64,000 nucleotides of DNA. Source: Candidatus Poribacteria bacterium (GTDB lineage Bacteria; Poribacteria; WGA-4E; JAJDTR01). The DNA is taken from the NCBI GenBank assembly GCA_028820655.1, contig JAPPIK010000006.1:303154-367153 (forward strand), written 5' to 3'. Shown here one piece after another: positions 1 to 64,000 of the stretch. The notes under the pieces were generated by a model, which had not been told where the DNA came from, did not search any database, and saw nothing but the letters and a program-made list of their open reading frames with translations. The translations under genes were made by a program, and so were the position numbers. Within the stretch, counting starts at the first letter, position 1. The number at the start of each line of letters is the position of its first letter.

Positions 1-1
1 A

Positions 2-418
2 GACTTAGAGGCAAGAATTTCAGATTTGGAGAAGCGCGTATCGGTTCTTGAGAAAGGAACTCATGGGATTTCTCCTGAGAGCGGGGGAAAGAAGCGTACG
101 CAAAGTGTCAGTGAGTTTTTGCGGGAGAAGCAGGTGACACGTGCGACTAGCGCAGCTAATCTTGTGTTGGCTATAGCGGTTTATTGTGAAAACTTTCGTG
201 GTGCCGACGCCTTCAGTGTAGTTGATTTACGTGATTTGATTCGCGAAGCAAAACACAAGCAACCTGCGAATATTAATGATTGTATCTACAGGAATATTCC
301 AAAGGGCTATATCGCAGAAGACGAACGTGGAGAAGACGGCAAAAAGCGATGGTATGTTACGAATTCGGGAATCGAACTAGTTGACAATAACTTCAATCAA
401 GATGAACAGAATAACTAA
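2..418 (+). CDS. hypothetical protein, 5'-truncated by the window edge (coiled-coil N-part, possible winged-helix C-part)
   Basis: The frame is open from base 2 (DLEARISDLEKRVSVLEK...), so the TTG at 26 is probably internal. Lower GC than the neighbouring housekeeping genes. The C-terminal KRWYVTNSGIELV resembles a wHTH wing. No family recognised. Confidence 0.35.
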   Translation, partial: DLEARISDLEKRVSVLEKGTHGISPESGGKKRTQSVSEFLREKQVTRATSAANLVLAIAVYCENFRGADAFSVVDLRDLIREAKHKQPANINDCIYRNIPKGYIAEDERGEDGKKRWYVTNSGIELVDNNFNQDEQNN

Positions 419-1130
419 AAAAGATTTAGAAAGGTTTGATGTACATCTGCTTCCCGATGTATTGAGTATTTCGTTATGGGTAATGGAATACTTGTGCGAG
501 GGAGACACTGACGAGTTTTGTGCTGCAGAAATCGCAAAATATGTCGTTGATAATCTGGGGATAAGCACATCAAGACAGGCGGTGCAGGCGGCTCTAACAA
601 AAGCAGCCCGAGGTAAACTCTGCCACAAAGAAAACGGCAAGTTTAAACTTATGAAAAATGGTCAGCTCGAGTTACTGAAGCAAATGAGGAGAGATAGAGT
701 AACATTGTTAGAGCCTGGTAAGCCGTTCTTCGCCGGTATTGAATTAGAAGATATATTTTCACAGATGTCTGGCGTAGCTCGATTCAGCGATCCGTATGTG
801 GACCAAAAAACACTTGAAGTCATTTACAAGACTTTAGCAGACCCACAGCTATCCATCAAGATTTTGACTTCAAAAATATCAAATCCCATTCAATTCAAGA
901 CCGATTTAGAAAAGATAAAGGTTGAACGAGTAAGAATTGAAGTTCGACGAATTGGAAAGGGTATACTCCACGATAGATACTTCATGGACGATAATCATTT
1001 TTGGTTCTCGGGAAATAGTCTTAACAACTTAGGTAATAAGGAAAGTTTTATTGTAAGGTTGGATGATGATATACGCCAAAGCATGTTAAAAACGTTTGAT
1101 TCACGATGGCAATCTGCTCAATCAATTTAG
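402..1130 (+). CDS. wHTH plus PLD-like (MIT_C-like) domain protein, hypothetical
   Basis: ATG at 402 (alternative TTG at 381) overlaps the upstream ORF. N-terminal EIAKYVVDNLGISTSRQAVQAALTKA...GKFKL is wHTH-like. The C-terminal FSDPYVD...IKILTS...GILHDRYFMDDNHFWFSGNSLNNLGNKESFIV resembles the HDR-containing PLD-like MIT_C fold. Assigned from memory of the motif, not from a search. Confidence 0.4.
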   Translation: MNRITKKDLERFDVHLLPDVLSISLWVMEYLCEGDTDEFCAAEIAKYVVDNLGISTSRQAVQAALTKAARGKLCHKENGKFKLMKNGQLELLKQMRRDRVTLLEPGKPFFAGIELEDIFSQMSGVARFSDPYVDQKTLEVIYKTLADPQLSIKILTSKISNPIQFKTDLEKIKVERVRIEVRRIGKGILHDRYFMDDNHFWFSGNSLNNLGNKESFIVRLDDDIRQSMLKTFDSRWQSAQSI

Positions 1131-1262
1131 ATAATTGGTTCCGCCAAGGATTTATATTTTGAAGCGCGAATTGCTCAGAAGAAAATGTCTTGATGAGTAA
1201 TGCTGATTAGCCATGTATCGTAGGGTCATTGAGAGTCTGTCCGTTAATTATTTCGATCTTTG

Positions 1263-1290
1263 TTGAAGCAGAAAATAATGCCAATATCAT
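1263..1290 (+). promoter_or_regulatory. candidate sigma70-type promoter of the SRP RNA gene
   Basis: TTGAAG (1263-1268), 16-nt spacer, TATCAT (1285-1290). It lies about 10 nt upstream of the first base of the SRP RNA closing helix. Confidence 0.4.
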
Positions 1291-1300
1291 GAAATAACGC

Positions 1301-1577
1301 CTTGGCTATGCTAAGTGGGGAGGTAGCGGTGCCCTGAACCTGCAAACCGCTTTAGCAGGGCTGAATCCTATTGCGCGGCGGATTGCTTTTGGGGTCTGCC
1401 CCAAGTAAGTGGTGTTGAAGATTGGGTCCTGAGCAACTTGAACTTATCAAACTCCGTCAGGTCTGGAAGGAAGCAGCGGTAGATAGGTCTTCGAGTGTGA
1501 CGCAGGGCAGCCTCATCGGAGCTAACTGCTTGGGTAACGCTTGGGAGGATCCGTCAACCTGTAGGTGCATAGCCAAG
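1301..1577 (+). ncRNA. ffs: signal recognition particle RNA, long (Bacillus-type, Alu-domain-containing) form
   Basis: Near-identical blocks to B. subtilis scRNA as I remember it: GCTAAGTGGGGAGGTAGCGGTGCCCTGAACCTGCAA.CCGC (Alu domain), AAGTAAGTGGTGTTGA, domain IV GTCAGGTCTGGAAGGAAGCAGC (1456-1477) and GAGCTAACTGCTTGGGTAACGCTTGGGA. The 5' CTTGGCTATGC (1301-1311) pairs with the 3' GCATAGCCAAG (1567-1577) and is followed by ATTTTT. It sits directly upstream of dnaX, as in Bacillus. Confidence 0.93.
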
Positions 1578-1884
1578 ATTTTTCGGGCGGTGTTGTGAAT
1601 CGGAGGGGTTTTCCCAGAGGCCTGTTGGGTACTGTCAAGCGCTACTATCGCCTTCCTTAAACAGTCAGTTGATCGATTTGGGATGACGGTCTCGCACCCA
1701 TCCGTGAAGGGATTCCGAGCGCGGGAACCGCGCCCTACGCTTTGTTGAGGCAAATCTGGGCGAGGAACCAAAATGCTCGTGGGGGTTTTGCTATGCGAAC
1801 TTTATCGCTGCCATTATCCATTCCCTCTCTGGCCAGTCTGTTAATCGCTCACCATCCGTCCAGTGGCTGCAAGGGTTTTACTGA

Positions 1885-2030
1885 CCAGCAAGCGAATGAA
1901 TAATGAGTGATCAAGGGAGCGGATAGATCAAGTGACTGAATAAGGAACGCGATAGAGATTTCAGTGCGATAGAGTTCCCATCGAGATCCACTGACCACTA
2001 ACCACTAGCCACTAATCACTTGCGTATTCC
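1885..2030. repeat. dispersed intergenic repeat family B copy plus short CCACTA(A/G) reiteration
   Basis: GTGATCAAGGGAGCGGATAGATCAAGTGACTGAATAAGGAACGCGATAGAGAT...GCGATAGAGTTCCCAT matches the copies at 9.3, 17.2, 33.3, 44.6, 53.6 and 59.2 kb. It is followed by CTGACCACTAACCACTAGCCACTAATCACT. Confidence 0.6.
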
Positions 2031-2094
2031 CTAATCCGCCCGTTGACCCTACCGCGCTTAAATTGGTTAATTGGTAGTAGAGTAGAGAAAAGCC

Positions 2095-3891
2095 ATGTCC
2101 TATGAGGTAATCGCCCAGAAATGGCGTCCCCAGTCCTTTCACCAAGTGATTGGGCAGGAACATGTAATCAAAACACTCCAAAACCAGATTCGCCTGAATC
2201 GAATCGGTCATGCCTATCTCTTCTGGGGTCCCAGAGGCACGGGAAAAACGACGGTTGCCCGTCTCTTCGCCAAAGCGGTCAATTGCGCCGAGCGCGATTC
2301 GGACGCCGAATCCGTACCCGACGCTCCGGTCGAGCCCTGCAATGAGTGCGCGGTCTGTCTGGAAATCGCGCAGGGCAGATCCTTCGATGTCATTGAACTG
2401 GACGCCGCCTCCAACCGAGGCATTGATCCTATCCGCGAGTTACGCGAAAATACGAAGCTCGCCCCCGCCGCATGCTCCTTTAAGATTTACATCATCGATG
2501 AAGCGCACATGCTTACGCCGGAAGCGTTTAACGCCCTCCTGAAAACGCTTGAAGAACCTCCGCCCCACGTTATCTTCATCCTCGCGACCACCGAGCATCA
2601 CAAGGTTCCCAAAACTATCGTATCGCGGTGTCAAGACTTCGATTTTCGCTACATGGAGTTGAGTCAGATTATCAGCCGACTCGAGTTGATTTGTAGCGAG
2701 GAGGGAATCGATGTCGATGATCAGGCGTTGTCCCTGATTGCGCGTCAGTCGGAAGGATGTCTCCGGGACGCCGAGAACGCGCTTGAGCGGATCATCTCCG
2801 CAACCGGCAAAACGCTTGACGTCGAAGCGGTAGATCAGATATTGGGACTCGGTTCGAGCCCGCTAATCGATAAACTCGTGGACACCATATTGGACTGCAA
2901 TCTGCCGGATTCTATGCAGGTTCTCGCCAGTTTAACCAATCAAGGCGCCGATCTTACCCAGTGTCTCCATCAACTCATTGCCTACTTCAGAAACTTGAGG
3001 CTGCTCGCAATCAACAAGGATTTGGCGAATCTGATTCAGGGCTCGGGTTCGGACATACAGGGAATGAAGGAGAGAGCGGCTGACATCTCCGTGGAGCGTT
3101 TATCGAGAATCATCAAGATTTTGATGCGGACAAGCAGCGAAATCAAACGGTACGGCAACGCACAGATTCAACTCGAATCGAGTCTTGTCGAAATCAATTC
3201 GATTGGAGAAGGATTTCAACTTGGCGAAGTGTTGAAAAGGCTTGGGGAGATCGAAAATAGAATCGACCGCTCTCGAAACGAATCGAATCAGCCGCAGTCG
3301 GATGTTTCGTCCTCGAACACGGAGGCGGCCGCGAAGCCGCCGGTTAACTCGTTGCTGGCGGAATCGCGGAAGTCATTTGCCGAACCACCGCCGCCCAAAA
3401 CCGCTGCCGTGCCGGCTGCTTCCAATGATGCGCCCGCGAACGCGGCTGCCGGTAAGGAATCGGGATCGTCGGTCGAAAGCAGCCGGGCCGTAGCCAAGAG
3501 TTCCGCCGAACTCGAGCAGATTTGGAAGAAGGCGATGGCGAATTGGAAGACTGGTCAAAGGTCTTTGCACGGATTTTTCAAGGACGCCTCTCTTTCGACG
3601 AATGAAGAGGGAGAATTGGAAATTGCCTGCGACCCTCGCAACATCGTGGTTTTAGATCCGTTCAAGAATGAGATTGTAAAGATGCTCGGATCTCTGATTG
3701 GACATAGCGTCGATGTCCGGTTTGTGCCGGGGCGCAAAACCAGCGAGACAAACAAATCGAAATCCGCGAAAGATGGCGGAGAAGGGACATCGACGCGTCT
3801 TGCCCTGCAACGTGAAGCGGAACGGGATCCCCAACTTTCGCCGGTGCTTGAGCTTTTCGATGCGAAGATTCTGACGATTGATTTGAAGTAA
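2095..3891 (+). CDS. dnaX: DNA polymerase III subunit gamma/tau
   Basis: N-terminus MSYEVIAQKWRPQSFHQVIGQEHV, Walker A GPRGTGKTT, zinc module CNECAVCLEI, DEAH-box-like IIDEAHML, SRC motif VSRCQ. Low-complexity Pro/Ala linker and tau-like C-terminus. Lies in ffs-dnaX-ybaB-recR synteny. Confidence 0.95.
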   Translation: MSYEVIAQKWRPQSFHQVIGQEHVIKTLQNQIRLNRIGHAYLFWGPRGTGKTTVARLFAKAVNCAERDSDAESVPDAPVEPCNECAVCLEIAQGRSFDVIELDAASNRGIDPIRELRENTKLAPAACSFKIYIIDEAHMLTPEAFNALLKTLEEPPPHVIFILATTEHHKVPKTIVSRCQDFDFRYMELSQIISRLELICSEEGIDVDDQALSLIARQSEGCLRDAENALERIISATGKTLDVEAVDQILGLGSSPLIDKLVDTILDCNLPDSMQVLASLTNQGADLTQCLHQLIAYFRNLRLLAINKDLANLIQGSGSDIQGMKERAADISVERLSRIIKILMRTSSEIKRYGNAQIQLESSLVEINSIGEGFQLGEVLKRLGEIENRIDRSRNESNQPQSDVSSSNTEAAAKPPVNSLLAESRKSFAEPPPPKTAAVPAASNDAPANAAAGKESGSSVESSRAVAKSSAELEQIWKKAMANWKTGQRSLHGFFKDASLSTNEEGELEIACDPRNIVVLDPFKNEIVKMLGSLIGHSVDVRFVPGRKTSETNKSKSAKDGGEGTSTRLALQREAERDPQLSPVLELFDAKILTIDLK

Positions 3892-3961
3892 CAATATTCC
3901 AAAGAAGGAGACGCGGTGCGCGTTCCGATACGGGTCGGGCGGTGATTGCCGCTATTTTTTT

Positions 3962-4270
3962 ATGAAGATAAACAATTTGGTGAAACAAGCGCAGCAGATG
4001 CAGCAGCGCATGATGGAACTTCAAGAGGAGCTTGCCAATCAAACGGTAGAAGCCACCATCGGCGGAGGTATGGTAACCGCCGTTGTCAATGGCCAGCAGG
4101 AGTTAATCTCGCTAAGCATCTCTCCGGAAGTCGTAGATCCGGATGATGTCGAAATGCTTGAGGATCTTGTTGTTGCCGCCGTCAACGAGGCCCGCCAGCG
4201 GGCGCATGATTTGATGGCGCAGGAAATGGACAAACTCACCGGCGGCGTTAAACTGCCTGGACTACCGTAG
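3962..4270 (+). CDS. ybaB: nucleoid-associated protein YbaB/EbfC
   Basis: 102 aa. MKINNLVKQAQQMQQRMMELQEELA...GGGMVTAVVNGQQELISLSISPEVVDPDD is typical of the family. Conserved position between dnaX and recR. Confidence 0.9.
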   Translation: MKINNLVKQAQQMQQRMMELQEELANQTVEATIGGGMVTAVVNGQQELISLSISPEVVDPDDVEMLEDLVVAAVNEARQRAHDLMAQEMDKLTGGVKLPGLP

Positions 4271-4293
4271 CGACAACAATATCGTCGATCAAA

Positions 4294-4899
4294 ATGCATT
4301 ATCATCCGCAGCCACTGGCAGACCTAATACGCGAACTGCAGAAGCTGCCGTCGGTTGGGCCAAAAACGGCGCAGCGATTGGCATTCTACATGCTAAAAGC
4401 GCCTTCTGAAGATACCGCGCGGCTCGCCACGGCTATTTCCGAAGTAAAGACTCGTCTTTTCTGTTGCGGCATTTGCGGCAATATTACGGATCGCGAACCT
4501 TGCCATATCTGCGCCAACCCGGAACGGGATCATGGTGTCATCTGCGTCATCGAGGAACCCGACGATTTATTGGCAATTGAGAGAACCAACGGTTACAAGG
4601 GTGTGTACCATGTGCTAATGGGAGTCATTTCTCCGTTGGACGGCATCGGGCCGAAGGACCTTCGAATCGATTCCCTATTCGATCGCATTGAAAGTCAGAA
4701 CATCGAGGAAGTGATTCTCGCGACAAACTATACAACGGAAGGGCAGGCGACATCGCTCTATTTGACGAAACGTTTATCGAACTTGGATTTGGCGATTACG
4801 CGAATTTCGTACGGAATCCCCGTAGGCGGGGATCTTGAATACATTGACGAATTGACGCTATCCAAGGCGCTCGAGGGGCGGCGCAGGATAGATGTTTGA
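4294..4899 (+). CDS. recR: recombination protein RecR
   Basis: LIRELQKLPSVGPKTAQRLAFYML (HhH), C4 zinc finger CCGICGNITDREPCHIC, Toprim IEEVILATNYTTEGQATSLYL. Confidence 0.95.
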   Translation: MHYHPQPLADLIRELQKLPSVGPKTAQRLAFYMLKAPSEDTARLATAISEVKTRLFCCGICGNITDREPCHICANPERDHGVICVIEEPDDLLAIERTNGYKGVYHVLMGVISPLDGIGPKDLRIDSLFDRIESQNIEEVILATNYTTEGQATSLYLTKRLSNLDLAITRISYGIPVGGDLEYIDELTLSKALEGRRRIDV

Positions 4900-5105
4900 A
4901 ACCGGGGCTGGGATGGCGTTTGGGTTGAGTAGTGTAACGGATTTGTCAATCCATCATCGCGAGACGAGCGGTGATTGAGAGGTAAGCTGAGGTAGGTGAC
5001 CTAATCTACTGGGAGCGGTCGGCAACATAGGTTAGCGCTAGCAATCGAATCGTCGGAGCTGGCTAACAATGCACCCTCGGGAAAAGATTCTGTTTGGAAT
5101 GTTTG

Positions 5106-5471
5106 TTATTCGGGTTCTTGTTTGGTCTGTGTTGCATGAAATTCCAAGTGGTTAACAAAATTTTGATTTAAATTTTCCAATCGTTTATCGACACTTTCAA
5201 CCATTTTTGCGAGATTGGCATGGTCTGAATCCATCTTTGACCTTAAATCGTCAATTCGCTTATTTATACTGGTATCCAATTTTTCAATTCGTTTATTAAC
5301 TGTGTTAATCATAAAAATTATCACAGGTATTAATACCGCTGGTGAGATTACCATCGCCCCTATGTTCAGTGCTGTAGAACCGTCCATTGACATTCTCCTT
5401 TTGGGTAGGTCGATTGCGAACCAAGATACAGCGCTTGAGGTATGAATTATAGCATTCTTCAATTTGGACAT
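5106..5471 (-). CDS. small membrane protein with C-terminal coiled coil, hypothetical
   Basis: Low-GC ORF with one hydrophobic segment (MVISPAVLIPVIIFMI) followed by heptad-like KRIEKLDTSINKRIDDLRSKMD...RLENLNQNFVNHLEFHATQTKQEPE. The tail resembles that of the ORF at 58182-58406. Confidence 0.45.
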   Translation of the reverse strand: MSKLKNAIIHTSSAVSWFAIDLPKRRMSMDGSTALNIGAMVISPAVLIPVIIFMINTVNKRIEKLDTSINKRIDDLRSKMDSDHANLAKMVESVDKRLENLNQNFVNHLEFHATQTKQEPE

Positions 5472-5820
5472 GCAAACGCTTTAGAACAATGGTATCTGAT
5501 TCTTGGTCGAAAATCGTTTATACCGAATCTGGAGTGGAAACACACCAATAGGGAAGAATTGAGCAAAGATTGGCAGTCCGGTCGACGTCGTCGCCAACCC
5601 AAAAGCCGGATGTGGTTGGACCATTCGTGTCAGAATTTCTATTGGACGGGAATTACCGTGGAATCTCTATCAGAATCTACTGTCGCGGACATTATCCATG
5701 TCCCTTGATCGTTCCTTGATTAGTCGTTTGATTGGTCGCGACCGGGAGGTCGCTCCTACAGAGTGCGTGGTACATCCATAATTGCTTTGAGAATGAACCA
5801 CGTAGGTTAACACAATCACG

Positions 5821-7713
5821 ATGAACACCTACCAGAAAACTTATGATGTCATCGTCGTCGGCGCGGGACATGCCGGGTGTGAAGCGGCGCTTGCCGCCGC
5901 ACGAATGGGATGCGAGACGCTGATTGTCACGATTGATCCCGATACTATAGCGAAGATGTCCTGCAACCCGGCAATCGGCGGTCTTGCAAAGGGACACCTT
6001 GTCAAAGAGATCGATGCGCTCGGCGGCGAGATGGCAAAAAATATCGACAAGACGGGAATACAATTTCGCCGGCTGAACACGAAGAAGGGGCCTGCCGTGC
6101 GTTCAAGCCGCGCTCAAGCGGACAAAAAAGCGTATCAGGATGAAATGAAGCGCGTCTTGGAGAGCCAGCCTCATCTGGATATCAAACAGGTGATGGTCGA
6201 TGAACTGCTGACTGAAGATGGAAAATGTATCGGTATACTCAGCCAAACGAGAACCGCATATCTTGGTAAAACGGTTGTCCTCACAACGGGCACTTTCCTC
6301 AAGGGGTTGATTCATCTCGGAGACGTGTCATACAGCGCCGGAAGAGCCGGTGAATCGTCCGCGGAAAAGTTGTCGGAGAGTTTCCTGAGCCTGGGATTCG
6401 AGATTGGCAGGCTCAAGACGGGAACGCCGCCCCGCGTAAATGCGCAAACGGTGAACTTCGATGCGATGGAGATTCAACCGGGAGATCCGGATCCGCTGCC
6501 GTTTTCGTTTTCAACGGAGAAGATAACCCAGCCGCAGATGCCGTGCCATCTAACCTATACCAACGAGAAAACGCACGAGATCATTAGAAACAACCTGCAT
6601 CGATCGGCAATGTATAGCGGACGGATTAAGGGTATAGGGCCGCGCTATTGCCCGTCGATTGAGGATAAAGTGGTGCGGTTCGCCGACAAAGCCCGCCACC
6701 AGGTTTTCGTGGAACCGGAAGGCAGAGACACCGACGAGATATATCTCAACGGCATCTCCGCGTGCCTCCCCGAAGATGTGCAGGTGGATATGGTGCACAG
6801 CATCCGAGGCTTGGAAGATGCGGAGATTGTACGGTTCGGGTACGCGGTCGAATACGATTTCGCGCCCGCAACTCAACTTCAACCCACGCTGGAGACGAAG
6901 CGCGTCGAGAGCTTGTACTTCGCCGGACAACTGAACGGCACCACCGGTTACGAGGAGGCGGCGGCGCAGGGCTTAATGGCGGGGATTAACGCGGCGTTGA
7001 AGGTGCACGGCGACCGACCGCTGGTTCTCGACAGGTCCCAAGCCTACACCGGTGTGCTGATCGATGATTTGGTGACGATGGACATTCGCGAACCCTACCG
7101 CATGTTTACGTCTCGTGCGGAGTACCGCTTGGAGTTGCGGGAGGATAACGCGGACTTGCGCCTGACAGAGATTGGCCGCCAACTTGGATTGGTTGACGAC
7201 ACAGCTTATCGTCGTTTCCAAACCAAACGTCAACTCATCGATGAGGAACTTGCACGCCTAAATCGCACGATCGTCAAACCAACTCGCGGCTCGCTGACGC
7301 GATTGGAAGAGGTTGGCATCACGCCACTCGACAAGCCGACATCCTTGACGGATCTGCTGAAACGCCCCGAGATCGGATATCGACAGATAAAATTGGTCTC
7401 GCCGCCGTCTTGCGAATTGCCGCACGCCGTTGAGGAACAGTCCGAGATTCAGATTAAGTATGAAGGCTACATCCGGCGTCAAGCGATACAGATCGAGCAA
7501 TTCAAGAAGATGGAGCATTTTCGAATCCCGGACGATTTGAACTACGAAACCGCCCGCGGGTTAAAGACCGAGGCTCGCGAGAAACTTGAAAAGATTCGAC
7601 CGGCATCGATTGGTCAGGCGTCGCGGATCCCAGGCGTGTCTCCGGCGGATATTTCAATCCTAATGGTTCTGATTCATCAAAAAACCCGGAGTGAGTTGCG
7701 GGCTGCCAGTTAA
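5821..7713 (+). CDS. mnmG: tRNA uridine 5-carboxymethylaminomethyl modification enzyme MnmG (GidA)
   Basis: FAD-binding YDVIVVGAGHAGCEAALAAARMG, NPAIGG.AKGHLVKEIDALGG, GPRYCPSIEDK, FAGQLNGTTGYEEAAAQGLMAGINA. Full length, 630 aa. Confidence 0.96.
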   Translation: MNTYQKTYDVIVVGAGHAGCEAALAAARMGCETLIVTIDPDTIAKMSCNPAIGGLAKGHLVKEIDALGGEMAKNIDKTGIQFRRLNTKKGPAVRSSRAQADKKAYQDEMKRVLESQPHLDIKQVMVDELLTEDGKCIGILSQTRTAYLGKTVVLTTGTFLKGLIHLGDVSYSAGRAGESSAEKLSESFLSLGFEIGRLKTGTPPRVNAQTVNFDAMEIQPGDPDPLPFSFSTEKITQPQMPCHLTYTNEKTHEIIRNNLHRSAMYSGRIKGIGPRYCPSIEDKVVRFADKARHQVFVEPEGRDTDEIYLNGISACLPEDVQVDMVHSIRGLEDAEIVRFGYAVEYDFAPATQLQPTLETKRVESLYFAGQLNGTTGYEEAAAQGLMAGINAALKVHGDRPLVLDRSQAYTGVLIDDLVTMDIREPYRMFTSRAEYRLELREDNADLRLTEIGRQLGLVDDTAYRRFQTKRQLIDEELARLNRTIVKPTRGSLTRLEEVGITPLDKPTSLTDLLKRPEIGYRQIKLVSPPSCELPHAVEEQSEIQIKYEGYIRRQAIQIEQFKKMEHFRIPDDLNYETARGLKTEAREKLEKIRPASIGQASRIPGVSPADISILMVLIHQKTRSELRAAS

Positions 7714-7753
7714 AGGTTAGTCTGGTCACGGCGCAACTAGAAAGGCGACTACA

Positions 7754-8470
7754 GTGAAGACATTTCTGATATATTCCATTATTGTATTGACGGTCACTTG
7801 CTCCATGGCAGCTGAGAGAAAACCTTTAATAGAGGTTGATATAGACACATTTACCGATGATGTACAAGTGTATCCGACAGGAGCAGGTGATAATCACATG
7901 GCTTTTGCTTGGTGGTGTCCCATAGAGTTTTGGGAATCCATACTGTCCCGGGATTCGACAACAAGTGAAACCGACAAGAACGCAATGCTTGATGCAATAA
8001 CGGATGTGTCACTCCTTGCAATTGTTCAAGCGGACATTACCCATTTTGGGGCTTTCGAGTTTTACTCGAAAGAAGAAATCAGGAACACAATGTGGGTTTT
8101 CTATACTGATGCTAGCGGTACGAAACGGAGATTATCGCCAATGCACGCGATAAGTCCCGATCTTGAAATCTTGTTAGGCGTATTCAAGCCCATCCTCGGA
8201 GCAGCAATGGGGAACATGGGCAACAGCATGCATTTCTACGTATTCAATGATAGGAAATTTTCCCTGACGGATTCTTCACGCAGATTGATAGATCCTTATC
8301 AAGACGGAGTTATTAACATACAACTTGTAAAGAGAGACGGCAACTTAATGTACGGTGAAATTGAGATGCCTTTGAATTCGCTCTTTATACCGCGCAAGTG
8401 TCCAAACGGGAAGGATGCTCACATTTCTTGGAAATATTGTCCGTGGACAGGACAGCGCTTAGAAGACTAA
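7754..8470 (+). CDS. hypothetical secreted protein (low-GC insert between mnmG and rsmG)
   Basis: GTG start and N-terminal signal-like MKTFLIYSIIVLTVTCSMAAE. Visibly lower GC than the flanks. No family recognised. Confidence 0.5.
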   Translation: MKTFLIYSIIVLTVTCSMAAERKPLIEVDIDTFTDDVQVYPTGAGDNHMAFAWWCPIEFWESILSRDSTTSETDKNAMLDAITDVSLLAIVQADITHFGAFEFYSKEEIRNTMWVFYTDASGTKRRLSPMHAISPDLEILLGVFKPILGAAMGNMGNSMHFYVFNDRKFSLTDSSRRLIDPYQDGVINIQLVKRDGNLMYGEIEMPLNSLFIPRKCPNGKDAHISWKYCPWTGQRLED

Positions 8471-8538
8471 CCATGTCCATAATGCCCAACTCTATTAAAC
8501 TTGGATAGATTGTGATTGTGAGTTCATAGGTCATCCGG

Positions 8539-9216
8539 TTGAATCAAGACGAATTTGGACACTTCTTGGAGCGGACCTTCCGTCGGCACGGTTTTCCGCT
8601 GACTCATGACCAACTGGAGCAGTTCGTTACCTACCGGAGCGAGTTGCACCGATGGAATTCGCGGGTCAATCTTACATCCATTCGGGACGACCGCGAGGTT
8701 GTCCTGAAGCATTTTCTCGATTCCGCGGGAGTGCTTCTACATTTTCCGATTGAAGCCGGCGCGGCTGTTGTCGACATCGGAACCGGCGCTGGATTTCCCG
8801 GTCTTCCCCTGAAAATCTGCCTCCCCGACATCAAATTGACTCTCATAGAGTCTTCATCAAAGAAGGCTAGTTTCATCCAGTTCCTGATATCTCAACTGAA
8901 CATTCCATCGATGCAAAGAGATATTCGAATTGTTGTTCAACGCGCCGAGGCGTTTGTAAAGCATTGCGAAAACCTTGGTGCTTACGATTGGGTTTTAACC
9001 CGATATGTCGCCTCGCTGGCGGACTCTGCCGTTTACTGTTTGCCACTGTTAAATCGCAACGGGACGTGGATTGCCTATAAGTCGCACGACGTGGAGGTAG
9101 AAATCGGCGAAGCCAAATCTCGATTCCGATCGCTCGGGGGTAAAGTAATGTCCGTGGTGAACAGCCGATTTTCGGACTCGAATCGTACCTACGTCGAGAT
9201 ACGGGGCGGTTCGTAG
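8539..9216 (+). CDS. rsmG: 16S rRNA (guanine527-N7)-methyltransferase RsmG (GidB)
   Basis: L.QF..Y...L..WN..VNLTSIRD...V..KHFLDS, SAM motif VVDIGTGAGFPGLPLKI, SSKKASFI. TTG start as listed; the exact start is uncertain. Confidence 0.88.
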   Translation: MNQDEFGHFLERTFRRHGFPLTHDQLEQFVTYRSELHRWNSRVNLTSIRDDREVVLKHFLDSAGVLLHFPIEAGAAVVDIGTGAGFPGLPLKICLPDIKLTLIESSSKKASFIQFLISQLNIPSMQRDIRIVVQRAEAFVKHCENLGAYDWVLTRYVASLADSAVYCLPLLNRNGTWIAYKSHDVEVEIGEAKSRFRSLGGKVMSVVNSRFSDSNRTYVEIRGGS

Positions 9217-9252
9217 ACGCCTACGGATTTGAGCGAAACACACTAAAACCAT

Positions 9253-9312
9253 CGAAATCAAGTTTTTTCCCAAAACGACCGAAATCAAGTTTTTTCTTGA
9301 AAACTTGATCTC
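9253..9312 (+). repeat. hairpin repeat family A (half copy plus full copy), terminator-like position after rsmG
   Basis: CGAAATCAAGTTTTTTCCCAAAACGACC is followed by GAAATCAAGTTTTTTCTTGAAAACTTGATC. The core is a 12-13 bp inverted repeat with a TTCTTG loop. The same element occurs at 15285, 17148, 19510 and 19938. Confidence 0.75.
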
Positions 9313-9325
9313 TTTCTACCACAAT

Positions 9326-9437
9326 TCTGTAGGATCAAGCGAGTGAATAGCGAACGCGGTAGAGCTCCAGCAAGTGAGTGAATAGCGAACGCGGTAGAGC
9401 TCCCATAGAACTCCCATAGAGTTCCCATAAAAATCTC
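9326..9437 (+). repeat. repeat family B, internally duplicated copy
   Basis: CAAG(C/T)GAGTGAATAGCGAACGCGGTAGAGCTCC occurs twice in tandem (9336-9368 and 9371-9403), followed by three CATAGA(A/G)(C/T)TCC-like units. Confidence 0.7.
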
Positions 9438-9503
9438 ATTGCTAATCTTCTGCAAACCTTAAAAATCGTACTTTTCAAACAGGCTCTAAAGGAGTGCTGC
9501 CAG

Positions 9504-9839
9504 ATGTTTCAAACTTCCATGAGTCAATACGACACCCCGATTCTTCGAGTTAACGGCAAAATCATCGGCAATACCGTTGATTCGCTGCGTCACGAGATGA
9601 AGGCGCAGATTGAGCAAGGCGGGGGGCGTTTGATTCTCGATTTGACAAATGTTCCGTTGTTGGACAGCGCCGCCCTAGGCGCCATTATCGCGACATTGCA
9701 GGCGCTAAAAAAGAGTGATGGCAGACTGGTAATTCTGAATCCGCAAGAAGCCGTTCAAAATGTGTTGGCGGTTACCAGATTAGACACGGTGTTGGAGATT
9801 TATCAGGATGAGGCGGACGCCGTCAGCGCCTTCAACTAA
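9504..9839 (+). CDS. STAS-domain anti-sigma-factor antagonist (SpoIIAA/RsbV-like)
   Basis: 111 aa. LILDLTNVPLLDSAALGAIIATLQAL...GRLVILNPQEAVQNVLAVTRLDTVLEIY has the conserved D-S phosphorylatable position. Confidence 0.85.
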   Translation: MFQTSMSQYDTPILRVNGKIIGNTVDSLRHEMKAQIEQGGGRLILDLTNVPLLDSAALGAIIATLQALKKSDGRLVILNPQEAVQNVLAVTRLDTVLEIYQDEADAVSAFN

Positions 9840-9854
9840 GGCTAAACCGGAATC

Positions 9855-12140
9855 ATGCCGAAACGTATCTCTTTCAAAATGGGCTTGCGGGCACAGCTTG
9901 TTCTACTATTCTTGCTAGTCTCGTTTATCCCTCTGCTTATCGTCGCATTTCTGGCGCGAGAGTTTGGCGTAAGAGCGCTCGAGAAGACAATTGGCGAGAA
10001 TTTGGCGCGTCTCGCACAGAAGAAGCTGTATCAAGCGGATTACAACATTTCCACCCCATTGAATGCTCTTCGGGGAGAGCTTAATAGCGTGCGCGATAAC
10101 GTTGTAGCGGCATCGATCTCCCCAAATGACACGGCAAGTCAACAGCGATTGATGCACAAACTGAAACGACTCGAGAATCTCGCCGGTCCACGAAGCGATA
10201 TAATCATCACCAATTCACGGGGGTTGGTAATCGGAGCCAGCAACCCGCGCTTGCATCATCGGAAAATCGATGCGGACTGGTGGACGCGCGCGTACAATGA
10301 AGGCGTCGGATACGAGTATGTTGATGACCTTCAGTATGACGCCGATATGAAGGTCCATGTCCTGCCCGTCGCTTTTCCCATCCTCGCCGCCAGAGGCGCC
10401 GGAGTCGTGGGTATCTTGAGAGCCGTCATTACACTTCCGAACTTCCCAGATGCGGTTAGAGCAACCCAAGGGCAGGACGGTACGGGGCTAGGACTTGAAG
10501 CTGTCCTTATGACTGCACACGGTCGAGTGATCACATCTTCCGCTGAGAATAAATACGCGTTCAGGGAGCATATTGAGATGACCGATGCGGCGATGGAGGC
10601 AATTAACAGCGCAATAACCGATGACCAGTTCGCCGAGTTTTCCGGCTACGAGAGGGAAAGCGGAATCGACATACAGCGCGACAAACGGGTATACGGATGG
10701 GCACGAACGGATAACTGGCGTGGGGAGTCATGGAAAGCGAATCAAAACTTTACCGATTGGACGGTTCTGGTGTCACAGCCGGAGTCCGTGGCATTCCGCG
10801 AGATGAATCAACTGACCGAGAGAATACTTACGTTTACACTGATTTCGTGTGTTATTGTCATTCCGATCGTATGGCTGGTTTCGCGGCGTATCGTAAAACC
10901 GATAATGCGCATCGCACGCGCATCGCGCGCCATAGGACAAGGCGACTTTGATCATCACGTCCCGGTTACGAGCAACAATGAAGTCGGTGTGCTGGCGCAA
11001 GAATTCAACTCAATGCGCGACGACCTTAAACATGCGATCGAATTGATGACCAAAGAAGAAAAAAAGATGACCGCGATCGTGAATAGTCTGGCTGAAGGAC
11101 TGGTTCTGGTAGACGGTAATCATCGGGTACTTCACATCAACCCTGCCGCCGAGCACCTGCTAAACGTCGGAACCGACCAAGTCGGCGAGGAGTTAACGTT
11201 AATCGTGCAGGATCTCACGTTAGCCAGGACGCTCAAAGAAAGCGAGGGACCAATCTCCCTCAATGAAACCGTAAACTTGGAAGTTTCTTTGGATCAGCTA
11301 GGCGAAACCACTACACTTCGTATAGTTGCCAGTCCGTTTCTTGATGAGGAGGGAGCCGTTCTTGGAACCGTATATGTTTTTGACGACATCACGCGCGAGA
11401 AGGAAATTGACCGGATGAAGTCCGATTTTGTTTCGCTGGTTTCTCACGAATTGCGTACCCCTATGACTTCCATCATCGGTTTTGTGTCGCTGATTTTGGA
11501 AGGCAAAACGGGACCGATTAATGACAAACAGCGCCGCAGTCTGGTTCGTGTCCAACATCAGGCGGAGCGATTGGCTGCTCTGATTAACGACTTGCTCGAT
11601 ATTTCACGAATTGAAGCCGGACGCATCCAGATGAAGCGGGAGGAAATCTCGGTATCCGAGATAGCCGAACAGAGAATCGAAGAGATCAGTCCGCAAGCCG
11701 ACGAAAAATCAATCGAATTGCGCATGTTTGCGCCCGAATCCCTGCCGCATACCGTTGGCGACCGGGAACGAATCGGTCAGGTTTTTACGAACCTCATTGG
11801 GAACGCTATCAAGTTTACCCCCGAGAAAGGCAAGATCGCCGTAAGAATAAGCGCGGACGGAGCGCCGCCCGGCAAACCGGATAGGACATTACATATCGAA
11901 GTGATTGATACCGGAGAAGGGATTCCCATCGATGAACGGGAGCGAGTGTTCAACCGATTCCATCAGCTTGGAAACGTCAACACCCGTCAAGAGGGCGGCT
12001 CGGGCTTGGGACTGTCGATAGTGAAGAGCATTGTAGAATCACACGGCGGATCTGTATGGGTCGATGACGGGTATGAGGGGCAGGGAAGCAATTTTCAGTT
12101 TACTCTGCCGATCGAATCGACAAAGGAAGTTGGCGCCTGA
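9855..12140 (+). CDS. sensor histidine kinase (two TM segments, extracytoplasmic sensor, HAMP, PAS, HisKA, HATPase)
   Basis: TM1 LVLLFLLVSFIPLLIVAFLA and TM2 ILTFTLISCVIVIPIVWLV. HAMP ...IARASRAIGQGDFDHHVPVTSNNEVGVLAQEFNSM. H-box FVSLVSHELRTPMTSI, N-box NLIGNAIKFTP, G-boxes DTGEGIP and GGSGLGLSIV. Confidence 0.92.
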   Translation: MPKRISFKMGLRAQLVLLFLLVSFIPLLIVAFLAREFGVRALEKTIGENLARLAQKKLYQADYNISTPLNALRGELNSVRDNVVAASISPNDTASQQRLMHKLKRLENLAGPRSDIIITNSRGLVIGASNPRLHHRKIDADWWTRAYNEGVGYEYVDDLQYDADMKVHVLPVAFPILAARGAGVVGILRAVITLPNFPDAVRATQGQDGTGLGLEAVLMTAHGRVITSSAENKYAFREHIEMTDAAMEAINSAITDDQFAEFSGYERESGIDIQRDKRVYGWARTDNWRGESWKANQNFTDWTVLVSQPESVAFREMNQLTERILTFTLISCVIVIPIVWLVSRRIVKPIMRIARASRAIGQGDFDHHVPVTSNNEVGVLAQEFNSMRDDLKHAIELMTKEEKKMTAIVNSLAEGLVLVDGNHRVLHINPAAEHLLNVGTDQVGEELTLIVQDLTLARTLKESEGPISLNETVNLEVSLDQLGETTTLRIVASPFLDEEGAVLGTVYVFDDITREKEIDRMKSDFVSLVSHELRTPMTSIIGFVSLILEGKTGPINDKQRRSLVRVQHQAERLAALINDLLDISRIEAGRIQMKREEISVSEIAEQRIEEISPQADEKSIELRMFAPESLPHTVGDRERIGQVFTNLIGNAIKFTPEKGKIAVRISADGAPPGKPDRTLHIEVIDTGEGIPIDERERVFNRFHQLGNVNTRQEGGSGLGLSIVKSIVESHGGSVWVDDGYEGQGSNFQFTLPIESTKEVGA

Positions 12141-13366
12141 TGGCTCAAACAATCTTGGCAGTCGATGATGATCTCGACATACTTGATGTGCTGGAAATGA
12201 GTCTGGATTCCGACGGGTTCAATGTGATTACCGCCAGCGACGGGTTGGATGCCATCGAGAAGGCAAAATCGCACGTGCCCGACCTCATCCTGTTGGACCT
12301 GATGATGCCGAAGATGGACGGATTCGAAGTCATCGACAATCTTAGGACGGATTCGCAGACTCGCGCCATTCCTGTCATCATGCTTACGGCGCGTTCTCAG
12401 GTTCACGAGAAACTCCAAGGCTTGGACGCCGGCGCCGATGATTACGTCACCAAACCGTTCGATCTGAAGGAACTTACTGCGCGGATAAAAGCCGTTCTCG
12501 GGAGAACCGAACCGGCAAAATACATAAACCCGCTGATCGGGGCGATGGGGGATTGGTTCAGCGAAACCGGAGTTGAACAACTGGCAGCACACCTGAAAAC
12601 GGCGGCTACCATTCAACAGCGGCTTTTGCCTCAAGCGCCTCCCCGTCTCACGGGATTTGACATCGACGGGATTCTGCGCAGTTCCACCTCGGTCTCCGGA
12701 GACTTTTACGATTTCATACCTCTGGACGATGGTTCTCTGAGTTTGGTCATAGCCGACGTTCGCGGGAAGGGAATCCCGGCAGCGTTGTTGATGGTAATGA
12801 TTCGGACCGCGTTACGTCTGGTTTGCCGCCAAGAATCATCTCCCGCTGCCGTCATAAAGAGCATTAACGATCTTCTCGTTATTGACACGGAACCCGATCT
12901 CTTCGCGACTATGGTCTACGGGATTTTGGATCCCAAAAGCCTGACATTCACCTACTCAAACGCCGGGCACTGCCACCCGCTGCATTTGACGGACGCGAAG
13001 GCTCACAAGAAGCGAATCTTCGGAGTTCGGGACGGGACGTTGAAAATCCATCAACTCAGTACCGGGGGAATGGTGGCGGGCAGTTTTGATTTTGCGGAGT
13101 TTGAAAACGAAACCGTTCAACTGGCGGTCGGGGACACAATTCTCTTCTATACAGATGGCATTACCGAAGCAGAGCGTGATACAGATAACGCTTTCTACGG
13201 TGAAGAACGGCTGCAGGATGCCATTCGCTCCAGCAGAGATATGTCCGCCGCGATGATCTGTAAGACAATTGAGGATGATCTTATGCACTTCATAGGAAAG
13301 AAGCAGCAGACCGACGATCTCACTCTCGTTGTCGTTAAAGCAACCACTGACGTAGAAGAAGATTAA
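12140..13366 (+). CDS. response regulator receiver fused to PP2C (SpoIIE/RsbU-type) serine phosphatase
   Basis: ATGA overlap with the kinase stop. REC: ILAVDDD...DLILLDLMMPKMDG...PVIMLTA...GADDYVTKP. PP2C: VSGDFYDFIPL...ADVRGKGIPAAL...NAGH...LFYTDGITEA...TDDLTLVVV. Confidence 0.9.
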   Translation: MAQTILAVDDDLDILDVLEMSLDSDGFNVITASDGLDAIEKAKSHVPDLILLDLMMPKMDGFEVIDNLRTDSQTRAIPVIMLTARSQVHEKLQGLDAGADDYVTKPFDLKELTARIKAVLGRTEPAKYINPLIGAMGDWFSETGVEQLAAHLKTAATIQQRLLPQAPPRLTGFDIDGILRSSTSVSGDFYDFIPLDDGSLSLVIADVRGKGIPAALLMVMIRTALRLVCRQESSPAAVIKSINDLLVIDTEPDLFATMVYGILDPKSLTFTYSNAGHCHPLHLTDAKAHKKRIFGVRDGTLKIHQLSTGGMVAGSFDFAEFENETVQLAVGDTILFYTDGITEAERDTDNAFYGEERLQDAIRSSRDMSAAMICKTIEDDLMHFIGKKQQTDDLTLVVVKATTDVEED

Positions 13367-13371
13367 ACGCC

Positions 13372-13863
13372 ATGGGAAAGGCAGTATCCGACAGTAGCCC
13401 CAAGGTAAATGTGGAGGTGTCCACCAGGAGAAACGCACTGGGGAAGACAACCGACCAAGTTATCCATCTTGATCTGCCCAGTTCAACACAACTCGTATAT
13501 GTCATTGATGCTGTCATTTCGGAGATCGCAAGTGACATGGGTTTTGACAAGGAGGAGACCGAGCAAATCAACCTGGCGGTAATCGAAGCGGCTATGAACG
13601 CCATCAAACACGGGAACGGCGAGGATTCGAGCAAGAGAACCCGGTTTGAATTTATCTTGAACCAGGAACAACTGACCGTTGTTGTCGAAGACCAGGGGGT
13701 TGGTTTCAATCGCGACAATGTGGCTGATCCGCTCGATCCTTCAAATCTTCTCAAAAGCAGTGGCAGAGGCATTTTTTTGATGGAAACCTGCATGGATTCG
13801 GTGACATTTGAGGCGTCTGGAAGAATTGTCAGAATGGTGAAATTAAGGTCCGCCACCGATTGA
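13372..13863 (+). CDS. anti-sigma regulatory factor-type Ser/Thr kinase (RsbW/SpoIIAB-like)
   Basis: 163 aa. LAVIEAAMNAIKHGN (N-box), VVVEDQGVGFN (G1), SGRGIFLMETCMDSV (G2). Confidence 0.85.
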   Translation: MGKAVSDSSPKVNVEVSTRRNALGKTTDQVIHLDLPSSTQLVYVIDAVISEIASDMGFDKEETEQINLAVIEAAMNAIKHGNGEDSSKRTRFEFILNQEQLTVVVEDQGVGFNRDNVADPLDPSNLLKSSGRGIFLMETCMDSVTFEASGRIVRMVKLRSATD

Positions 13864-13921
13864 CTTTCTTTTGGCAACGCCGGATTTAGGCTAAAGATTT
13901 CATTGCCTTGAGGAGATTCTA

Positions 13922-14272
13922 ATGAATGTCGGCATCCGCCGTAAGGAAGGGGTAACAGTTTTAGACATTGAAGGGAGAGTTATCGGATCCGAAAGCTTCG
14001 CGCTAAAAAGTATTATCGATGATGAGATTCGTAGCCTCCAAGACGGCGAGGTGAAAATGCTGCTAAACATGGGGCAAGTGCGTGCGATGGACAGTTCCGG
14101 CCTCGGAATCATCATTGCCGCCTACACATCTATCCAACGCAGGGGCGGACGAATCGCCTTACTGAATGTCAGCGGGAACATCAACAGTCTAATCGTGGTG
14201 TCGAAACTTGTGACCATATTTGACAGATATGATGATGAAGAGAAGGCGATTCTATCGTTTCATGAAGCCTGA
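13922..14272 (+). CDS. STAS-domain anti-sigma-factor antagonist (second copy)
   Basis: 116 aa. LLNMGQVRAMDSSGLGIIIAAY...GGRIALLNVSGNINSLIVVSKLVTIFDRY has the canonical DSSGLG phospho-serine motif. Confidence 0.88.
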   Translation: MNVGIRRKEGVTVLDIEGRVIGSESFALKSIIDDEIRSLQDGEVKMLLNMGQVRAMDSSGLGIIIAAYTSIQRRGGRIALLNVSGNINSLIVVSKLVTIFDRYDDEEKAILSFHEA

Positions 14273-14360
14273 TCGGTTTCTATGCCGGTTTGAGAATGGA
14301 AATCTGTGCCGCGATTCGTCCAAAATCGTAAGATGATAATCTTAATTCCCGGAGACGCTT

Positions 14361-15179
14361 GTGAATTCAGCAACAGAAATTAAAGAGAGCCCCGACGGGT
14401 TATGGCACAAATGCGACGGTTGTGATGAACTTGTGTTCAGGCAAGCGTTAGAGCGCAATCTGTATATTTGTCCCTCTTGCGGATATTATCTTCCCGTTCC
14501 GGCAGAACAACGGTTGAACCAGATATTTTCAACGAATTCATGGATAGATCTTTTCCCCGACTCTGCGCCTCAATCATTGCTCGAATCTCTGGATTTGGCA
14601 GACCTGGTTTCCCAAACCGTCTGCCCGGACTTGCCGGAACGCGTTATAGCCGCCGGTGAGGGAGAGATTTCAGGTTGCTCGACCATTCTCACTGTTATAC
14701 ACCCCCTTGCGCCCCCGCAGCGATTGCATTTCGTCACGCTGCTGATTGCGATCCGAACCGCTTTGATGAAGGCGCTTCCACTGATAGCCGTTTATTCAAA
14801 CGATGCGGTGTCCAAGATGATTGCGGCAGATGAGCCAACCGCCCCCGAGTTGTCGTTCGCCGAAATCACCTACCTTTCAACCGAAATGGCGAAACTATCG
14901 GAAACGCGGCTCCCGCAGATAACCGTGCTGACAGACGCAAACGCCCGTTCGCTATCAACGAGGTTTCCAATTGGAGACATCATCCTCGTTGAAGATTCAA
15001 ACTCGTCAACCGGAGTATCGGAACGCCAACCGCCCATCACGGACGCACGGCGGAAGGCGGAAAGCCGTTCGGTGTCATTGAACGGAGAGGCGTTCGTAGA
15101 TCACTACGTTCCGCGCGAGGCGCTTCCCGAAACTTTAGGCAACCTGCTCGGTTTCTTTGCGAAGACGCGAGGAACCTAG
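14361..15179 (+). CDS. AccD-like protein (carboxyltransferase beta homologue) with intact zinc ribbon and degenerate catalytic motifs
   Basis: GLWHKCDGCDELVFRQALERNLYICPSCGYYLPVPAEQRLNQIF aligns with E. coli AccD [44 protein letters not shown]. Colinear later blocks are PQITVLTDANARSLSTRF versus PYISVLTDPTMGGVSASF. Where AccD has GGSMG and SGGARMQE, this protein has PPQRL and SNDAVSKM. Confidence 0.7.
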   Translation: MNSATEIKESPDGLWHKCDGCDELVFRQALERNLYICPSCGYYLPVPAEQRLNQIFSTNSWIDLFPDSAPQSLLESLDLADLVSQTVCPDLPERVIAAGEGEISGCSTILTVIHPLAPPQRLHFVTLLIAIRTALMKALPLIAVYSNDAVSKMIAADEPTAPELSFAEITYLSTEMAKLSETRLPQITVLTDANARSLSTRFPIGDIILVEDSNSSTGVSERQPPITDARRKAESRSVSLNGEAFVDHYVPREALPETLGNLLGFFAKTRGT

Positions 15180-15284
15180 ACCATGAGTCTGTAAGCAAAT
15201 AAACACAGGAACCCGTTTGAAGATTTATTGGCGGCTCCGGGATTTATCCCGTAATTGCGCCGCTCGTGATTGGAATTTGTGCAA

Positions 15285-15316
15285 GAAACCGAGTTTTTTC
15301 CTGAAAACCCGGTTTC
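15285..15316 (+). repeat. hairpin repeat family A, sequence-variant copy
   Basis: GAAACCGAGTTTTTTCCTGAAAACCCGGTTTC has the same architecture and T-rich loop as GAAATCAAGTTTTTTCTTGAAAACTTGATTTC, with changes on both arms that keep pairing. Lies downstream of the AccD-like gene. Confidence 0.6.
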
Positions 15317-15424
15317 TGCAGGAAGCCCGCTATAGATTGAAGCCAACTGTCGGCAGTCGGGATTTCCTCCTACCGGTGAAATTTAATATTCAACGAAAGG
15401 AAGTGTGTTCGTCACGCAAGACCA

Positions 15425-16045
15425 ATGAACAAACTTACGCAACCCGCAGCGGGAATCATATCGCTTCTGCTCGTATCGACGATCTTCGGCTGTTCCGCCC
15501 TTCAAACCGTTCAGATCGTTCCACAATTTGACGCGGAGGCGGTCATCCTCCCGCAGACCGGCACCGTCATTTATGAGAAAAACGGCATCACGGCGATTGC
15601 TGTACCGTTGAATGACGTGAAAGCGGTTGATGCATTCGGTATTCTGATGTTTAACCAAACTGGTAATTGGATCTCGTTCAAAGCGAAAGATTGCCAATTG
15701 CTGGATCAGGCTGGTAACATCACAAAGCCGATCGACAAGTCTCAGGAGTCGTTCTACTTGGGCAAAAATTTTAAGCCGAAGATGCCTCCCGAATTTACGA
15801 TGGAACTCTTTAGGCATGACAGCACACTTCGCGCGGCGGGCAGTTCGGTCGCGCTTCCGCGAGAAGACATAGAGAGAACAACCATTATGCCGAATCATCG
15901 GACGCAGTTCTTTCTTTATTTTCGCAAGCGAAGCATTAAATCGACAAGTCTACGCGTCATCGTGCCGAAAGTTAGCAACGACTTCGAAGATACCGAAACC
16001 ACATTTGTCTTCAAGTTTGAAGTCGTCAAAGGTTCCCTCAAATAA
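15425..16045 (+). CDS. hypothetical lipoprotein
   Basis: Lipobox LLLVSTIFGCSA near the N-terminus. TAATG stop/start junction with the next gene. No family recognised. Confidence 0.6.
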   Translation: MNKLTQPAAGIISLLLVSTIFGCSALQTVQIVPQFDAEAVILPQTGTVIYEKNGITAIAVPLNDVKAVDAFGILMFNQTGNWISFKAKDCQLLDQAGNITKPIDKSQESFYLGKNFKPKMPPEFTMELFRHDSTLRAAGSSVALPREDIERTTIMPNHRTQFFLYFRKRSIKSTSLRVIVPKVSNDFEDTETTFVFKFEVVKGSLK

Positions 16046-17133
16046 TGTATGCGAGATGGTACTCGTTTCTGTGTCTTATTGTCTTTCCCATAATCGCGAG
16101 TTGTGTCTCACCGCGTGAAGTCGGCAACCAGTCCGTTGCTGATGGGAACGCGATTCCCGGCGATCAATCAAACCCATCCCAGCTTATTCGAAAGATTCCC
16201 TCGCCTCAAATAGTCCCGTCCACGCGCATTCCACCCTCCCCGCAAATACTCGGCGTAAACTATGTCGGCGCAATCGGCGGCCCCGGTCAAGGCGCCGGGC
16301 AGTTTATTCAGCCGCTCGGATTGGCATTGGACCGGCTCGGGCATTTGTACGTCGCCGATTCGGGAAATAATCGTATCCACGTCGTCGATTTTGACGGGAA
16401 TTTCATCACGGAATTCGGCAGCCGCGGATGGCGCATCGGAGAGTTTGATCAACCGACCGCCGCCGCCATCAATTTTCAACGCACTGAGATTCTTTATGTC
16501 ATCGACTCGGGAAACAGCCGGGTGCAGTATTGCAATCTCGTGGACCGAATTTTTCATCTCATGCTGGGCGATTACCCCGAAGGTGACTCCGGAAACTTGA
16601 GCACGAGTGCGCATATTGAGCTGGATCTGCCCTACGGCATCGGAATCGGTCGGAACGGAGAAATCTACGTTGTCGATACCGGAAACAACCGCTTTATTCA
16701 GTTCGATAGCGAAGGCCGCCCTATCCTGATTCGCGGAAGTTTCGGGGGCGAGAGCGAACAGTTTCGAGATCCGACCGACCTCGTTGTCGACCCCTATGGG
16801 AACATCTATGTCGTTGACTCGGGCAATCACCGGGTCAAAAAGTATGACTTCAGCGCCAATCTTGTCCAAATGTGGGGCGGTGAAGGATCGGCGCGCGGGC
16901 AGTTCCGAGATCCGAGCCAAATCGCCTTGGATCGTTGGAACTCACTCTATGTCGCCGACCGCGGGAATCGACGCGTGCAAATCTTTACACCAAACGGCGA
17001 ACCCCTGACGGAATTCGGGAGCGATACACTCGTTGAACCCGTGGGCATTGCCGTATCCAGAGACGATCACGTTTTCGTCAGCGATTCCGCTACCAACGAC
17101 ATCAAGGTATTTCAAGTAATCTTTCGCCCCTGA
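16045..17133 (+). CDS. NHL-repeat beta-propeller protein, secreted or lipoprotein
   Basis: Signal/lipobox-like LCLIVFPIIASC. About six repeats of the G.F..P.G.A.D..G..YV.D.GN.R... type (e.g. GQFIQPLGLALDRLGHLYVADSGNNRIHVVD, GQFRDPSQIALDRWNSLYVADRGNRRVQIF). Confidence 0.85.
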   Translation: MYARWYSFLCLIVFPIIASCVSPREVGNQSVADGNAIPGDQSNPSQLIRKIPSPQIVPSTRIPPSPQILGVNYVGAIGGPGQGAGQFIQPLGLALDRLGHLYVADSGNNRIHVVDFDGNFITEFGSRGWRIGEFDQPTAAAINFQRTEILYVIDSGNSRVQYCNLVDRIFHLMLGDYPEGDSGNLSTSAHIELDLPYGIGIGRNGEIYVVDTGNNRFIQFDSEGRPILIRGSFGGESEQFRDPTDLVVDPYGNIYVVDSGNHRVKKYDFSANLVQMWGGEGSARGQFRDPSQIALDRWNSLYVADRGNRRVQIFTPNGEPLTEFGSDTLVEPVGIAVSRDDHVFVSDSATNDIKVFQVIFRP

Positions 17134-17147
17134 CCCGGAACCACCCC

Positions 17148-17304
17148 GAAATCAAGTTTTTTCTTGAAAACTTGATTTCTTTCCCCCACCCACCAACACT
17201 TGTAGGAGATCAAGGGAATGGATAATGACTGCGATAGAGATCTTCTCCAGGTCGCGACTCCCCAAAACCGCCGAACCCGAGTATTTTCTTGAAAACTTGA
17301 TTTC
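17148..17304 (+). repeat. composite repeat: family A hairpin, family B segment, second partial hairpin
   Basis: GAAATCAAGTTTTTTCTTGAAAACTTGATTTC (17148-17179), CACTTGTAGGAGATCAAGGGAATGGATAATGACTGCGATAGAGATC..CCAGGTCGCGACTCC, then TTTTCTTGAAAACTTGATTTC (17284-17304). Begins 15 nt after the NHL gene stop. Confidence 0.75.
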
Positions 17305-17482
17305 TTTCCATCCCAATCGGGGTTTCTAACCCACCCCTCAAACCGTACTTCGCTCTCACGGTGCCATTCGACAACCATCAATCTCTTCTCATGCTATGCC
17401 CCCGTACCTGCAATAATCTAAGAAAGATTACACATCCAGCGAACCTTTGCCCTATCGCCTACGAATATAAGGGTAAAGGGCA

Positions 17483-17985
17483 GTGGATCAGCCTCAAGTG
17501 GCAGACCACCTGTTGGTGAAACGCATTCAGACCGGCGATCAGAACGCGTTGGGCATTCTTTTCACTCGGTATGAAGCGGTATTTGCGTCCATTATCAGCA
17601 GAGAGATTGGCAAGTCGGCTGACGCTCCCGATGTGTTGCAAGAGATACACCTTGCAATCTGGAAGAGCATCGGCTCGTTTGAGGCGCGGCGCTCGCTAAA
17701 GGCGTGGATCTCAAGAATCGCGCGCAACAGATGCGTAGATTACCGGCGTTCCACCCAAAGGCGTCCTTTGCCGGTTGGGATGGTGCCGCTCAACCCAACT
17801 TACGGATGATCGCCCAGCCGCACGCTTCAGCAAAATCAACCGCGATTCCCGTGTCCCCCTCATTCTCTCGTGATACAGAATCGTCTGCTTAGACATCCTC
17901 CGTGAATCATTTCTGCTCATAAGGTGTTATAACAAGCAACCGCTCGACGATATCGCCACGGCGTTTACTCTTTCATCCAGATTCG
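17483..17985 (+). pseudogene. ECF-type sigma-70 factor, frameshifted and decayed
   Basis: Region 2 is intact in the listed frame (ILFTRYEAVFASIISR...DVLQEIHLAIWKSIGSF...LKAWISRIARNRCVDYRR) and then stops. A region-4-like stretch (LDILRESFLLIRCYNKQPLDDIATAFTLS) reads in a different frame at about 17889-17975 and runs into the next gene start. Confidence 0.55.
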
Positions 17986-17988
17986 GAG

Positions 17989-18993
17989 GTGGAGATGTTC
18001 AGGTTGTTCTCCAATAGTTATCTTTTCGTCCCTACTTTCGTGTACCTACTCCTATTGTCCGGCTGCGGTGCGGACGAATCGGTCAACTCACCCCTTGCCA
18101 ACGGTAACGATGCAGATATAACCCCCGCCCCGATATCGTCGTCCTACTTTCCCATAGCGCTCGGCAACCGGTGGACTTACCGCAACCCCGACCGCTCCGA
18201 ATGGTCACGTGAAGTTGTCGAATCTGAGGTGTTTGATGCCGAGCGCTATCATTCTTTCAGTTACACCCCTCCAATCAGTTTGGACTCGCTCCGTTCTGCC
18301 GAATATTTGACTTACGCCGATCGGTTCGTTCGCAGAATGAATCTCTCGGAGATCAATGACATTATTTGGGAAATTATCCTCGAAAGCAGCGACGGACCCA
18401 CAAGTTGGCCGATCGGGATGACGTGTGGCAATGCGGGGCCAAAGCCTGTGTGCGAAACCGATAAGAATCTCTTTCGGCCCAGAATTATGACCCTTCTGTA
18501 TCGTGCGAAGTCAACAGTCGTTTGGCATAGCAAATTAATACTCCTTCGACATCCACTTTTGCCGAGCCAGACCTACAACGCGCTTGAGTTACGGCTTACC
18601 GGAGCTAGTCCTAATGGAGCGGCACGTTATCTTTACGATTTCAAAGCCGAGGGAACAATTCTGGGAAGGGATGGCGCCGACTGGGAATCGGTTGAGACGC
18701 CAGCGGGCCGCTTCGAAAAATGCCTGAAAATTCACTATGAACCAAAACTAAAATCGTTTGCACTTGTTGATTTTCGAGACGCCTTTCCCCTAGACGACGA
18801 TATTTTCCTAGACACCGCACGCGAACTCATAGAATCGGAACTTCTCGAAGAATTAAACGATCTTCTCTCTGATTCAATCCCGAAACTGGGATTGCACACC
18901 ATGTGGCTCGCCCAGAGTGTCGGTCCTGTGAAAATAGAAACGCCCGACGGCACCGCCGAATTGATTGATTACGACATCAAGCCCGCACAGTGA
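17989..18993 (+). CDS. hypothetical lipoprotein
   Basis: Lipobox VYLLLLSGCGADES. 334 aa. No family recognised. Sits where an anti-sigma or ECF-regulated gene would be expected. Confidence 0.6.
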   Translation: MEMFRLFSNSYLFVPTFVYLLLLSGCGADESVNSPLANGNDADITPAPISSSYFPIALGNRWTYRNPDRSEWSREVVESEVFDAERYHSFSYTPPISLDSLRSAEYLTYADRFVRRMNLSEINDIIWEIILESSDGPTSWPIGMTCGNAGPKPVCETDKNLFRPRIMTLLYRAKSTVVWHSKLILLRHPLLPSQTYNALELRLTGASPNGAARYLYDFKAEGTILGRDGADWESVETPAGRFEKCLKIHYEPKLKSFALVDFRDAFPLDDDIFLDTARELIESELLEELNDLLSDSIPKLGLHTMWLAQSVGPVKIETPDGTAELIDYDIKPAQ

Positions 18994-19115
18994 GAAGCCG
19001 GTAAACCCTACCTTTAACATCCCATAGCGAATCACCTTCGATTCCCGATCCCGGTTAGAACCAGACTCATCGCCATTCGTGTGTAGGTTGGGTCGAACGA
19101 TCAACCGAGTGCACA

Positions 19116-19487
19116 TTGAGGGCCATAGAAAACCTTGTCGCAATCAAGAGCTGCACCGATTACATGCGCCGACGGCACCAACGCCGAACAATTTGTGACG
19201 AACCTGTATCCGACGACGTGTTTTACCATCACGAATCCGCCCGCCACCTGCAATCTCCTGCCAAAAGATTGGAACATGAGGAATTATGCATGTTTCTGCG
19301 CCGCGCCGTGATGGAACTGACTCCCAAGCAAAAGGAAGTTTTTCTTCTTCGTTACCAGGAAGAACTCCGCCTGAAAGCCATTGCACACAAGCTGGGGCGT
19401 TCAATCGGGACCGTTAAAGCCCACCTCTTTCAAGTGCACCGCACCCTACATCACCAACTCCTCCCTTATTTCCAATTCGCGCTCTAA
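19116..19487 (+). pseudogene. ECF-type sigma factor remnant (region 4 intact, region 2 mostly missing)
   Basis: ELTPKQKEVFLLRYQEELRLKAIAHKLGRSIGTVKAHLFQVHRTL is a canonical region 4.2 HTH. Only the tail of region 2 (AIKSCTDYMRRRHQRR) precedes it, and an in-frame stop lies at about 19056. Confidence 0.5.
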
Positions 19488-19509
19488 TCCCCCACCACCC
19501 GCGGCTACC

Positions 19510-19640
19510 GAAATCAAGTTTTTTCTTGAAAACTTGATTTCTTTCCCCTCCAACCAACACTTGTGGGAGCGATTTCCAGGTCGCGACTCCCCGAAACCAC
19601 CCAAACCGCGTCTTTTCTTCAAACCTCGGTTTCTTTCTCA
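19510..19640 (+). repeat. composite repeat: family A hairpin, family B-related segment, degenerate hairpin
   Basis: GAAATCAAGTTTTTTCTTGAAAACTTGATTTC (19510-19541), CACTTGTGGGAGCGATTTCCAGGTCGCGACTCC, then GTCTTTTCTTCAAACCTCGGTTTCTTTC. Confidence 0.7.
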
Positions 19641-19839
19641 CTCAATCCTATAGGGACACGATCAGCCGTCCGATTTTGGAGAGACCATGAGATCCATCAA
19701 ATGAGTGAAAGTCGCATCCGATCAATACCCTATCGAGCTAGTATAGAACAGGCTCAAAGCACGCAATTCACACACACTGCACGAAAGGTCGTTTGCCCTA
19801 CACCTTCAAATTGATGGCGATTAATCCCATTTTTTGTAA

Positions 19840-19868
19840 TTGACAACTTCACACATGTATAGTATAAT
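19840..19868 (+). promoter_or_regulatory. perfect-consensus sigma70-type promoter in a gene-free region
   Basis: TTGACA (19840-19845), exactly 17 nt, TATAAT (19863-19868). No credible ORF follows. A family A hairpin lies about 70-100 nt downstream. Confidence 0.4.
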
Positions 19869-19911
19869 ATCACGCTGCCAAACGCTGCCGCGGCCAAGGC
19901 AATGCATCTCG

Positions 19912-20030
19912 AAACCGAGTTTTTTCCCGAAACCGTCGAAATCAAGTTTTTTCTTGAAAACTTGATTTCTTTCTATCCCTAAATGATCCTATAAGAACCT
20001 GATCAGCCGACCGACTTTGGAGAGATCGAC
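19912..20030 (+). repeat. family A half copy plus full hairpin plus conserved 3' flank
   Basis: CCGAGTTTTTTCCCGAAACCGTC plus GAAATCAAGTTTTTTCTTGAAAACTTGATTTC (19938-19969). The flank CCTATAAGAACCTGATCAGCCGACCGACTTTGGAGAGATC also occurs at 19645-19690 as CTATAGGGACACGATCAGCCGTCCGATTTTGGAGAGACC. Confidence 0.7.
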
Positions 20031-21000
20031 GGAACAATCAGGCGAGTGAATCTCGCCGGCGTCCGCTGGTACCGTCCGACTTGGCCCTGGCCCCTAGATA
20101 CAGCGCCGGGAGGAGGGAGGAAATGACATTCGCAGAGAATCGCATGCTCTAAATCATGAGTAATAACCATGCGCGAAGCCAAGCTACGACACGCTCCGGC
20201 ACAAATCTCAAGTCACAACACATTGACTGCGATCATAAATGTAGGATGGGATGATGCGATTGGACGATAAGTGTCATTGCGAATCCCGACAGCGTCCCGC
20301 GCGCGGTACCAAATGCCGCCTCCTAACCGCGATGCGTTGACTTCGGAAACGGAATCAGCCGGGTGTGATAGGCACACGTCGTGCGCACTAAACCACCCTA
20401 CGCCGCTCCTCAAATCGCCGATTTTCCACGTTAAAACCGGAGCGTTTTGGCGTTTCACGTTCCTACATTTAATCTTGGTGACGACACATTTTTTTCACCG
20501 TACCTGTTTGTACCTATTTGCACTCGCATGAACCCGCGCTATCAAAGGAAAGGACTGAGGCATACCATGTGAACACCCCTTCAAAATCAAGCCGCCGTTC
20601 ACGTTCTTGTACCAGTATTTCGGGGCAATTATTCCAAAATTATAGGTACACGTTCAGCCCAAACGGTGCAGAACGAGTAGCGGCTAAACATTTCATTCCC
20701 AATTTCGGACTCTTTTGCACCTGAAAACGAAAAAACATCGGCATGAGAATATCTACAAAATCCGCCGCCATGGATAGTTTTAACGCGAGAGTCATTTTAG
20801 ATGCCTTTCACCTACAAAATGAACGCTTGATGTGTTCCGCAAGTTGTGCTAGAATTGTCGTGGACACGGCATCAATCCGTGACCTCGGGGCGGCTTTGGC
20901 ACGGGAGAGTGGAAGAGAATCTTCCATCTTTTCAATCTTACGCTACCGAGTCGATGTGGAAAAAACTATCGTGTTGAAACGAGCGTATGTGAGAGAATAA

Positions 21001-22017
21001 GTGAGTCTTCAAACGGTTTTGGATCAGCTTGAGGGGAGGCACGTACTCATCATCGGTGATGTCATCTTGGATGAATACATCTGGGGAGACGTCAATCGGA
21101 TTTCGCCGGAAGCGCCCGTGCCCGTGCTTGAAATAGCCTCCGAAACAATCCGCACCGGCGGCGCCGCCAATGTAGCACAGAATATCGTCAACTTGGGTGG
21201 ACGAGTCGATTTGGTTGGCGTCGTCGGGGATGATGGCAACGGAAAGAAGTTGATTCAGATGCTCGAGCGAATTGGCGTAGATGCGAGCGGCATTTGCGTT
21301 GATGCGGATCGACCCACAAGCACAAAAACCCGCGTTATTGCCCGAACCTCTGATACGAGCACGTCAACCCATCAGCAGCTTGTCCGACTGGATCGGGAAT
21401 CTCAGGCGCCGGTGGAATCCGCAATCCACGAGCAACTCATGGAAAACGCCTTGAGTCGTATTCCGTTTGTGGATGCAATTGTTTTTGAAGATTATGACAA
21501 AGGCGGCGTCAGCGGCAGATTAATCGAGGGAATTCTTCGTACCGCGCGGCAACAGGGGAAACCCGTTGTTGTGGATCCGAAGGTCGAGAATTTCTGGAAC
21601 TACAAGGGCGTGACCTCCATCACTCCAAACCATAAGGAGGCCGGGCTTGCGGTCAACCGCAAGATTTCTGACGAGGATAGCTTGGTTTCCGTCGGCGAGG
21701 AGATATTGGATAGACTCGATCTCGAAGGGTTGTTAATTACACGCGGCGAACAGGGGATGTCACTATTCCGGCGGAGCCCTGAAGGGCAATTACGCACAGA
21801 TCACATCCCCACTCAAGCGCAAGAGGTGTTTGACGACACCGGGGCCGGAGACACGGTCGTCGCCGTGTTTGCTCTAGCCCTTGCCGCCCGAGCCGATATG
21901 CTTGAAGCCGCCCAGCTTTCAAATCTTGCCGGAGGCATTGTTTGCGGTGAAGTTGGTTGCGTCCCCGTAAATCGAGAGCAACTCTTGCGAGGCATTCAAG
22001 CCGGTGACGCCGGATGA
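21001..22017 (+). CDS. hldA: D-glycero-beta-D-manno-heptose-7-phosphate kinase (RfaE/HldE domain I only, PfkB family)
   Basis: VLIIGDVILDEYIWGDVNRISPEAPVPVL....IRTGGAANVAQNIVNLGG is the typical RfaE domain I N-terminus. C-terminal DTGAGDTVVAVF is the PfkB motif. No cytidylyltransferase domain is attached. GTG start. Confidence 0.85.
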   Translation: MSLQTVLDQLEGRHVLIIGDVILDEYIWGDVNRISPEAPVPVLEIASETIRTGGAANVAQNIVNLGGRVDLVGVVGDDGNGKKLIQMLERIGVDASGICVDADRPTSTKTRVIARTSDTSTSTHQQLVRLDRESQAPVESAIHEQLMENALSRIPFVDAIVFEDYDKGGVSGRLIEGILRTARQQGKPVVVDPKVENFWNYKGVTSITPNHKEAGLAVNRKISDEDSLVSVGEEILDRLDLEGLLITRGEQGMSLFRRSPEGQLRTDHIPTQAQEVFDDTGAGDTVVAVFALALAARADMLEAAQLSNLAGGIVCGEVGCVPVNREQLLRGIQAGDAG

Positions 22018-22589
22018 AAACCGTTTTTCTTGATCGAGACGGCGTAATCAACCGAAATCTCGAGAACGATTATGTCACGAGTTGGAGTGAATTCGAATTC
22101 ATTCCGAAGTCTCTGGATGCCATTCGGTTGCTCACTCATACCGGTTATCAACTCATTGTCGTCACGAATCAAGCCTGCATCAATAAAGGAATCCTGTCTC
22201 TCGAAAATTTAAAAATAATTCACCGTAAAATGTTATCCGAAATTCAGAACGTTGGCGGCCGCATCAGCGCCATCTACCACTGTCCCCATCGTGACGACGA
22301 GGATTGCGCATGCCGCAAACCAAAAGCCGGCATGCTGCTACGGGCGGCAGCGGAACACAAAATCGATCCGGACAACACCTACTTGATTGGCGACTCCGAA
22401 AGAGATATTCGGGCAGGAAATGAATTTGGCGCCTGCTCTTTACTTGTGCTGACCGGCAACGGTCACAAATCAGATCTCATTAACCGTGCAAGTGATAACG
22501 CGCCAAACCAATCCCATCGAGTTTTCGCGGATTTCCACGCCGCCGCGGAATGGATTGTTTCATCATGCGCGACAGTTCGTGGTTCGTAG
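22014..22589 (+). CDS. gmhB: D,D-heptose 1,7-bisphosphate phosphatase (HAD-IIIA)
   Basis: ATGA overlap with the kinase. VFLDRDGVIN, VVTNQ, zinc-site CPHRDDEDCACRKPKAGML, IGDSERDIRAG. Confidence 0.88.
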   Translation: MKTVFLDRDGVINRNLENDYVTSWSEFEFIPKSLDAIRLLTHTGYQLIVVTNQACINKGILSLENLKIIHRKMLSEIQNVGGRISAIYHCPHRDDEDCACRKPKAGMLLRAAAEHKIDPDNTYLIGDSERDIRAGNEFGACSLLVLTGNGHKSDLINRASDNAPNQSHRVFADFHAAAEWIVSSCATVRGS

Positions 22590-22789
22590 AAAGCGTCCAC
22601 ACGGATGGTCGATGGTAAGATGAAAGTGGAAGAAAGTTGACATATTCCTCCATCATGCGAGGGTCTATACCGCGCCCCTTACTCGGTGGATTGATTGATA
22701 ACAATTCAGTGGATCGCCATAATCATGTTCATCGTTTTGGAGATTGCCGTAATCATTCAACAAACAACAAAAGCCACTGGAGGTCCAAG

Positions 22790-24355
22790 ATGCTTCAGCA
22801 AAATATCAAAACCCAAATTCACAAACACCAACTCGCTTGGATACTCGCTGAATTGCTTGATGATAAAGAGATTGCCAACCTGAAAAATCAGTGCGGCATC
22901 CACGACGCCCCCGCACCGATGGATTCTCGAACCGGCCAATGGATTATTGAGAATCTCGCCGATGCGTTTTTTCGTCAGGAGACCGCTCAACAGGTCGTCC
23001 ATGAATACCTCGTGCAGAAGACCGAGAGCGCAATTCGCCGCGTCGGATATATGAATGTACAGGAGATTCAAACTTTCCTGAGAAACTACACACATCTGGT
23101 TGACGGCGGAGACTTCACCGAGATTGTGTGGGCACTTCTGATTGACTCCCGTCAAGATGTCCAACGGCACGGACGGAAGCTTCTTAAGGAATATGAACAA
23201 TCGGTCCATGAAGTAGCCAACGTTGGCAATGTGATGAAATCCGAGCGTGAGGCGGACACGAACGACACAACGCGAGTTGTTCACCCGGCGCAAACCAAGG
23301 CTACCGAGAACACAGGCACAAATCAATCATTGCACCGGCATGTGGAGCCGCCGCTCAAAAAGCCGATCCAAACCTCAACCCCAAAGGAAAATCCCGATCC
23401 CGGTCAAAAACTGGCGCGGCTTCAGCAATCGCTGAATCAGCGAAATGATGAATGCACGGCCCTCAAAAAAGAGAATGAAAACCTCCTCGGGAAATTACGG
23501 CAGTCTATCGACGAGAATGAAGAATTCCGAGAAAAAGAACATCGATTCATGGAACAGGACATTCATATTCAACAGCTACAACTGGAGATTCACAACCTGA
23601 AACGCCAAGTTGAAAAACTGTCGAAGCAATCCGCGGAAAGTCAGTCCCTCCAAAGGGTCGCACAAGCAGAGGTGGGAGTTGAATTGAAATCCTTTGAGGA
23701 ACTCGTTTATAAGAGTAATCAGACATTCGACCAGATGCAATCGGACTTTCAAACACAGGTTTCGGAACTGAAAAAGTTCTCCGAGATGTCGAAGACGGCG
23801 CTTCTTCGTACGCGCGACAAAGTGGAACAGTTTCTCGGTCAGCACGATTCTAAGCAGAATTTGCCCTGTCGAGCATTGAAGGAACAGCCAAGTGTCGGTG
23901 TGTTTGTCGATGTCCAGAATATGTTCTATGCTGCCAAAGACCGGTATGCCGGGCGGGTGGACTACATCAAACTGCTCGATCTCATTGTCGGACCGCGGCA
24001 GCTTGTTGTGGCGTATGCATACGTTGTCCAGATTCCGGAGATAAACCAGTCGGGATTCTTGTCCCTTCTTGAGCACAATGGATACACCATAAAGAGCAAG
24101 GACCTGCGCCTCCGAGGCGACGGCACCGCAAAGGGTGACTGGGACGTGGGAATCGCAATTGATATTGTCTCAATGCTAGGTGCGCTCGATGTCGTGATTC
24201 TCGCCAGCGGTGACGGCGATTTTTGCGCACTTGCGGAACTGATTAAACAACAAGGCAAGCGTGTCGAGGTTGTCGCCTTTGAGCACAATACATCAATGGA
24301 CCTGCAACGAATGGCGGATCAGTTCTTTCCAATCGGCGACGAACTGCTCATTTGA
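22790..24355 (+). CDS. NYN (LabA-like) domain protein with long N-terminal helical and coiled-coil extension
   Basis: ATG at 22790 is preceded by GGAGG; the listed ORF start at 22637 is less likely. The C-terminal ~165 aa are VGVFVDVQNMFYAAKD...GFLSLLEHNGYTI...GDWDVGIAIDIV...LDVVILASGDGDFCALAELIKQQGKRVEVVAF. The middle ~170 aa are strongly heptad-like (LQQSLNQRNDECTALKKENENLLGKLRQ...). Confidence 0.75.
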   Translation: MLQQNIKTQIHKHQLAWILAELLDDKEIANLKNQCGIHDAPAPMDSRTGQWIIENLADAFFRQETAQQVVHEYLVQKTESAIRRVGYMNVQEIQTFLRNYTHLVDGGDFTEIVWALLIDSRQDVQRHGRKLLKEYEQSVHEVANVGNVMKSEREADTNDTTRVVHPAQTKATENTGTNQSLHRHVEPPLKKPIQTSTPKENPDPGQKLARLQQSLNQRNDECTALKKENENLLGKLRQSIDENEEFREKEHRFMEQDIHIQQLQLEIHNLKRQVEKLSKQSAESQSLQRVAQAEVGVELKSFEELVYKSNQTFDQMQSDFQTQVSELKKFSEMSKTALLRTRDKVEQFLGQHDSKQNLPCRALKEQPSVGVFVDVQNMFYAAKDRYAGRVDYIKLLDLIVGPRQLVVAYAYVVQIPEINQSGFLSLLEHNGYTIKSKDLRLRGDGTAKGDWDVGIAIDIVSMLGALDVVILASGDGDFCALAELIKQQGKRVEVVAFEHNTSMDLQRMADQFFPIGDELLI

Positions 24356-24633
24356 GTTCGACCGTCAAGTATTCGACTGAAGAGCTAGGTGGGGCAAGGC
24401 TGTTTCCCCGCAACCGAACTCTTCCCCAAAACGCAGTATGTTTGACGCCGAGTTCCAGAGGATTATGAAAGCGATCGGCGGTGACGATCGCGCTCCAATG
24501 GAGATTCCCCGCTGCCCCGTTGCACTCTCAAAATTACCCGTCACGGCGCCTACTGTTCGGACCGGCTCGATATCCCATAGAGACCGGTCGTGTCATGGTC
24601 GAGGCAATATAGGTTCACGGTTCTCACTTTCCG

Positions 24634-26586
24634 ATGACCACGCAAAAATCCAATCCCTCCGTTAATCCGAACCCGCCCGCGCACCATTCACATCTTTCAC
24701 AAGCCGAGCCCCTTCCGCTTACAACCACTGCGGCGAGAGATCAGTGCCTTCTCGGAGATTGGTATTTCAATGAACGGCACTATACACTTGCAATTCAATC
24801 ATACAAACGCGCACTGGAATTGGATCCGGAGTGCGCCGCCATACATCACAGGTTAGGGTTGGCATACTACAAAGAGGGGGAATTCGACTCCGCTAGAGAC
24901 TCTTTCAAAAAGGCAATTTCACTAAACCCGTCGAATGCGCACTATCACTATTCGCTAGGGCAACTCCTGCAAGACTACCGTGATCTTGATGGTACGTGGC
25001 AAGAGGCAATCCGCGAATTTTCAAGAGCAATCGAGCTTGACCCGTCTTATGTCGAGGCGTGGTATGATCGGGGGTCGCTCCATGACAAGCGAGGCGAGCT
25101 TGCGAGGGCATGCCATGATTTTCAGCAGGTCGTGGCGCGAATGCCGAATTATGCCGCTCGTTACAATCTTGCGGTGCTATACATCAAGCGGCAGATGTGG
25201 GCCGAAGCGCAGGGGGCGTTGGAAGAGATTCTGAGCATTGAACCCAACGACTCCGATGCGTATTACCATCTTGCCGATGTGCATCTCAAGAGTTCGGGAG
25301 ACTTGAACCTGGCGATTGACTGTCTGAAACACGCAATTGAGCGCGATCCCGACCACCTGGATGCCCGTTTCGCGCTGGGGCTGCTCTATGCAAAGAATCG
25401 TTACAAACAACCCGAATATCGCCAGGACGCGATCACGCAATTTGTCGAATTGGTTTCGAGCAATGAGAAGCTAAACACCTTTGACCAGATGGATCAGGTC
25501 TATTTTATTTTGGGAAGTCTTTACGACGATGTGCCCGCCGATGCGGAAATGGCGATATCCGCTTATCAGACGGGCTTGGAACATGTTTCTTCCGCGCAGG
25601 TCAGAAATAACCTCGGACTCTTATATTTGCAAAAAAAGCAGATTCAGAAAGCTGCAGAGGAATTCCGACAAGCGATCCGACTGGAACCGGAATATGAAGC
25701 CCCCTACCATAATCTTGCGAAACTCTACTTTTACGAGCACGACGAGGAACTTCTGAAAGATCTCCGCGGGTGGTTAACATTCAACCCACAGGAGGCGGCG
25801 GCGATAATCTTTCGACTCTCTCTCTCACTAATTGATGTCGCACGCGCCGAAGGGCATCAAAGCCTTTTTTCTCGTTTGCACCGTGTCAAAAACCTTGTTA
25901 GCGTCGGCGGCGCACAACTTCGATCGGCGTTACGGCAGTCGGACCCCGCCTCCAAACTGCACGGCAAACTGCACCGAACCTTAACTCAACATGAGGATTC
26001 ATTTAACCAGTTGACTGAAATCCTGGAGACGTTGCGAACAGACGCACCGGTATCGGAGCTTGTTGATATTAATAGGCTTATCGAAAATCTGCTAATAAAA
26101 CTGAGGTCGGTTTCCACGGGGAAGCGAATTGAGTGCAAACAGCAATTAGCGTCGAACCTGCCGTTTATAAAAGGCGATTCAAGCCAGCTTAAAGAAGCGT
26201 TCCACAACGTCCTGATCAATGCATTTGAAGCCATGGAAGACGGGGGCGTCCTTCAGATCCACACCGAATATCAGCCTCAATCCCTGCAAGTTCAAATTTC
26301 CGTCGCCGACTCAGGGAAGGGTATTCCGGATTCACTTCGACACAAAATTTTTCAGCCGGGGTATACGCTAAAAGAGGGGGGCAGTGGATTTGGATTGACC
26401 ATCGTTCAACGAACCGTTCGTGATCACATGGGGAGTATTGATTTGCGCAGCGCGGAGGGAGGCGGAACGACATTCATAATCTACCTACCGGTAAATCCGG
26501 ACGCGGTTCCCATAAAGACAAACCTGCAGATGCGGCCGATCTTTTACGAGGCGAGGGGCGATCTTGCTTTTGAAGAGCTAGTGTGA
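24634..26586 (+). CDS. TPR-repeat sensor histidine kinase (NtrB-like transmitter), soluble
   Basis: Multiple 34-aa TPR units (e.g. AIQSYKRALELDPECAAIHHRLGLAYYKEGEFDSA, AIREFSRAIELDPSYVEAWYDRG). H-box-like LFSRLHRVKNLVSVGGAQL (compare NtrB HEIKNPLGG.RGAAQL). N-box HNVLINAFEAM, DSGKGIP, GGSGFGLTIV. No TM segment seen. Confidence 0.8.
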   Translation: MTTQKSNPSVNPNPPAHHSHLSQAEPLPLTTTAARDQCLLGDWYFNERHYTLAIQSYKRALELDPECAAIHHRLGLAYYKEGEFDSARDSFKKAISLNPSNAHYHYSLGQLLQDYRDLDGTWQEAIREFSRAIELDPSYVEAWYDRGSLHDKRGELARACHDFQQVVARMPNYAARYNLAVLYIKRQMWAEAQGALEEILSIEPNDSDAYYHLADVHLKSSGDLNLAIDCLKHAIERDPDHLDARFALGLLYAKNRYKQPEYRQDAITQFVELVSSNEKLNTFDQMDQVYFILGSLYDDVPADAEMAISAYQTGLEHVSSAQVRNNLGLLYLQKKQIQKAAEEFRQAIRLEPEYEAPYHNLAKLYFYEHDEELLKDLRGWLTFNPQEAAAIIFRLSLSLIDVARAEGHQSLFSRLHRVKNLVSVGGAQLRSALRQSDPASKLHGKLHRTLTQHEDSFNQLTEILETLRTDAPVSELVDINRLIENLLIKLRSVSTGKRIECKQQLASNLPFIKGDSSQLKEAFHNVLINAFEAMEDGGVLQIHTEYQPQSLQVQISVADSGKGIPDSLRHKIFQPGYTLKEGGSGFGLTIVQRTVRDHMGSIDLRSAEGGGTTFIIYLPVNPDAVPIKTNLQMRPIFYEARGDLAFEELV

Positions 26587-26713
26587 AGAGCGTACGAGAT
26601 TGGGCGTCGGGGAGGCTGAAGATTAGCAGATTTGCCGCGCGGGATAATGCCGATTGGTCTTATTGTCGTATGGCAACCGAGATTTGGGATCTTGGTTTTT
26701 CGCGGAGGAGAAA

Positions 26714-28087
26714 ATGGCAGAACGCATCTTGATTGCCGATGATCAAGAGGAAATACAAGACTTATTGAGAGAACTGCTCGCAAAACGGGGGGCAGAGGTC
26801 ACTTCTGTCGGGACCGCCCAAGAAGCGCTCGATCTCATAGTAAAGGGCAGCGACGCATTCGATCTTGCTATCCTGGACCTCGATTTTGGGGCGGGGCAGA
26901 TGAATGGTCTCGCTTGTCTGGAGGAAATTAGAAAAGCTACTACCACGCTCCCCGTAGTCATCTTGACCGGAAAGGGCACCGTATCAACTGCAGCGGAATC
27001 CATAAAGTTGGGCGCGGAAGAGTTCGTCGAGAAGGATTTTTACCTCGAAGAAAACATGGAACTTGCTCTCATGCGGCTCGACAATCTTATTCGCACGACA
27101 ATTGATAATAAACGCCTGCGCCGGGAACGCGAATTCTACCGCGAGGAGTTGAAAGGCAAATACAACATCGTCGGCGAAAGCCCCCAAATCCAGCGGTTGA
27201 TTCAGCAGATTCAGGAAGTCGCGCCCATACCGCGTCCCGTGTTAATCCGCGGTGAGCGGGGGACAGGGAAGGAATTGGTCGCAGCCGCTATCCATCGTGA
27301 TAGTCATCGAAAGAAAAACGCCTTCATTACCATCAACTGTGCCGCATTGGCGGAAGGACTCTTGGAGTGTGAACTGTTTGGACAGGAAGATAACGCTTTC
27401 ACCAACTCTTCGTTCCGTGAGGGACGCTTCGTGTTGGCGGACAAAGGGACGCTTTTTTTGGATGAGATCGGGAACATGTCTTTCGAGTTTCAACAGAAGA
27501 TCCTCCGCGTATTGGAATATCAGCAGTTCGAGCGGGTCGGCGGATCCAAGACGTTAAAAGTGGACGTCCGTGTGCTTGCCGCAACGAACAGCGATCTTGA
27601 GTTGGACATGCAGCAGGGAAAATTCCGCGAAGATCTCTATGATCGGCTCGCGTTCGAAACTATCTGGTTGCCCCCGCTGCGTGAGCGCCGCGAAGATATC
27701 GAACTCTTGTGTTATCACTTCATGGAACGCTTGGCTGCCGAAGTCGCGGGGGTTAATCCCAAAAAACTGCTGCCGGAGACACTTGACTGTTTGAACGCTT
27801 ATCGCTGGCCCGGGAATGTGCGCCAACTCAAGTATATAATAGAGCAAATCACCTACAAAGTTGAAGGTGACGCTATCGCTGTCCACCATTTGCCGGAGGA
27901 GATACTGGCGGCGCACACGGCAGAGACTGACGGGCAATCGTTAACCAACAGGTTGAGGGAGTATGAGAAGCAACTTTTGGTGGAAGCGTACGCGGAATCC
28001 CAAGGCGATTTGGAAACCGTAGCTCGACATCTCTCTATCCCGCTGGAAACCGCGAAACAGCTTGTTGAGAAACATCAGATTCTGTAA
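26714..28087 (+). CDS. NtrC-family response regulator (REC, AAA+ sigma54-interaction domain, Fis-type HTH) with atypical GAFTGA loop
   Basis: ATG at 26714 follows GGAGGAG. REC ILIADDQ...DLAILDLDF. Walker A GERGTGKELVA, Walker B TLFLDEIG, RVGG...DVRVLAATN, FREDLYDRL, PPLRERREDI. The position of GAFTGA reads NAFTNS. C-terminal ETVARHLSIPLETAKQLVEK. Confidence 0.85.
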   Translation: MAERILIADDQEEIQDLLRELLAKRGAEVTSVGTAQEALDLIVKGSDAFDLAILDLDFGAGQMNGLACLEEIRKATTTLPVVILTGKGTVSTAAESIKLGAEEFVEKDFYLEENMELALMRLDNLIRTTIDNKRLRREREFYREELKGKYNIVGESPQIQRLIQQIQEVAPIPRPVLIRGERGTGKELVAAAIHRDSHRKKNAFITINCAALAEGLLECELFGQEDNAFTNSSFREGRFVLADKGTLFLDEIGNMSFEFQQKILRVLEYQQFERVGGSKTLKVDVRVLAATNSDLELDMQQGKFREDLYDRLAFETIWLPPLRERREDIELLCYHFMERLAAEVAGVNPKKLLPETLDCLNAYRWPGNVRQLKYIIEQITYKVEGDAIAVHHLPEEILAAHTAETDGQSLTNRLREYEKQLLVEAYAESQGDLETVARHLSIPLETAKQLVEKHQIL

Positions 28088-28173
28088 CGTCCCGGCAGAT
28101 ACCAACGGCGCGCGGTATTGCGTTTCTGCAGTAGGCCATGTTTGCGGAGGCACTTGGCGTCTCAAACAGGCGT

Positions 28174-29598
28174 TCAAGGCACTCGCTGAAAATAAATGTC
28201 CGTCGACTCACCGCGGGAGTCCGTCCACACAATGACAGCGCCGCCATCGCCCTCCGCTACGACTCTCGGTGTCGTCTGGCTTCCATCGGCAGTACACACC
28301 GGGATCCCGTCCATCTTCCAGAGGGATCTGCCGCTGCCATCGATCCGTTGCGCGTAAATGGCATCGTGCGTTACATTGCCGTAGTCTTCACGGTAATCAA
28401 GCCAACATACGATGGCTCCGTGCGAACCGTCGGAAACGATAGCCGGTTTCCGCTGTTCTCCTTCCGCAGTACAGACGGGAACGCCGCGGTCTTGCCACAT
28501 GCGGTCCCCGGTCGGACTCAGCTTCTGAGCATAAATGTCCGAGAAGATATCACGATCGTCCCGCCACACGACTATAAGACCACCTCTTCCGTCAGTTATA
28601 CCGACGGGCACCTGCTGATTTGACGGCGCATCGCAGAGCGCGATGCCGTCCGTCTGCCAGTGAATTTCTCCCGTTGCGTCAATCCTCTGGACATAGATGT
28701 CGGCGCTGCTTAACAGGTTCGCATCGTTTCTGTAGTCGAGCCAGACCGAGAATACCCCGCCTATCCCATCCGGAACCACGAAGGGCGTACTTTGATGCCC
28801 GGCTGCCGTGCACACGGGAACACCGGTTTCCGTCCAGAGCGGCTTTCCGTTCTTATTCAGACGCTGCGCAAAAACATCCCAATCCACCGTGCTGATGTCC
28901 CACCATACCACGATGGCGCCGCCTTCACCATCCGCCGTCAAAAATGGATCGTACTGATCTCCTTCGCCCCGATATACCGGTACACCGTTATCATTCCACA
29001 GGGCTTGACCACGTGCGCTAATTTTCTGAGCGTAAATGTCCTGATTACCGTCTCGCCAATCCTCCCAGACGACAATTGTGTCTCCCGTTTCATCGGCGAT
29101 TGCCCGCATGTCAGTCTTTACTGCGGTGTGAACACACACAGGAATTCCATCCTGTTGCCAGAGCGGTTTGCCACTTCCATCGACGCGTTGTGCGTAGATA
29201 TCCTGGTTTCCATTCCGTCCATCTCCAAACACGATTATCGCCCCGCCATTGGCATCGGACACGACCGTGGGCCAAATCTGTTCGCTCGGAAGGCCACAGA
29301 CCTGGACGCCATCTGTCGCCCAAAGCATATCGCCGTTTGCTCCCACGCGCTGCGCAAAGACATCCCTATCTTCGTTTCGGGCGTCTTGCCATGCTATTAT
29401 AACGCCTCTCTCGCCGTCAGCCGCCAAATCGGGGAAATGCTGCTCATTCGCCGCGGTGCAAACCGGTTTACCTTGAGTCGAGTTTTCTCCCTGTTGGGCA
29501 TGAAGCGATGGCACAAAGAGCATCGACAGCAGGATGATCTTGCAAACAGCCTTGAAGGAGAATGGGTATTGTGGATAGGGACGCGAAGAAAGTGGCAT
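28174..29598 (-). CDS. secreted protein built of about nine ~48-aa repeats (propeller-like), family unknown
   Basis: Signal-like AVCKIILLSMLFVPSLHAQQ; start taken at the internal MPLSS. Repeat unit ...DIYAQR(V/I/L)...G..LW..(D/N)G(V/I)PVC.....Q..P.(V/I)..DG.GGAI(V/I)VW.D.R.... is seen about nine times. Confidence 0.7.
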   Translation of the reverse strand: MPLSSRPYPQYPFSFKAVCKIILLSMLFVPSLHAQQGENSTQGKPVCTAANEQHFPDLAADGERGVIIAWQDARNEDRDVFAQRVGANGDMLWATDGVQVCGLPSEQIWPTVVSDANGGAIIVFGDGRNGNQDIYAQRVDGSGKPLWQQDGIPVCVHTAVKTDMRAIADETGDTIVVWEDWRDGNQDIYAQKISARGQALWNDNGVPVYRGEGDQYDPFLTADGEGGAIVVWWDISTVDWDVFAQRLNKNGKPLWTETGVPVCTAAGHQSTPFVVPDGIGGVFSVWLDYRNDANLLSSADIYVQRIDATGEIHWQTDGIALCDAPSNQQVPVGITDGRGGLIVVWRDDRDIFSDIYAQKLSPTGDRMWQDRGVPVCTAEGEQRKPAIVSDGSHGAIVCWLDYREDYGNVTHDAIYAQRIDGSGRSLWKMDGIPVCTADGSQTTPRVVAEGDGGAVIVWTDSRGESTDIYFQRVP

Positions 29599-29953
29599 TG
29601 AATCTTCCAGCGATGAGAAAGAGATCATTAGGTTATCCGGCCACAATGAAGCCGAAATGAAAGAATGGCTTCGCCGTGAAAAATCAGCTCTTGCGCGGTA
29701 TGAATGTGCGTCGAGGACACATCAAGCAGAAACCGGTCAGATTGTTTTCCAAAGGAATCAAGGGAGTCGTTAAATGGCAGGCACGTGATTCGGGCGCGGG
29801 GTAGTAAATCCAAGATGGTCGTGACATCTTGGGAAGGGCACTGAAAACGAGGTGCTTGAGTAAGTTACTAGAAGCACGTAAGACTCTCGGTGCTGCAGAT
29901 GGTTGAACCTACATAGAAGATTCTAGCGTGACTACACGAAACTCGGCGGCATG

Positions 29954-30925
29954 TTACTGATTTATCCAATGACCAAAGATAGAGTCCATCGGATTGATCC
30001 AGCGTCCCTCTCCGGAGGTCGAAATCTCGGAATCCCAGACCCCATAATGCAAATGAAATCCTGTACTACGACCACTCGTGCCCACATAGCCGATGACTTC
30101 ACCCCGGGCAACTTTTTTCCCGACACTCATACCGTCGGCAAATTTACTCATATGGCCATAAACCGTTTCCATTTTCGCCGAGGGGTGCTTCACTCTAATC
30201 ATATTCCCAAAAAGTTTGTGATAATCGCAATATGAAATTGTCCCATGAGCAGCAGCTATTACGGGTGTGCCTTCTTTGGTCGCGATATCCAATCCAAAAT
30301 GAAATTCGCGCCGCCTGGTCGTTGGATGTCTGCGCGGACCGTATTTGGAACTAAACCAGTAGATTTTGTCTTCGCCGTCTTCAGGCACAATTATCGGGAG
30401 GACAGAAGGCGTTTCATTCAGTTTCTTCTCTTCCTTCACCACATAGTCATAAACGTGTTCGATAGCAGCTTTGGCCTGCGCCACTCGTGCGCTTAGTGAG
30501 TCCGGTTTATCACTATTGTAGACTTGCAAGTGTGAAGTGGAATCCGTGTCAACGATTGCTTCAAGCGAGTTAGCACTAAATCCGGAACCGCCTTGTGCGA
30601 TCCCCGCCTCTGATTCGGTGTCTATGTCTATCCCCAATCCGCTGCTCAACTTGTCAGCCATCCTCTTAATTTCGTTCATTTCTTTCTTTTCGGATGCAAG
30701 TTCGGATTTCAAGGATTCTACCTCTTTCTTAAGATTGGCATTCTTCGCTTCAACCGCTTCATGGCTGCTTCTGGAAAAAAGTCCGTAACTAATCCCTCCG
30801 AGTGCACTAACTATAACTGTAAAGAGGAAAATATATAATAACTTCAAGCACCACCTTCCGACCGAAACCTGTCGAACAGATTTGCCATCCGGGGACATAA
30901 TGGCAAGTATGTATGAATTTTTCAA
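29954..30925 (-). CDS. M23-family metallopeptidase (LytM/EnvC-like) with N-terminal TM anchor and coiled coil
   Basis: TM LLYIFLFTVIVSALGGISYGLF. Coiled coil NLKKEVESLKSELASEKKEMNEIKRM. M23 motifs HFGLDIA, PVIAAAHGTI, GYVGTSGRSTGFHLHYGVW. Confidence 0.88.
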   Translation of the reverse strand: MKNSYILAIMSPDGKSVRQVSVGRWCLKLLYIFLFTVIVSALGGISYGLFSRSSHEAVEAKNANLKKEVESLKSELASEKKEMNEIKRMADKLSSGLGIDIDTESEAGIAQGGSGFSANSLEAIVDTDSTSHLQVYNSDKPDSLSARVAQAKAAIEHVYDYVVKEEKKLNETPSVLPIIVPEDGEDKIYWFSSKYGPRRHPTTRRREFHFGLDIATKEGTPVIAAAHGTISYCDYHKLFGNMIRVKHPSAKMETVYGHMSKFADGMSVGKKVARGEVIGYVGTSGRSTGFHLHYGVWDSEISTSGEGRWINPMDSIFGHWINQ

Positions 30926-31551
30926 TGTCTATCTCCTTAATGTTGTTTTCTTAAGGATTTGTGGATCGGTAAAATCCATTCCCTACACGCGACAACACTA
31001 GTATAGCACGATTCGAAAACCGAATCAAGCGTTTTGAATAAAAATTTTTCACCTTTAAAGCGATTTATTTGGTGCAAAATTATCTAAGACATACTACATC
31101 TGGGTTGGATGTACCCAGTCGAGCCATAACGGCTGATAAATCTTCAGAAAAATACCCTCACAGCATACTGAGGACACATTTCTGGATCTTACGTAATTAT
31201 GTTAAACGACGGTCTTTTAGCTGACGTTTCACAAATTTCACAAAAATCGACGTATAACGTCACTTTTTTCATTCTGTTTGAAAACCTGTTGAGATTCGCT
31301 CGTTTGCCTCGCGCCGAGCTTATTCGTCGAACCCCCAGTTCCCCGATACGATGGTCATTTACTGTTGAATGGAACCCAATCCGCATGCTATGCTAAATTT
31401 CTGGTGTCAAGTGAACGGACGCGTCGGCAGATGAGTTAGCGGCACCCGTCATTCCGCGATCGTTTCGCACTTTTTCGGGAATGCAGCCGTCTTGCTGCTT
31501 CTCACAATTCCCAAATCCTCTTCCGTACCATCTGATACGGAAAACTCCACA

Positions 31552-32697
31552 ATGAAAATTGTTATCGCACCGGATTCATTCAAGGGAAGCCTCACCGCTT
31601 TGCAAGCAGCCGAAGCCATGGAAGAGGGAATACGGAGGGTGTTTCCCGCCGCGCAGATCATGAAAACGCCGATGGCAGACGGGGGTGAGGGTACGGTCCG
31701 GTCGCTCGTTGATGCTACCGGTGGAAAGCTTTTGGTCGAGCAGGTCGCTAATCCTCTTGGGAATCAAATCGAGGCTGAGTATGGAATCCTCGGGGATGGA
31801 ACAACGGCGGTCATTGAAATGGCGGCAGCTTCGGGGTTGACGCTTGTGCCCCGTGACCAACGTAATCCCCTTGTAACAACGACGTACGGCACCGGACAAC
31901 TCATAAAAGCGGCTCTGGATCGAGGGTGTCGGAAGCTGATTGTCGGCATAGGCGGTAGTGCGACAAACGATGGCGGCGCCGGACTGGCGGAGGCCCTCGG
32001 CGCAAAACTGCTCACAAACGACGGCAAACCAATTCCGCCAGGAGGTGGGGGTTTGCGCTCACTCGATGTGATCGATATCGACGGCTTAGATCCCCGGCTT
32101 GCCGGAACCGTCACCGTTGTCGCTTGCGATGTAGATAATCCGTTGACGGGCATGAACGGGGCAGCCCATGTTTATGGACCGCAAAAAGGCGCTACGCCTA
32201 AAGTGGTAGAAGCACTGGACGCAAATCTTGCACATTTTGCCTGGATTGTTCAGCGCGACATGGGAAAAGTTGTTGGAGAGATACCAGGCGCGGGAGCCGC
32301 CGGCGGGTTAGGTGCGGGTTTGATCGCTTTTTTGAATGCCGAATTGAAATCCGGCGTGGAAATCGTGATTGATGCCGTACAGCTCGAAGAGCAACTTGAG
32401 GACGCCAACCTCGTCGTGACCGGGGAAGGAGAAATCAACTTTCAGACCGTTTTCGGAAAAACTCCGGTCGGCGTCGCGAAGCTCGCAAAGAAGTACGACA
32501 TTCCCGTAATTGCAATAACCGGAAGCATCGCCGACGGAGCCGATGCCGTTTATGAAGCGGGAATCGATGCCGTTATAGATATCGTACCGGCGCCGATGCC
32601 GTTGGATCGTGCCATTGAAAACGCATTCGACCTTGCGGTTGACGCGGCTGCGAGCGCCGCGCGTTTCATCTCGGTTGGAATGCGTATCCCGCCGTAA
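31552..32697 (+). CDS. glxK: glycerate kinase
   Basis: MKIVIAPDSFKGSLTALQAAEAMEEGI, PMADGGEGT, IGGSATNDGGAGLAEALG, ACDVDNPL.G.NGAA.VYGPQKGA, TGEGEINFQT.FGKTP. Start taken at the ATG at 31552 rather than the listed 31492. Confidence 0.88.
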   Translation: MKIVIAPDSFKGSLTALQAAEAMEEGIRRVFPAAQIMKTPMADGGEGTVRSLVDATGGKLLVEQVANPLGNQIEAEYGILGDGTTAVIEMAAASGLTLVPRDQRNPLVTTTYGTGQLIKAALDRGCRKLIVGIGGSATNDGGAGLAEALGAKLLTNDGKPIPPGGGGLRSLDVIDIDGLDPRLAGTVTVVACDVDNPLTGMNGAAHVYGPQKGATPKVVEALDANLAHFAWIVQRDMGKVVGEIPGAGAAGGLGAGLIAFLNAELKSGVEIVIDAVQLEEQLEDANLVVTGEGEINFQTVFGKTPVGVAKLAKKYDIPVIAITGSIADGADAVYEAGIDAVIDIVPAPMPLDRAIENAFDLAVDAAASAARFISVGMRIPP

Positions 32698-32714
32698 CGA
32701 CGTACGCCCCTTTG

Positions 32715-33216
32715 CTACCTTTGTATAACCATCTTTCGCGTTTCTTGATAACCCCCGGCATCGATGGAATACCAATATACCCCGCTTCCGACCGATTCAC
32801 CGGTGTCATTCCGCCCGTCCCAGTACGCGGCTTTCGACCGACAGAGATAATCGCCTGCGCCTCTTGCGCCGATAACTAGCCGCCGCACCAGTTGCCCGGA
32901 AACATCGTGAATCCGGATGCGGACGTCCGTCGACACGCGAAGTTGGTACGGCATCCAAGTCTCCGGATTGAACGGATTAGGGTAGTTTGGCAGCCGCGTC
33001 GTTTGCGTCGGTGTCGACGCCGCGGCCAAGGGCGCAAACCCTATCTGCTCCCTCGCACGCCCTACGATTCTTATTCGTTCAATGCCTGCCCACGGTGTGG
33101 CCTATTTGAGATCCCACAAAAGCGTTGTGCCATCGTCACTTCCGCTGTCAAGCGTGACGCAGCTGCGCGCATCATACAACCATATATCTTCACCAGTCGC
33201 AGCCGTGAATTATTTC
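32715..33216 (-). pseudogene. collapsed remnant of a WD40/C-terminal-sorting-domain gene
   Basis: The ORF at 32715-33029 encodes only the CTD (RLPNYPNPFNPETWMPYQL...AAYWDGRNDTGESVGSGVYWYSI...RKMVIQR). Just upstream, on the minus strand, I read ATGEDIWLYDARSCVTLDSGSDDGTTLLWDLK followed by a stop. That is a first-blade motif fused to the last-blade motif. Confidence 0.6.
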
Positions 33217-33346
33217 GTGAGTTCAATAGTCAACCGCGGTTTGAAGATTTAGGAGGGCAGAACGTCTACGGGTAATCTAGCGGCGACTAAGTGGTTCTTA
33301 CGCTATGAAAATTTGATTGAATACTGGGTGTCGGTACGGTTAGAAA

Positions 33347-33385
33347 GGGATCTCTATCGCACTCGTTATTCACTCGCTTGATCAC
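33347..33385 (-). repeat. repeat family B copy (reverse orientation)
   Basis: GGGATCTCTATCGCACTCGTTATTCACTCGCTTGATCAC is the reverse complement of GTGATCAAGCGAGTGAATAACGAGTGCGATAGAGATCCC. Confidence 0.7.
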
Positions 33386-33403
33386 GTACCGGCGTGGAAG
33401 AAT

Positions 33404-33620
33404 GCGAGTCTTGCGCTCTCAAATAACACCTTCTCCAAAGTAAGTGATAGAGTGAAAAACGAGTTGCGAAATGAGGGAATCGTATCGTTACGCAAAACGG
33501 CGTACTCTGTACCACAATCTGTTGGATTGAAATCGCAATCTGCTGGTTTGCGGTACGAGAGTGTTACCGGTTGATAGCATTATTCCGACAGGGACAGTGG
33601 CACGCTCTCACGTATTAAAT
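33404..33620. repeat. single copy of the structured repeat found in tandem at 58.6-59.3 kb
   Basis: About 215 nt colinear with 58795-59000: ..GCGCTCTCAA(A/G)TAACAC.TTCTCCAAAGTAAGTGATA.AG.GAAAAACGAGTTGCGAAATGAGGGA.TCGTATCGTTACGCA.AA.GGCGT.CT.TGTACCACAATCTGTT.GATTG...CGCAA.CT..C.G.TTTGCGGTACGAGAG.GTTAC... Confidence 0.7.
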
Positions 33621-33686
33621 TCTTAGCGAGAGGACCAATTAGTCGGATCCTATAATATCTGAACACGGTGGGCCAGACTCTGAAAG

Positions 33687-34250
33687 CTAACGCGAAACTT
33701 CAATCCTTTCTTTGCTGAATGCTTCATCGATCCACTCTGAAATCCGCCATTCACCGTCTCTCAATTCAAAGATGAACAGATTATCCCCCTCGGCATACCA
33801 ACCCGTATATCCGCCTTCGAGAGAGACGCCGTCCGCCACGAATCCTTGAATCCTATAATGGACCCTGACTTCAGCCCTGTCGCGCGCCGCGTTCAGTTCC
33901 ACCTCGGGCGGCTCTTCCAACTCGATCTCGATATCTTGGTACAGTGCAAAAACGCGAACTGCCGATTCTCGCTCTTCGCGGACATCATCAAACCGCACGT
34001 CATCTGTCGTGTCGTCAGGTGTTCCCATATCCGAGACATAACGGAAACCGTCCGCCCAGAAGACACTCATGTATGCATCGATGTCTTCAGTTTCATAAGC
34101 GGTACGCCACGCTCTCAACGCGTCCTCTATCGCATCGATTTCTTGAGATTCGGGCGTGCCGACCGGACCAACGTCCCCGCAACTCAAAATGCATATAGCC
34201 ATGAGAACCGTGAGTAGTGGAATGCCTGTTCTGGCGAATGCGCTAAACAT
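33687..34250 (-). CDS. SnoaL-like / DUF4440-like (NTF2 fold) lipoprotein
   Basis: Lipobox MAICILSCGD. ALRAWRTAYETEDIDAYMSVFWADGFRY and the C-terminal DGEWRISEW are typical of NTF2-like SnoaL/DUF4440 proteins. Judged from motif memory only. Confidence 0.55.
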   Translation of the reverse strand: MFSAFARTGIPLLTVLMAICILSCGDVGPVGTPESQEIDAIEDALRAWRTAYETEDIDAYMSVFWADGFRYVSDMGTPDDTTDDVRFDDVREERESAVRVFALYQDIEIELEEPPEVELNAARDRAEVRVHYRIQGFVADGVSLEGGYTGWYAEGDNLFIFELRDGEWRISEWIDEAFSKERIEVSR

Positions 34251-34485
34251 GATTGAATACCTCCTTAAACGTGAAAACCAAAAAACTCTTCAAAAGGGCC
34301 ACAGCCCTAGAGGATCGTTCTATCACTGAAGAATCAAACACTTGCACAATGATAGAGATAAACATGAACCGTAAGATTTTTCCCAACTTCTTTGTGGATT
34401 TACGGCGAGCACCGGTAATCTTATTATTCCGTTCCCAATAGCATTGTTACTCTTCAGTTTTTTTGCGCGAAGAGGAATATTAACC

Positions 34486-36597
34486 CTATTTCCCGACCAA
34501 CATCTTCCGCGTGGCGCTAAAACCACCCGCGTTCAGCCTATAGAAGTAGACTCCATTTGTTACAGTCTCTCCCATCTCATTCCGCCCGTCCCAATACGCA
34601 GCACGGCTTCGACTGCGATAGGCACCGGCGGGTTGGTGTCCCACTGCCAACGTTCGAACCGCCTGCCCTTTCATATCGTAAATCGTCAAGGTTACCTCCG
34701 CCGGATTCTCCAATTGATACGGTATCCACGTCTCCGGATTGAACGGATTCGGGTAGTTTGGAAGTAGAGCCGTTTGCACCGGTGTCAAAGCCGTTGCCGA
34801 CTGTGAAAGTTCGGCTGTTTGCATCATGCTGTTAATCGCTATGTTTTTGACTCCGCCCCATGTGGTGAGGTACACAAACTCCCACAGCAAAATCGTGCCG
34901 TCCCAGCTCCCACTAACAAGAGTATTCCCACCGGGAGAGAAGGCTAAAGACGAGACATCGTACGTATGGCCTTCAAGTATTCGCATGCTTTCGCCGGTGC
35001 GCGCATTCCAGATTCGAATCGTATCGTCGTAACTCCCACTGGCGAGTATGGGGACCTCGGGGAAGAATGCAACGCAAGAAACCCCGTCTGTATGCCCTTC
35101 CAGTATATGCAATTGGTCCCCTGTACGGGCATTCCAAATCCGAATCGTGTTATCGTTGCTTTCAATCCAAGGCTCAGGTTCTCCGCTTCCGCTTGCCAAA
35201 AATCTCCCGTCATGCGAGAACGCCAAGGAAGTAATCCCAGCCAGTTGTCCGGAAAGCGCCTGCCTATGTTCGCCAGTATGAGCATCCCACAGTCGAATTG
35301 TCTTGTCCTGACTCCCGCTGGCAAGCGTAAATCCGTCGGGAGAGAAAACCACGGACGTAACACCACTCCTATGTCCAAAAAGTGTCTGCTTGAGTTCGCG
35401 AGTACGGACATCCCACAATCGAATCGTGCCGTCCAGACTCCCACTGGCTAGCGTGTCTCCATCGGGCGAGAAAGCTGCGGAGTAGACTTGCTCATGATGC
35501 CCCACAAAGGGTCGATTGTACAATCCAGTGCGTCTGTTCCAGAACTGAACTAATCCGCCCCTATTCCATGCCATGGTGCTCCCATCGGGAGAAAACGCTA
35601 TGCAGCGTAAGCTGCTTGTAAAAGTCTCGGGTGACCCCAAGTGTTCTCCGGTGCGAGCGTCCCACAGGCGAACCATACTGTCCCAGCCCCCTGCACTTGC
35701 AAACGAATCACCGTCCGGAGAAAAAGCGACGTAGATGTCCCGCCAATTCCAATGATCTTGAACGGTGCGTAAAATCTCTCCGGTGCGAGCGTCCCAAAAT
35801 CGAATCACGCTTTCGCCGCCCTGCGATTGTGCGACGGCGATAGTGGAACCATCGGGGGAAAACGCTACGGCTTTGACCCTATCCCGGCGACCTTCAAGGG
35901 AAGGTACGGCTCCCACGACATCGCCCCACGTGCGAATCGTATCGTCAGAACTCCCGCGGGCGAATATAGGTCCACTTTGCAAGAACACTATAGGACTTAT
36001 CCAATGCCGGTGAAGTCCAACAGTAAGAGTAAATGAGGTTTCCCCAGTAGACGCATCCCACAGATGTACTTTGTTGTTCCTACTCCCAAATTGAAGACCT
36101 TCAAGCGTACGTAAGGATTCCCCGGTGTGGACATCCCACAGGCGAATCATCTTGTCCCTGCCCCTACTGGCAAGCGTTAACCCATCGGGCGAGAACACTA
36201 TGGATTTGACACTATCTGTATGCCCCTCAAGGGTGTGGATGCCTTTTCCGGTACGGACATCCCATAATCGAATCGTAGTGTCCCAGCTCCCACTGGCAAG
36301 CTTGGTTCCATCGGGTGAGAAAGCAACAAAAGTCACAAAACTCTCATGTCCGGTGAGCAGGTTGACTTCGGCGCCGGTGGTTGTGTCGTAAAACCAAATA
36401 CCGATGCTGCTTGCTACCGCTAACCGGGTGCCGTCTGGAGTATACGCAATATTGCCGGATATCCAACCCTTGCCAAGGCGCGATTTGACGCCTTCGGGCA
36501 AACCCAATAGGGTATAGTCTTGGGCAAAACCAGACTCTAGGAACAAAACAGAACCGATCAGCAGGTTAAACTGGATAAACTTTGATGGGCTTATCAT
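34486..36597 (-). CDS. secreted WD40 double-propeller protein with T9SS/FlgD-Ig-like C-terminal domain (array member A, subfamily I)
   Basis: Signal-like FNLLIGSVLFLESGFA, box QDYTLLGLPEGVKSRLGKG, many units such as GHTDSVKSIVFSPDGLTLAS..RDKMIRLWDVHTGE, CTD LLPNYPNPFNPETWIPYQL...AAYWDGRNEMGETVTNGVYFYRL...RKMLVGK. Confidence 0.9.
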   Translation of the reverse strand: MISPSKFIQFNLLIGSVLFLESGFAQDYTLLGLPEGVKSRLGKGWISGNIAYTPDGTRLAVASSIGIWFYDTTTGAEVNLLTGHESFVTFVAFSPDGTKLASGSWDTTIRLWDVRTGKGIHTLEGHTDSVKSIVFSPDGLTLASRGRDKMIRLWDVHTGESLRTLEGLQFGSRNNKVHLWDASTGETSFTLTVGLHRHWISPIVFLQSGPIFARGSSDDTIRTWGDVVGAVPSLEGRRDRVKAVAFSPDGSTIAVAQSQGGESVIRFWDARTGEILRTVQDHWNWRDIYVAFSPDGDSFASAGGWDSMVRLWDARTGEHLGSPETFTSSLRCIAFSPDGSTMAWNRGGLVQFWNRRTGLYNRPFVGHHEQVYSAAFSPDGDTLASGSLDGTIRLWDVRTRELKQTLFGHRSGVTSVVFSPDGFTLASGSQDKTIRLWDAHTGEHRQALSGQLAGITSLAFSHDGRFLASGSGEPEPWIESNDNTIRIWNARTGDQLHILEGHTDGVSCVAFFPEVPILASGSYDDTIRIWNARTGESMRILEGHTYDVSSLAFSPGGNTLVSGSWDGTILLWEFVYLTTWGGVKNIAINSMMQTAELSQSATALTPVQTALLPNYPNPFNPETWIPYQLENPAEVTLTIYDMKGQAVRTLAVGHQPAGAYRSRSRAAYWDGRNEMGETVTNGVYFYRLNAGGFSATRKMLVGK

Positions 36598-36626
36598 ATG
36601 ATGTTCCGTTCCGACGAAGGTGAAAT

Positions 36627-38927
36627 TTATTTCCCGACCAACATCTTTCGTGTGGCGGTGAAATCTCCCGCGGACAGCGTGTAGAAATAGACGCCGTCCG
36701 CCACCGTCTCGCCCATTTCATTCCGTCCGTCCCAATAAGCTGCACGATCCCGGCGTTGATAAACGCCTGCGGGCTGGTGTCCTACTTCCAGCATTCGAAC
36801 CGCCTGCCCAATCATGTCATAAATCGTCAAGGTCACCTGCGCCGGATTCTCCAATTGATACGGTATCCACGTCTCCGGATTGAACGGATTCGGGTAGTTT
36901 GCAAGGAGTGCCGTCTCCATCGGGATAGAAAGAGCGGATAAGCGTGAACGATTGAACCGTTGCCTCTTGCGATCTACGACGCTTGTGTGCTTAATATCTG
37001 CCCACGAGGTGAGGCGCCTGAACTCCCACAGCAATATCGTACTATCCCGACTCCCACTGACCAGCGTATTACCATCAGGAGAGAACACCACGGAACTCAC
37101 CCAGTCGGTATGGCCCTTGAGGATTTGCATGCTTTCGCCGGTGCGGGCAGCCCAAATTCGAATCGTATTGTCGTAACTCCCACTGGCGAGTACGGGTGCA
37201 TCGGGTGAGAATGCGACACAGGAGACTGAGGTGGTATGTCCCTCCAAAATATGCAGATGTTCGCCGGTACGGACATCCCAGATCCAGATTGTCTTGCCGA
37301 TGCTTTCGGGATAAGGTCCCCCGCTAGCGCTTGCCAACATTTCCCCGTCGTGCGAGAACGCTACGGACCTAATCTCATCCAGGTGTCCGGTTAAGGTCTG
37401 CCGGTGTTCTCCAGTGCGTCCATCCCATAGGCAAACCGTTTTGTCCACACCCCCACTGGCAAGCGTAAAGCCATCGGGGGAGAAAGCCACGGAATTAACG
37501 CCGCCCTCGTGCGCATGAAACGTCTGAAACTGTTCGGGAACACGCACATCCCACAATCCAATCGAGCCGTCCCAGCCCCCGCTGACAAGCGTGCCTCCAT
37601 CGGGAGAGAAAGCGATAGATCTGTCGCCCCCGGAGTGTCCCCCTATGTTTCGGAATCGGAGCACTCCGGTGCGTACATCCCATGGCCGAATTATGCCTCC
37701 GTCATTCCAGACAAGCGTGCGCCCATCGGGCGAGAACACTATGGAACGCACGAGGTCAGTAGATGTCGCGGGTCTACCGAGGAGTTCGCCGGAGCGGACA
37801 TCCCACAGACGCACCATGCTATCCCAGCCCCCGACGCTTGCAAGCGTGTATCCGTCGGGTGAAAGAGCCACATAGACAGAGCCATTTGTCGCATCCCAGT
37901 GCCCCGAAAGAGAGTGTCGGATCTTTCCGGTGCGAGCGTCCCATAATAGAATCACCGTTTCGTCATATCCCTTCATTGCAAAGGCAAGTGCGGAACCATC
38001 CGGCGGAAACGCTACGTGTTCGTTCTTATGTAGGAGATTTTTAAGCGATGGCGCGGCTTCTACCGCGCGGTTATACGGTGAATGAATCGTACTGCGCATA
38101 CCATCTCGGACAAGCGTCGATCCGTCGGGCAAGAACACTGAAGAACTTAACCAGCGCTGATGGCGTTCAGGAGCAGTTACAGGTTCACCGGTATCAATAA
38201 CCCACAGACGAATCTCTTCCTCTCTCCAACCGGCAAGCGTCGATCCATCGGGCGAAAACGTGATGGCAATGACACTGTCTCGACGCTGCGCAAGGGTGTG
38301 GGTGCCCATGCCTGTACGGACATCCCACAATTGAATGGTGTAGTCCCAAGCCGCGCTGGCTAACTTGGTTCCATCGGGCGAGAACGCTATAGCTTCGACG
38401 CTGCGTGTATGCCCCTCAAGCGTATGAGTGCCTTTACCCGTGCGGACATCCCACAATCGAATCGTATCGTCCCAGCCCAAGCTGGCAAAATTGGTTCCAT
38501 CAGGTGAGAACACCATGATGTCGACTCCACCTGTATGCCCCTCAAGGGTGTGGATGCTTTTACCTGTACGGACATCCCACAATCGAATCGATCTGTCCCA
38601 GCAGACGCCGGCGATCTTGGTTCCGTCCGGCGAGAATGCTATTGAATTAACCTGCTTCGTGTGCCCGATAAGCAAATTGATTTCTGCCCCGGTCTCCACA
38701 TCATGAAGCCAAACACCGGCGCTGCACGGCACCGCTAACACGGTTCCCTCCGGGGAGAACATAATGTCACCAGATATCGAACCCTTCCCAACGCGCGCTT
38801 TTGCGCCCTCGGGCAAACCCTGTCGAGTGTAGTCTTGCGCATAGCTCGAGCTAAGAGACAGAGCGGCAACGACCGAAATGATAATTGGCACGAACAATCG
38901 AAAATTTCTCATCTGACAATATCCCAT
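36627..38927 (-). CDS. secreted WD40 double-propeller protein with T9SS/FlgD-Ig-like CTD (member B, subfamily I)
   Basis: Same architecture as A. Signal-like FVPIIISVVAALSLSSSYA, box QDYTRQGLPEGAKARVGKG, CTD LLANYPNPFNPETWIPYQLENPAQVTLTIYDMIGQAVRML. Alternative start at 38912. Confidence 0.9.
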   Translation of the reverse strand: MGYCQMRNFRLFVPIIISVVAALSLSSSYAQDYTRQGLPEGAKARVGKGSISGDIMFSPEGTVLAVPCSAGVWLHDVETGAEINLLIGHTKQVNSIAFSPDGTKIAGVCWDRSIRLWDVRTGKSIHTLEGHTGGVDIMVFSPDGTNFASLGWDDTIRLWDVRTGKGTHTLEGHTRSVEAIAFSPDGTKLASAAWDYTIQLWDVRTGMGTHTLAQRRDSVIAITFSPDGSTLAGWREEEIRLWVIDTGEPVTAPERHQRWLSSSVFLPDGSTLVRDGMRSTIHSPYNRAVEAAPSLKNLLHKNEHVAFPPDGSALAFAMKGYDETVILLWDARTGKIRHSLSGHWDATNGSVYVALSPDGYTLASVGGWDSMVRLWDVRSGELLGRPATSTDLVRSIVFSPDGRTLVWNDGGIIRPWDVRTGVLRFRNIGGHSGGDRSIAFSPDGGTLVSGGWDGSIGLWDVRVPEQFQTFHAHEGGVNSVAFSPDGFTLASGGVDKTVCLWDGRTGEHRQTLTGHLDEIRSVAFSHDGEMLASASGGPYPESIGKTIWIWDVRTGEHLHILEGHTTSVSCVAFSPDAPVLASGSYDNTIRIWAARTGESMQILKGHTDWVSSVVFSPDGNTLVSGSRDSTILLWEFRRLTSWADIKHTSVVDRKRQRFNRSRLSALSIPMETALLANYPNPFNPETWIPYQLENPAQVTLTIYDMIGQAVRMLEVGHQPAGVYQRRDRAAYWDGRNEMGETVADGVYFYTLSAGDFTATRKMLVGK

Positions 38928-38944
38928 ACCGGCGAATCGAAATC

Positions 38945-41227
38945 CTACTTGCCGACCAGCATCTTCCTCGTGGCGGAAAAATCACCCGCAGTCAATGTGC
39001 AAAAATAAACCCCGTTCGCCACCGTTTCTCTATTTTGATTGCATCCGTCCCAAAACGCCGCACGCTCGCGGTTCCGATACATCCCGGCGGGTTGATGTCC
39101 CATATCCAGCGTCCGAACCGCCCGTCCCTTCATGTCATAAATCGTCAGCATCACTTCTGCCGGTTCTCCCAACTGATAAGGTATCCACGTCTCCGGATTG
39201 AACGGATTCGGGTAGTTTGACAGGAGTGCCGTATCTATCGGGATGATAAGATTGGCTGGAGGCGAAGCGCCCGGCAATTGCCTAGTTCCGGCAGAGACCG
39301 ATTCTCTCTTAATGTCGCCCCATGCTGTGGCACGCATTAAATCCCATAGTAATATTGTGCCATCAGAACTTCTACTGACAAGCGTGGCGCTGTCGGGAGA
39401 AAACGTAATGGATCGAACCCACCCCGCATGTCCTTCTAAGGTCCGCAGGTGTCTGCCAGTAGAAACATCCCACAAACGAACCGTATTGTCCAAACCTCCA
39501 CTGGCAAATATAGATCCATCCGGCGAAAACGCTACAGATAGAATTCCCTTCGCGTGCCCCTTAAGGGTTTGAAACTGCTGCCCGGTACGGGCGTCCCAAA
39601 TTCGGATCGCGTTGCTGCCCCATCCGCCTCCACTGGCAAGCGTCTGTCCATTCGATGAAATCGCCACACACCTAATCCCCTCTATATTCCCTCCAAATAT
39701 CTGCAAGTGGTCACCGGTGGAAACATCCCATAAACGAATTGTACCGTCGTCACTCCCACTGGCAAGCTTGAATCCATCAAGGGAGAAAGCTATTGAACTC
39801 ACTCCATCCGTATGCCCCCTAAGGATGTACAGCACCTCCCCGGTGCGCGCATCCCACAGACGAACTGTTCCGTCCCCATTTCCACTGGCAAGCGCGGAAC
39901 CATCGGGCGAGAAATCAATGGTGTTGATCCAACCCCTATTTCCCTTCAGAGTTTTTGTGCGTTCTCCGGTACGGGTGTCCCACAGACGAATCATTCGATC
40001 CTCGCTCCCGCAGGCAAGCGTAAATCCATCGGGGGACAACGCAACGGATCCGACCCAGCCTATATTTCCCACGATTGCGCGTCTGTGTTTTCCCGTGTGT
40101 ACATCCCACAGATGAATCGTGTTGTCGTGATCTGAAGTGACGAGGGTTGGTCCTCCGGGCAAGAACGCGACGGAACGAGGATAATCTGCATGTCCCTCCA
40201 GTGTATGAAGGTGTTCTCCGGTACGGGTGTCCCACAGACGAACCGCGTCATCGTCACCCGCACTGGCGAGCGTAGAGCCATCGGGTGAGAACGCCACCGA
40301 ATCAACCCCCCAATTATGTCCCACTAGGGTATGCGTCTGTTTCCACGTACGGGTATCCCACAGCCGTACCGTGTCATCATACCAGCCTCCCGCGCTCGCA
40401 AGCATGTCTCCTTCGGGCGAGAAGGCCACCCAACCAACCGTCGCCCTATGTCCTTCAAGGGTTTGCACATGTTCCCACGTGCCGGTGTCCCACAACTCAA
40501 TTCTTCCGGGCGGACTCGACGCTCCGGCTCCGCCCAGAAGCCTTCCGGCAGCAAGCGTGAGTCCGTCAGGGGAGAACGCGACAACGAAGTTTCCCCCAGT
40601 TTGATAATCACGCATTGTTTTTATGGCATCTCCGGTGCGCACATCCCATACACGGAGGGTTGCGTCTGATGCTGCACTGGCAAGCGTGAAGCCATCGGGC
40701 GAAAACGCCACGGACTGGAGCCTATCTTCATGGCCAGTAAGAGTGTGCAATCCCTCTCCCGTGCGGGTATCCCACAGCCGAATGGTTCTGTCCCAAGCTC
40801 CACTGGCAAGCGTGAAACCGTCCGGGGAAAATGCAACGCAATTAATACCGCCGACATGTCCTTCGAGCGTCCGCACGTGTTTCCCGTTACCCGCATCCCA
40901 CAATCGGAGACCATCATAATACCCAACGGCGAGCGTGGCGCTATCAGGCGAGAACGCCACGGAATATGCAATGCGTGTATGCCTTGCGATCAGGTTTACC
41001 TCCGCGTAGGTGTGCGCATCATACAGCCAAATGCCGATGTAACTCGTGACTGCGAGCCGCCGACCATCCGGGGAATAGGCGACATTGCCAGTTATCCCGC
41101 CTTTACCGAGCCTCGCTTTTGCGCCCTCGGGCAACCCCCATCGGGTAGAGTCCTGGGCAAAACTGATTCGCAGAGCCAAAGTGAAAACGATCAAAAGCCA
41201 GAGTTTGAAAAGCCGAGATTTTCTCAT
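38945..41227 (-). CDS. secreted WD40 double-propeller protein with T9SS/FlgD-Ig-like CTD (member C, subfamily II)
   Basis: Start taken at MRKSRLFKLWLLIVFTLALRISFA (the listed ORF extends to 41299). Box QDSTRWGLPEGAKARLGKG, about 14 WD units, CTD LLSNYPNPFNPETWIPYQLGEPAEVMLTIYDMKGRAVRTL. Confidence 0.9.
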   Translation of the reverse strand: MRKSRLFKLWLLIVFTLALRISFAQDSTRWGLPEGAKARLGKGGITGNVAYSPDGRRLAVTSYIGIWLYDAHTYAEVNLIARHTRIAYSVAFSPDSATLAVGYYDGLRLWDAGNGKHVRTLEGHVGGINCVAFSPDGFTLASGAWDRTIRLWDTRTGEGLHTLTGHEDRLQSVAFSPDGFTLASAASDATLRVWDVRTGDAIKTMRDYQTGGNFVVAFSPDGLTLAAGRLLGGAGASSPPGRIELWDTGTWEHVQTLEGHRATVGWVAFSPEGDMLASAGGWYDDTVRLWDTRTWKQTHTLVGHNWGVDSVAFSPDGSTLASAGDDDAVRLWDTRTGEHLHTLEGHADYPRSVAFLPGGPTLVTSDHDNTIHLWDVHTGKHRRAIVGNIGWVGSVALSPDGFTLACGSEDRMIRLWDTRTGERTKTLKGNRGWINTIDFSPDGSALASGNGDGTVRLWDARTGEVLYILRGHTDGVSSIAFSLDGFKLASGSDDGTIRLWDVSTGDHLQIFGGNIEGIRCVAISSNGQTLASGGGWGSNAIRIWDARTGQQFQTLKGHAKGILSVAFSPDGSIFASGGLDNTVRLWDVSTGRHLRTLEGHAGWVRSITFSPDSATLVSRSSDGTILLWDLMRATAWGDIKRESVSAGTRQLPGASPPANLIIPIDTALLSNYPNPFNPETWIPYQLGEPAEVMLTIYDMKGRAVRTLDMGHQPAGMYRNRERAAFWDGCNQNRETVANGVYFCTLTAGDFSATRKMLVGK

Positions 41228-41258
41228 TGAATGATGTTCCTTACGGAAAACGTGAGTT

Positions 41259-42247
41259 TCACTTGCCGACCAGCATTTTGCGCGTGGCAGAAAAATCACC
41301 TGCAGTCAGCCTATAAAAATAGACGCCATTCGCCACCGTCTCGCCATGCCGATTACGCCCGTCCCAATACGCGGCACGATCCCGGATCTGATAAACACCG
41401 GCGGGTTGGTGCCCTACTTCCAGCGCCCGAACGGTCTGTCCCTTCATATCGTAAATCGTCAACGCCACCTCTGCGGGATTTTTCAGTTGATACGGCATCC
41501 ACGTCTCCGGGTTGAACGGATTTGAGCAGTTTGCGAGGAGCGCAGTTTCTGTCGACGCTAAAAGTGCGACTGAAGGTGAGAGTTCCGGCAATTGCCTCGT
41601 CAAATCGGTAGCCGCCGCTCGCTTCGCCTCACCCCACGTCCTTGAACGCATCAGGTCCCACAATAAAATTGTGCCATCGTTGCTCCCACTTGCCAGCGTT
41701 AGCCCATCGGGAGAAAACGCTACGGAACCCACCCACCAGTATGTCCCTCAAGTGTCCACAGACGTTCTTCGGTGTTAGCGTCCCATATGCGAATCGTGTC
41801 GTCCGAACCTCCGCTCGCAAGCCTGGCTCCATCGGGAGAAGACGCCACGGACGTGACAGCGCCGTGGTGCCCCACAAGAGCGTGCGTGGCTTTCGCTGTA
41901 CGGAGATCGCAGAGACGAATTATCGCATCCCGATTGCCGCCGCTAGCAAGCACCGAACCATCGGGCGAGAAAGCTACGGCATACACCTCTTCCGAATGAC
42001 CGGTGAGAAGGCTGACTTCGGCACCTGTGTTCGCGTCGTAGAGCCACACGCCAATGCTACTCGCGACGGCAAGCCTCGTCCCGTCAGGGGAATAGGCAAT
42101 CTTGCATGTGATCTCTCCCTTTCCGAGCCGCATCTTGGCGCCCTCGTGCAATTCCCATCGGGTATAGTTTTGTGCAAAACCGCCCTCCAAGAAGAAAACA
42201 GAAACGATCAGCAGGTAAAACTGGAAAAACTTCGATGGTCTAATCAC
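41259..42247 (-). pseudogene. collapsed, frameshifted WD40/CTD minigene
   Basis: GTG at 42247 gives VIRPSKFFQFYLLIVSVFFLEGGFAQNYTRWELHEGAKMRLGKG plus about four WD units, ending EGHTGGWVP and a stop. One base out of frame it continues (W)VGSVAFSPDGLTLASGSNDGTILLWDL... plus a complete CTD (ORF 41259-41732). The upstream part of the listed ORF 41720-42679 only overlaps gene D. Confidence 0.7.
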
Positions 42248-42276
42248 AAGATTTCCCTTTTCAACGAAGGCGAAAT

Positions 42277-44571
42277 TCACTTTCCGATCAACATTTTGCC
42301 GGTGGCGGAAAAACCATCGGCGATGAGTGTACAGAAATAGACGCCATTTACTACCATCTCGCCCTGCTGATTGCGCCCGTCCCAATACGCGGCACGATCC
42401 CGACTCCGATATACGCCGGGGAATTGGTGTCCCATCTCCAGCGTTCGAACGATCTGTCCAGTCATATTTAAAATCGTCAAGGTGACATCTGCCGGTTTCC
42501 TCAACTGATAAGGTATCCACGTCTCCGGATTGAAAGGATTCGGGTAGTTCGGAAATAGAGCCGTCTCCATCGGGATAATGGGAACCGCCGGTAGTGAGAG
42601 TTCTACCGATTGCCTCGTCCCGCCGACAATTTCCAATCGTTTTATCTCGCCCCACGTCGTGAGGCGCCTCACGTCCCATAGCAAGGTTGTGCCATCGCCA
42701 CTCCCACTGACAAGCGTGGTTCCGTCGGGCGAGAAGGTCACGAAACGTACCGACCCCATATGTCCTTCAAAGGTCTGCAGGTGTTCACCGGTGAATACAT
42801 CCCATAGTCGAACTGTACGGTCATAGCTTCCGCTGGCGAGCGTTGAACCGTGGGGTGAAAACGCGACGCAATCGACCGAGGCGGTGTGACCTGCAAGCGT
42901 CGCCAAGTGTTCCCCGGTGCGCGCATCCCACAGAAGTATCGTGTCATCCCGGTAACCGCCGGCACTCGCCAACGTATTCCGATCGGGAGAGAACACCACG
43001 GATGAAACGCTCGCTGAATGCCCTTCAAGGATGTGCAGCTGTCTTCCTGTGCGGACATCCCACAGCCGAATTGTCTTATCATCGGACGCCCCGCCACTGG
43101 CAAGTGTGACCCCGTCGGGGGAAAACGCAACGGAACTGACACCATCCGTGTGTTCTCTAACGGAATACAACTGCTTGCCACTCTGTACATCCCACAGGCG
43201 AACTAGCTTGTCCCCACCGCCGCTAGCGAGCGTGAACCCATCCGGTGAGAAAGCGATAGCGCCGACCGAAGCCTTATGTCCATTCAGAATCTCTATGAGT
43301 TCTCCGGACCGTGTGTCCCATAGACGAATCATTAGGTCTCTGCTTCCGCACGCGAGGGTGAGTCCATCCGGGGTCAGCGCAACGCGCCCGCCGACCCAGC
43401 CTATATTTCCCACGATAGCGCGCCTGTGTGTTCCAGAGTGAGCATCCCACAGATGGATGGAGTTGTCGATACGACCAGTGACATGCACCGGTCCATCCGG
43501 CAAGTACGCGAAGGCACGAGGATAATCTGCATGTCCCTCCAGTGTGTGAAGGTGTTCTCCGGTGCGGGCATCCCACAGGCGAACCGTGTCATCGTGATCA
43601 CTCGCACTGGCGAGCGTGAGACCATCGGGCGAGAACGCCACGGATTCAATCCACCGACTACTCCCCACTAGGGTGTGCGTCTGTGTCCAAGTGCGGGTAT
43701 CCCACAATCGCACCGTGTCGTCATACCATCCTCCCCCGCTGGCAAGCGCGTTTCCATCGGACGAGAAGGCCACGCAACCCACCGTCGCCTTATGTCCCTG
43801 GAGGGTCTGCACATGTTCCCACGTGCGGGTATCCCACAGCTTGATCTCGCCGGGAGGACTCGGCTCGCCGGCCCCGCTCGAATCTCTTGCTCCGGCAAGC
43901 GTAAGTCCGTCCGGGGAGAACGCCGCCATATAACCTCCCCAGCGCGAAGCTTCGCCCAGCGTATGTATGGCTTCTCCGGTGCGGACATCCCATAGTCGAA
44001 TCGTGTCGTCGTCACTCCCGCTCGCGAGCGTGATGCCGTCGGGCGAGAACGCTACGGACCGGACATCATCTGTATGCCCTTCAAGCGTGTGTAGACTCAC
44101 CCCGGCGCGGGCATCCCATAGTCGAATTGTTTTGTCCCTACCACCACTGGCGAGCGTGATGCCGTCGGAGGAAAACGCCACGCAATGAACACGGCCGACA
44201 TGCCCTTCGAGTGTGCGCTCGTGTTTCCCGGTACCCCCATCCCACAATCGGAGGGAATCATAATACCCAACGGCGAGCAGGGAGCTATCGTGCGAGAACG
44301 CTACGGAGTATGCCCGGCTCGTATGCCTTGCGATCAGGTTTGTCTCGGCGTAGGTACTCGCATCATACAGCCATATGCCGATGTTGGTCGCAACCGCGAG
44401 CCGCCGACCATCCGGGGAATAGGCGATATTTCCAGATATGGCGCCTTTACCCAAGCGCGCTTTGGCGCCACCGGGCAAACCCCATCGAGTATAGTCTTGG
44501 GCAAAACCAGCTCGCAGAGCCAGAGAGAAAACGATCAAGAAGCTAAGTTTGAGAAACCGAGATTTTCGCAC
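42277..44571 (-). CDS. secreted WD40 double-propeller protein with T9SS/FlgD-Ig-like CTD (member D, subfamily II)
   Basis: GTG start. MRKSRFLKLSFLIVFSLALRAGFA, QDYTRWGLPGGAKARLGKG. Colinear with member C (e.g. GWYDDTVRLWDTRTW.QTHTLVG, GHADYPR). CTD LFPNYPNPFNPETWIPYQLRKPADVTLTILNMTGQIVRTL. Confidence 0.9.
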   Translation of the reverse strand: MRKSRFLKLSFLIVFSLALRAGFAQDYTRWGLPGGAKARLGKGAISGNIAYSPDGRRLAVATNIGIWLYDASTYAETNLIARHTSRAYSVAFSHDSSLLAVGYYDSLRLWDGGTGKHERTLEGHVGRVHCVAFSSDGITLASGGRDKTIRLWDARAGVSLHTLEGHTDDVRSVAFSPDGITLASGSDDDTIRLWDVRTGEAIHTLGEASRWGGYMAAFSPDGLTLAGARDSSGAGEPSPPGEIKLWDTRTWEHVQTLQGHKATVGCVAFSSDGNALASGGGWYDDTVRLWDTRTWTQTHTLVGSSRWIESVAFSPDGLTLASASDHDDTVRLWDARTGEHLHTLEGHADYPRAFAYLPDGPVHVTGRIDNSIHLWDAHSGTHRRAIVGNIGWVGGRVALTPDGLTLACGSRDLMIRLWDTRSGELIEILNGHKASVGAIAFSPDGFTLASGGGDKLVRLWDVQSGKQLYSVREHTDGVSSVAFSPDGVTLASGGASDDKTIRLWDVRTGRQLHILEGHSASVSSVVFSPDRNTLASAGGYRDDTILLWDARTGEHLATLAGHTASVDCVAFSPHGSTLASGSYDRTVRLWDVFTGEHLQTFEGHMGSVRFVTFSPDGTTLVSGSGDGTTLLWDVRRLTTWGEIKRLEIVGGTRQSVELSLPAVPIIPMETALFPNYPNPFNPETWIPYQLRKPADVTLTILNMTGQIVRTLEMGHQFPGVYRSRDRAAYWDGRNQQGEMVVNGVYFCTLIADGFSATGKMLIGK

Positions 44572-44620
44572 CGAATGATGTTCCTTGCCGCGATATAGAA
44601 CCTACGGGGTTACGGCACAC

Positions 44621-44660
44621 GGGGATCTCTATCGCACTCGCTATCCACTCGCTTGATTCT
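44621..44660 (-). repeat. repeat family B copy inside the WD40 array (between members D and E)
   Basis: GGGGATCTCTATCGCACTCGCTATCCACTCGCTTGATTCT. This copy accounts for the only long (97 nt) intergenic gap in the array. Confidence 0.7.
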
Positions 44661-44668
44661 ACAACTTT

Positions 44669-46771
44669 TTAGTTGCCGACCAACATTTTGCGCGTGGCGG
44701 TGAAATCTCCCGCAGACAGCGTGTAGAAATAGACGCCGTTCGCCACAGGTTCTCCCAGTTCATTCCGCCCGTCCCAATATGCGGCGCTGTGCGTGTTTTG
44801 ATACATCCCGGCGGGTTGATGGCCTACTGTCAGTGAGCGAACTGCTCGCCCCTTCAAATCATATATCGCCAGCGTCACATCTGCCGGTTTCTTCAACTGA
44901 TACGGTATCCATGTCTCCGGATTAAACGGATTCGGGTAGTTTGGCAGAAGCGCCGATTCCAGCGGCGTTAAATTCGTTGGCGGCGGTAAAAGTTTGGGTG
45001 TGTGCATAATGCCATCAGCCGCCGTGTACTTGATATCGCCCCATGTAGTAAAACGCCTGAATTCCCATAGCAAAATCGTGCTGTCCCAACTCCCACTAAC
45101 CAGCGTGTTACCGTCGGAGGAGAATGCTAGAGACGTGACGGCATTCATGTGACCTTCAAGTGTATGTATGTTTTTACCGGTGCGTGCATCCCAAATTCGA
45201 ATCGTATTGTCGTAACTCCCACTGGCGAGTATGGGGACTCCGGGGTAGAATGAAACACTGGAAACCCCATCCGTATGTCCCTCCAGTGAATGCAGATGGT
45301 CGCCCGTACGGGCGTCCCAAATCCGAATTGTATTATCGTCGCTTCCACTAAATGGCCAACGTCCGCTGCTGCAGCTTGCCAGCAGTTTTCCGTCATGCGA
45401 GAACGCGACGGTAACAATCTCATCCATTTGACTGGAAAGCGCTCGAATGTGTTCCCCGGTGCGTGCATCCCATAGACGAACCGTTTTGTCCCTGCCCCCG
45501 CTGGCAAGCGTCAAACCGTCAGGGGAGAAAGCCACGGAAGTCACCCCGCCCTTGTGCGCAAAAAAAAGCCGCTTGTTTTCGCGAGCACGGACATCCCACA
45601 GTCCAATCGAGGTGTTGCTACTCCCGCTGGCGAGCGTGGCTCCGTCGGGAGAGAACGCGATAGAATCGACGCTCGAAGAGTGTCCCCCAAAGTCCGGGTA
45701 GCGGAACACGCCGGTGCGCGCCTCCCACGACCGAATTCTTCCACCTTCGGCCCAGACGAGTGTGCTTCCATCGGGGGAAAACGCCATGGACGACACGGAA
45801 GTCGCAAAAGTCTCGGGCCTGCCGAGCAGTTCGCCGGTGCGGGCGTCCCACAGACGAACCGTACTGTCATAGCTCCCGGCGCTCACGATGGTGTGTCCGT
45901 CACGTGAAATAGCGACATGTATGTCTCTTATGTTATTTCCAGCGCTCCAGTGACCTGTAAGGTAGTATAAAAACGCCCCGGTGCGAGCGTCCCAAAATTG
46001 AATCTCACTTTCGTCACCCCACCATGTGTGCCAACGCCCCAGTGCAATGACAAGCGTGGAACCGTCGGGGGAAAAAGTGGCGGCTTTTATCTTTTCCAAT
46101 TCGCCTTTAAAGGACGGTACGACATCCGTGACACGGAGGTTCGGTTTCCTGTCTGACGCGAATACGATAGAACTTAGCCAATGCCGGCGATGTTCAGCAG
46201 AAAGAGTAAATGCGGTTTCCCCGGTATCGGCATCCCGCAGGCGAACCTCGTTGTTCCTACTCCCTAGCTGAAGGCCTTCAAGCGTTTGCAGGGCTTCACC
46301 GGTGCTTACATCCCAAAGTTGTATTATCTTGTCCCTGCTCTTACTTGCAAGTTTAGAGCCGTCGGGCGAGAAGGCTATGGCGTCGATACTAGCTGTGTGC
46401 CCCGCAAGGGTGCGGGTGACTTTCCATGTGAGGACATCCCACAGACGAACCGTTCTGTCCCGGCTTCCGCTGGCAAGCCGAGATCCATCGGGTGAGAATG
46501 CTACGCAACCAACCGCCTCCGCATGCCCGACAAGCAGCTTGATTTCAGCCCCGGTCCCCACATCGTACAGCCAGACACCGGGGTAGCACGGCACCGCCAA
46601 CACGGTTCCTTCCGGAGAGAACGCAACATCGCCTGATATCCAACCTTTACCGAGCCGCATCTTTGCGCCCTCCGGCAAGCCCCACCGGGTATAGTCTTGG
46701 GCGATACCATGTTGTGAAAACAGAACGGTAACCAGCCAAAAACCGAACGTGAACAACTGCGACATTTTCAT
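44669..46771 (-). CDS. secreted WD40 double-propeller protein with T9SS/FlgD-Ig-like CTD (member E, subfamily I)
   Basis: MKMSQLFTFGFWLVTVLFSQHGIA, QDYTRWGLPEGAKMRLGKG. Colinear with member A, including the degenerate middle (EGLQLGSRNNEVRLRDADTGETAFTL). CTD LLPNYPNPFNPETWIPYQLKKPADVTLAIYDLKGRAVRSL. Confidence 0.9.
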   Translation of the reverse strand: MKMSQLFTFGFWLVTVLFSQHGIAQDYTRWGLPEGAKMRLGKGWISGDVAFSPEGTVLAVPCYPGVWLYDVGTGAEIKLLVGHAEAVGCVAFSPDGSRLASGSRDRTVRLWDVLTWKVTRTLAGHTASIDAIAFSPDGSKLASKSRDKIIQLWDVSTGEALQTLEGLQLGSRNNEVRLRDADTGETAFTLSAEHRRHWLSSIVFASDRKPNLRVTDVVPSFKGELEKIKAATFSPDGSTLVIALGRWHTWWGDESEIQFWDARTGAFLYYLTGHWSAGNNIRDIHVAISRDGHTIVSAGSYDSTVRLWDARTGELLGRPETFATSVSSMAFSPDGSTLVWAEGGRIRSWEARTGVFRYPDFGGHSSSVDSIAFSPDGATLASGSSNTSIGLWDVRARENKRLFFAHKGGVTSVAFSPDGLTLASGGRDKTVRLWDARTGEHIRALSSQMDEIVTVAFSHDGKLLASCSSGRWPFSGSDDNTIRIWDARTGDHLHSLEGHTDGVSSVSFYPGVPILASGSYDNTIRIWDARTGKNIHTLEGHMNAVTSLAFSSDGNTLVSGSWDSTILLWEFRRFTTWGDIKYTAADGIMHTPKLLPPPTNLTPLESALLPNYPNPFNPETWIPYQLKKPADVTLAIYDLKGRAVRSLTVGHQPAGMYQNTHSAAYWDGRNELGEPVANGVYFYTLSAGDFTATRKMLVGN

Positions 46772-46803
46772 CTGATGATTACCTTTTGCCGCGAATTTGA
46801 ATC

Positions 46804-49101
46804 TTACTTGCCAACCAACATCTTTCGCGTGGCGGAATAATCGCCCGCGGACAGTGTGTAGAAATAGACGCCGTTTGCCACCGTCTCGCCCAGCTCATTC
46901 CGTCCGTTCCAATACGCCGCTTGCGCCCGACTCCGATAGGCGCCCGCTGATTGTTGTCCCAATACCAGCGTCCGAACTACCTCCCCATTCATGTCATAGA
47001 TTGCCAACACTACGTCCGCCGGTTTCGCCAACCGGTACGGTATCCACGTCTCCGGATTGAAGGGGTTAGGGTAGTTTGGCAGCAGCGCCGATTCAATCGG
47101 GACAATGGGAGCGGCTGACGGTGAAAGCTGTACCGTCTGCTTAGCCGCATCGACAAACGCCGGTCGTTTTATGCCGCCCCAAGTTGTGGGCTGCCTCACA
47201 TCCCACAGGTGAACCGTGCCGTCTTCGCTCACGCTAGCCAGGGTTGAACCGTCTGGCGAGAAAACCACGCTGGTGACCTCCAGCCAGTTCCAGTTAAAGG
47301 TCTTCCTGATTCCCCCGCTATGCACATCCCGCAATCGAATCGCGGCGTCTCGGCTCCCGCTGGCAACCATGTCCCCGCGGCGGGAGAACGCAATAGCGCT
47401 GACATCATCCATATTGTAATCAAGGATGCGCAGATTTTTCCCGGCGTGCACATCCCACAATCGTATCGTATTGTCTCGACTCCCGCTGGCAATCATGGAA
47501 CCGTCCGACAGAAACAGTACGGAAATGACATCGTCTGTATGTCCCTGAAGCGTCCCCAAGTTTTCTCCCGTACGCACGTCCCACAAACGAATCGTGTCGT
47601 CCAGGCTTCCACTGGCAAGTGTAAATCCGCTCTGAGAAAATGCTATGGACGAAACCGCGTTCACATGCCGTCCGAGCGTATGTACTCTATTTCCCGTGCG
47701 CACATCCCACACCCGAATTGTGTTGTCCCAACCGCCGCTGGCGAGCGTGCGCCCGTCGGGGGAGAACGCCACCGAATACACCTTACCGGCATGCGCCTCA
47801 AGCGTATGTTGCCCTTCTCCGGAGCGGATATCCCACAGCCGAACCGTCCCGTCGAATTGTCCGCCACCGCTGGCAAGGGTATTCCCATCAGGGGAAAACG
47901 CCACACAACTCACTCCGTGCGTATGTCCCTCAAGTGTTCGCTTGTGCTCCAAAGTTCGCGCATTCCACACGCGAATCGTGCCGTCACCGCTGCTGTGTGC
48001 AAAGAGATGTCCTTCGAGCGAAAATGCAACAGAGCTTTCCACGTACGAATTTCCGTCACGATACCCCTTAACGGTATGCTTGTGTTCCCGATTGCGCACG
48101 TCCCAAAAACGAAGCGTACCATCCTCACTTGCGCTGACAAGCGTGAGCCCGTCGGGCGAGATCGCGATTGAAGTCACCGTACCGGTATGTCCCGTTAGCG
48201 TCCCAATGTGTTCTCCTGTGCGCCAATTCCACACACGTATTGTCTCGTCCCGACTCCCGCTGCAAAGTACCTGTCCGTCCGGGGAGAACGCTACCGAAGT
48301 TACTACGCTCACATGCCCCTCAATCGCCTGCAGGTGCTCACCCGTGCGCGCATCCCACAAACGCACCGTGGGGTCAGCCCAATCGCCGGCGCTGGCAAGG
48401 GTTGAACCGTCTGGCGAGAACGCCAACCAATTGGCTTCATCCGAATGCCCCTCAAGCGTATGCAAGCGCTCGCCCGTGTGCGCATTCCATAAATGTACCG
48501 TGTTATCATTCCAACCGTCAGCGCTGGCAAGGGTTGAACCGTCAGGCGAGAACGCCACCGCATTCACCGAGATTCTGTGTCCTTCAAACGCGTCCAGGTA
48601 CCCACCCGTACCGACATCCCACAAACTTATTGAGTCGTCATGCTCTGAGCCGATACGATTTCCGCTAGCGAGGGTAGAGCCGTCGGGGGAAAACGCCAGG
48701 CAAGTTATATACAGCGCATTGACTTCGATCGTTCGCCGGTGCTCACCCGTGTAGGCGTCCCACAGACGCATTGTAGGGTCGTCCCTGCCTCGTCCGCCGC
48801 TTGCAAGCGTGGCGCCGTCCGGAGAAAACGCGACGGAACCGACCCGCGCCGTGTGCCCGCTGAGCAGGCCGAGTTCGGCGCCGGTATTGGCGTCATAAAT
48901 CCAAATACCGGCAGTGCTCGCGATCGCGAACCGAGTCCCGTCGGGTGAATAGGATATATTACTGGTTATCTCGCCCTTCCCGAGGCGCATTTTCGCACCT
49001 GTGGGCAGTCCCCATCGCGTATAATCTTGTGCGAAACTGCTAGGTGCAAACAGAACAGCAGCGAGCAACAAGAAGAATATGAACCCCCATTCACTTTTCA
49101 T
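46804..49101 (-). CDS. secreted WD40 double-propeller protein with T9SS/FlgD-Ig-like CTD (member F, subfamily III)
   Basis: Start taken at MKSEWGFIFFLLLAAVLFAPSSFA, whose ATG forms an ATGA overlap with the stop of member G. Box QDYTRWGLPTGAKMRLGKG, about 14 WD units, CTD LLPNYPNPFNPETWIPYRLAKPADVVLAIYDMNGEVVRTL. Confidence 0.9.
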   Translation of the reverse strand: MKSEWGFIFFLLLAAVLFAPSSFAQDYTRWGLPTGAKMRLGKGEITSNISYSPDGTRFAIASTAGIWIYDANTGAELGLLSGHTARVGSVAFSPDGATLASGGRGRDDPTMRLWDAYTGEHRRTIEVNALYITCLAFSPDGSTLASGNRIGSEHDDSISLWDVGTGGYLDAFEGHRISVNAVAFSPDGSTLASADGWNDNTVHLWNAHTGERLHTLEGHSDEANWLAFSPDGSTLASAGDWADPTVRLWDARTGEHLQAIEGHVSVVTSVAFSPDGQVLCSGSRDETIRVWNWRTGEHIGTLTGHTGTVTSIAISPDGLTLVSASEDGTLRFWDVRNREHKHTVKGYRDGNSYVESSVAFSLEGHLFAHSSGDGTIRVWNARTLEHKRTLEGHTHGVSCVAFSPDGNTLASGGGQFDGTVRLWDIRSGEGQHTLEAHAGKVYSVAFSPDGRTLASGGWDNTIRVWDVRTGNRVHTLGRHVNAVSSIAFSQSGFTLASGSLDDTIRLWDVRTGENLGTLQGHTDDVISVLFLSDGSMIASGSRDNTIRLWDVHAGKNLRILDYNMDDVSAIAFSRRGDMVASGSRDAAIRLRDVHSGGIRKTFNWNWLEVTSVVFSPDGSTLASVSEDGTVHLWDVRQPTTWGGIKRPAFVDAAKQTVQLSPSAAPIVPIESALLPNYPNPFNPETWIPYRLAKPADVVLAIYDMNGEVVRTLVLGQQSAGAYRSRAQAAYWNGRNELGETVANGVYFYTLSAGDYSATRKMLVGK

Positions 49102-51476
49102 GCGGTTGTTCTTCCCGCGATGAGGCTCTCTTCGCACCGTTTTCTCCTTTTTCGCCGGGCTGGCAGAGTCGCCGCTAATTTCACAAGATTCATGCGGCGT
49201 GTGCTTCGAGATTCCCCCGCCTGCAACGTGTAAAAATACAGACCGCTCGAAACCGACTCGCCCGCATCATTCCGCCCATCCCAATAGGCGGCTTGAGACC
49301 GAGAAAGATAATCGCCCTCGGGCTTTTCGCCGAGGTTTAGGGTCCGCACCTGACGACCCGACGCATCGTGAATTCGAATGTCTACATGGGCTAACTCGCT
49401 CAGTCGATACGGAATCCATGTTTCCGGGTTGAACGGGTTGGGGAAGTTCGGCAACAGCGCAGTCTTCTTAATCTGTCCCAAGAAAACCGGTTTGGGAAGA
49501 AGGAGTGCAGTGACATCCCAAATCTGCGGCGACGGATATGTGAAACGATTGAGGAGCGCCGATCCGTCCTGGGTCACATCCCAATATTCAGGCAGGCTTG
49601 GGTGTTCAAGCGGTTGGTTGGCGCGCCAATTCCAAATCTGCAGACCATCCTTTCCGTTCACAAAAAGATAGCGTCCGTCTGCGGTGAAATGTGCAGGACC
49701 TCCGTCTGTAATCCAAAATATCCGTTCCGCAGAATGTTTCTCGAGTCGCCATCCCACAACTGATCGGTACGATGCAAATACCAGCATCGGAGGAGTCGCA
49801 TGCGGATGAAATACGAGGTTCGCGCCATAGGTATAATGCAGGGGCATTGCCGGAATCCACGCATAGCGATAACTATACCCGTTTTCGCCCTGTTCCCACA
49901 GGTGTAATCGGGTGTGCTGGTCCGATGCGGCAAGATAACGGTCGTCTTCACTGAACGCAATGAAGAATCCCGGGTTGATTCCTAGCAACTCGCGCCGGTG
50001 CGGTCGATCAACGTCTACTACGATCATTGCGTTATTTCGATAAGCCGCCGTCGCAATGCGGTTTCCGCGGTTACTAAACGTAAGCCCCAGCGCCGCCATA
50101 GCGTCGGGAAGATACGTCTGCAGTTCACCGGTATGTATATCCCGAACTTCCGTGCCGTCTGCGTGCAACCCTACCGCGAATCGACGACTATCCGCAGAGA
50201 TGGCTAACGTCATTCGATAGTTCTGTGCCCCCTCGAATACAGTTTTCCGCAACGAGCCCGATGGCACATCCCAAATTTTAATCAACGTGTCATTTACCTC
50301 CACGAGCGATCTGCCGTCCGGGCTGAGCTTACTCCAACCACCGCCGCCGTAATCTGCCCATAGTCTTAACTGTCGATTCTGTTTCATGTCCCAAAGAACG
50401 GCAACTTGACCGTGATACTGAAGAATCGCACGGCTTTCATCGGGAGATATTGAGACGTGGCTGAGGGCGGCCGGTTCCGCACGGATTTCGTTAATCAACG
50501 CGCCTGTCTCAACGTCCCAGACGCGCAGTCGGTCATTGAACGAATTCGTATATGCCGGAGACGGCGTCCTGGTCCCCACGTACAGCCGTCGGCTGTCTCG
50601 GCTGAAAAAGAGTTCGAACACTTCACCCGCATGGCGAGCTTGGACATCCCCATTCCGCAACGTTCCCACCAGTTGCCGCGTACCGGCTTTCCACAGGTAG
50701 ACCTTCGTCGACTCCACCTCGGTCGTGGCAATCCACTGTCCATCGGGGCTGTAGACGACCTTGGTCACCCAGCCGTCATGACCTTCCAAATGCCCGGCAA
50801 GCTTTCGTGTCTCAAGATCCCAAATCTCGGCATCCGGACGTATCGATCCGACCGCAAGAAATCGATCGTCGGGACTGAAGGCTATGGAGAAGACGAACGG
50901 CGGCCGGTCATTGCACCTCGAACTGCTCCAGCCACCGCCAGATCGATGATAACACTCAAGGATAGGTCTCCTCTTGTCTTCCAACCGGCCAACCCATTCT
51001 CCCATCTCCCAATCCAGCAAGAAAATCTCGTCTGTCCCGCCATTTATCGCGAGGAGCGGCTGTTTCCCGCCGAACGCAACGAGAAACGGATAATCCAACA
51101 CACCTCCCGACCATGATCGGACAGATTCAAATTCCCATTCGCCGAGTTTCTTTTGTTCGTTTATGTTCCAGAGTTCGACCATGTCTCTTCTCTTGATAGC
51201 AAGCTGCCTCCCATCCGGACTGACTGTCACGAACCTGAAGAACTCCGAGCTACCCGCGAAGTTCGCCAACACCGCGTCGTTGTCCGGATCCACGATCTCC
51301 ATATGCTTTGACCTCACGCGAAGCATATTGCCGTCCGGTAGGAACCTGAGTTGGCGAATTCCCTCTTTCCCAATCGTTCCAACCGGCTCCATCGCCGCCG
51401 CTTCAGCAAGTATGGAAAACCACGAAAAGAATACGACGATAGATGTTCTCATTTTTGTGTCCGAGATAACGTGCAT
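49098..51476 (-). CDS. secreted divergent beta-propeller (WD40-like) protein with the same T9SS/FlgD-Ig-like CTD (member G)
   Basis: Signal-like MRTSIVVFFSWFSILAEAAA (alternative start 51452). Repeats are much less canonical (e.g. FSIAFSPDDRFLAVGSIRPDAEIWDLETRK). CTD LLPNFPNPFNPETWIPYRLSELAHVDIRIHDASGRQVRTL...AAYWDGRNDAGESVSSGLYFYTL, followed by an extra basic tail LAATLPARRKRRKRCEES... Confidence 0.8.
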   Translation of the reverse strand: MHVISDTKMRTSIVVFFSWFSILAEAAAMEPVGTIGKEGIRQLRFLPDGNMLRVRSKHMEIVDPDNDAVLANFAGSSEFFRFVTVSPDGRQLAIKRRDMVELWNINEQKKLGEWEFESVRSWSGGVLDYPFLVAFGGKQPLLAINGGTDEIFLLDWEMGEWVGRLEDKRRPILECYHRSGGGWSSSRCNDRPPFVFSIAFSPDDRFLAVGSIRPDAEIWDLETRKLAGHLEGHDGWVTKVVYSPDGQWIATTEVESTKVYLWKAGTRQLVGTLRNGDVQARHAGEVFELFFSRDSRRLYVGTRTPSPAYTNSFNDRLRVWDVETGALINEIRAEPAALSHVSISPDESRAILQYHGQVAVLWDMKQNRQLRLWADYGGGGWSKLSPDGRSLVEVNDTLIKIWDVPSGSLRKTVFEGAQNYRMTLAISADSRRFAVGLHADGTEVRDIHTGELQTYLPDAMAALGLTFSNRGNRIATAAYRNNAMIVVDVDRPHRRELLGINPGFFIAFSEDDRYLAASDQHTRLHLWEQGENGYSYRYAWIPAMPLHYTYGANLVFHPHATPPMLVFASYRSVVGWRLEKHSAERIFWITDGGPAHFTADGRYLFVNGKDGLQIWNWRANQPLEHPSLPEYWDVTQDGSALLNRFTYPSPQIWDVTALLLPKPVFLGQIKKTALLPNFPNPFNPETWIPYRLSELAHVDIRIHDASGRQVRTLNLGEKPEGDYLSRSQAAYWDGRNDAGESVSSGLYFYTLQAGESRSTRRMNLVKLAATLPARRKRRKRCEESLIAGRTTA

Positions 51477-52095
51477 GGTTTTTCGTTATACCTGCGCAAA
51501 TGCTATGCCAAGCGCAAATATCGTGGAGAAACCTGTCATTACGTAGACTTCTTGCGCGATGCGGCGCATTTGCGGGGTTCAGACAGTTCAGTTTTTGGAC
51601 AGGATTGTTCAGAAATGGGGACTCGGTTAGCTCGTTTCTGTGCATGTGTAGAATTTAGCGACCGATTTACCTTCCATACTGTTCTCCACTGTTTCACGTT
51701 TACCTTCTCCTTAGCGCACTTTTTGAGGTCAAATCCTCCCCGCTGACCACTGGTCGCGGACGCTGCTTTCCCCTTCAATTGCACTTGATCTTATTCGGAT
51801 TTTGTTGTATACTCCCTTCAAACGCTGTTTCACACGATATCTCCTCGAAGGTCGACAGGTAAATCCGACAATCCTCCCGTGCAGCAGGCAAGGTATTGTC
51901 CTAACCGCCGTATTCGCATAAAGCCGCGCGCTGGGTGATTAGAACACGCTGTGAAATGGCTCAAATACATAAGGATTTCTATGAATATCCGATTGCTCTT
52001 GAGTCGCTGATGTTGTCGTCATGCGTTCAATTGTCTCTGAACACGATTCACGCGCATGACAGCGATTCAAACATTCAAATTGGAGGGTCGAGACG

Positions 52096-53166
52096 ATGTC
52101 AAAAATTCGCGTCGCTATTGTTGGTCTCGGAAACTGTGCATCTTCGTTGATTCAAGGAGTTCATTACTATCGGGACGCCAAAGACGATGACTTCGTGCCC
52201 GGTCTCATGCACGTAAACGTGGGCGACTATCACGTAAGCGATATCGAGATTGTGGCGGCGTTTGATGTGGATAGCAATAAAGTTGGCAGGGATGTCGCCG
52301 AGGCGATTTGGGTCGAACCGAACAACACCATCAAATTCTCGGATGTGCCGGAGACTGGAGTGACCGTCCACCGCGGACCGACCATGGACGGATTCGCCAA
52401 GTATTACCGTGAAACCGTGGAAGAATCATCTGCGGAAGCCGCCGACGTGGCTGCGGTGTTACGCGAAAGCCAGACTGACGTCCTAATAAACTACCTGCCC
52501 GTCGGCAGCGAAGAAGCGACCAAATGGTATATGACGCAGGCATTGGACGCAGGGTGCGGCGTCGTCAATTGCATGCCGGTTTTCATCGCTAAAAACGATC
52601 AGTGGCGTGCCAAGTTTGAGTCTGCGGGACTGCCCATTGTTGGAGACGACATTAAGGCGCAATTCGGCGCGACGATTGTTCATCGGGCGCTGACAAAACT
52701 GATGAGCGACCGCGGTTTGAAAGTTGACCGCACCTCTCAGCTCAACGTGGGCGGGAACATGGACTTCAAGAATATGCTGGAGAAAGAACGGTTGGAGTCC
52801 AAGCGAATCTCAAAGACCGACGCCGTCGTCTCTCAACTCAACCACGACATTTCGCCAAAGAACGTGTACATAGGTCCGAGCGACTATGTGCCGTGGCTTG
52901 ACGATCGAAAGTGGTGCTATCTCCATCTGGAAGGGACCGAATTTGGTGACATTCCGGTAAGGGTTGAGTTGAAACTGGAAGTCTGGGATTCGCCAAACTC
53001 GGCTGGTGTGTCGATTGATGCTATCCGATGCTGCAAGATTGCACGTGACCGCGGAATCGGCGGGGCGCTCTACGGACCAAGCGCCTACTTCATGAAATCA
53101 CCTCCAAGACAGTATCCCGATTCCGAAGCCAGAGAGATGCTGGAAGCGTTCATCGGAGGACGTTAA
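52096..53166 (+). CDS. ino1: myo-inositol-1-phosphate synthase
   Basis: Long colinear identity with M. tuberculosis Ino1 as I remember it: [51 protein letters not shown]...RG...[59 protein letters not shown] sits before the ATG. Confidence 0.93.
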
Positions 53167-53264
53167 ACTGGATCGGAGCTGCAAGATATGAATTGCGCTT
53201 GAATCAAGCCCAATCATCTAGTTTTCAGCCGACATCAATCGCTGACTGTGAGGAGCAAACTTTT

Positions 53265-53615
53265 ATGCCACGTTTCCGTGCCATTCACACGATTGAACTG
53301 AAACCCGATGTTGAAGGGGATTTGTTTGAAGATTTCATGTTGCGCGAGTTTTTGCCCGCGATTCGCTCGTTACCCGGCTGCTTGGGAGTGGAGTTGCTTA
53401 AAGGGTATCAAGGAGAGCTTGACGGCGTGGCGCATGCCGAGTCCGATTACGGTTGGTTGTCGCTTTGGGAAAGTGTAGAAGCCAACAACGCCGCTTGGTC
53501 TAAAGCGGGAACTCACCACACACCCGATCAAATTCAAAAGGTGAATTCCAAACTATATCATTTCGCCGCGAACTATTCGCTGGTGGGTGGATTTACGATT
53601 GCATCAACCGTCTAA
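53265..53615 (+). CDS. small hypothetical protein (possibly dimeric alpha/beta-barrel-like)
   Basis: ATG at 53265 follows GAGGAG. 116 aa, MPRFRAIHTIELKPDVEGDLFEDFMLREFLPAIRSLPGCLGVELLKGY... The fold guess rests on pattern only. Confidence 0.45.
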   Translation: MPRFRAIHTIELKPDVEGDLFEDFMLREFLPAIRSLPGCLGVELLKGYQGELDGVAHAESDYGWLSLWESVEANNAAWSKAGTHHTPDQIQKVNSKLYHFAANYSLVGGFTIASTV

Positions 53616-53627
53616 CGCATTGCTTGA

Positions 53628-53746
53628 GCATCAAGTGAGTGAATGATGAGGTTGATAGAAATCCCATAGAACTCTGATCGTAAATCCCATGCGGGGGAGA
53701 TCCCCCTTCCGACTGACCACGGTTAATATTCTCTATCGCGGGATTT
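53628..53746. repeat. repeat family B copy (degenerate, with inverted partial copy)
   Basis: CATCAAGTGAGTGAATGATGAGGTTGATAGAAATCCCATAGAACTC...GGGGGAGATCCCCC...CTCTATCGCGGGATTT. Confidence 0.55.
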
Positions 53747-53904
53747 GCTGGCGCGCGGGAATACTTATCGCCGCCGTCATTCGCCCGGTTGGTTTATTCG
53801 CTCGCTTAATCTCCTTATCCGGCCCTTAATCGATTCAGAGATCGCTCTTACGCCCAATAGAGACGGTTTTCCTACTCATTATTCAGACAACCGCTTCCTG
53901 CCAG

Positions 53905-55323
53905 TCAAAGTATCTGCTTAAACGTGTCTCGCTTCAATTCTCCCAAAAAGACCATTCCCGCCGCATAGTACATCACTGACAACGGAATGAGCACCCAAAT
54001 CGGGGCTAGTTTTCTGAGTACGATCAACCCGCAACCCATTGTCGCGGAAAGCACCACGGCTTTGATGGCATACCGCATACCGGTGAGCGTTGCGATGCGG
54101 CGAGAAATGTAAACGAAACCGGCAAGGAATAAAAACCCTTCACTGACTATTAGGGACGTTGCGGCGCCAACATGGCTGTATCGAGGAATGAGCAGATAGT
54201 TTAACGCCACGTTTACGAATGTCGTCATTCCCATAAGCAACGTGAACTGGACGCGTTTATCCGCCGCGCGCAATACGGTGATCGAGGTTGTTGTCAAGAA
54301 TGCGAGCCCGCACGACCAGCTCAACAGTTGTAGTGCGGGGGCGACACTTTCAGGATCGTATTTGTCCGCGGGCAAAATCGAAACTATCTCCCACGCTAAC
54401 GCCGCAATTCCAACAGCCGTGGGAAGTCCGAGCAGAACCATCCATCGCGTGGCGTAGGTGTAGGCGGCGCGAAATTCACTCCTATCGTTCTCGAAAGCAC
54501 GAGACATTAACGGAAACATCGCGCCCAAGAAAGCGCCCGGTAGGATAGTGACCGCGTTTACGATGGTATGCGCCAAGCCATACCAAGCGTTTGCAACGAT
54601 GCCGTCCGGACTCAGCTTTTCAAGCATAATCGCACCGATCCGAAAATACACGAGATGGAGCATATTACCGAGCGCAAAGGGCAGTGCTTGTCGCATCAGC
54701 ACAGCCCAGATGTGTAAATCGAATCGAAAGCGCAATCCGACAAATTTCCATCGCGCAAACGCGACACTCAGCGCCAAATTCATGCATCCCGCAATCAAGA
54801 TCACGAGGCAGAATTCTTGAAGACTCCCGCCCAAGACAATCAGCGCGCCGCCAACAACACAAACCACCGTTCGTTCGGCGATGACGGTATAGGCTTCATA
54901 CTTCATCTGTTCGAACGCCCGAAAGACACAGCGGTACGACAGTGCAATCAAGTTAAGTATCTCCGCCAAACCGAGCAATTTGATGATCTGCATTGTGGCT
55001 GCCGGATAACCTAACAGACGCCCCACCCCAACCATCAATCCGTATGCCGCAATCGATAACAGGATTCTAATGATTAGGGCATTGCCAACGAAATGGCGTG
55101 CTTCATTTAAACGCAGCGTCATTTCTCGAATCAGCGGCGTATGCATACCCAATTCGATCACGGTCGCAATGAGATTGGTGAAGGAAATGGCAAGAAAATA
55201 AACCCCCATCTCTTTTTCCCCAAAGTAACGCGTCATGAGGAGAAATGTCACGCCGAGAGAGAACAAGCGGGTGACGAGATGAGCGGCTAGAAGGGCAGAC
55301 GTGTTTTCAAAGACGCGATTCAT
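53905..55323 (-). CDS. polysaccharide biosynthesis flippase (MOP superfamily, Wzx-like)
   Basis: 472 aa and about 12-14 hydrophobic helices. N-terminus MNRVFENTSALLAAHLVTRLFSLGVTFLLMTRYFG is typical of Polysacc_synt-type transporters. Confidence 0.75.
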   Translation of the reverse strand: MNRVFENTSALLAAHLVTRLFSLGVTFLLMTRYFGEKEMGVYFLAISFTNLIATVIELGMHTPLIREMTLRLNEARHFVGNALIIRILLSIAAYGLMVGVGRLLGYPAATMQIIKLLGLAEILNLIALSYRCVFRAFEQMKYEAYTVIAERTVVCVVGGALIVLGGSLQEFCLVILIAGCMNLALSVAFARWKFVGLRFRFDLHIWAVLMRQALPFALGNMLHLVYFRIGAIMLEKLSPDGIVANAWYGLAHTIVNAVTILPGAFLGAMFPLMSRAFENDRSEFRAAYTYATRWMVLLGLPTAVGIAALAWEIVSILPADKYDPESVAPALQLLSWSCGLAFLTTTSITVLRAADKRVQFTLLMGMTTFVNVALNYLLIPRYSHVGAATSLIVSEGFLFLAGFVYISRRIATLTGMRYAIKAVVLSATMGCGLIVLRKLAPIWVLIPLSVMYYAAGMVFLGELKRDTFKQIL

Positions 55324-55454
55324 AGGGTAAAAACGCGTGGCATGTAGGAATGGAGGGGAATCTCTCGGGTTGGTTGCAAACTTGCGCCTGTTTCTTCGAT
55401 GATGTTACCGCAGTACCAAGACATGAAAGACGGTATTTCATGCAGGGAGGGATA

Positions 55455-56132
55455 CTAATTTCCGGTTTTGCCATACAGGCCTTTCCGGATATAGTTTGGA
55501 ATTAATCCAAAGCAGTCATCCGATTCGCCGCGCAAAAGGTGTTCGCGCCCGATTCGAGCGATGTTGGTACCGCGCGGCACGTTAAAGGTAGACGCGGCGA
55601 GAATCAAGGCATCACCGAATGTTTCTCGTATCTTCTTTGCATATCTACTCAAACCGTCGCCGACAAAAACGGCGGAACTTTCAACGCAATTTAGCAACGC
55701 TTCAATCGAGAGGCATAGATCTTCGCATCTGCGTTCCAGATTTGCCCCTCCGTGAAAAACCGCACCATAAACTTCATCCCGGCGCGCGTCCAAAATCGGG
55801 CAAATCAGGCCGTTGGAATAGCGCAGATTATAGGCAATCGCCTCTAGCGTTGAAACACCGACAATCGGTTTCTTGATGGCATAGCAGAGCGACTTCGCCG
55901 TGCCAACCCCGATTCGGACTCCCGTAAATGATCCGGGACCTATCCCCACGGCACAAGCGTCCACGTCATGAACCGTCAAATCTCCCCACTTCAAGACCTG
56001 ATCTATCGCGGGCATCAATCGGGAAGAGTGGGCTTGCGTGATGTTCAGCGTATGTTCGGCGATAAAATCGTCTCCCTCGATTAAGCCAACGCTGCCAATC
56101 GGGGTCGAGGTATCGATTCCAAGTATCTTCAT
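55455..56132 (-). CDS. tsaB: tRNA threonylcarbamoyladenosine biosynthesis protein TsaB (YeaZ)
   Basis: MKILGIDTSTPIGSVGL, HS..L.P.ID..L........D.DA.AVGIGPGSFTG.RIGV..AK.L....KP..GVSTLEA. Confidence 0.88.
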   Translation of the reverse strand: MKILGIDTSTPIGSVGLIEGDDFIAEHTLNITQAHSSRLMPAIDQVLKWGDLTVHDVDACAVGIGPGSFTGVRIGVGTAKSLCYAIKKPIVGVSTLEAIAYNLRYSNGLICPILDARRDEVYGAVFHGGANLERRCEDLCLSIEALLNCVESSAVFVGDGLSRYAKKIRETFGDALILAASTFNVPRGTNIARIGREHLLRGESDDCFGLIPNYIRKGLYGKTGN

Positions 56133-56141
56133 CCGCTTCGT

Positions 56142-56708
56142 CTACCACGGCCTCCCTCTTGGGTTCAGCGCGGGCGGAACTTCGTTTTTGACAGCCTTGA
56201 CCGTTTTCAGATACGCCCAAATGGATTTAAGATCCTCATCGTTCATCTCCGCATAGTTTTTCAAGGGCATTGGGGGAAAGATTTTCCGATTTGACTCGAC
56301 GCCTTGATGGCGCCCCGTCCGCAACGCGCCGACGAACATTTTCTCGGTCCACTCTCCTAGCCCCGTTTCCTTGTCCGGCGTCAGGTTGGTGGCAAAAGTA
56401 GTACCGAAGGGTGCCGCAAATGCTGTCATGGTCGGTGCGGTGACCATGAAAATGTCCTGTCCCATCATGGTTCTGAAGTCGTACCTCGGGTAGCCCGCGC
56501 TAGCCGGATGCCCTGCCAAGTACATACTCATATCCGGGTCTGCACCTTTGCGCGGGGTGTGACACTGTCCGCACGCGCCAACAGTGTCCACGAGATATTT
56601 TCCGCGCTTTACAATATCGTCCTGCCCCTGAACTCTGTTAAGGAAAATCACCGTAAAAGTCAACGCCGAGAAACTTATGAATCCAATGAACCAACGTTTT
56701 TTGCGCAT
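56142..56708 (-). CDS. membrane-anchored c-type cytochrome (monohaem)
   Basis: Start at MRKKRWFIGFISFSALTFTVIFL, preceded by AAGGAG. Haem motif CGQCHTP. Likely distal Met region FPPMPL. Confidence 0.7.
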   Translation of the reverse strand: MRKKRWFIGFISFSALTFTVIFLNRVQGQDDIVKRGKYLVDTVGACGQCHTPRKGADPDMSMYLAGHPASAGYPRYDFRTMMGQDIFMVTAPTMTAFAAPFGTTFATNLTPDKETGLGEWTEKMFVGALRTGRHQGVESNRKIFPPMPLKNYAEMNDEDLKSIWAYLKTVKAVKNEVPPALNPRGRPW

Positions 56709-57073
56709 GGCATACTCCTTTCTATATTGAATTGGGGGGTCCATTATATCATCGCCGGAAGGTATTTGCAATGCGTCGCCTTACCGGCACGTATATTTCA
56801 GTGGGAGCGGGCTCCCGCACGCTCAGAAACCGAGTCTTCTCTTCAGAACAGAATATTTTCTGCACTCCTGTAGGGCGGATTATCTCTTATCAAGTCCCAG
56901 ATTCAGACGATCACCAAGAAGCGACATCCGATAGGTTGGGCAAAACTCGATGAAACCGGACTTCCGTGTCATGTAACGCCCCTTAAAAGGCCGCAATGCG
57001 CAGATATGGGCTTGAAGTGTAAGTTGTGACTCGGTATACGTCTCTAGCATTCTGTAATCGAAGGGAGGTTCAA

Positions 57074-57259
57074 ATGTTAGCAGATGTAGAAAACACGCTT
57101 CTCAACACGAGCGAGATACGAGAGATAGGCGTACAACGCGATCAGGATGGCAATGAGAATTCGCGGACGATTATGATTCACATCACGGACAACAATCATT
57201 ATATTTTCTCGCGTCAAGCGGCTAAAGCATTGGCGCGCAATAACTTGGAGGAATTGTGA
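57074..57259 (+). CDS. small hypothetical protein (61 aa)
   Basis: Strong GGGAGG sits 5 nt before the ATG at 57074. MLADVENTLLNTSEIREIGVQRDQDGNENSRTIMIHITDNNHYIFSRQAAKALARNNLEEL. No family recognised. Low-GC neighbourhood next to an IS remnant. Confidence 0.35.
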   Translation: MLADVENTLLNTSEIREIGVQRDQDGNENSRTIMIHITDNNHYIFSRQAAKALARNNLEEL

Positions 57260-57351
57260 TCTATCTTGAGGAAGGCAAATTGTTTGATAGATCTGCGATC
57301 CCTTCGTTCTTACCTTTCTCCTATGGAGGTCAAACGTGTTCAGTTGATACA

Positions 57352-58204
57352 ATGAACCATTTTCCCGATGAACGTGCATGCCTCACGTTTTCGGATGAGA
57401 TACGGTGCAAAGATGTGGCATTCTGCCCATTCTGTGCGAGTACCAAAGGAGATCGGAACAAAAAGAACAATCAGGTTAACCAATGGAATCCTTACGACTG
57501 TTCCTCCGTTTTTTGAGTGTCGCATGGCACACTTATCCAAGGCTCGAAAGTGCCGCTCAAGGCATTTATTTGTCATGCTTATGCTCAACGCGAATAAAAG
57601 TGAATCTAGTCATCAATTCTGACGTGATCTCGGCTTGAATCGTAAGACCGCATGGTACAGGCAAGATCGGAGGCGACGGCTAATGAAAGATGATGATTGG
57701 ACGATTCTTAAGTGAATAGCCGAAGCGGACGAGACCTATATGGGCGGGAAACCACGACAGGGAAACTAACGCGAGAACGACCACAAACCGAGAGGACTAG
57801 GCGGGACTACTAAGACACCAGTAATAGGATTGGTTGAGCGAGGCGGGAAATTGACAGCCAAGATGGTTGATAGCGTGATTAATGACCGCATGAAGGAATT
57901 AATGATTCTGAACATGTCATCACCCCAATCTACGCTCATGACTGACGAGAGTCCAATCTATTACTTCGTGGACGGGTTAATGAAGCATAAATCGGTTAAT
58001 CATAACATCCAGTATGTGGACGGGGCTCTTCATACTAACACGATTGAGGCGTTCTGGAGCCTGCTCAAGCGGGCTTGGCACGGAATACATCATCACTATA
58101 GCAAACGCTACAGGCCACTTTATGTGGCTGAAGCATGTTATAAGAACAGCCATCAAAACACCGAGAGCCTGGTTGATGCGTTCATTCGGGATTACTTTTC
58201 TTAG
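57352..58204 (+). mobile_element. IS1595-family (ISXO2-like) transposase gene, decayed by frameshifts and an in-frame stop
   Basis: Zinc-ribbon start MNHFPDERACLTFSDEIRCKDVAFCPFCAST. A second frame carries the ...SKARKCRSRHLF... segment. AEADETYMGGKPRQGN is followed by a TAA stop. An intact DDE C-terminus follows (VIGLVERGGKLTAKMV...LMTDESPIYYFV...HKSVNH...VDGALHTNTIEAFWSLLKRAWHGIHHHYSKRY). No terminal inverted repeats identified. Confidence 0.7.
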
Positions 58205-58406
58205 TTTGCACGTGCAACTGGGTTATATGCTCTAGGTGAATTTGTTCGATCCTGTCTAACCGTTGCTCTAATCTAACCTCCAAGCGCCGAATATCTTCTT
58301 TGGTTGCCATATTGGTAAAAAGAAATCCGATTATGCCTCCCAACAACATTAGAGTCTGTATCCCCATCGCGATCCATGATTGACGTGTCATAATCATAGC
58401 CTCCAA
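58182..58406 (-). CDS. small membrane protein with coiled-coil tail (paralogue-like of 5106-5471)
   Basis: TM WIAMGIQTLMLLGGIIGFLF then EDIRRLEVRLEQRLDRIEQIHLEHITQLHVQTKKSNPE. The tail resembles ...RLENLNQNFVNHLEFHATQTKQEPE of the 5.1-kb ORF. Confidence 0.4.
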   Translation of the reverse strand: MEAMIMTRQSWIAMGIQTLMLLGGIIGFLFTNMATKEDIRRLEVRLEQRLDRIEQIHLEHITQLHVQTKKSNPE

Positions 58407-58570
58407 AAGTGGTGTAGCTGCCTAGTATTCAATAACAATATCACTTTTTGAGAGAGGGAATCAACCTATTCGGCGGATTTATGGATACTCTTTCCACGTT
58501 CTTGCGTTTGACGATCTTCCGAATTTTCTGCTCATGCGCCAATTCCAAGCGAAATATAGGATTCCTACCA

Positions 58571-59345
58571 AGTAACACTCAACATTGCACTCCTCTGGAG
58601 TGCGGAGATTGGGCGCATCACGATTCTATTGACATGGCACTCCGCTGGAGTGAAAACCAGACCACGAAGGAACACTATTACGGCCAGTCATAGAGCGAAA
58701 AATTAACGTATCCCGCTGATGGATTGTGATCCGCAAACTAACAGTTTGCGGTACAAGAGTGTTACGTGCTGAATGAATTATTGCGACAGGGATAATAGCG
58801 CGCTCTCAAGTAACACTTTCTCCAAAGTAAGTGATACAGCGAAAAACGAGTTGCGAAATGAGGGACTCGTATCGTTACGCATAATGGCGTGCTGTGTACC
58901 ACAATCTGTTAGATTGTGATCGCAAACTAACAGTTTGCGGTACGAGAGCGTTACTTGCTGAAAGAATTCTACCGGCAGGGATAATGGGACGCTATCAAGT
59001 AACAGTTTTTCAAAACCAATCTTAGAGAAGGAAATCTGTACCACAATCTGTTAGATTATGATACGCAAACTAACAGTTTACGGTACAAGAGTGTTACCTG
59101 CAGCATGAATTATTCCGACAGGGATACTGTCACGCTCTCAAGTAACACGCGACATTGCACTCCGCTGGAGTGCAGGAATTAAGCTCGTCGTAATCTACAG
59201 ACATCTGGGATCTCTATGGGACTTCTATCGCCTTCGCTGGTCGCTTAGTTGATTCTATTCAGTCGCTTGATCCTCTGGAGCGAGGAACCAGTGTTACTTC
59301 TGGGATGAATTATACCGCCAAGGACAATGGCGCGCTCTCAAATAC
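58571..59345. repeat. tandem array of about four ~110-nt highly structured repeat units with variable spacers, plus GCACTCC.CTGGAGTGC hairpins and an embedded family B copy
   Basis: The unit is GTACCACAATCTGTTAGATTGTGATCGCAAACTAACAGTTTGCGGTAC(A/G)AGAG(T/C)GTTAC..(~45 nt)..GCTCTCAAGTAACAC. Units sit at about 58708-58816 (5'-truncated), 58897-58996, 59038-59148 and 59281-59345 (partial). Hairpins sit at about 58588, 58636 and 59155. The family B copy is at 59207-59274. Confidence 0.75.
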
Positions 59346-59556
59346 CGGATTCGGACAATCGTCAATTCACGCCATCCAATGGGTTCGGTCATATACCCTG
59401 TAACGCAACGCTCGCGTCTTGGATAGCCCCTCAAATAGCTTGAACCGCCACGAAGATTCTGTTAAACTCAATCGGCATTTACAGACCCGAATCTCACAAT
59501 GAAATCTACTCAAACGGCTATAATATAACTGGAGGGATAACTACAAGGAGGAAATT

Positions 59557-59967
59557 TTGGATTGTATTTTCTGCTCGATTGTTTCCGGCGATATTCCTGC
59601 GATAAAGGTTTATGAAGACACCGAAACCCTAAGTTTCATGGACATCAACCCGGGAAACCCCGGACACCTATTGGTAATCCCGAAACAGCATTACCGTAAT
59701 ATCTTCGATATCCCTCCCGAAACCGCGGGGAAGATTATGGCGGTTGGAGCAAAACTCGCGGGAGCGATTAAGGATGTATTGAGACCGGACGGTCTGAATC
59801 TCTTCCAATCCAGTGAAGCGGCGGCTTTTCAGTCAGTGTTACACTTCCATCTGCACCTGCTCCCGCGTTGGGAGGGTGATTCACTACTTCTACCGTGGAA
59901 GCCGAAACCGGGCAACATGAACGAAATTCGCGAGGTAGCCGCTCATCTTCAAGAGTGCCTCAATTGA
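59557..59967 (+). CDS. HIT-family (histidine triad) nucleotide hydrolase/transferase
   Basis: TTG start 5 nt after AGGAGG. MDCIFCSIVSGDIPA..VYEDTETLSFMDINP.NPGHLLVIPKQH. Triad HFHLHLLPR. Confidence 0.88.
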   Translation: MDCIFCSIVSGDIPAIKVYEDTETLSFMDINPGNPGHLLVIPKQHYRNIFDIPPETAGKIMAVGAKLAGAIKDVLRPDGLNLFQSSEAAAFQSVLHFHLHLLPRWEGDSLLLPWKPKPGNMNEIREVAAHLQECLN

Positions 59968-60106
59968 ACCGTATTCTGTGGGAGCGATCTCCGAATCGTG
60001 ACTGTTGGTGGACTCGCCAATAATCCACTCCGACGGCAATCATCAAGCCGACGCTGTCCTTTTCTGTCTTCTTAATCCACGATTCAAAATTTCCCTGTCT
60101 CCCCAC

Positions 60107-60784
60107 TCAAGGCGACCGCGCTTGCATCCAATCCCAAACATCCGAGACATTCTCGCTAAACGAGCCTTGCGGCACAAACCTCTCCTCGAAAAACGCCGTT
60201 CCGACCGTAAATCCGCGCGGTTTCGAATCCAACACTTCGCCAATGCGTTCATACGACCCGATGCTTCCGGCGCACACAACCGGGACGTTCGTGGCTTCGA
60301 CGACCGCTGCCAGCAAACCTATCGCCTCCCCAACATGCCTATAGGCGAGAAGATCCATCCCGTCCACCCCTTCAGCTTCTAACTGTTGGGCGTGGGCAAC
60401 AATCTCACCTACGCTGCCCTCTAAGACAGTGGGATGGCTATGCACATTACCCAAAAATGGATAGTATGCAACCGATTTGTCTTTAAGATATTCGTTAATC
60501 GAGTCATAAAAGACGGTTCCCATCAGGATATCGACCCCCGACTCAACGGCAAGTTCTGCGCCGCGCATTCCCTCCTCTTCCGAAAGGCTTACCACTTCAA
60601 GATAGGTTGTCTTCCCGGCCTCCGACATTTGGCGTACCAATTCCCTTATTCTCTCCTTTGGAAGCCCGACATCCTTAAATCCCCAATGCCCAACCGGAAA
60701 ATCCTTCATTTCGTCGAAGAGTTCCAGCGCGTTCTGAACCGTTCGATCATTATATGTAAGCATAACGATAAGTTCAGGATCCAT
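60107..60784 (-). CDS. hypothetical TIM-barrel-like protein
   Basis: Start taken at MDPELIVMLTYNDRTV. Alternating beta/alpha pattern with GVDILMG, GVDGMDLLAYR and VPVVCAGSIGS. Family not recognised. Lies upstream of, and is co-oriented with, nothing I can link functionally. Confidence 0.45.
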   Translation of the reverse strand: MDPELIVMLTYNDRTVQNALELFDEMKDFPVGHWGFKDVGLPKERIRELVRQMSEAGKTTYLEVVSLSEEEGMRGAELAVESGVDILMGTVFYDSINEYLKDKSVAYYPFLGNVHSHPTVLEGSVGEIVAHAQQLEAEGVDGMDLLAYRHVGEAIGLLAAVVEATNVPVVCAGSIGSYERIGEVLDSKPRGFTVGTAFFEERFVPQGSFSENVSDVWDWMQARSP

Positions 60785-60884
60785 CAATGTCCAATCCTTC
60801 AGTTTCCCGGGCGATCCACGTAATTTCCGAGATTGTCTCGCGTAAGAAAAAAGGTGGTAGGCACACACCGTAGGCCGTAACCTT

Positions 60885-63800
60885 TTAGATTCGAGGCATC
60901 AGTCGGATCGTGACCACGGAGAAAGGCTCGATCGTCAACCCCACCGAATGCGAACCGCTAGGCATCACCCGTTGGTTCTCCTCGACAATATTTGTTTCAA
61001 ACACCTGTCCAAGCGCCAAATACGGTAGGGTCACTGTTGCCGTCGTGTCCTTTCCCTCGGTCTCGATAAGCCGCAAAATGTAGCCTTCGTCATCTTCCGC
61101 TTTCTTGAACGTCAACACCATCACGTTCGGCGCATCGACTTCACAGAACGAGGCCGTTGAAGGCAGTGCGCCCCCCTTGCCAGACCCGTCCATCCAGATC
61201 GAGAGCGGTGGATTGGCGGCGTCCCACCCGAACCGTCTTGGCTCGCCTCCGCGCCAATCGCCCTCGTGGGTGCTGAACGAGTAGCGCACCAGATATTCGC
61301 ACGGGTGGACGTTGATGAAGTTCGTACCGAAGTTATTGTAACTGACGAGAGAATAGATGTGCCCCTTCTCCAACTCTCCCGGCTTCAAAAACTCGTGCCC
61401 GTAGTTCGGACCGCGCGCGTGATGGTGAGCGCTCGAGACATAACCGGGCCATAAGCCACCGAACTCCGCCATCGGAGTGTCCATCGCGGTCCAGACGATA
61501 CCCCACTCACCGTTACTCACCTCAGCCCAATGTTGCACGGCATAGCTGTCCGTGTTGGATCCGGGAATTTGGTCGCGGATAGGTTCGATGACCGCGTTGG
61601 TCGCCTCGAAGTGGAATTTAGGATTGTCCATCCGGAATGGAAAGGCAAAAAATACCTCTTTCGTCGGTGTTGAATCCCGCAAAATCCTGGCGTTGAAGTC
61701 AATCCGCTTGACGGCATGGTAGAGCGTGATTTCCTGTGTCACGCGAGGACAGCACGAGCTTTCGGCTTTCAGCGTTATGGTAGTGAACAAGGGACCGGAT
61801 TCCGTGATCGATGCGCTCAGCAATCGGCTCAATTCCTCCTTGCCCGTACCGCAATCTCGGACAATCATACGCCCGAATCCGTGCGGAGCGTCCGAGTCGA
61901 TCAGATCACGCCCTGTCTCTTTGTCGAGCAGAGTCATTATTGTGCCCTGTTCGGCGTCCAACTCCAATCTGAAGAAGCGATTTTCCATGACATCGGCGGT
62001 GGCAGTGCACGATTCTTCGTAGCGGGGCCATTCATCGCAGGGAGCGATCTGGTAGGATCTATAGCCCATGGCTGGCAAATCATCGGCGAGAAAAACCAGC
62101 TCCGTCATACCGCCAACCGCAACTCCTTCGGCGGCCCAAGGCACCGTTGCTTGCGGATCCGTCGTGCGGACTATCTGATACGGCGCGCGCTTGCCCGTCC
62201 CTATCTCCACCAATTCAAAGGGTTTTTCGATTGTCTCGGCGGGAAGACTTACAATCCCGCGCCCGATTGCGCCCCCGAGAACGAGCTTGGGCCCTTCGTC
62301 TTCTCGGCTAGGCGGTACGATGTGCATGGGACTGCTGTGTGGCTGCCAGATGCGCAGCGGCGCTCTCACTACATCCGTGCGCTCCCACGATAAAGAGTTG
62401 AAGGCTGTTACCGTGTAGCCTTCATCGGGCAGCGCGATTTCGTCGGCAATCCTGTTGCCCGCTTTGACGACTAAATCGTGAGTCAGCGCCGCTGCGCGGT
62501 AGGCGAACCCGCTCTTGTTGCTCCAACACCCGTCTTGGGCGGGACCGCCAGGACTCCACATCCCCCAGCAGTGTTCATCGTAATTTAAGGTCTCTCTGTA
62601 CGCCTCATCGATTACGGCTTTCGGATATTCATAGTCGGACGCCGTAATCTCGGCGATGGTCGCCAGCTTCTCAGCCGTCAGCAACTCATCGTGTGTGTTT
62701 CGATTGAGCGCCGTTTCTCGCGGCGTGCACGTCGCCAACACGGGATAGTCCGTGCCGGGCAGGTCGCCGCGCAACGCCTTCACCGTATGGCCCCACTTTT
62801 CCTCGAACCGTTTGAAGAACTGTGTCGGAGTAGCGGTTTTCAGTCGGGGATATGCCCAGTGGGTGTTCCATTCGCGGGCAATGTGGGCAAAGCGTATCGT
62901 GGGAGGCGAGTTGTCGCGTACCCCGCTGACCAAGGGACGATAGACCATGTCATAGGCGTAACCCTTCTCTTCAAGACCTCGCAAAAAGCCCGGCAACTCG
63001 CGGAGTGCATGGCGATAACTTGTTGGCGTCCAAATGTCCTCGTCAAACGGATCGTGCCAATAGAACACCGATGCGCCGTCCGGCCCCTCCCACCGGTGCG
63101 CGCCGGGGCGCTCTATGGGCAGAACCGCCTCCTCGTCCCAGCACGGGTGAACATCATGAAAATACCAAAATGGGAGCGCGGCGAGAAAATACTTCACGCC
63201 GGCTTTTGCCAGTGTGCTCGCCATACCCCATGAAAACCCCGGTATGTCATTGTGTTGTGCGGACGTGATCTGAATGCCGTACTCCCGTTTGAGTCGGAAG
63301 GACGGATATAGGAGACGTATCATCTCCTCGTGACCGCACAACTCCTGCGTTTGATTGCCGTACAGCGCCCCAATCTCTATCTGTCCCTGTTTGACATAAT
63401 GCACCATTCGTTCAACCATCTCTTTGGGACGCCTCTCGACAAATTGCATTACCGACCAGGCCTGCTCCGCTAGATAACGAAACTTGGAGTCCTCGTGCCA
63501 ATCCGCCGTCTCCTCGCAGTAACGAAGCACGTCGTCCATAAACTCGGTGTGCTCGACAAAAAGGTTGGCGGGCATGTCGCTGTACCCCAAGTCATGATGC
63601 GAGAAGTGAACCATGTAAATTTCCCAGTGTTTCTGCGGTTCCCAATCTACTGTTTTCTCATCTTGAGCAGTTCCGTCAATTCGTAGACTGAAACTGACTT
63701 GACCGGGAGATCTAATGTCGGGGACATATACCTCGCACTCGTTCACACCTGACTTGATCGTACCAAGTGTTAGCGACTCATCCACCGACTCGCTTCGAAG

Positions 63801-63929
63801 TACAAGATAAGCGGCTGCCTCACGACCGGTGTTTTCCACCGTCAGACGCACCTGTTGGCGCAGCGTAGCACCGCTCTGAACAAAGAATATCGTCGGTTCG
63901 ACATTGAGAATACGCAAGTGGCTTGACAT
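60885..63929 (-). CDS. glycoside hydrolase family 38 (alpha-mannosidase-like)
   Basis: About 1010 aa. N-terminal catalytic-domain pattern YMVHFSHHDLGYSDMP...YLAEQAWSV..F.....E....M..YVKQGQIEIGALYGNQ. Size and domain order fit GH38. Start taken at MSSHLRIL (63929). Confidence 0.75.
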   Translation of the reverse strand: MSSHLRILNVEPTIFFVQSGATLRQQVRLTVENTGREAAAYLVLRSESVDESLTLGTIKSGVNECEVYVPDIRSPGQVSFSLRIDGTAQDEKTVDWEPQKHWEIYMVHFSHHDLGYSDMPANLFVEHTEFMDDVLRYCEETADWHEDSKFRYLAEQAWSVMQFVERRPKEMVERMVHYVKQGQIEIGALYGNQTQELCGHEEMIRLLYPSFRLKREYGIQITSAQHNDIPGFSWGMASTLAKAGVKYFLAALPFWYFHDVHPCWDEEAVLPIERPGAHRWEGPDGASVFYWHDPFDEDIWTPTSYRHALRELPGFLRGLEEKGYAYDMVYRPLVSGVRDNSPPTIRFAHIAREWNTHWAYPRLKTATPTQFFKRFEEKWGHTVKALRGDLPGTDYPVLATCTPRETALNRNTHDELLTAEKLATIAEITASDYEYPKAVIDEAYRETLNYDEHCWGMWSPGGPAQDGCWSNKSGFAYRAAALTHDLVVKAGNRIADEIALPDEGYTVTAFNSLSWERTDVVRAPLRIWQPHSSPMHIVPPSREDEGPKLVLGGAIGRGIVSLPAETIEKPFELVEIGTGKRAPYQIVRTTDPQATVPWAAEGVAVGGMTELVFLADDLPAMGYRSYQIAPCDEWPRYEESCTATADVMENRFFRLELDAEQGTIMTLLDKETGRDLIDSDAPHGFGRMIVRDCGTGKEELSRLLSASITESGPLFTTITLKAESSCCPRVTQEITLYHAVKRIDFNARILRDSTPTKEVFFAFPFRMDNPKFHFEATNAVIEPIRDQIPGSNTDSYAVQHWAEVSNGEWGIVWTAMDTPMAEFGGLWPGYVSSAHHHARGPNYGHEFLKPGELEKGHIYSLVSYNNFGTNFINVHPCEYLVRYSFSTHEGDWRGGEPRRFGWDAANPPLSIWMDGSGKGGALPSTASFCEVDAPNVMVLTFKKAEDDEGYILRLIETEGKDTTATVTLPYLALGQVFETNIVEENQRVMPSGSHSVGLTIEPFSVVTIRLMPRI

Positions 63930-64000
63930 TAATCTACCTCGTAGAATAAGCGCGTAGAAATGCAAAGAGATGTTGCAAGTAACGGCATTCTATCATAAGG

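Follow-up and report, generated by a model that had tools for sequence, protein, structure and literature searches.

Eukaryote-like proteins of Candidatus Poribacteria, "especially WD40 repeats", bear the TIGR04183 domain according to the accessible text of Kamke et al. 2014 (PMC3909097), and the same text reports no Por structural genes in the poribacterial single-cell genomes. This domain links them to the type A C-terminal domain (CTD) cargo of the T9SS in Bacteroidota, such as gingipain RgpB and the substrates of Flavobacterium johnsoniae, which carry a Sec signal and a C-terminal beta-sandwich of about 80-95 residues. The T9SS is confined to Bacteroidetes according to the available part of a review (PMC11611037). 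In 2014 the question was raised which machinery recognises the CTD in a phylum without a known T9SS; in the searchable literature nothing beyond Kamke et al. was found on a T9SS in Poribacteria, and no answer to this question.

Sponge symbionts abound in eukaryote-like repeat proteins, and their route to the host is a question as well. Robbins et al. 2021 (PMC8163846) described ankyrin, LRR and TPR proteins of sponge symbionts which are thought to mediate host interaction, and noted that their delivery route is unknown. That study did not find an enrichment of WD40 proteins, either in the sponge MAGs or among the laterally transferred genes. Functional evidence exists for the ankyrin proteins only.

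Arrays of near-identical WD units on a conserved scaffold are also found in the protein of PDB entry 2YMU and in cyanobacterial NB-ARC/NACHT-WD40 proteins. The latter are cytoplasmic. In fungal HET-E/NWD proteins, too, the scaffold of the WD repeat is conserved and a few positions in each repeat are hypervariable; these are cytoplasmic NLR-like proteins whose repeats are shuffled and undergo concerted evolution under positive selection.

The locus described here resembles the proteins of Kamke et al. in phylum and in the combination of WD40 repeats with TIGR04183, and like the ankyrin, LRR and TPR families it is an expansion of repeat proteins in a sponge symbiont. We consider it fairly probable that it is a tandem family of exported WD40 double-propeller proteins which evolves by duplication and loss. 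The preliminary description of this DNA could not name a characterised system with such an organisation, a statement that is not supported in view of the 2014 report. Since this protein type was already reported in Poribacteria then, the array illustrates a known kind well and is not a new system. The 2014 study differs in that it gives domain counts from single-cell genomes; its accessible text is silent on tandem arrays, on the conserved N-terminal box, on a double-propeller architecture and on the gain or loss of genes.

An array of eight related units

The DNA analysed here, referred to as the window, is a 64-kb stretch from a scaffold of a sponge metagenome. Its source is a member of the Poribacteria, in agreement with the sponge association mentioned earlier. 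The array consists of eight related units, all located on the minus strand and read in the order G, F, E, D, X, C, B, A. The features are listed below; coordinates are those of the open reading frames as called, and the called extent is added where a later start codon is used.

G, 49098-51476, minus strand: 792 aa, first transcribed; signal-like N-terminus, divergent beta-propeller, CTD, 27-aa extension
F, 46804-49101, minus strand (called 46804-49137): 765 aa from ATG 49101; signal, N-box, 14 WD repeats, linker, CTD
E, 44669-46771, minus strand: 700 aa; signal, N-box, about 13 WD repeats (some degenerate), CTD
D, 42277-44571, minus strand: 764 aa, GTG start; signal, N-box, 14 WD repeats, disordered linker 636-683, CTD 684-762
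X, 41259-42247, minus strand: broken eighth paralog, from GTG 42247 to the stop at 41259
C, 38945-41227, minus strand (called 38945-41299): 760 aa from ATG 41227; signal, N-box, 14 WD repeats, CTD
B, 36627-38927, minus strand: 766 aa; signal, N-box, 14 WD repeats, CTD
A, 34486-36597, minus strand: 703 aa; signal, N-box, 13 WD repeats, CTD
SnoaL/NTF2-like protein, 33687-34250, minus strand: 187 aa, just downstream of A; lipoprotein-type signal (AICILSC|GD); SnoaL_4 E-value 3.5e-5
Relic copy, 32718-33200, minus strand: remnant comprising the last WD blade, the linker and a CTD (58% identical to that of A in tblastn); contains an in-frame stop
Intergenic region of 619 nt, 51477-52095: between G and the divergent inositol-1-phosphate synthase gene
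AAGGAACATCAT leader (contains AGGA), 44575-44586, minus strand: 3 nt upstream of the D start
AAGGAACATCAT leader, second exact copy, 41231-41242, minus strand: 3 nt upstream of the C start
AAGGAACATCAT leader, copy with one mismatch, 36598-36609, minus strand: directly before the A start

The seven long open reading frames reported earlier are present at the stated coordinates, and on a single strand as claimed, but with X the array has eight units and a decayed ninth copy lies at 32718-33200. Including X, the spacers in transcription order are -4, 32, 97, 29, 31, 17 and 29 nt. The range of 17-97 nt given previously is correct for all gaps except the one between C and D, which holds X, and the ATGA overlap of G and F at 49098-49101; this overlap is real provided that F starts at ATG 49101.

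An alternative reading is that one or two genes were spuriously expanded during assembly, and gene E contains the break point of two short-read contigs. Nevertheless, an artefact is effectively refuted: DNA identity between the copies is only 73-79%, and the segment from E to A recurs on two further contigs, of which one belongs to an NCBI MAG and the other to the metagenome assembly of a different sample, so that three contigs agree in gene order and in the frameshift of X with 2-5 mismatches. The protein of gene A is found as an exact copy on three contigs, and the sequence of X is identical in contigs L002 and L003. In addition, a syntenic and larger array with at least 12 genes is present on the closed 6.15-Mb chromosome of a poribacterial relative (OZ244829.1, whose contig name carries "1077x").

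Tandem runs are present in other Poribacteria too, and almost all of the 77 related loci belong to this candidate phylum. The only public name recorded for homologs was "hypothetical protein", for one Gemmatimonadota cluster. A search of 1.84 billion representatives with the N-terminal 85 residues as profile returned 124,155 proteins at E<=1e-3, many of them with 356-1900 aa and the best match at residues 1-85; this profile spans the first blade and therefore matches WD repeats in general, so that the count does not measure the size of the family.

Two predicted propellers behind a signal-like N-terminus

Proteins A to F share one layout. An N-terminus resembling a signal peptide is followed by a conserved box and 13-14 WD repeats; a disordered stretch of about 45 residues then links the repeats to the CTD, a beta-sandwich of about 95 residues. 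The domain searches proposed earlier returned WD40, FlgD_ig and TIGR04183 matches. WD40 (PF00400) was found in A to F in 8-13 stretches with E-values of 1e-86 to 1e-131, and a custom repeat HMM counted 13 repeats in A and E and 14 in the other four. The earlier figure of about 14 units is thereby corrected to 13-14 for these six proteins. It does not hold for G, which has only about nine weak repeats (WD40 in one stretch, E-value 1.6e-17) and also lacks the N-terminal box that had been attributed to every member.

An AlphaFold model of D (pLDDT 81, pTM 0.70) has an N-terminal helix at residues 2-18 and about 57 strands, and its beta-sandwich is attached by a linker modelled with low confidence. 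In a Foldseek search with this model, 2ymu_A ranked first (43% identity, E-value 8.5e-52), followed by double propellers; the best structural matches are 14-repeat double propellers, namely 2ymu_A and Aip1 (1nr0, "two seven-bladed beta-propeller domains"). The model hence supports two 7-bladed propellers in tandem followed by a sandwich, which is the arrangement suggested before.

The best non-CTD sequence matches are cyanobacterial NB-ARC/NACHT-WD40 proteins, with NB-ARC WD40 proteins from Fischerella and Nostoc among the top hits, and the best structural match, 2ymu, is a highly repetitive 14-repeat propeller. Both observations would fit cytoplasmic signalling proteins like the cyanobacterial NB-ARC/NACHT-WD40 (STAND) proteins. 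This reading is disfavoured and in our view very improbable, since the named NB-ARC/NACHT matches carry NTPase domains, whereas the proteins of the array have a signal-like N-terminus and a CTD instead. A domain HMM scan of A to G revealed no NTPase domain (NB-ARC, NACHT or AAA) and no effector domain, and every copy combines the hydrophobic N-terminus with a terminal CTD. The N-termini, described as signal-like before, look like signal peptides as judged from a heuristic rather than a trained predictor: each has K/R residues and a hydrophobic core 12 residues long, and an A|Q site falls at residues 24-30.

A terminal domain between the T9SS and FlgD families

TIGR04183 was detected with 23.2-36.1 bits in all nine CTD-bearing open reading frames scanned, above the cut-off of 23, although D (23.6) and G (23.2) barely exceed it. 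For PF18962 the single case listed, the C-terminal part of X, scored 18.7 against a cut-off of 27. PF13860 (FlgD_ig) reached 36.6-42.9 bits, with G at 36.6, and the FlgD structure 7eh9 was matched by sequence with an E-value of 6.6e-7 and was also the best fold match. The CTD model (pLDDT 86) likewise matched the Ig domain of FlgD better than T9SS-related structures in Foldseek; the latter included PorZ, PorU, SprA-PorV-bound T9SS substrate CTDs, 8gl8_D, 8glk_D, 8glj_D, the RgpB CTD and the mirolase CTD. An identity as full-length FlgD was rejected: NCBIfam FlgD and rod-modification equivalogs scored only 23-37 bits, through the Ig part, against cut-offs of 230-383, and the remainder of each protein is WD40. 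The array CTDs share with Bacteroidota cargo a TIGR04183 score above the cut-off and the position at the extreme C-terminus, behind a putative Sec signal, and their modelled fold may resemble that of the solved CTDs; they differ in being nearer to FlgD_ig and in coming from a phylum without a demonstrated T9SS, and their cargo is a predicted WD40 double propeller.

Proteins A to F end in KMLVGK directly before the stop codon. In 75 other loci, 119 of 120 full CTD matches end 0-3 residues before the stop, always with one per protein, in open reading frames of 112-3117 aa; this terminal position fits a sorting tag. The cargo in these loci comprises LRR with cohesin and dockerin, an S8 subtilase with LDL-B and CARDB, and a C39-like peptidase, so that the sorting-type domain of the array is common to many other extracellular-type proteins.

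No T9SS genes were detected in the 64-kb window or among the recurrent neighbours in about 80 loci. These neighbours are oxidoreductases, enolase-family enzymes, sulfatases, LRR proteins, DUF6785/6784 proteins, ECF sigma factors and NtrC-type regulators, and their clustering yielded nothing resembling secretion machinery. The examined loci contain no open reading frame of at least 1500 aa without a CTD, and thus no SprA-like candidate. Together with the missing Por genes in the accessible text of Kamke et al. 2014, and with a CTD closest to the Ig domain of FlgD, this would agree with proteins which are exported by Sec and remain in the periplasm or cell envelope. Because Poribacteria would be without a T9SS, the Ig-like domain would then be a structural or binding module and not a secretion signal. 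We regard this as rather unlikely: each protein carries the domain once and strictly at its C-terminus, although the cargo varies greatly and comprises enzymes as well as cohesin/dockerin proteins for which a role outside the cell is expected; all copies pass TIGR04183, and a long disordered tether precedes the CTD. A role of the CTD in sorting therefore remains the preferred reading.

Duplication, divergence and loss of copies

The paralogs are 47-68% identical to each other. The subfamilies recognised earlier by eye are reflected in the identities, with 59-62% among A, B and E, 67.5% between C and D, about 50% for F and about 30% for G. Growth of the array by duplication is supported by these values and by the comparison to the orthologs in the related locus L004, where F has a 77% and E a 75% identical counterpart and G has two (75% and 71%). 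Gene conversion, which had also been proposed, was rejected: stretches of identical DNA shared by paralogs reach 62 nt at most, and the longest one lies within the invariant CTD motif. Divergent paralogs without long identical tracts argue for duplication and gene loss instead.

Within the WD repeat, entropy is highest at positions 4-6 and 8 (after GH), 17, 24 and 26 (flanking the turn Asp) and 38-40, and the scaffold is conserved. Between orthologs, dN/dS is 0.55 at the variable positions and 0.21 at the scaffold positions; the variable positions thus exceed the scaffold yet stay below 1, and positive selection is unsupported. In contrast to the fungal HET-E/NWD repeats, the array shows no sign of recent conversion and its dN/dS is below 1.

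Several copies are damaged. X retains the signal, the N-box, about four blades, the last blade and the CTD, but about ten blades are deleted and a frameshift is present at about 41722-41735, and it is probably a pseudogene. At the position of the relic, OZ244829.1 has three intact genes after the SnoaL gene. The stop codon of G has been lost: the window reads AAA TTA and continues to the ATGA overlap, whereas both L004 orthologs end in RRMNLVK followed by the stop, and the loss explains the 27-aa C-terminal extension.

The internally deleted and frameshifted X, the relic at 32718-33200, the lost stop of G and the larger syntenic array of the relative might be taken to indicate a decaying remnant family with little present function. 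This is improbable, since six open reading frames of 700-766 aa are intact, the ortholog dN/dS of 0.21-0.55 indicates purifying selection, and the signal, N-box and CTD are strongly conserved. That copies are gained and lost rapidly is shown by the array with its broken members and by its larger syntenic counterpart on the closed chromosome.

A proposed model of propeller export

We propose that the intact proteins A to F are made with a cleavable Sec signal peptide, which, as predicted from sequence, would be cut after [S/G]-x-A and before QDY. The mature protein may then fold into two 7-bladed propellers, with the conserved N-terminal box as a segment of the first blade. The disordered linker of about 45 residues would hold the C-terminal beta-sandwich of the T9SS type A/FlgD-Ig class, and this CTD could be the tag by which the protein is sorted or anchored, reaching the surface of the outer membrane or leaving the cell, a role suggested by its HMM membership, its strictly terminal position and the many unrelated cargo types. 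The exposed propellers might use the few variable positions of each blade to bind putative ligands of the host, of particles or of other bacteria. Turnover of the family proceeds by duplication, divergence and loss, to which X, the relic and the stop loss of G bear witness.

If Poribacteria are without a canonical T9SS, they might export or anchor varied proteins with FlgD-Ig-type CTDs by an undescribed pathway, and the surface receptors encoded by the tandem WD40 arrays would in that case form a rapidly changing set directed at ligands of the sponge or of particles; we put this forward only as a speculative extension with a modest chance of being right. The locus displays the poribacterial WD40 class clearly, with a predicted export signal, two modelled propellers in which a few positions of each blade vary, and a sorting-type CTD on a flexible tether, and the closed poribacterial chromosomes make the question of the CTD machinery computationally testable now.

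Candidate expression signals and the adjacent SnoaL-like gene

The short spacers suggest that the array is co-transcribed from upstream of G, and the 619-nt intergenic region is, by its position, likely to be the promoter region. A consensus promoter and terminator scan of 33000-52500 gave counts not above those of shuffled sequence. The leader noted earlier before several starts is confirmed as AAGGAACATCAT, exact before C and D and with one mismatch before A. Across the window its count at up to two mismatches is not above chance, and what is meaningful is only where its three best matches lie, namely 0-3 nt upstream of a start codon. The SnoaL-like protein, which might be functionally linked to the array, has an 87% identical copy within the syntenic array of OZ244829.1.

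Organisation of the array

Proteins of this class were already known from Poribacteria, and the array is a well-resolved example. In the parts cited here, Kamke et al. (2014, PMC3909097) had described the T9SS type A sorting domain TIGR04183 on eukaryote-like proteins of Poribacteria, 'especially WD40 repeats', and the preliminary description, which could name no characterised system of such organisation, is to be corrected on this point; the host association that it proposed was judged to be the right interpretation. New here are the arrangement in tandem, with copies gained and lost, a conserved N-terminal box after the signal, a disordered tether and a C-terminal domain (CTD, ~95 residues) that is strictly terminal across many cargo types. 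All seven long open reading frames (A to G) had been placed correctly, but a broken eighth copy (X) between C and D had been overlooked.

Genes of the array in order of transcription (start codons refined), followed by features downstream
49098-51476, minus strand: G, 792 aa
46804-49101, minus strand: F, 765 aa, ATG overlapping the stop of G as ATGA
44669-46771, minus strand: E, 700 aa
42277-44571, minus strand: D, 764 aa, GTG start
41259-42247, minus strand: X, broken copy
38945-41227, minus strand: C, 760 aa
36627-38927, minus strand: B, 766 aa
34486-36597, minus strand: A, 703 aa
33687-34250, minus strand: SnoaL/NTF2-like protein, 187 aa, downstream of A, lipoprotein-type signal (…AICILSC↓GD)
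32718-33200, minus strand: decayed family copy past the SnoaL-like gene (last blade, linker and CTD), with in-frame stop

With X included, the spacers are -4, 32, 97, 29, 31, 17 and 29 nt in order of transcription. The leader said to precede several starts was recovered as AAGGAACATCAT, with a Shine-Dalgarno-like AGGA core, 3 nt upstream of both C and D, and with one mismatch immediately upstream of A. The previously noted ATGA overlap was confirmed (ATG of F at 49101) and is a by-product of the loss of the G stop codon: two orthologs finish ...RRMNLVK*, where the window has AAA TTA. Read-through (49098-49180, minus strand) adds 27 basic residues past the CTD, an extension that buries the C-terminus of this domain. 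X has lost about ten blades; what is left comprises the signal, the N-terminal box, some four blades plus the last one, and the CTD. Its frameshift (~41722-41735) coincides with the deletion junction.

Assembly, relatives and divergence

ENA scaffold ROBB21-1_SAMN13943214_METAG-scaffold_18 (377,662 bp) contains the window at 100% identity, and its label together with the cited BioProject suggests an origin in the sponge metagenomes of Robbins et al. 2021. The segment from E to A was found again on a contig of NCBI MAG GCA_028823835.1 (5 mismatches in 13.8 kb) and, with 2 mismatches, on a contig of another sample; the X frameshift is present in both. Since DNA identity between paralogs is just 73-79%, assembly collapse or spurious expansion, which had been considered earlier, is not credible.

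A pattern scan that sampled one genome per species yielded 77 loci, nearly all from Candidatus Poribacteria and a few from Latescibacterota; in other poribacterial loci, family genes stand in tandem runs of 2-5. A syntenic region is carried by OZ244829.1, the closed 6.15-Mb chromosome of a poribacterial relative. Its first block holds copies like D (66%), E (75%) and C (70%), two G-like copies (75% and 71%) and one F-like copy (77%); past an uncovered gap follow three copies, the SnoaL-like gene (87% identical; locus L081, 6650-7213) and three further copies, giving at least 12 genes in ~40 kb. The SnoaL-like protein is a possible partner of the array. Gene order and copy number are unlike between the two genomes, and the site of the decayed copy is occupied by three intact genes in OZ244829.1. 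The subfamily-matched copies show that the subfamilies are older than the split of the two genomes.

The subfamilies described before were borne out by protein identity: C and D share 67.5%, A, B and E 59-62% with one another, F ~50% with the other members and G ~30%; CTD identity is 65-84% within A-F. The proposed gene conversion was not: a comparison of identical DNA tracts between paralogs gave no evidence of recent events, the longest being 62 nt within the invariant CTD motif.

Propellers and their variable positions

All domain calls were matched by HMM. WD40 (PF00400) gave E-values of 1e-86 to 1e-131 across A-F and just 1.6e-17 for G. With a repeat HMM derived from the window, 14 units were found in F, D, C and B, where about 14 had been expected; A and E have 13 and G has ~9 weak ones. 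Signal-like N-termini were also seen, with K/R residues, a hydrophobic core and an [S/G]-x-A↓Q site at residues 24-30, as identified heuristically and not by a trained predictor.

As modelled by AlphaFold (pLDDT 81, pTM 0.70), D has a helix (2-18), ~57 strands spanning 36-633, a low-confidence linker (636-683) and a beta-sandwich (684-762), in agreement with the suggested two propellers and Ig-like tail. Among PDB entries the model is matched best by 2ymu_A (43% identity), a highly repetitive propeller with 14 repeats, and next by further tandem double propellers such as Aip1 ('two seven-bladed beta-propeller domains').

Over 54 well-scoring repeats, scaffold residues are conserved and entropy has its maxima at positions 4-6, 8 (right after GH), 17, 24 and 26 (flanking the conserved tight-turn Asp) and 38-40; W, R and Y are abundant at position 24. 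In WD40 structures, the residues that follow GH and those beside the turn Asp are on the top face, where ligands usually bind. Orthologous pairs of window and OZ244829.1 genes gave a dN/dS of 0.55 at variable positions, 0.21 in the scaffold and 0.27 outside the repeats. The variable positions thus evolve faster than the scaffold, but a value of 0.55 does not demonstrate positive selection.

The C-terminal domain and the proposed export

TIGR04183 matched all copies above the 23-bit cut-off (23.2-36.1 bits), and FlgD_ig (PF13860) matched as well. Modelled by itself (pLDDT 86), the CTD is closest in fold to the FlgD Ig domain and further matches PorZ, PorU, SprA-PorV-bound T9SS substrate CTDs and the RgpB and mirolase CTDs; by sequence, PDB matches were FlgD (E 6.6e-7) and a Por CTD (E 0.023). 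Because both groups are matched, the fold is compatible with a T9SS CTD but equally with an Ig domain of the FlgD type. Of 120 near-full-length CTD matches in the loci fetched from elsewhere (almost all poribacterial), 119 stop 0-3 residues short of the stop codon, with one CTD per protein in reading frames of 112 to 3117 aa. The cargo includes proteins that join LRR, cohesin and dockerin domains, YWTD propellers, a C39-like peptidase and an S8 subtilase with LDL-receptor-B and CARDB domains. Such a pattern would be expected of a C-terminal sorting or anchoring signal, unlike a generic Ig domain.

Proteins combining LRR, cohesin and dockerin with the same CTD occur in four loci of other Poribacteria (L055, L057, L060 and L066), which hints at putative cellulosome-like surface assemblies in this group.

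No T9SS components were found in the 64-kb window or among recurrent neighbours of family genes at ~80 loci, nor did these loci hold a SprA-sized reading frame lacking the CTD. The cited parts of Kamke et al. (2014, PMC3909097) report no Por structural genes in poribacterial single-cell genomes, and hence a pathway that 'remains to be revealed'; our search of later literature added nothing on poribacterial CTD secretion machinery. Known secretion systems are encoded by few sponge MAG lineages (Robbins et al. 2021, PMC8163846). The residual question of interest is which machinery handles the CTD in Poribacteria, and closed genomes permit a direct computational test.

Other features of the window

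Further features
1306-1572, plus strand: bacterial large SRP RNA (RF01854, 186 bits), adjoining dnaX (2095-3891) and recR (4294-4899)
16045-17133, plus strand: NHL-repeat protein, 362 aa, propeller-type, no CTD
22637-24355, plus strand: 572-aa protein with C-terminal NYN nuclease domain
24634-28087, plus strand: histidine kinase with TPR repeats, then NtrC-type sigma-54 response regulator
28174-29646, minus strand: propeller-type reading frame, 490 aa, beta-propeller repeat matches (TIGR04275 under cut-off), no CTD
60885-63965, minus strand: GH38 alpha-mannosidase-like protein, 1026 aa

Two direct non-coding repeats of ~200 bp (33413-33614 and 58800-59001, plus strand; 85% identical to each other) form a pair that matched no Rfam family and recurs among fetched loci only in copies of the same region. 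NtrC-type regulators lie near family genes in five further loci. A gene of ~670 aa with DUF6785 and DUF6784, membrane-protein-sized, is found near WD40-CTD genes in ten loci (L008, L010, L012, L013, L014, L017, L018, L040, L043 and L056), a recurrence that may be mere synteny among related genomes.

Follow-up and report, generated by a model that had tools for sequence, protein, structure and literature searches.

A poribacterial array of palindromic modules is probably a BIME-type cluster of REPs matched by a RAYT-like transposase gene

In the window, i.e., the whole 64,000-nt stretch of DNA analysed here, positions 58564-59343 hold four composite units, all in the same orientation, and one further, solitary unit lies at 33416-33612. 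The units consist of modules that we designate by letters: B is a double hairpin, C is the segment GTGTTAC..GTAACAC, D is a GCACTCC..GGAGTGC hairpin, and A, L, and X are linkers. In this notation, the array has the architecture D(24)D(62)BCABCLBCD(116)C. The features are as follows.

33416..33612, + strand: solitary unit ABC (modules ABC at contig C22:336584-336767), with the terminus CTCTCAAATAACAC, A at 33430-33508, a decayed B at 33509-33556, and C at 33557-33612
57830..58204, + strand: truncated IS1595-family transposase ORF, within the same 2.4-kb lineage-specific insert as the array and outside the repeat family
58564..58578, + strand: left terminus, CCTACCAAG followed by TAACAC; corresponds to the last 14-15 nt of a C module whose body is lacking upstream
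58579-58603 and 58629-58653, + strand: two D modules, T(C/T)(A/G)ACAT(T/G) followed by the hairpin GCACTCC-NCT-GGAGTG(C)
58654..58720, + strand: X linker, AAAACCAGACCACGAAGGAACAC...GTCATAGAGCGAAAAA..., homologous to the start of A and to L; consensus from 72 B-less units
58721..58754, + strand: truncated B, a REP1 remnant GGATTGTG, then an intact REP2 CGCAAACTaacAGTTTGCG and GTAC
58755..58816, + strand: C copy 1, AAGAGTGTTAC...CTCTCAAGTAACAC, 92% identical to the family consensus, with its best match on another contig
58817..58895, + strand: A module, the 79-nt spacer, containing CGAGT-13 nt-ACTCG
58896..58943, + strand: B copy 2, a head-to-head (HH) heterodimer of REP1 (GTAC-CACAATCTgttAGATTGTG) on the + strand and REP2 (GTAC-CGCAAACTgttAGTTTGCG) on the - strand
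58944..59005, + strand: C copy 2
59006..59037, + strand: L linker of 32 nt, TTTTTCAAAACCAATCTTAGAGAAGGAAATCT
59038..59086, + strand: B copy 3, both 3' arms with G-to-A changes; folding prefers one long stem
59087..59148, + strand: C copy 3
59149..59173, + strand: D copy 3, GCGACATT followed by GCACTCCGCTGGAGTGC
59174..59287, no strand assigned: degenerate interior of the last unit, with another dispersed repeat at about 59207-59274 (reverse) and a decayed D hairpin at 59271-59286
59288..59343, + strand: C copy 4, terminal, in which similarity stops at ...GCGCTCTCAAA

An earlier note, made from the letters of the window alone, had counted about four shared cores in this array. The core sequence that it described, GTAC-CACAATCTgttAGATTGTG-AT(A)-CGCAAACTaacAGTTTGCG-GTAC, is indeed present at 58896-58943 and 59038-59086, but the number has to be lowered: the core at 58721-58754 has lost most of its first hairpin and the fourth unit is coreless, which leaves two full copies and a truncated one. 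The spacers differ in length, as had been said, measuring 79 nt and 32 nt instead of 80 and 42. Its remaining observations could be reproduced: four copies of the GTGTTAC...GTAACAC module in the window, with 78-85% identity to the reference copy; three GCACTCC(G/T)CTGGAGTGC hairpins (58587-58603, 58637-58652, and 59157-59173); the G-to-A changes of unit 3 (AGATTATG and AGTTTACG); the recurrence of the 79-nt spacer, core, and tail in the solitary copy; and the decayed IS1595 element beside the array, whose ORF matches DDE_Tnp_IS1595 with an E value of 6.9e-20 over profile positions 43-151 of 153 only. The foreign dispersed repeat of the last unit also splits D hairpins at other loci. The neighbourhood of the solitary copy is rearranged among WD40-repeat genes, and comparison with orthologues is uninformative there.

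Collection of copies throughout the genome (G000; its contigs are numbered C8, C18, C22, C23, etc., and the genomes of relatives G001, etc.), which the earlier note had proposed, showed that the modules are dispersed and not restricted to the window locus. There are approximately 100 clusters, and the final census of non-overlapping matches comprises about 156 B, 188 C, 237 D, and 17 A modules. Some 93% of the module copies are intergenic, in either orientation relative to the neighbouring genes; with coding sequence making up 80% of the genome, crude ORFs take in only 12 of the 144 B copies and 11 of the 183 copies of C. No orientation bias with respect to genes was seen, both flanking genes being co-oriented with the cluster in 59 clusters and both opposed to it in 78. 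The cluster grammar is strict and the modules are always co-oriented, with BCLBCLBCLBCL, D(24)D(55)C, and ABC recurring at many clusters. Thus, L, B, and C make up a 143-nt unit that is found in tandem at other loci (C46:19-578, with BCLBCLBCLBCL, and C8:1-367), and the unit D-(24)-D-(55-62)-C recurs genome-wide. The closest relative of a C copy lies within the same array for only 25 of 135 copies, and the four C copies of the window share 75-84% identity with each other and 84-94% with copies on other contigs. Module B has an order-wide distribution in Poribacteria; the finds of C and D are limited to the genus or its close relatives. Two other identities were considered and discarded. An integron attC array had been suggested by the co-oriented hairpin repeats, but on inspection the R''/R' core sites (RYYYAAC...GTTRRRY) do not occur in that order; cassettes are lacking in the units, and the number of loci is about 100. 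As for a CRISPR array, the "spacers" are drawn from a small fixed set.

Each of the two hairpins of B has an 8-bp stem, a 3-nt loop, and an unpaired tag at its outer end. The genome carries 110 copies of REP1 and 129 copies of REP2 with no more than 3 mismatches from the consensus, and REP1 is identical to the reverse complement of REP2 at 19 of 23 positions, with the tags outside, so that the two form an inverted pair. By sequence comparison, this pair is conserved nearly letter for letter across the poribacterial order, with 97.6% of the cells in the B hairpins paired. The five bases upstream of the stem in G000 are TGTAC in 55 copies of REP1 and 64 of REP2, CGTAC in 26 of REP2, TGTAG in 13 of REP1 and 10 of REP2, and CGTAG in 6 of REP2, and in the relatives the most frequent upstream bases of REP2 are TGTAG (76 copies). 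These counts indicate that GTAG is the form of the wider order and that its variant GTAC predominates in the present genus. The dimer of other families in the order has the form GTAG-hairpin1...hairpin2-CTAC, with the partner hairpins about 8-11 nt apart, versus 2-3 nt in the present genus. Mismatches within the stems are asymmetric: on the tag strand, G·T outnumbers A·C by 29:9 and 23:8 in G000 (52:17 in total) and by 18:2 and 12:9 in the relatives. Within one double hairpin the G·T excess falls on opposite strands, each hairpin's own tag strand, and a single transcript therefore cannot explain the asymmetry. The two G-to-A changes in unit 3 had been taken as a hint of selection on a minus-strand RNA; this does not hold more widely, the genome-wide excess following the tag strand of each hairpin.

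The other suggestion of the earlier note, a family of structured non-coding RNAs, would make the units multi-copy RNA genes or parts thereof, either processed hairpin RNAs of about 110 nt or cis-regulatory or terminator structures in neighbouring mRNAs. Single-strand folds of the units are more stable than those of shuffled sequences (z of -4.6 to -4.9; none of 200 shuffles was equally stable), the inner stem of C has a conserved U·G pair along with C-G and U-A variants, and some terminal C copies adjoin AAGGAGG-ATG gene starts. An ORF start within 70 nt was found for 17 of 85 terminal C copies, few of them convincing, and the idea that the end of C supplies ribosome-binding sites was rejected as a general rule, being applicable to a minority of the terminal copies only. 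Searches against Rfam 15, at the gathering score and also at E ≤ 10, gave no match to a described family: nothing reached the gathering score, and the best scores at E ≤ 10 were 10-23 bits versus cut-offs of 40-100 bits. The earlier note had not recognised the unit as any named RNA class. Covariation, examined by RNAalifold, pair counts, and mutual information, gave no support: in 32 whole units, 91.0% of the cells were paired versus 91.2% in shuffles, with the score reached by 368 of 500 shuffles, and in 185 C copies the observed pairing equalled the expectation under independence at every pair. The sole compensatory event is one change from U:A to A:U in REP1 between families. Promoter and terminator signals in the units are at the shuffle level, orthologous loci lack conserved units (the window array is absent in nine relatives; see below), and the copies drift towards unpaired states at a neutral rate. 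Together with the occurrence in either orientation relative to genes and the opposite-strand mismatch asymmetry, these results make an RNA family very improbable.

To judge from their sequences, the B hairpins are REPs whose cognate enzyme is a tyrosine transposase similar to RAYTs (REP-associated tyrosine transposases) and encoded elsewhere in the same genome. Its single-copy gene (C23:14483-15200) codes for a 238-aa protein that matches the NCBIfam model REP_Tyr_transpos (NF047646) with an E value of 8.1e-18 and 64.7 bits, versus a curated cut-off of 80 bits, and TnpA-REP (PDB 4ER8) with an E value of 1.4e-4 across 44 residues; it had no match in Pfam. The motifs ANHVHVVF and ESYDHSVR are visible in the sequence. 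The protein is a divergent one: about 70 aa are inserted after the first strand, and the ORF contains a REP. The gene was not in the set of 7 Y1 genes detected with Pfam and was located through the corresponding locus of a relative; in a tblastn search of G000, there was one match at 80% identity, and other Y1 genes showed no more than 34%. Around the gene, REP2 is found at 14270, 14336, 14404, 14937 (intragenic), 15264, and 15354, i.e., three times upstream, once inside, and two to three times downstream, with the flanking copies in direct rather than inverted orientation. Exact REP2 matches are present at 8 of 11 orthologous loci from three families (G000 and 7 of 10 relatives) and at none of the 25 loci of other Y1 transposases, and in G035, B dimers lie on both sides of the RAYT orthologue. 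As cognates of such an enzyme, the hairpins would be significant as single-stranded DNA of the tag strand and not as RNA.

Relatives that carry the RAYT orthologue have one or two copies per genome. It is missing in 5 of 10 members of the genus (G001, G003, G004, G006, and G007) and in the B-rich genomes G039, G024, and G018. RAYT-less genomes, some of them single-contig assemblies, still have many well-preserved arrays, so that RAYT is unnecessary for the persistence of arrays. The D-D-X-C units contain no B-type REP and thus no evident RAYT substrate, and any role of RAYT in the spread of C-type units is hypothetical.

The history of the arrays could be followed by comparison with the relatives. 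The window array is absent from the orthologous cytochrome c-HIT spacer in 9 of 9 genus relatives, where this spacer measures 246-579 nt versus 2.7 kb here. At C18:50768-51132, G000 and G003 have a filled site and five species an empty one; at C31:103853-104068, the site is occupied in G000 but empty in L161. There are many further cases of presence/absence differences between species; at C60 and C15, the junctions in such filled/empty comparisons are too diverged to read. Both empty sites have a single CT(A/C)(C/T)(C/T)AAG and both filled sites have one at each end, a pattern that comes from these two clean loci and would look identical if it arose by duplication of a preferred 8-bp target or by deletion between 8-nt repeats. 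In about 35 arrays, the upstream DNA is unique and runs into CTMTCAAG-TAACAC (M standing for A or C), the unit phase is constant (TAACAC...CTMTCAAG), and the commonest end point of terminal C copies is ..CTMYCAA(G), seen in 30 of 85 on a crude score. The 10-bp inverted termini of C are GTGTTACTTG and CAAGTAACAC, and the outer stem spans the junction of two adjacent units. The array ends and the two filled/empty comparisons point to the addition of units at a fixed junction, CTMTCAAG/TAACAC (the slash marks the boundary between units).

Such inverted termini, the 8-nt direct repeat that brackets the arrays, and the presence of an IS1595 remnant 360 nt from the window array would all be expected if the units were classical MITEs, i.e., deletion derivatives of a DDE insertion sequence, such as the neighbouring IS1595, with terminal inverted repeats (TIRs) and target-site duplications. 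However, the bracketing 8-mer is always CT(A/C)(C/T)(C/T)AAG, a constant rather than a variable sequence, so that the target-site duplications that the earlier note had envisaged were not found; nor were TIRs matching an IS family, as C arms do not bound any insertion sequence in the genome. Among the intervals of 0.4-4 kb that are bounded by C arms, only one has ORFs and lacks C, and it contains three ordinary ORFs and no IS. The inverted termini span two adjacent units, the arrays are always co-oriented, and the core hairpins belong to RAYT and not to a DDE enzyme. The MITE reading is thus largely refuted in G000 and retains a negligible probability. The alternative in the earlier note to an RNA family, a non-autonomous mobile element that amplifies in tandem, was essentially right as far as a REP/BIME-type element with core hairpins cognate to a RAYT-like gene is concerned, and wrong as to an IS-derived MITE.

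A more serious contender, although still an unlikely one, is that the units are miniature IS200/IS605 "peel-and-paste" single-stranded DNA transposons (PATE-like) that insert 3' of CTMTCAAG and target themselves, giving head-to-tail arrays. The left subterminal hairpin would then be D or B and the right one the inner hairpin of C. Each unit ends in the target octamer, so that every insertion would recreate the next landing site and mixed arrays would build themselves. Several of the above observations fit: the fixed unit phase, the left terminus, at which unique DNA is invariably followed by the octamer and TAACAC, the preferred stop of terminal C copies at CAA(G), the single octamer at the two empty sites, the co-orientation of all units, and the star-like pattern in which the closest units are mostly in other arrays. 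In addition, the 10-bp outer stem of C, formed by GTGTTACTTG and CAAG/TAACAC, spans the unit junction, as the junction of a circle would; under this reading, it would form solely across a junction between units or of a circle. Nevertheless, an autonomous element with the same ends was not found, none of the 7 Pfam-detected Y1 transposase genes has modules within 3 kb, TnpB is absent from the genome, and the clean empty sites number two only. Unequal recombination between 8-nt repeats yields the same picture, and the apparent target of 8 nt exceeds the 4-5 nt that are characteristic of the IS200/IS605 family. If true, self-targeting would represent a previously undescribed kind of single-stranded DNA mini-transposon, with a Y1/HUH enzyme (the divergent RAYT or another one) specific for an 8-nt cleavage site, and would offer a concrete mechanism for the origin of BIME-like REP clusters, which to our knowledge has remained unexplained since their description.

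With these alternatives weighed, the locus is most probably a REP cluster of the BIME (bacterial interspersed mosaic element) type: non-coding, selfish or neutral DNA made of small palindromic modules. As one of about 100 palindromic clusters in a genome with a matching REP-associated transposase, it is best regarded as an ordinary bacterial repeat and not as a new RNA gene. B is an HH heterodimer of two REPs with the GTAC tags (GTAG in other poribacterial families) outermost, and the units of the present genus embed it in a fixed scheme: TAACAC, a linker (D-D-X, L, or A), B in some units, and C, with CTMTCAAG at the end. The accessory motifs C, D, A, and L are specific to the genus and can be compared with the additional motifs that accompany REPs in the BIMEs of E. 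coli. Arrays would grow chiefly by head-to-tail addition of units at CTMTCAAG/TAACAC, with local tandem duplication playing a minor part, and the copies would decay neutrally after their addition. We infer that the units owe their mobility to the RAYT-like protein or to a different enzyme acting on single-stranded DNA and that any effects on the host, such as transcription termination, mRNA stability, or protein binding, are incidental.

Most known REP/BIME-RAYT systems come from Proteobacteria, along with a few other phyla. The present data would document a complete system, with tagged REP dimers, a cognate RAYT-like gene, and mosaic clusters, in uncultivated sponge symbionts; what is new is a lineage-specific variant, and the REP/BIME kind of bacterial repeat as such is already known. 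Comparing G·T with A·C mismatches on the tag strand of each hairpin provides a cheap test for function as single-stranded DNA versus RNA, and the constant CTMTCAAG/TAACAC junction, along with the empty sites in sister species, is a testable handle on the formation of REP clusters. There is also a practical side. Several arrays are located at contig ends, so that arrays of this type break assemblies; they mimic CRISPR arrays or RNA genes, and their recognition therefore prevents false annotation.

Among known repeats, the BOX elements of Streptococcus pneumoniae (boxA-boxB(n)-boxC) resemble the present units in being modular, intergenic, non-coding, and present in about 100 or more copies, with a variable internal module and strong predicted folding. 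They are unrelated in sequence, come from a different phylum, and have no associated RAYT or tagged REP hairpins. PATEs (palindrome-associated transposable elements), which derive from IS200/IS605 elements, are similar in the lack of DDE-type TIRs, the subterminal hairpins, the apparent insertion beside a fixed short sequence, and the co-orientation. In contrast to PATEs, the present units have no autonomous partner with the same ends and an apparent target of 8 nt, and we know of no arrays of mixed unit types described for PATEs.

The closest parallels are in the REP systems proper. The E. coli REP/BIME elements and their RAYT, TnpA-REP (PDB 4ER8; PMC3479197), share with the present system the short tagged palindromes, intergenic and numbering hundreds per genome, the combination of REPs in alternating orientation with conserved non-palindromic motifs in mosaic clusters that are reiterated in tandem, and the single-copy gene of a Y1/HUH transposase with these REPs on its flanks. 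The differences are the GTAC tag of the present genus, the fixed unit phase with its constant CTMTCAAG/TAACAC junction, the modules C, D, A, and L that accompany the REPs, which are unrelated in sequence, longer, and themselves rich in hairpins, and the divergent RAYT-like protein with its insertion of about 70 aa and intragenic REP. The GTAG-tagged REPs in the survey by Di Nocera et al. (2013, PMC3733652) have stems of 5-13 bp and loops of 2-20 nt, form HH heterodimers, and occur in clusters where dimers are reiterated in tandem together with flanking DNA. The present hairpins fall within these ranges of stem and loop size and, as in that survey, have outer tags, partners with different stems that can adopt either a pair of hairpins or a single long stem, tandem dimer clusters, and REPs that lie inside ORFs or supply the stop codon. 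Poribacteria are not among the species in the part of the survey consulted, and the literature searched contained no paper linking Poribacteria with REPs. Like the REPIN-RAYT systems of Pseudomonas (Bertels and Rainey 2011, PMC3116915; PMC3337134), the present one combines two inverted REPs with a single-copy RAYT, appears to have been inherited for a long time and mostly vertically (here, across the order), and includes REPs that persist or decay without RAYT. Unlike in REPINs, the dimer forms part of larger composite units along with other modules, and several RAYT-less genomes keep many well-preserved arrays.

Inspection of positions 58200-59700, together with a repeat finder, bore out with small corrections the earlier note's description of a tandem array of multihairpin units, which is composed of the modules A, B, C, D, L, and X.

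Modules of the array and their arrangement in the window
Module D: T(C/T)GACATT, then the hairpin GCACTCC-GCT-GGAGTGC
Modules X, A, and L: related linkers of ~65, 79, and 32 nt, respectively, with the common start TTT(T/C)TC(A/C)AA
Module B: double hairpin (REP1 and REP2) of 48 nt, GTAC-CACAATCTgttAGATTGTG-AT-CGCAAACTaacAGTTTGCG-GTAC
Module C: ~62 nt, GAGAGTGTTACTTGCTGAATGAATTATTCCGACAGGGATAATGGCGCGCTATCAAGTAACAC
58564-59343: array, C-tail, D, D, X, truncated B, C, A, B, C, L, B, C, D, decayed interior, C
33416-33612: solitary copy, C-tail, A, B, C

The decayed IS1595 element previously placed beside the array is indeed there, as an ORF (57830-58204) for a truncated IS1595-family transposase. 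This remnant and the array make up the additional 2.4 kb of the cytochrome c-HIT spacer, which is 2.7 kb long in this genome versus 246 to 579 nt in 9 of 9 genus relatives. The insert is flanked by two diverged copies of a ~100-nt stretch (56889-56990 and 59337-59440), which are alignable over ~50 nt; this stretch is single copy in the relative G003. The sole Rfam family in the window is the large bacterial SRP RNA at 1306-1572 (RF01854, 186 bits).

BLAST and profile searches of the 5.88-Mb genome (61 contigs), in which the window corresponds to C22:303154-367153, detected 156 copies of B, 188 of C, and 237 of D, as singletons or in clusters of up to 1.35 kb. The grammar is strict, with invariable co-orientation of modules inside each cluster and three unit types, L-B-C (143 nt), A-B-C (~190 nt), and D-(24)-D-(55-62)-(B)-C; L-B-C, A-B-C, and D-D units are chained head to tail in free order. 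By crude gene calls, 92 to 94% of the B and C copies are intergenic in this 80% coding genome, and there is no orientation bias, both flanking genes being co-oriented with the cluster in 59 cases and opposed in 78. Arrays at contig ends (C8:1-367, C14:1-995, C46:19-578, C58:2-421, and C35:3-83), as expected of assembly-breaking repeats, probably cause assembly breaks in this MAG. A ~4-kb array in the relative G002 (C1:5062266-5066206), with at least 12 units spaced 142 nt, far exceeds in length any array of the genome studied. At C8:312, C8:1605, C34:60972, C24:97264, and C58:7635, the terminal C runs directly into the AAGGAGG-N-ATG of a co-oriented gene, so that the repeat end forms part of the ribosome-binding region; an ORF starts within 70 nt of the terminal C in a minority of arrays (17 of 85).

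The earlier note offered a family of structured noncoding RNAs as one reading of these units, and single units, as either strand, fold far better than shuffled sequences (z scores of -4.6 to -4.9). An Rfam search of the array region returned no match, even at E values of up to 10, and promoter and terminator signals in the array are no more frequent than in shuffles. Pairing in the five helices is 91.0% across 32 complete B+C units, versus 91.2% after shuffling, and the covariation score was equalled or exceeded by 368 of 500 shuffles. Among 185 C copies, the numbers of paired cells equal the independence expectation at each position, and the top mutual-information pairs are not helix partners. 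The copies are thus decaying neutrally away from a fortuitously palindromic consensus; with neither an Rfam match nor covariation nor an excess of promoter and terminator signals, a structured noncoding RNA is not supported.

The relationships of module B point instead to REP elements. Among 40 relatives searched, 10 of 10 genus members have the complete B+C unit, two further families of the order have weaker matches, and 11 genomes have no match. Those other families carry B alone, without C, in a 51- to 57-nt form, GTAG-CACAA(T/A)CTgttAG(A/T)TTGTG ... CGCAAACTaacAGTTTGCG-(C/G)TAC, which identifies B as two hairpins, both tagged on the outer side by an unpaired GTA(C/G). Di Nocera et al. term such outer-tagged pairs HH heterodimers of GTAG-tagged REPs (PMC3733652). 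Order-wide, the B stems are 97.6% paired, with a single compensatory change (U:A to A:U, in eight copies), and all remaining standard-pair variants are G·U. When one genome per species (185,579 species) was scanned for the exact pattern, at least 109 stretches matched; the matches listed, including G003 (OZ242354.1), all belong to "Candidatus Poribacteria" MAGs save one "uncultured bacterium" MAG, which fixes the taxonomy. In the literature library searched, no paper connects Poribacteria to REP elements.

Pfam searches found seven Y1_Tnp transposase genes in the genome, none near a module, and did not detect the gene for a REP-associated tyrosine transposase (RAYT)-like protein. This gene was seen in the relative G009 at L105, one of 109 poribacterial loci listed, where a Y1-like ORF has its last codons and stop (GGT ACC GCA AAC TGT TAG) within a B dimer, the TAG falling in the hairpin loop. 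Its orthologue in the genome studied (C23:14483-15200; 80.6% identity in a 180-residue tblastn match) is preceded by three REP2 copies, contains another in frame, and is followed by a decayed dimer and two more REP2 copies. The C23 protein has no Pfam match; it matches the NCBIfam "REP-associated tyrosine transposase" model with an E value of 8.1e-18 (64.7 bits, below the 80-bit cutoff) and Escherichia coli TnpA-REP (4ER8) with an E value of 1.4e-4. Orthologues (at least 62% identity) are encoded in 11 of 41 genomes, all of which contain B, and in none of the 11 B-free genomes. Exact REP2 lies within 8 of the 11 orthologue loci, from three families, and is absent from 25 other Y1 loci; the gene in G035 has B dimers on either side. 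Judged by sequence, this linkage of REP2 and B to a RAYT-like gene is the defining REP-RAYT arrangement. The orthologue is absent from 5 of 10 genus members, among them the single-contig G003, and arrays are still many there.

The in-frame REP2 (C23:14937-14963; locus L175, 938-964) encodes ..EEPQTNSLLYN.. and keeps its position in this genome, G008, and G035, with one near the same place in G029; in G009, the intragenic REP is interrupted by another small repeat, the ORF ending in the dimer (L105, 2266-2330 and 2556-2603). Other Y1 genes (L053, L054, L056, L058, and L061; G003 and G012) are flanked by their own distinct GTAG-tagged hairpins, such as GTAG-GTGCGGTTtccAACCGCAC and GTAGTA-GGCACACtccGTGTGCC, indicating several parallel REP-RAYT systems in Poribacteria. 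A 28-kb region (C8:11069-39254) contains 12 single GTAC-tagged REP2 hairpins in one orientation between ~1-kb paralogous genes in tandem, evidently copied together with the gene duplications.

Strand-symmetric mutation predicts equal numbers of G·T and A·C mismatches in such stems, and a single transcript predicts an identical favoured strand for both REPs. Counting every single-mismatch stem position, with each REP written tag first, gave G·T:A·C ratios of 29:9 (REP1) and 23:8 (REP2) in this genome and 18:2 and 12:9 in the relatives, the G·T excess being distributed across most stem positions. Since the tags of a dimer's two REPs are on opposite strands, the favoured strand switches within one unit genome-wide, which undercuts the earlier argument for a minus-strand RNA from two G-to-A changes. 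The asymmetry fits selection or amplification of the hairpins as tag-strand single-stranded DNA; the counts are of copies and not of independent events, so it is supportive, not conclusive. Such a tag-strand hairpin is the established substrate of E. coli TnpA-REP (PMC3479197).

The alternative reading in the earlier note, a nonautonomous mobile element amplifying in tandem, is broadly right, but for an element of the REP type and not an IS-derived MITE. Among 109 relatives' loci listed, many differ from the genome studied in presence or absence, two of them cleanly: a D-D-X-C unit (C31:103853-104068) is missing from relatives' locus L161, and two units (C18:50768-51132), shared with G003, are missing from five species. 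At both, CT(A/C)(C/T)(C/T)AAG occurs once in the empty site and at each end of the filled one. About 35 arrays start as unique DNA followed by CTMTCAAG-TAACAC (M is A or C); similarity of terminal C copies is most often lost just past CAA(G) (30 of 85, by a crude score), whereas internal copies run on into TAACAC. The true unit is thus TAACAC...CTMTCAAG, and the 10-bp "closing stem" of C spans two neighbouring units. Units of the D-D-X-C type lack a B-type REP. Only 25 of 135 C copies, albeit 14-fold over chance, are closest to another copy of their own array, and the four copies in the window are 75 to 84% identical to each other, 82 to 92% to the consensus, and 84 to 94% to copies on other contigs. 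Arrays therefore appear to be put together chiefly from units that arrived separately, local duplication adding some. A classical MITE is largely refuted in this genome, which has no IS bounded by C arms; TnpB is likewise absent.

The ~50 to 70 nt 5' of the window array (58500-58572; TTTTCTGCTCATGCGCCAATTCCAAGCGAAATATAGGATTCCTACCAAG) also precede the unrelated C31 array (103800-103862) and occur at its empty site (L161, ~800-871); this stretch is another dispersed module, has the same CCTACCAAG octamer at its end, and may serve as a landing pad. A different small repeat, GGGATCTCTATCGCGGTCGCTATCCACTCCCTTGAT, is found at 59207-59274 (reverse strand) in the window, at C31:103875-103915, and at several array ends; at several loci it interrupts D hairpins in their 5' arm, invariably following TCGACATTGC, a case of one repeat family nested in another.

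The window array is a cluster of REPs resembling a bacterial interspersed mosaic element (BIME), with a RAYT-like partner. What is mildly novel is that composite units are, apparently, added site specifically at a fixed junction; in other respects, the array is a lineage-specific form of a bacterial repeat class that is well known.
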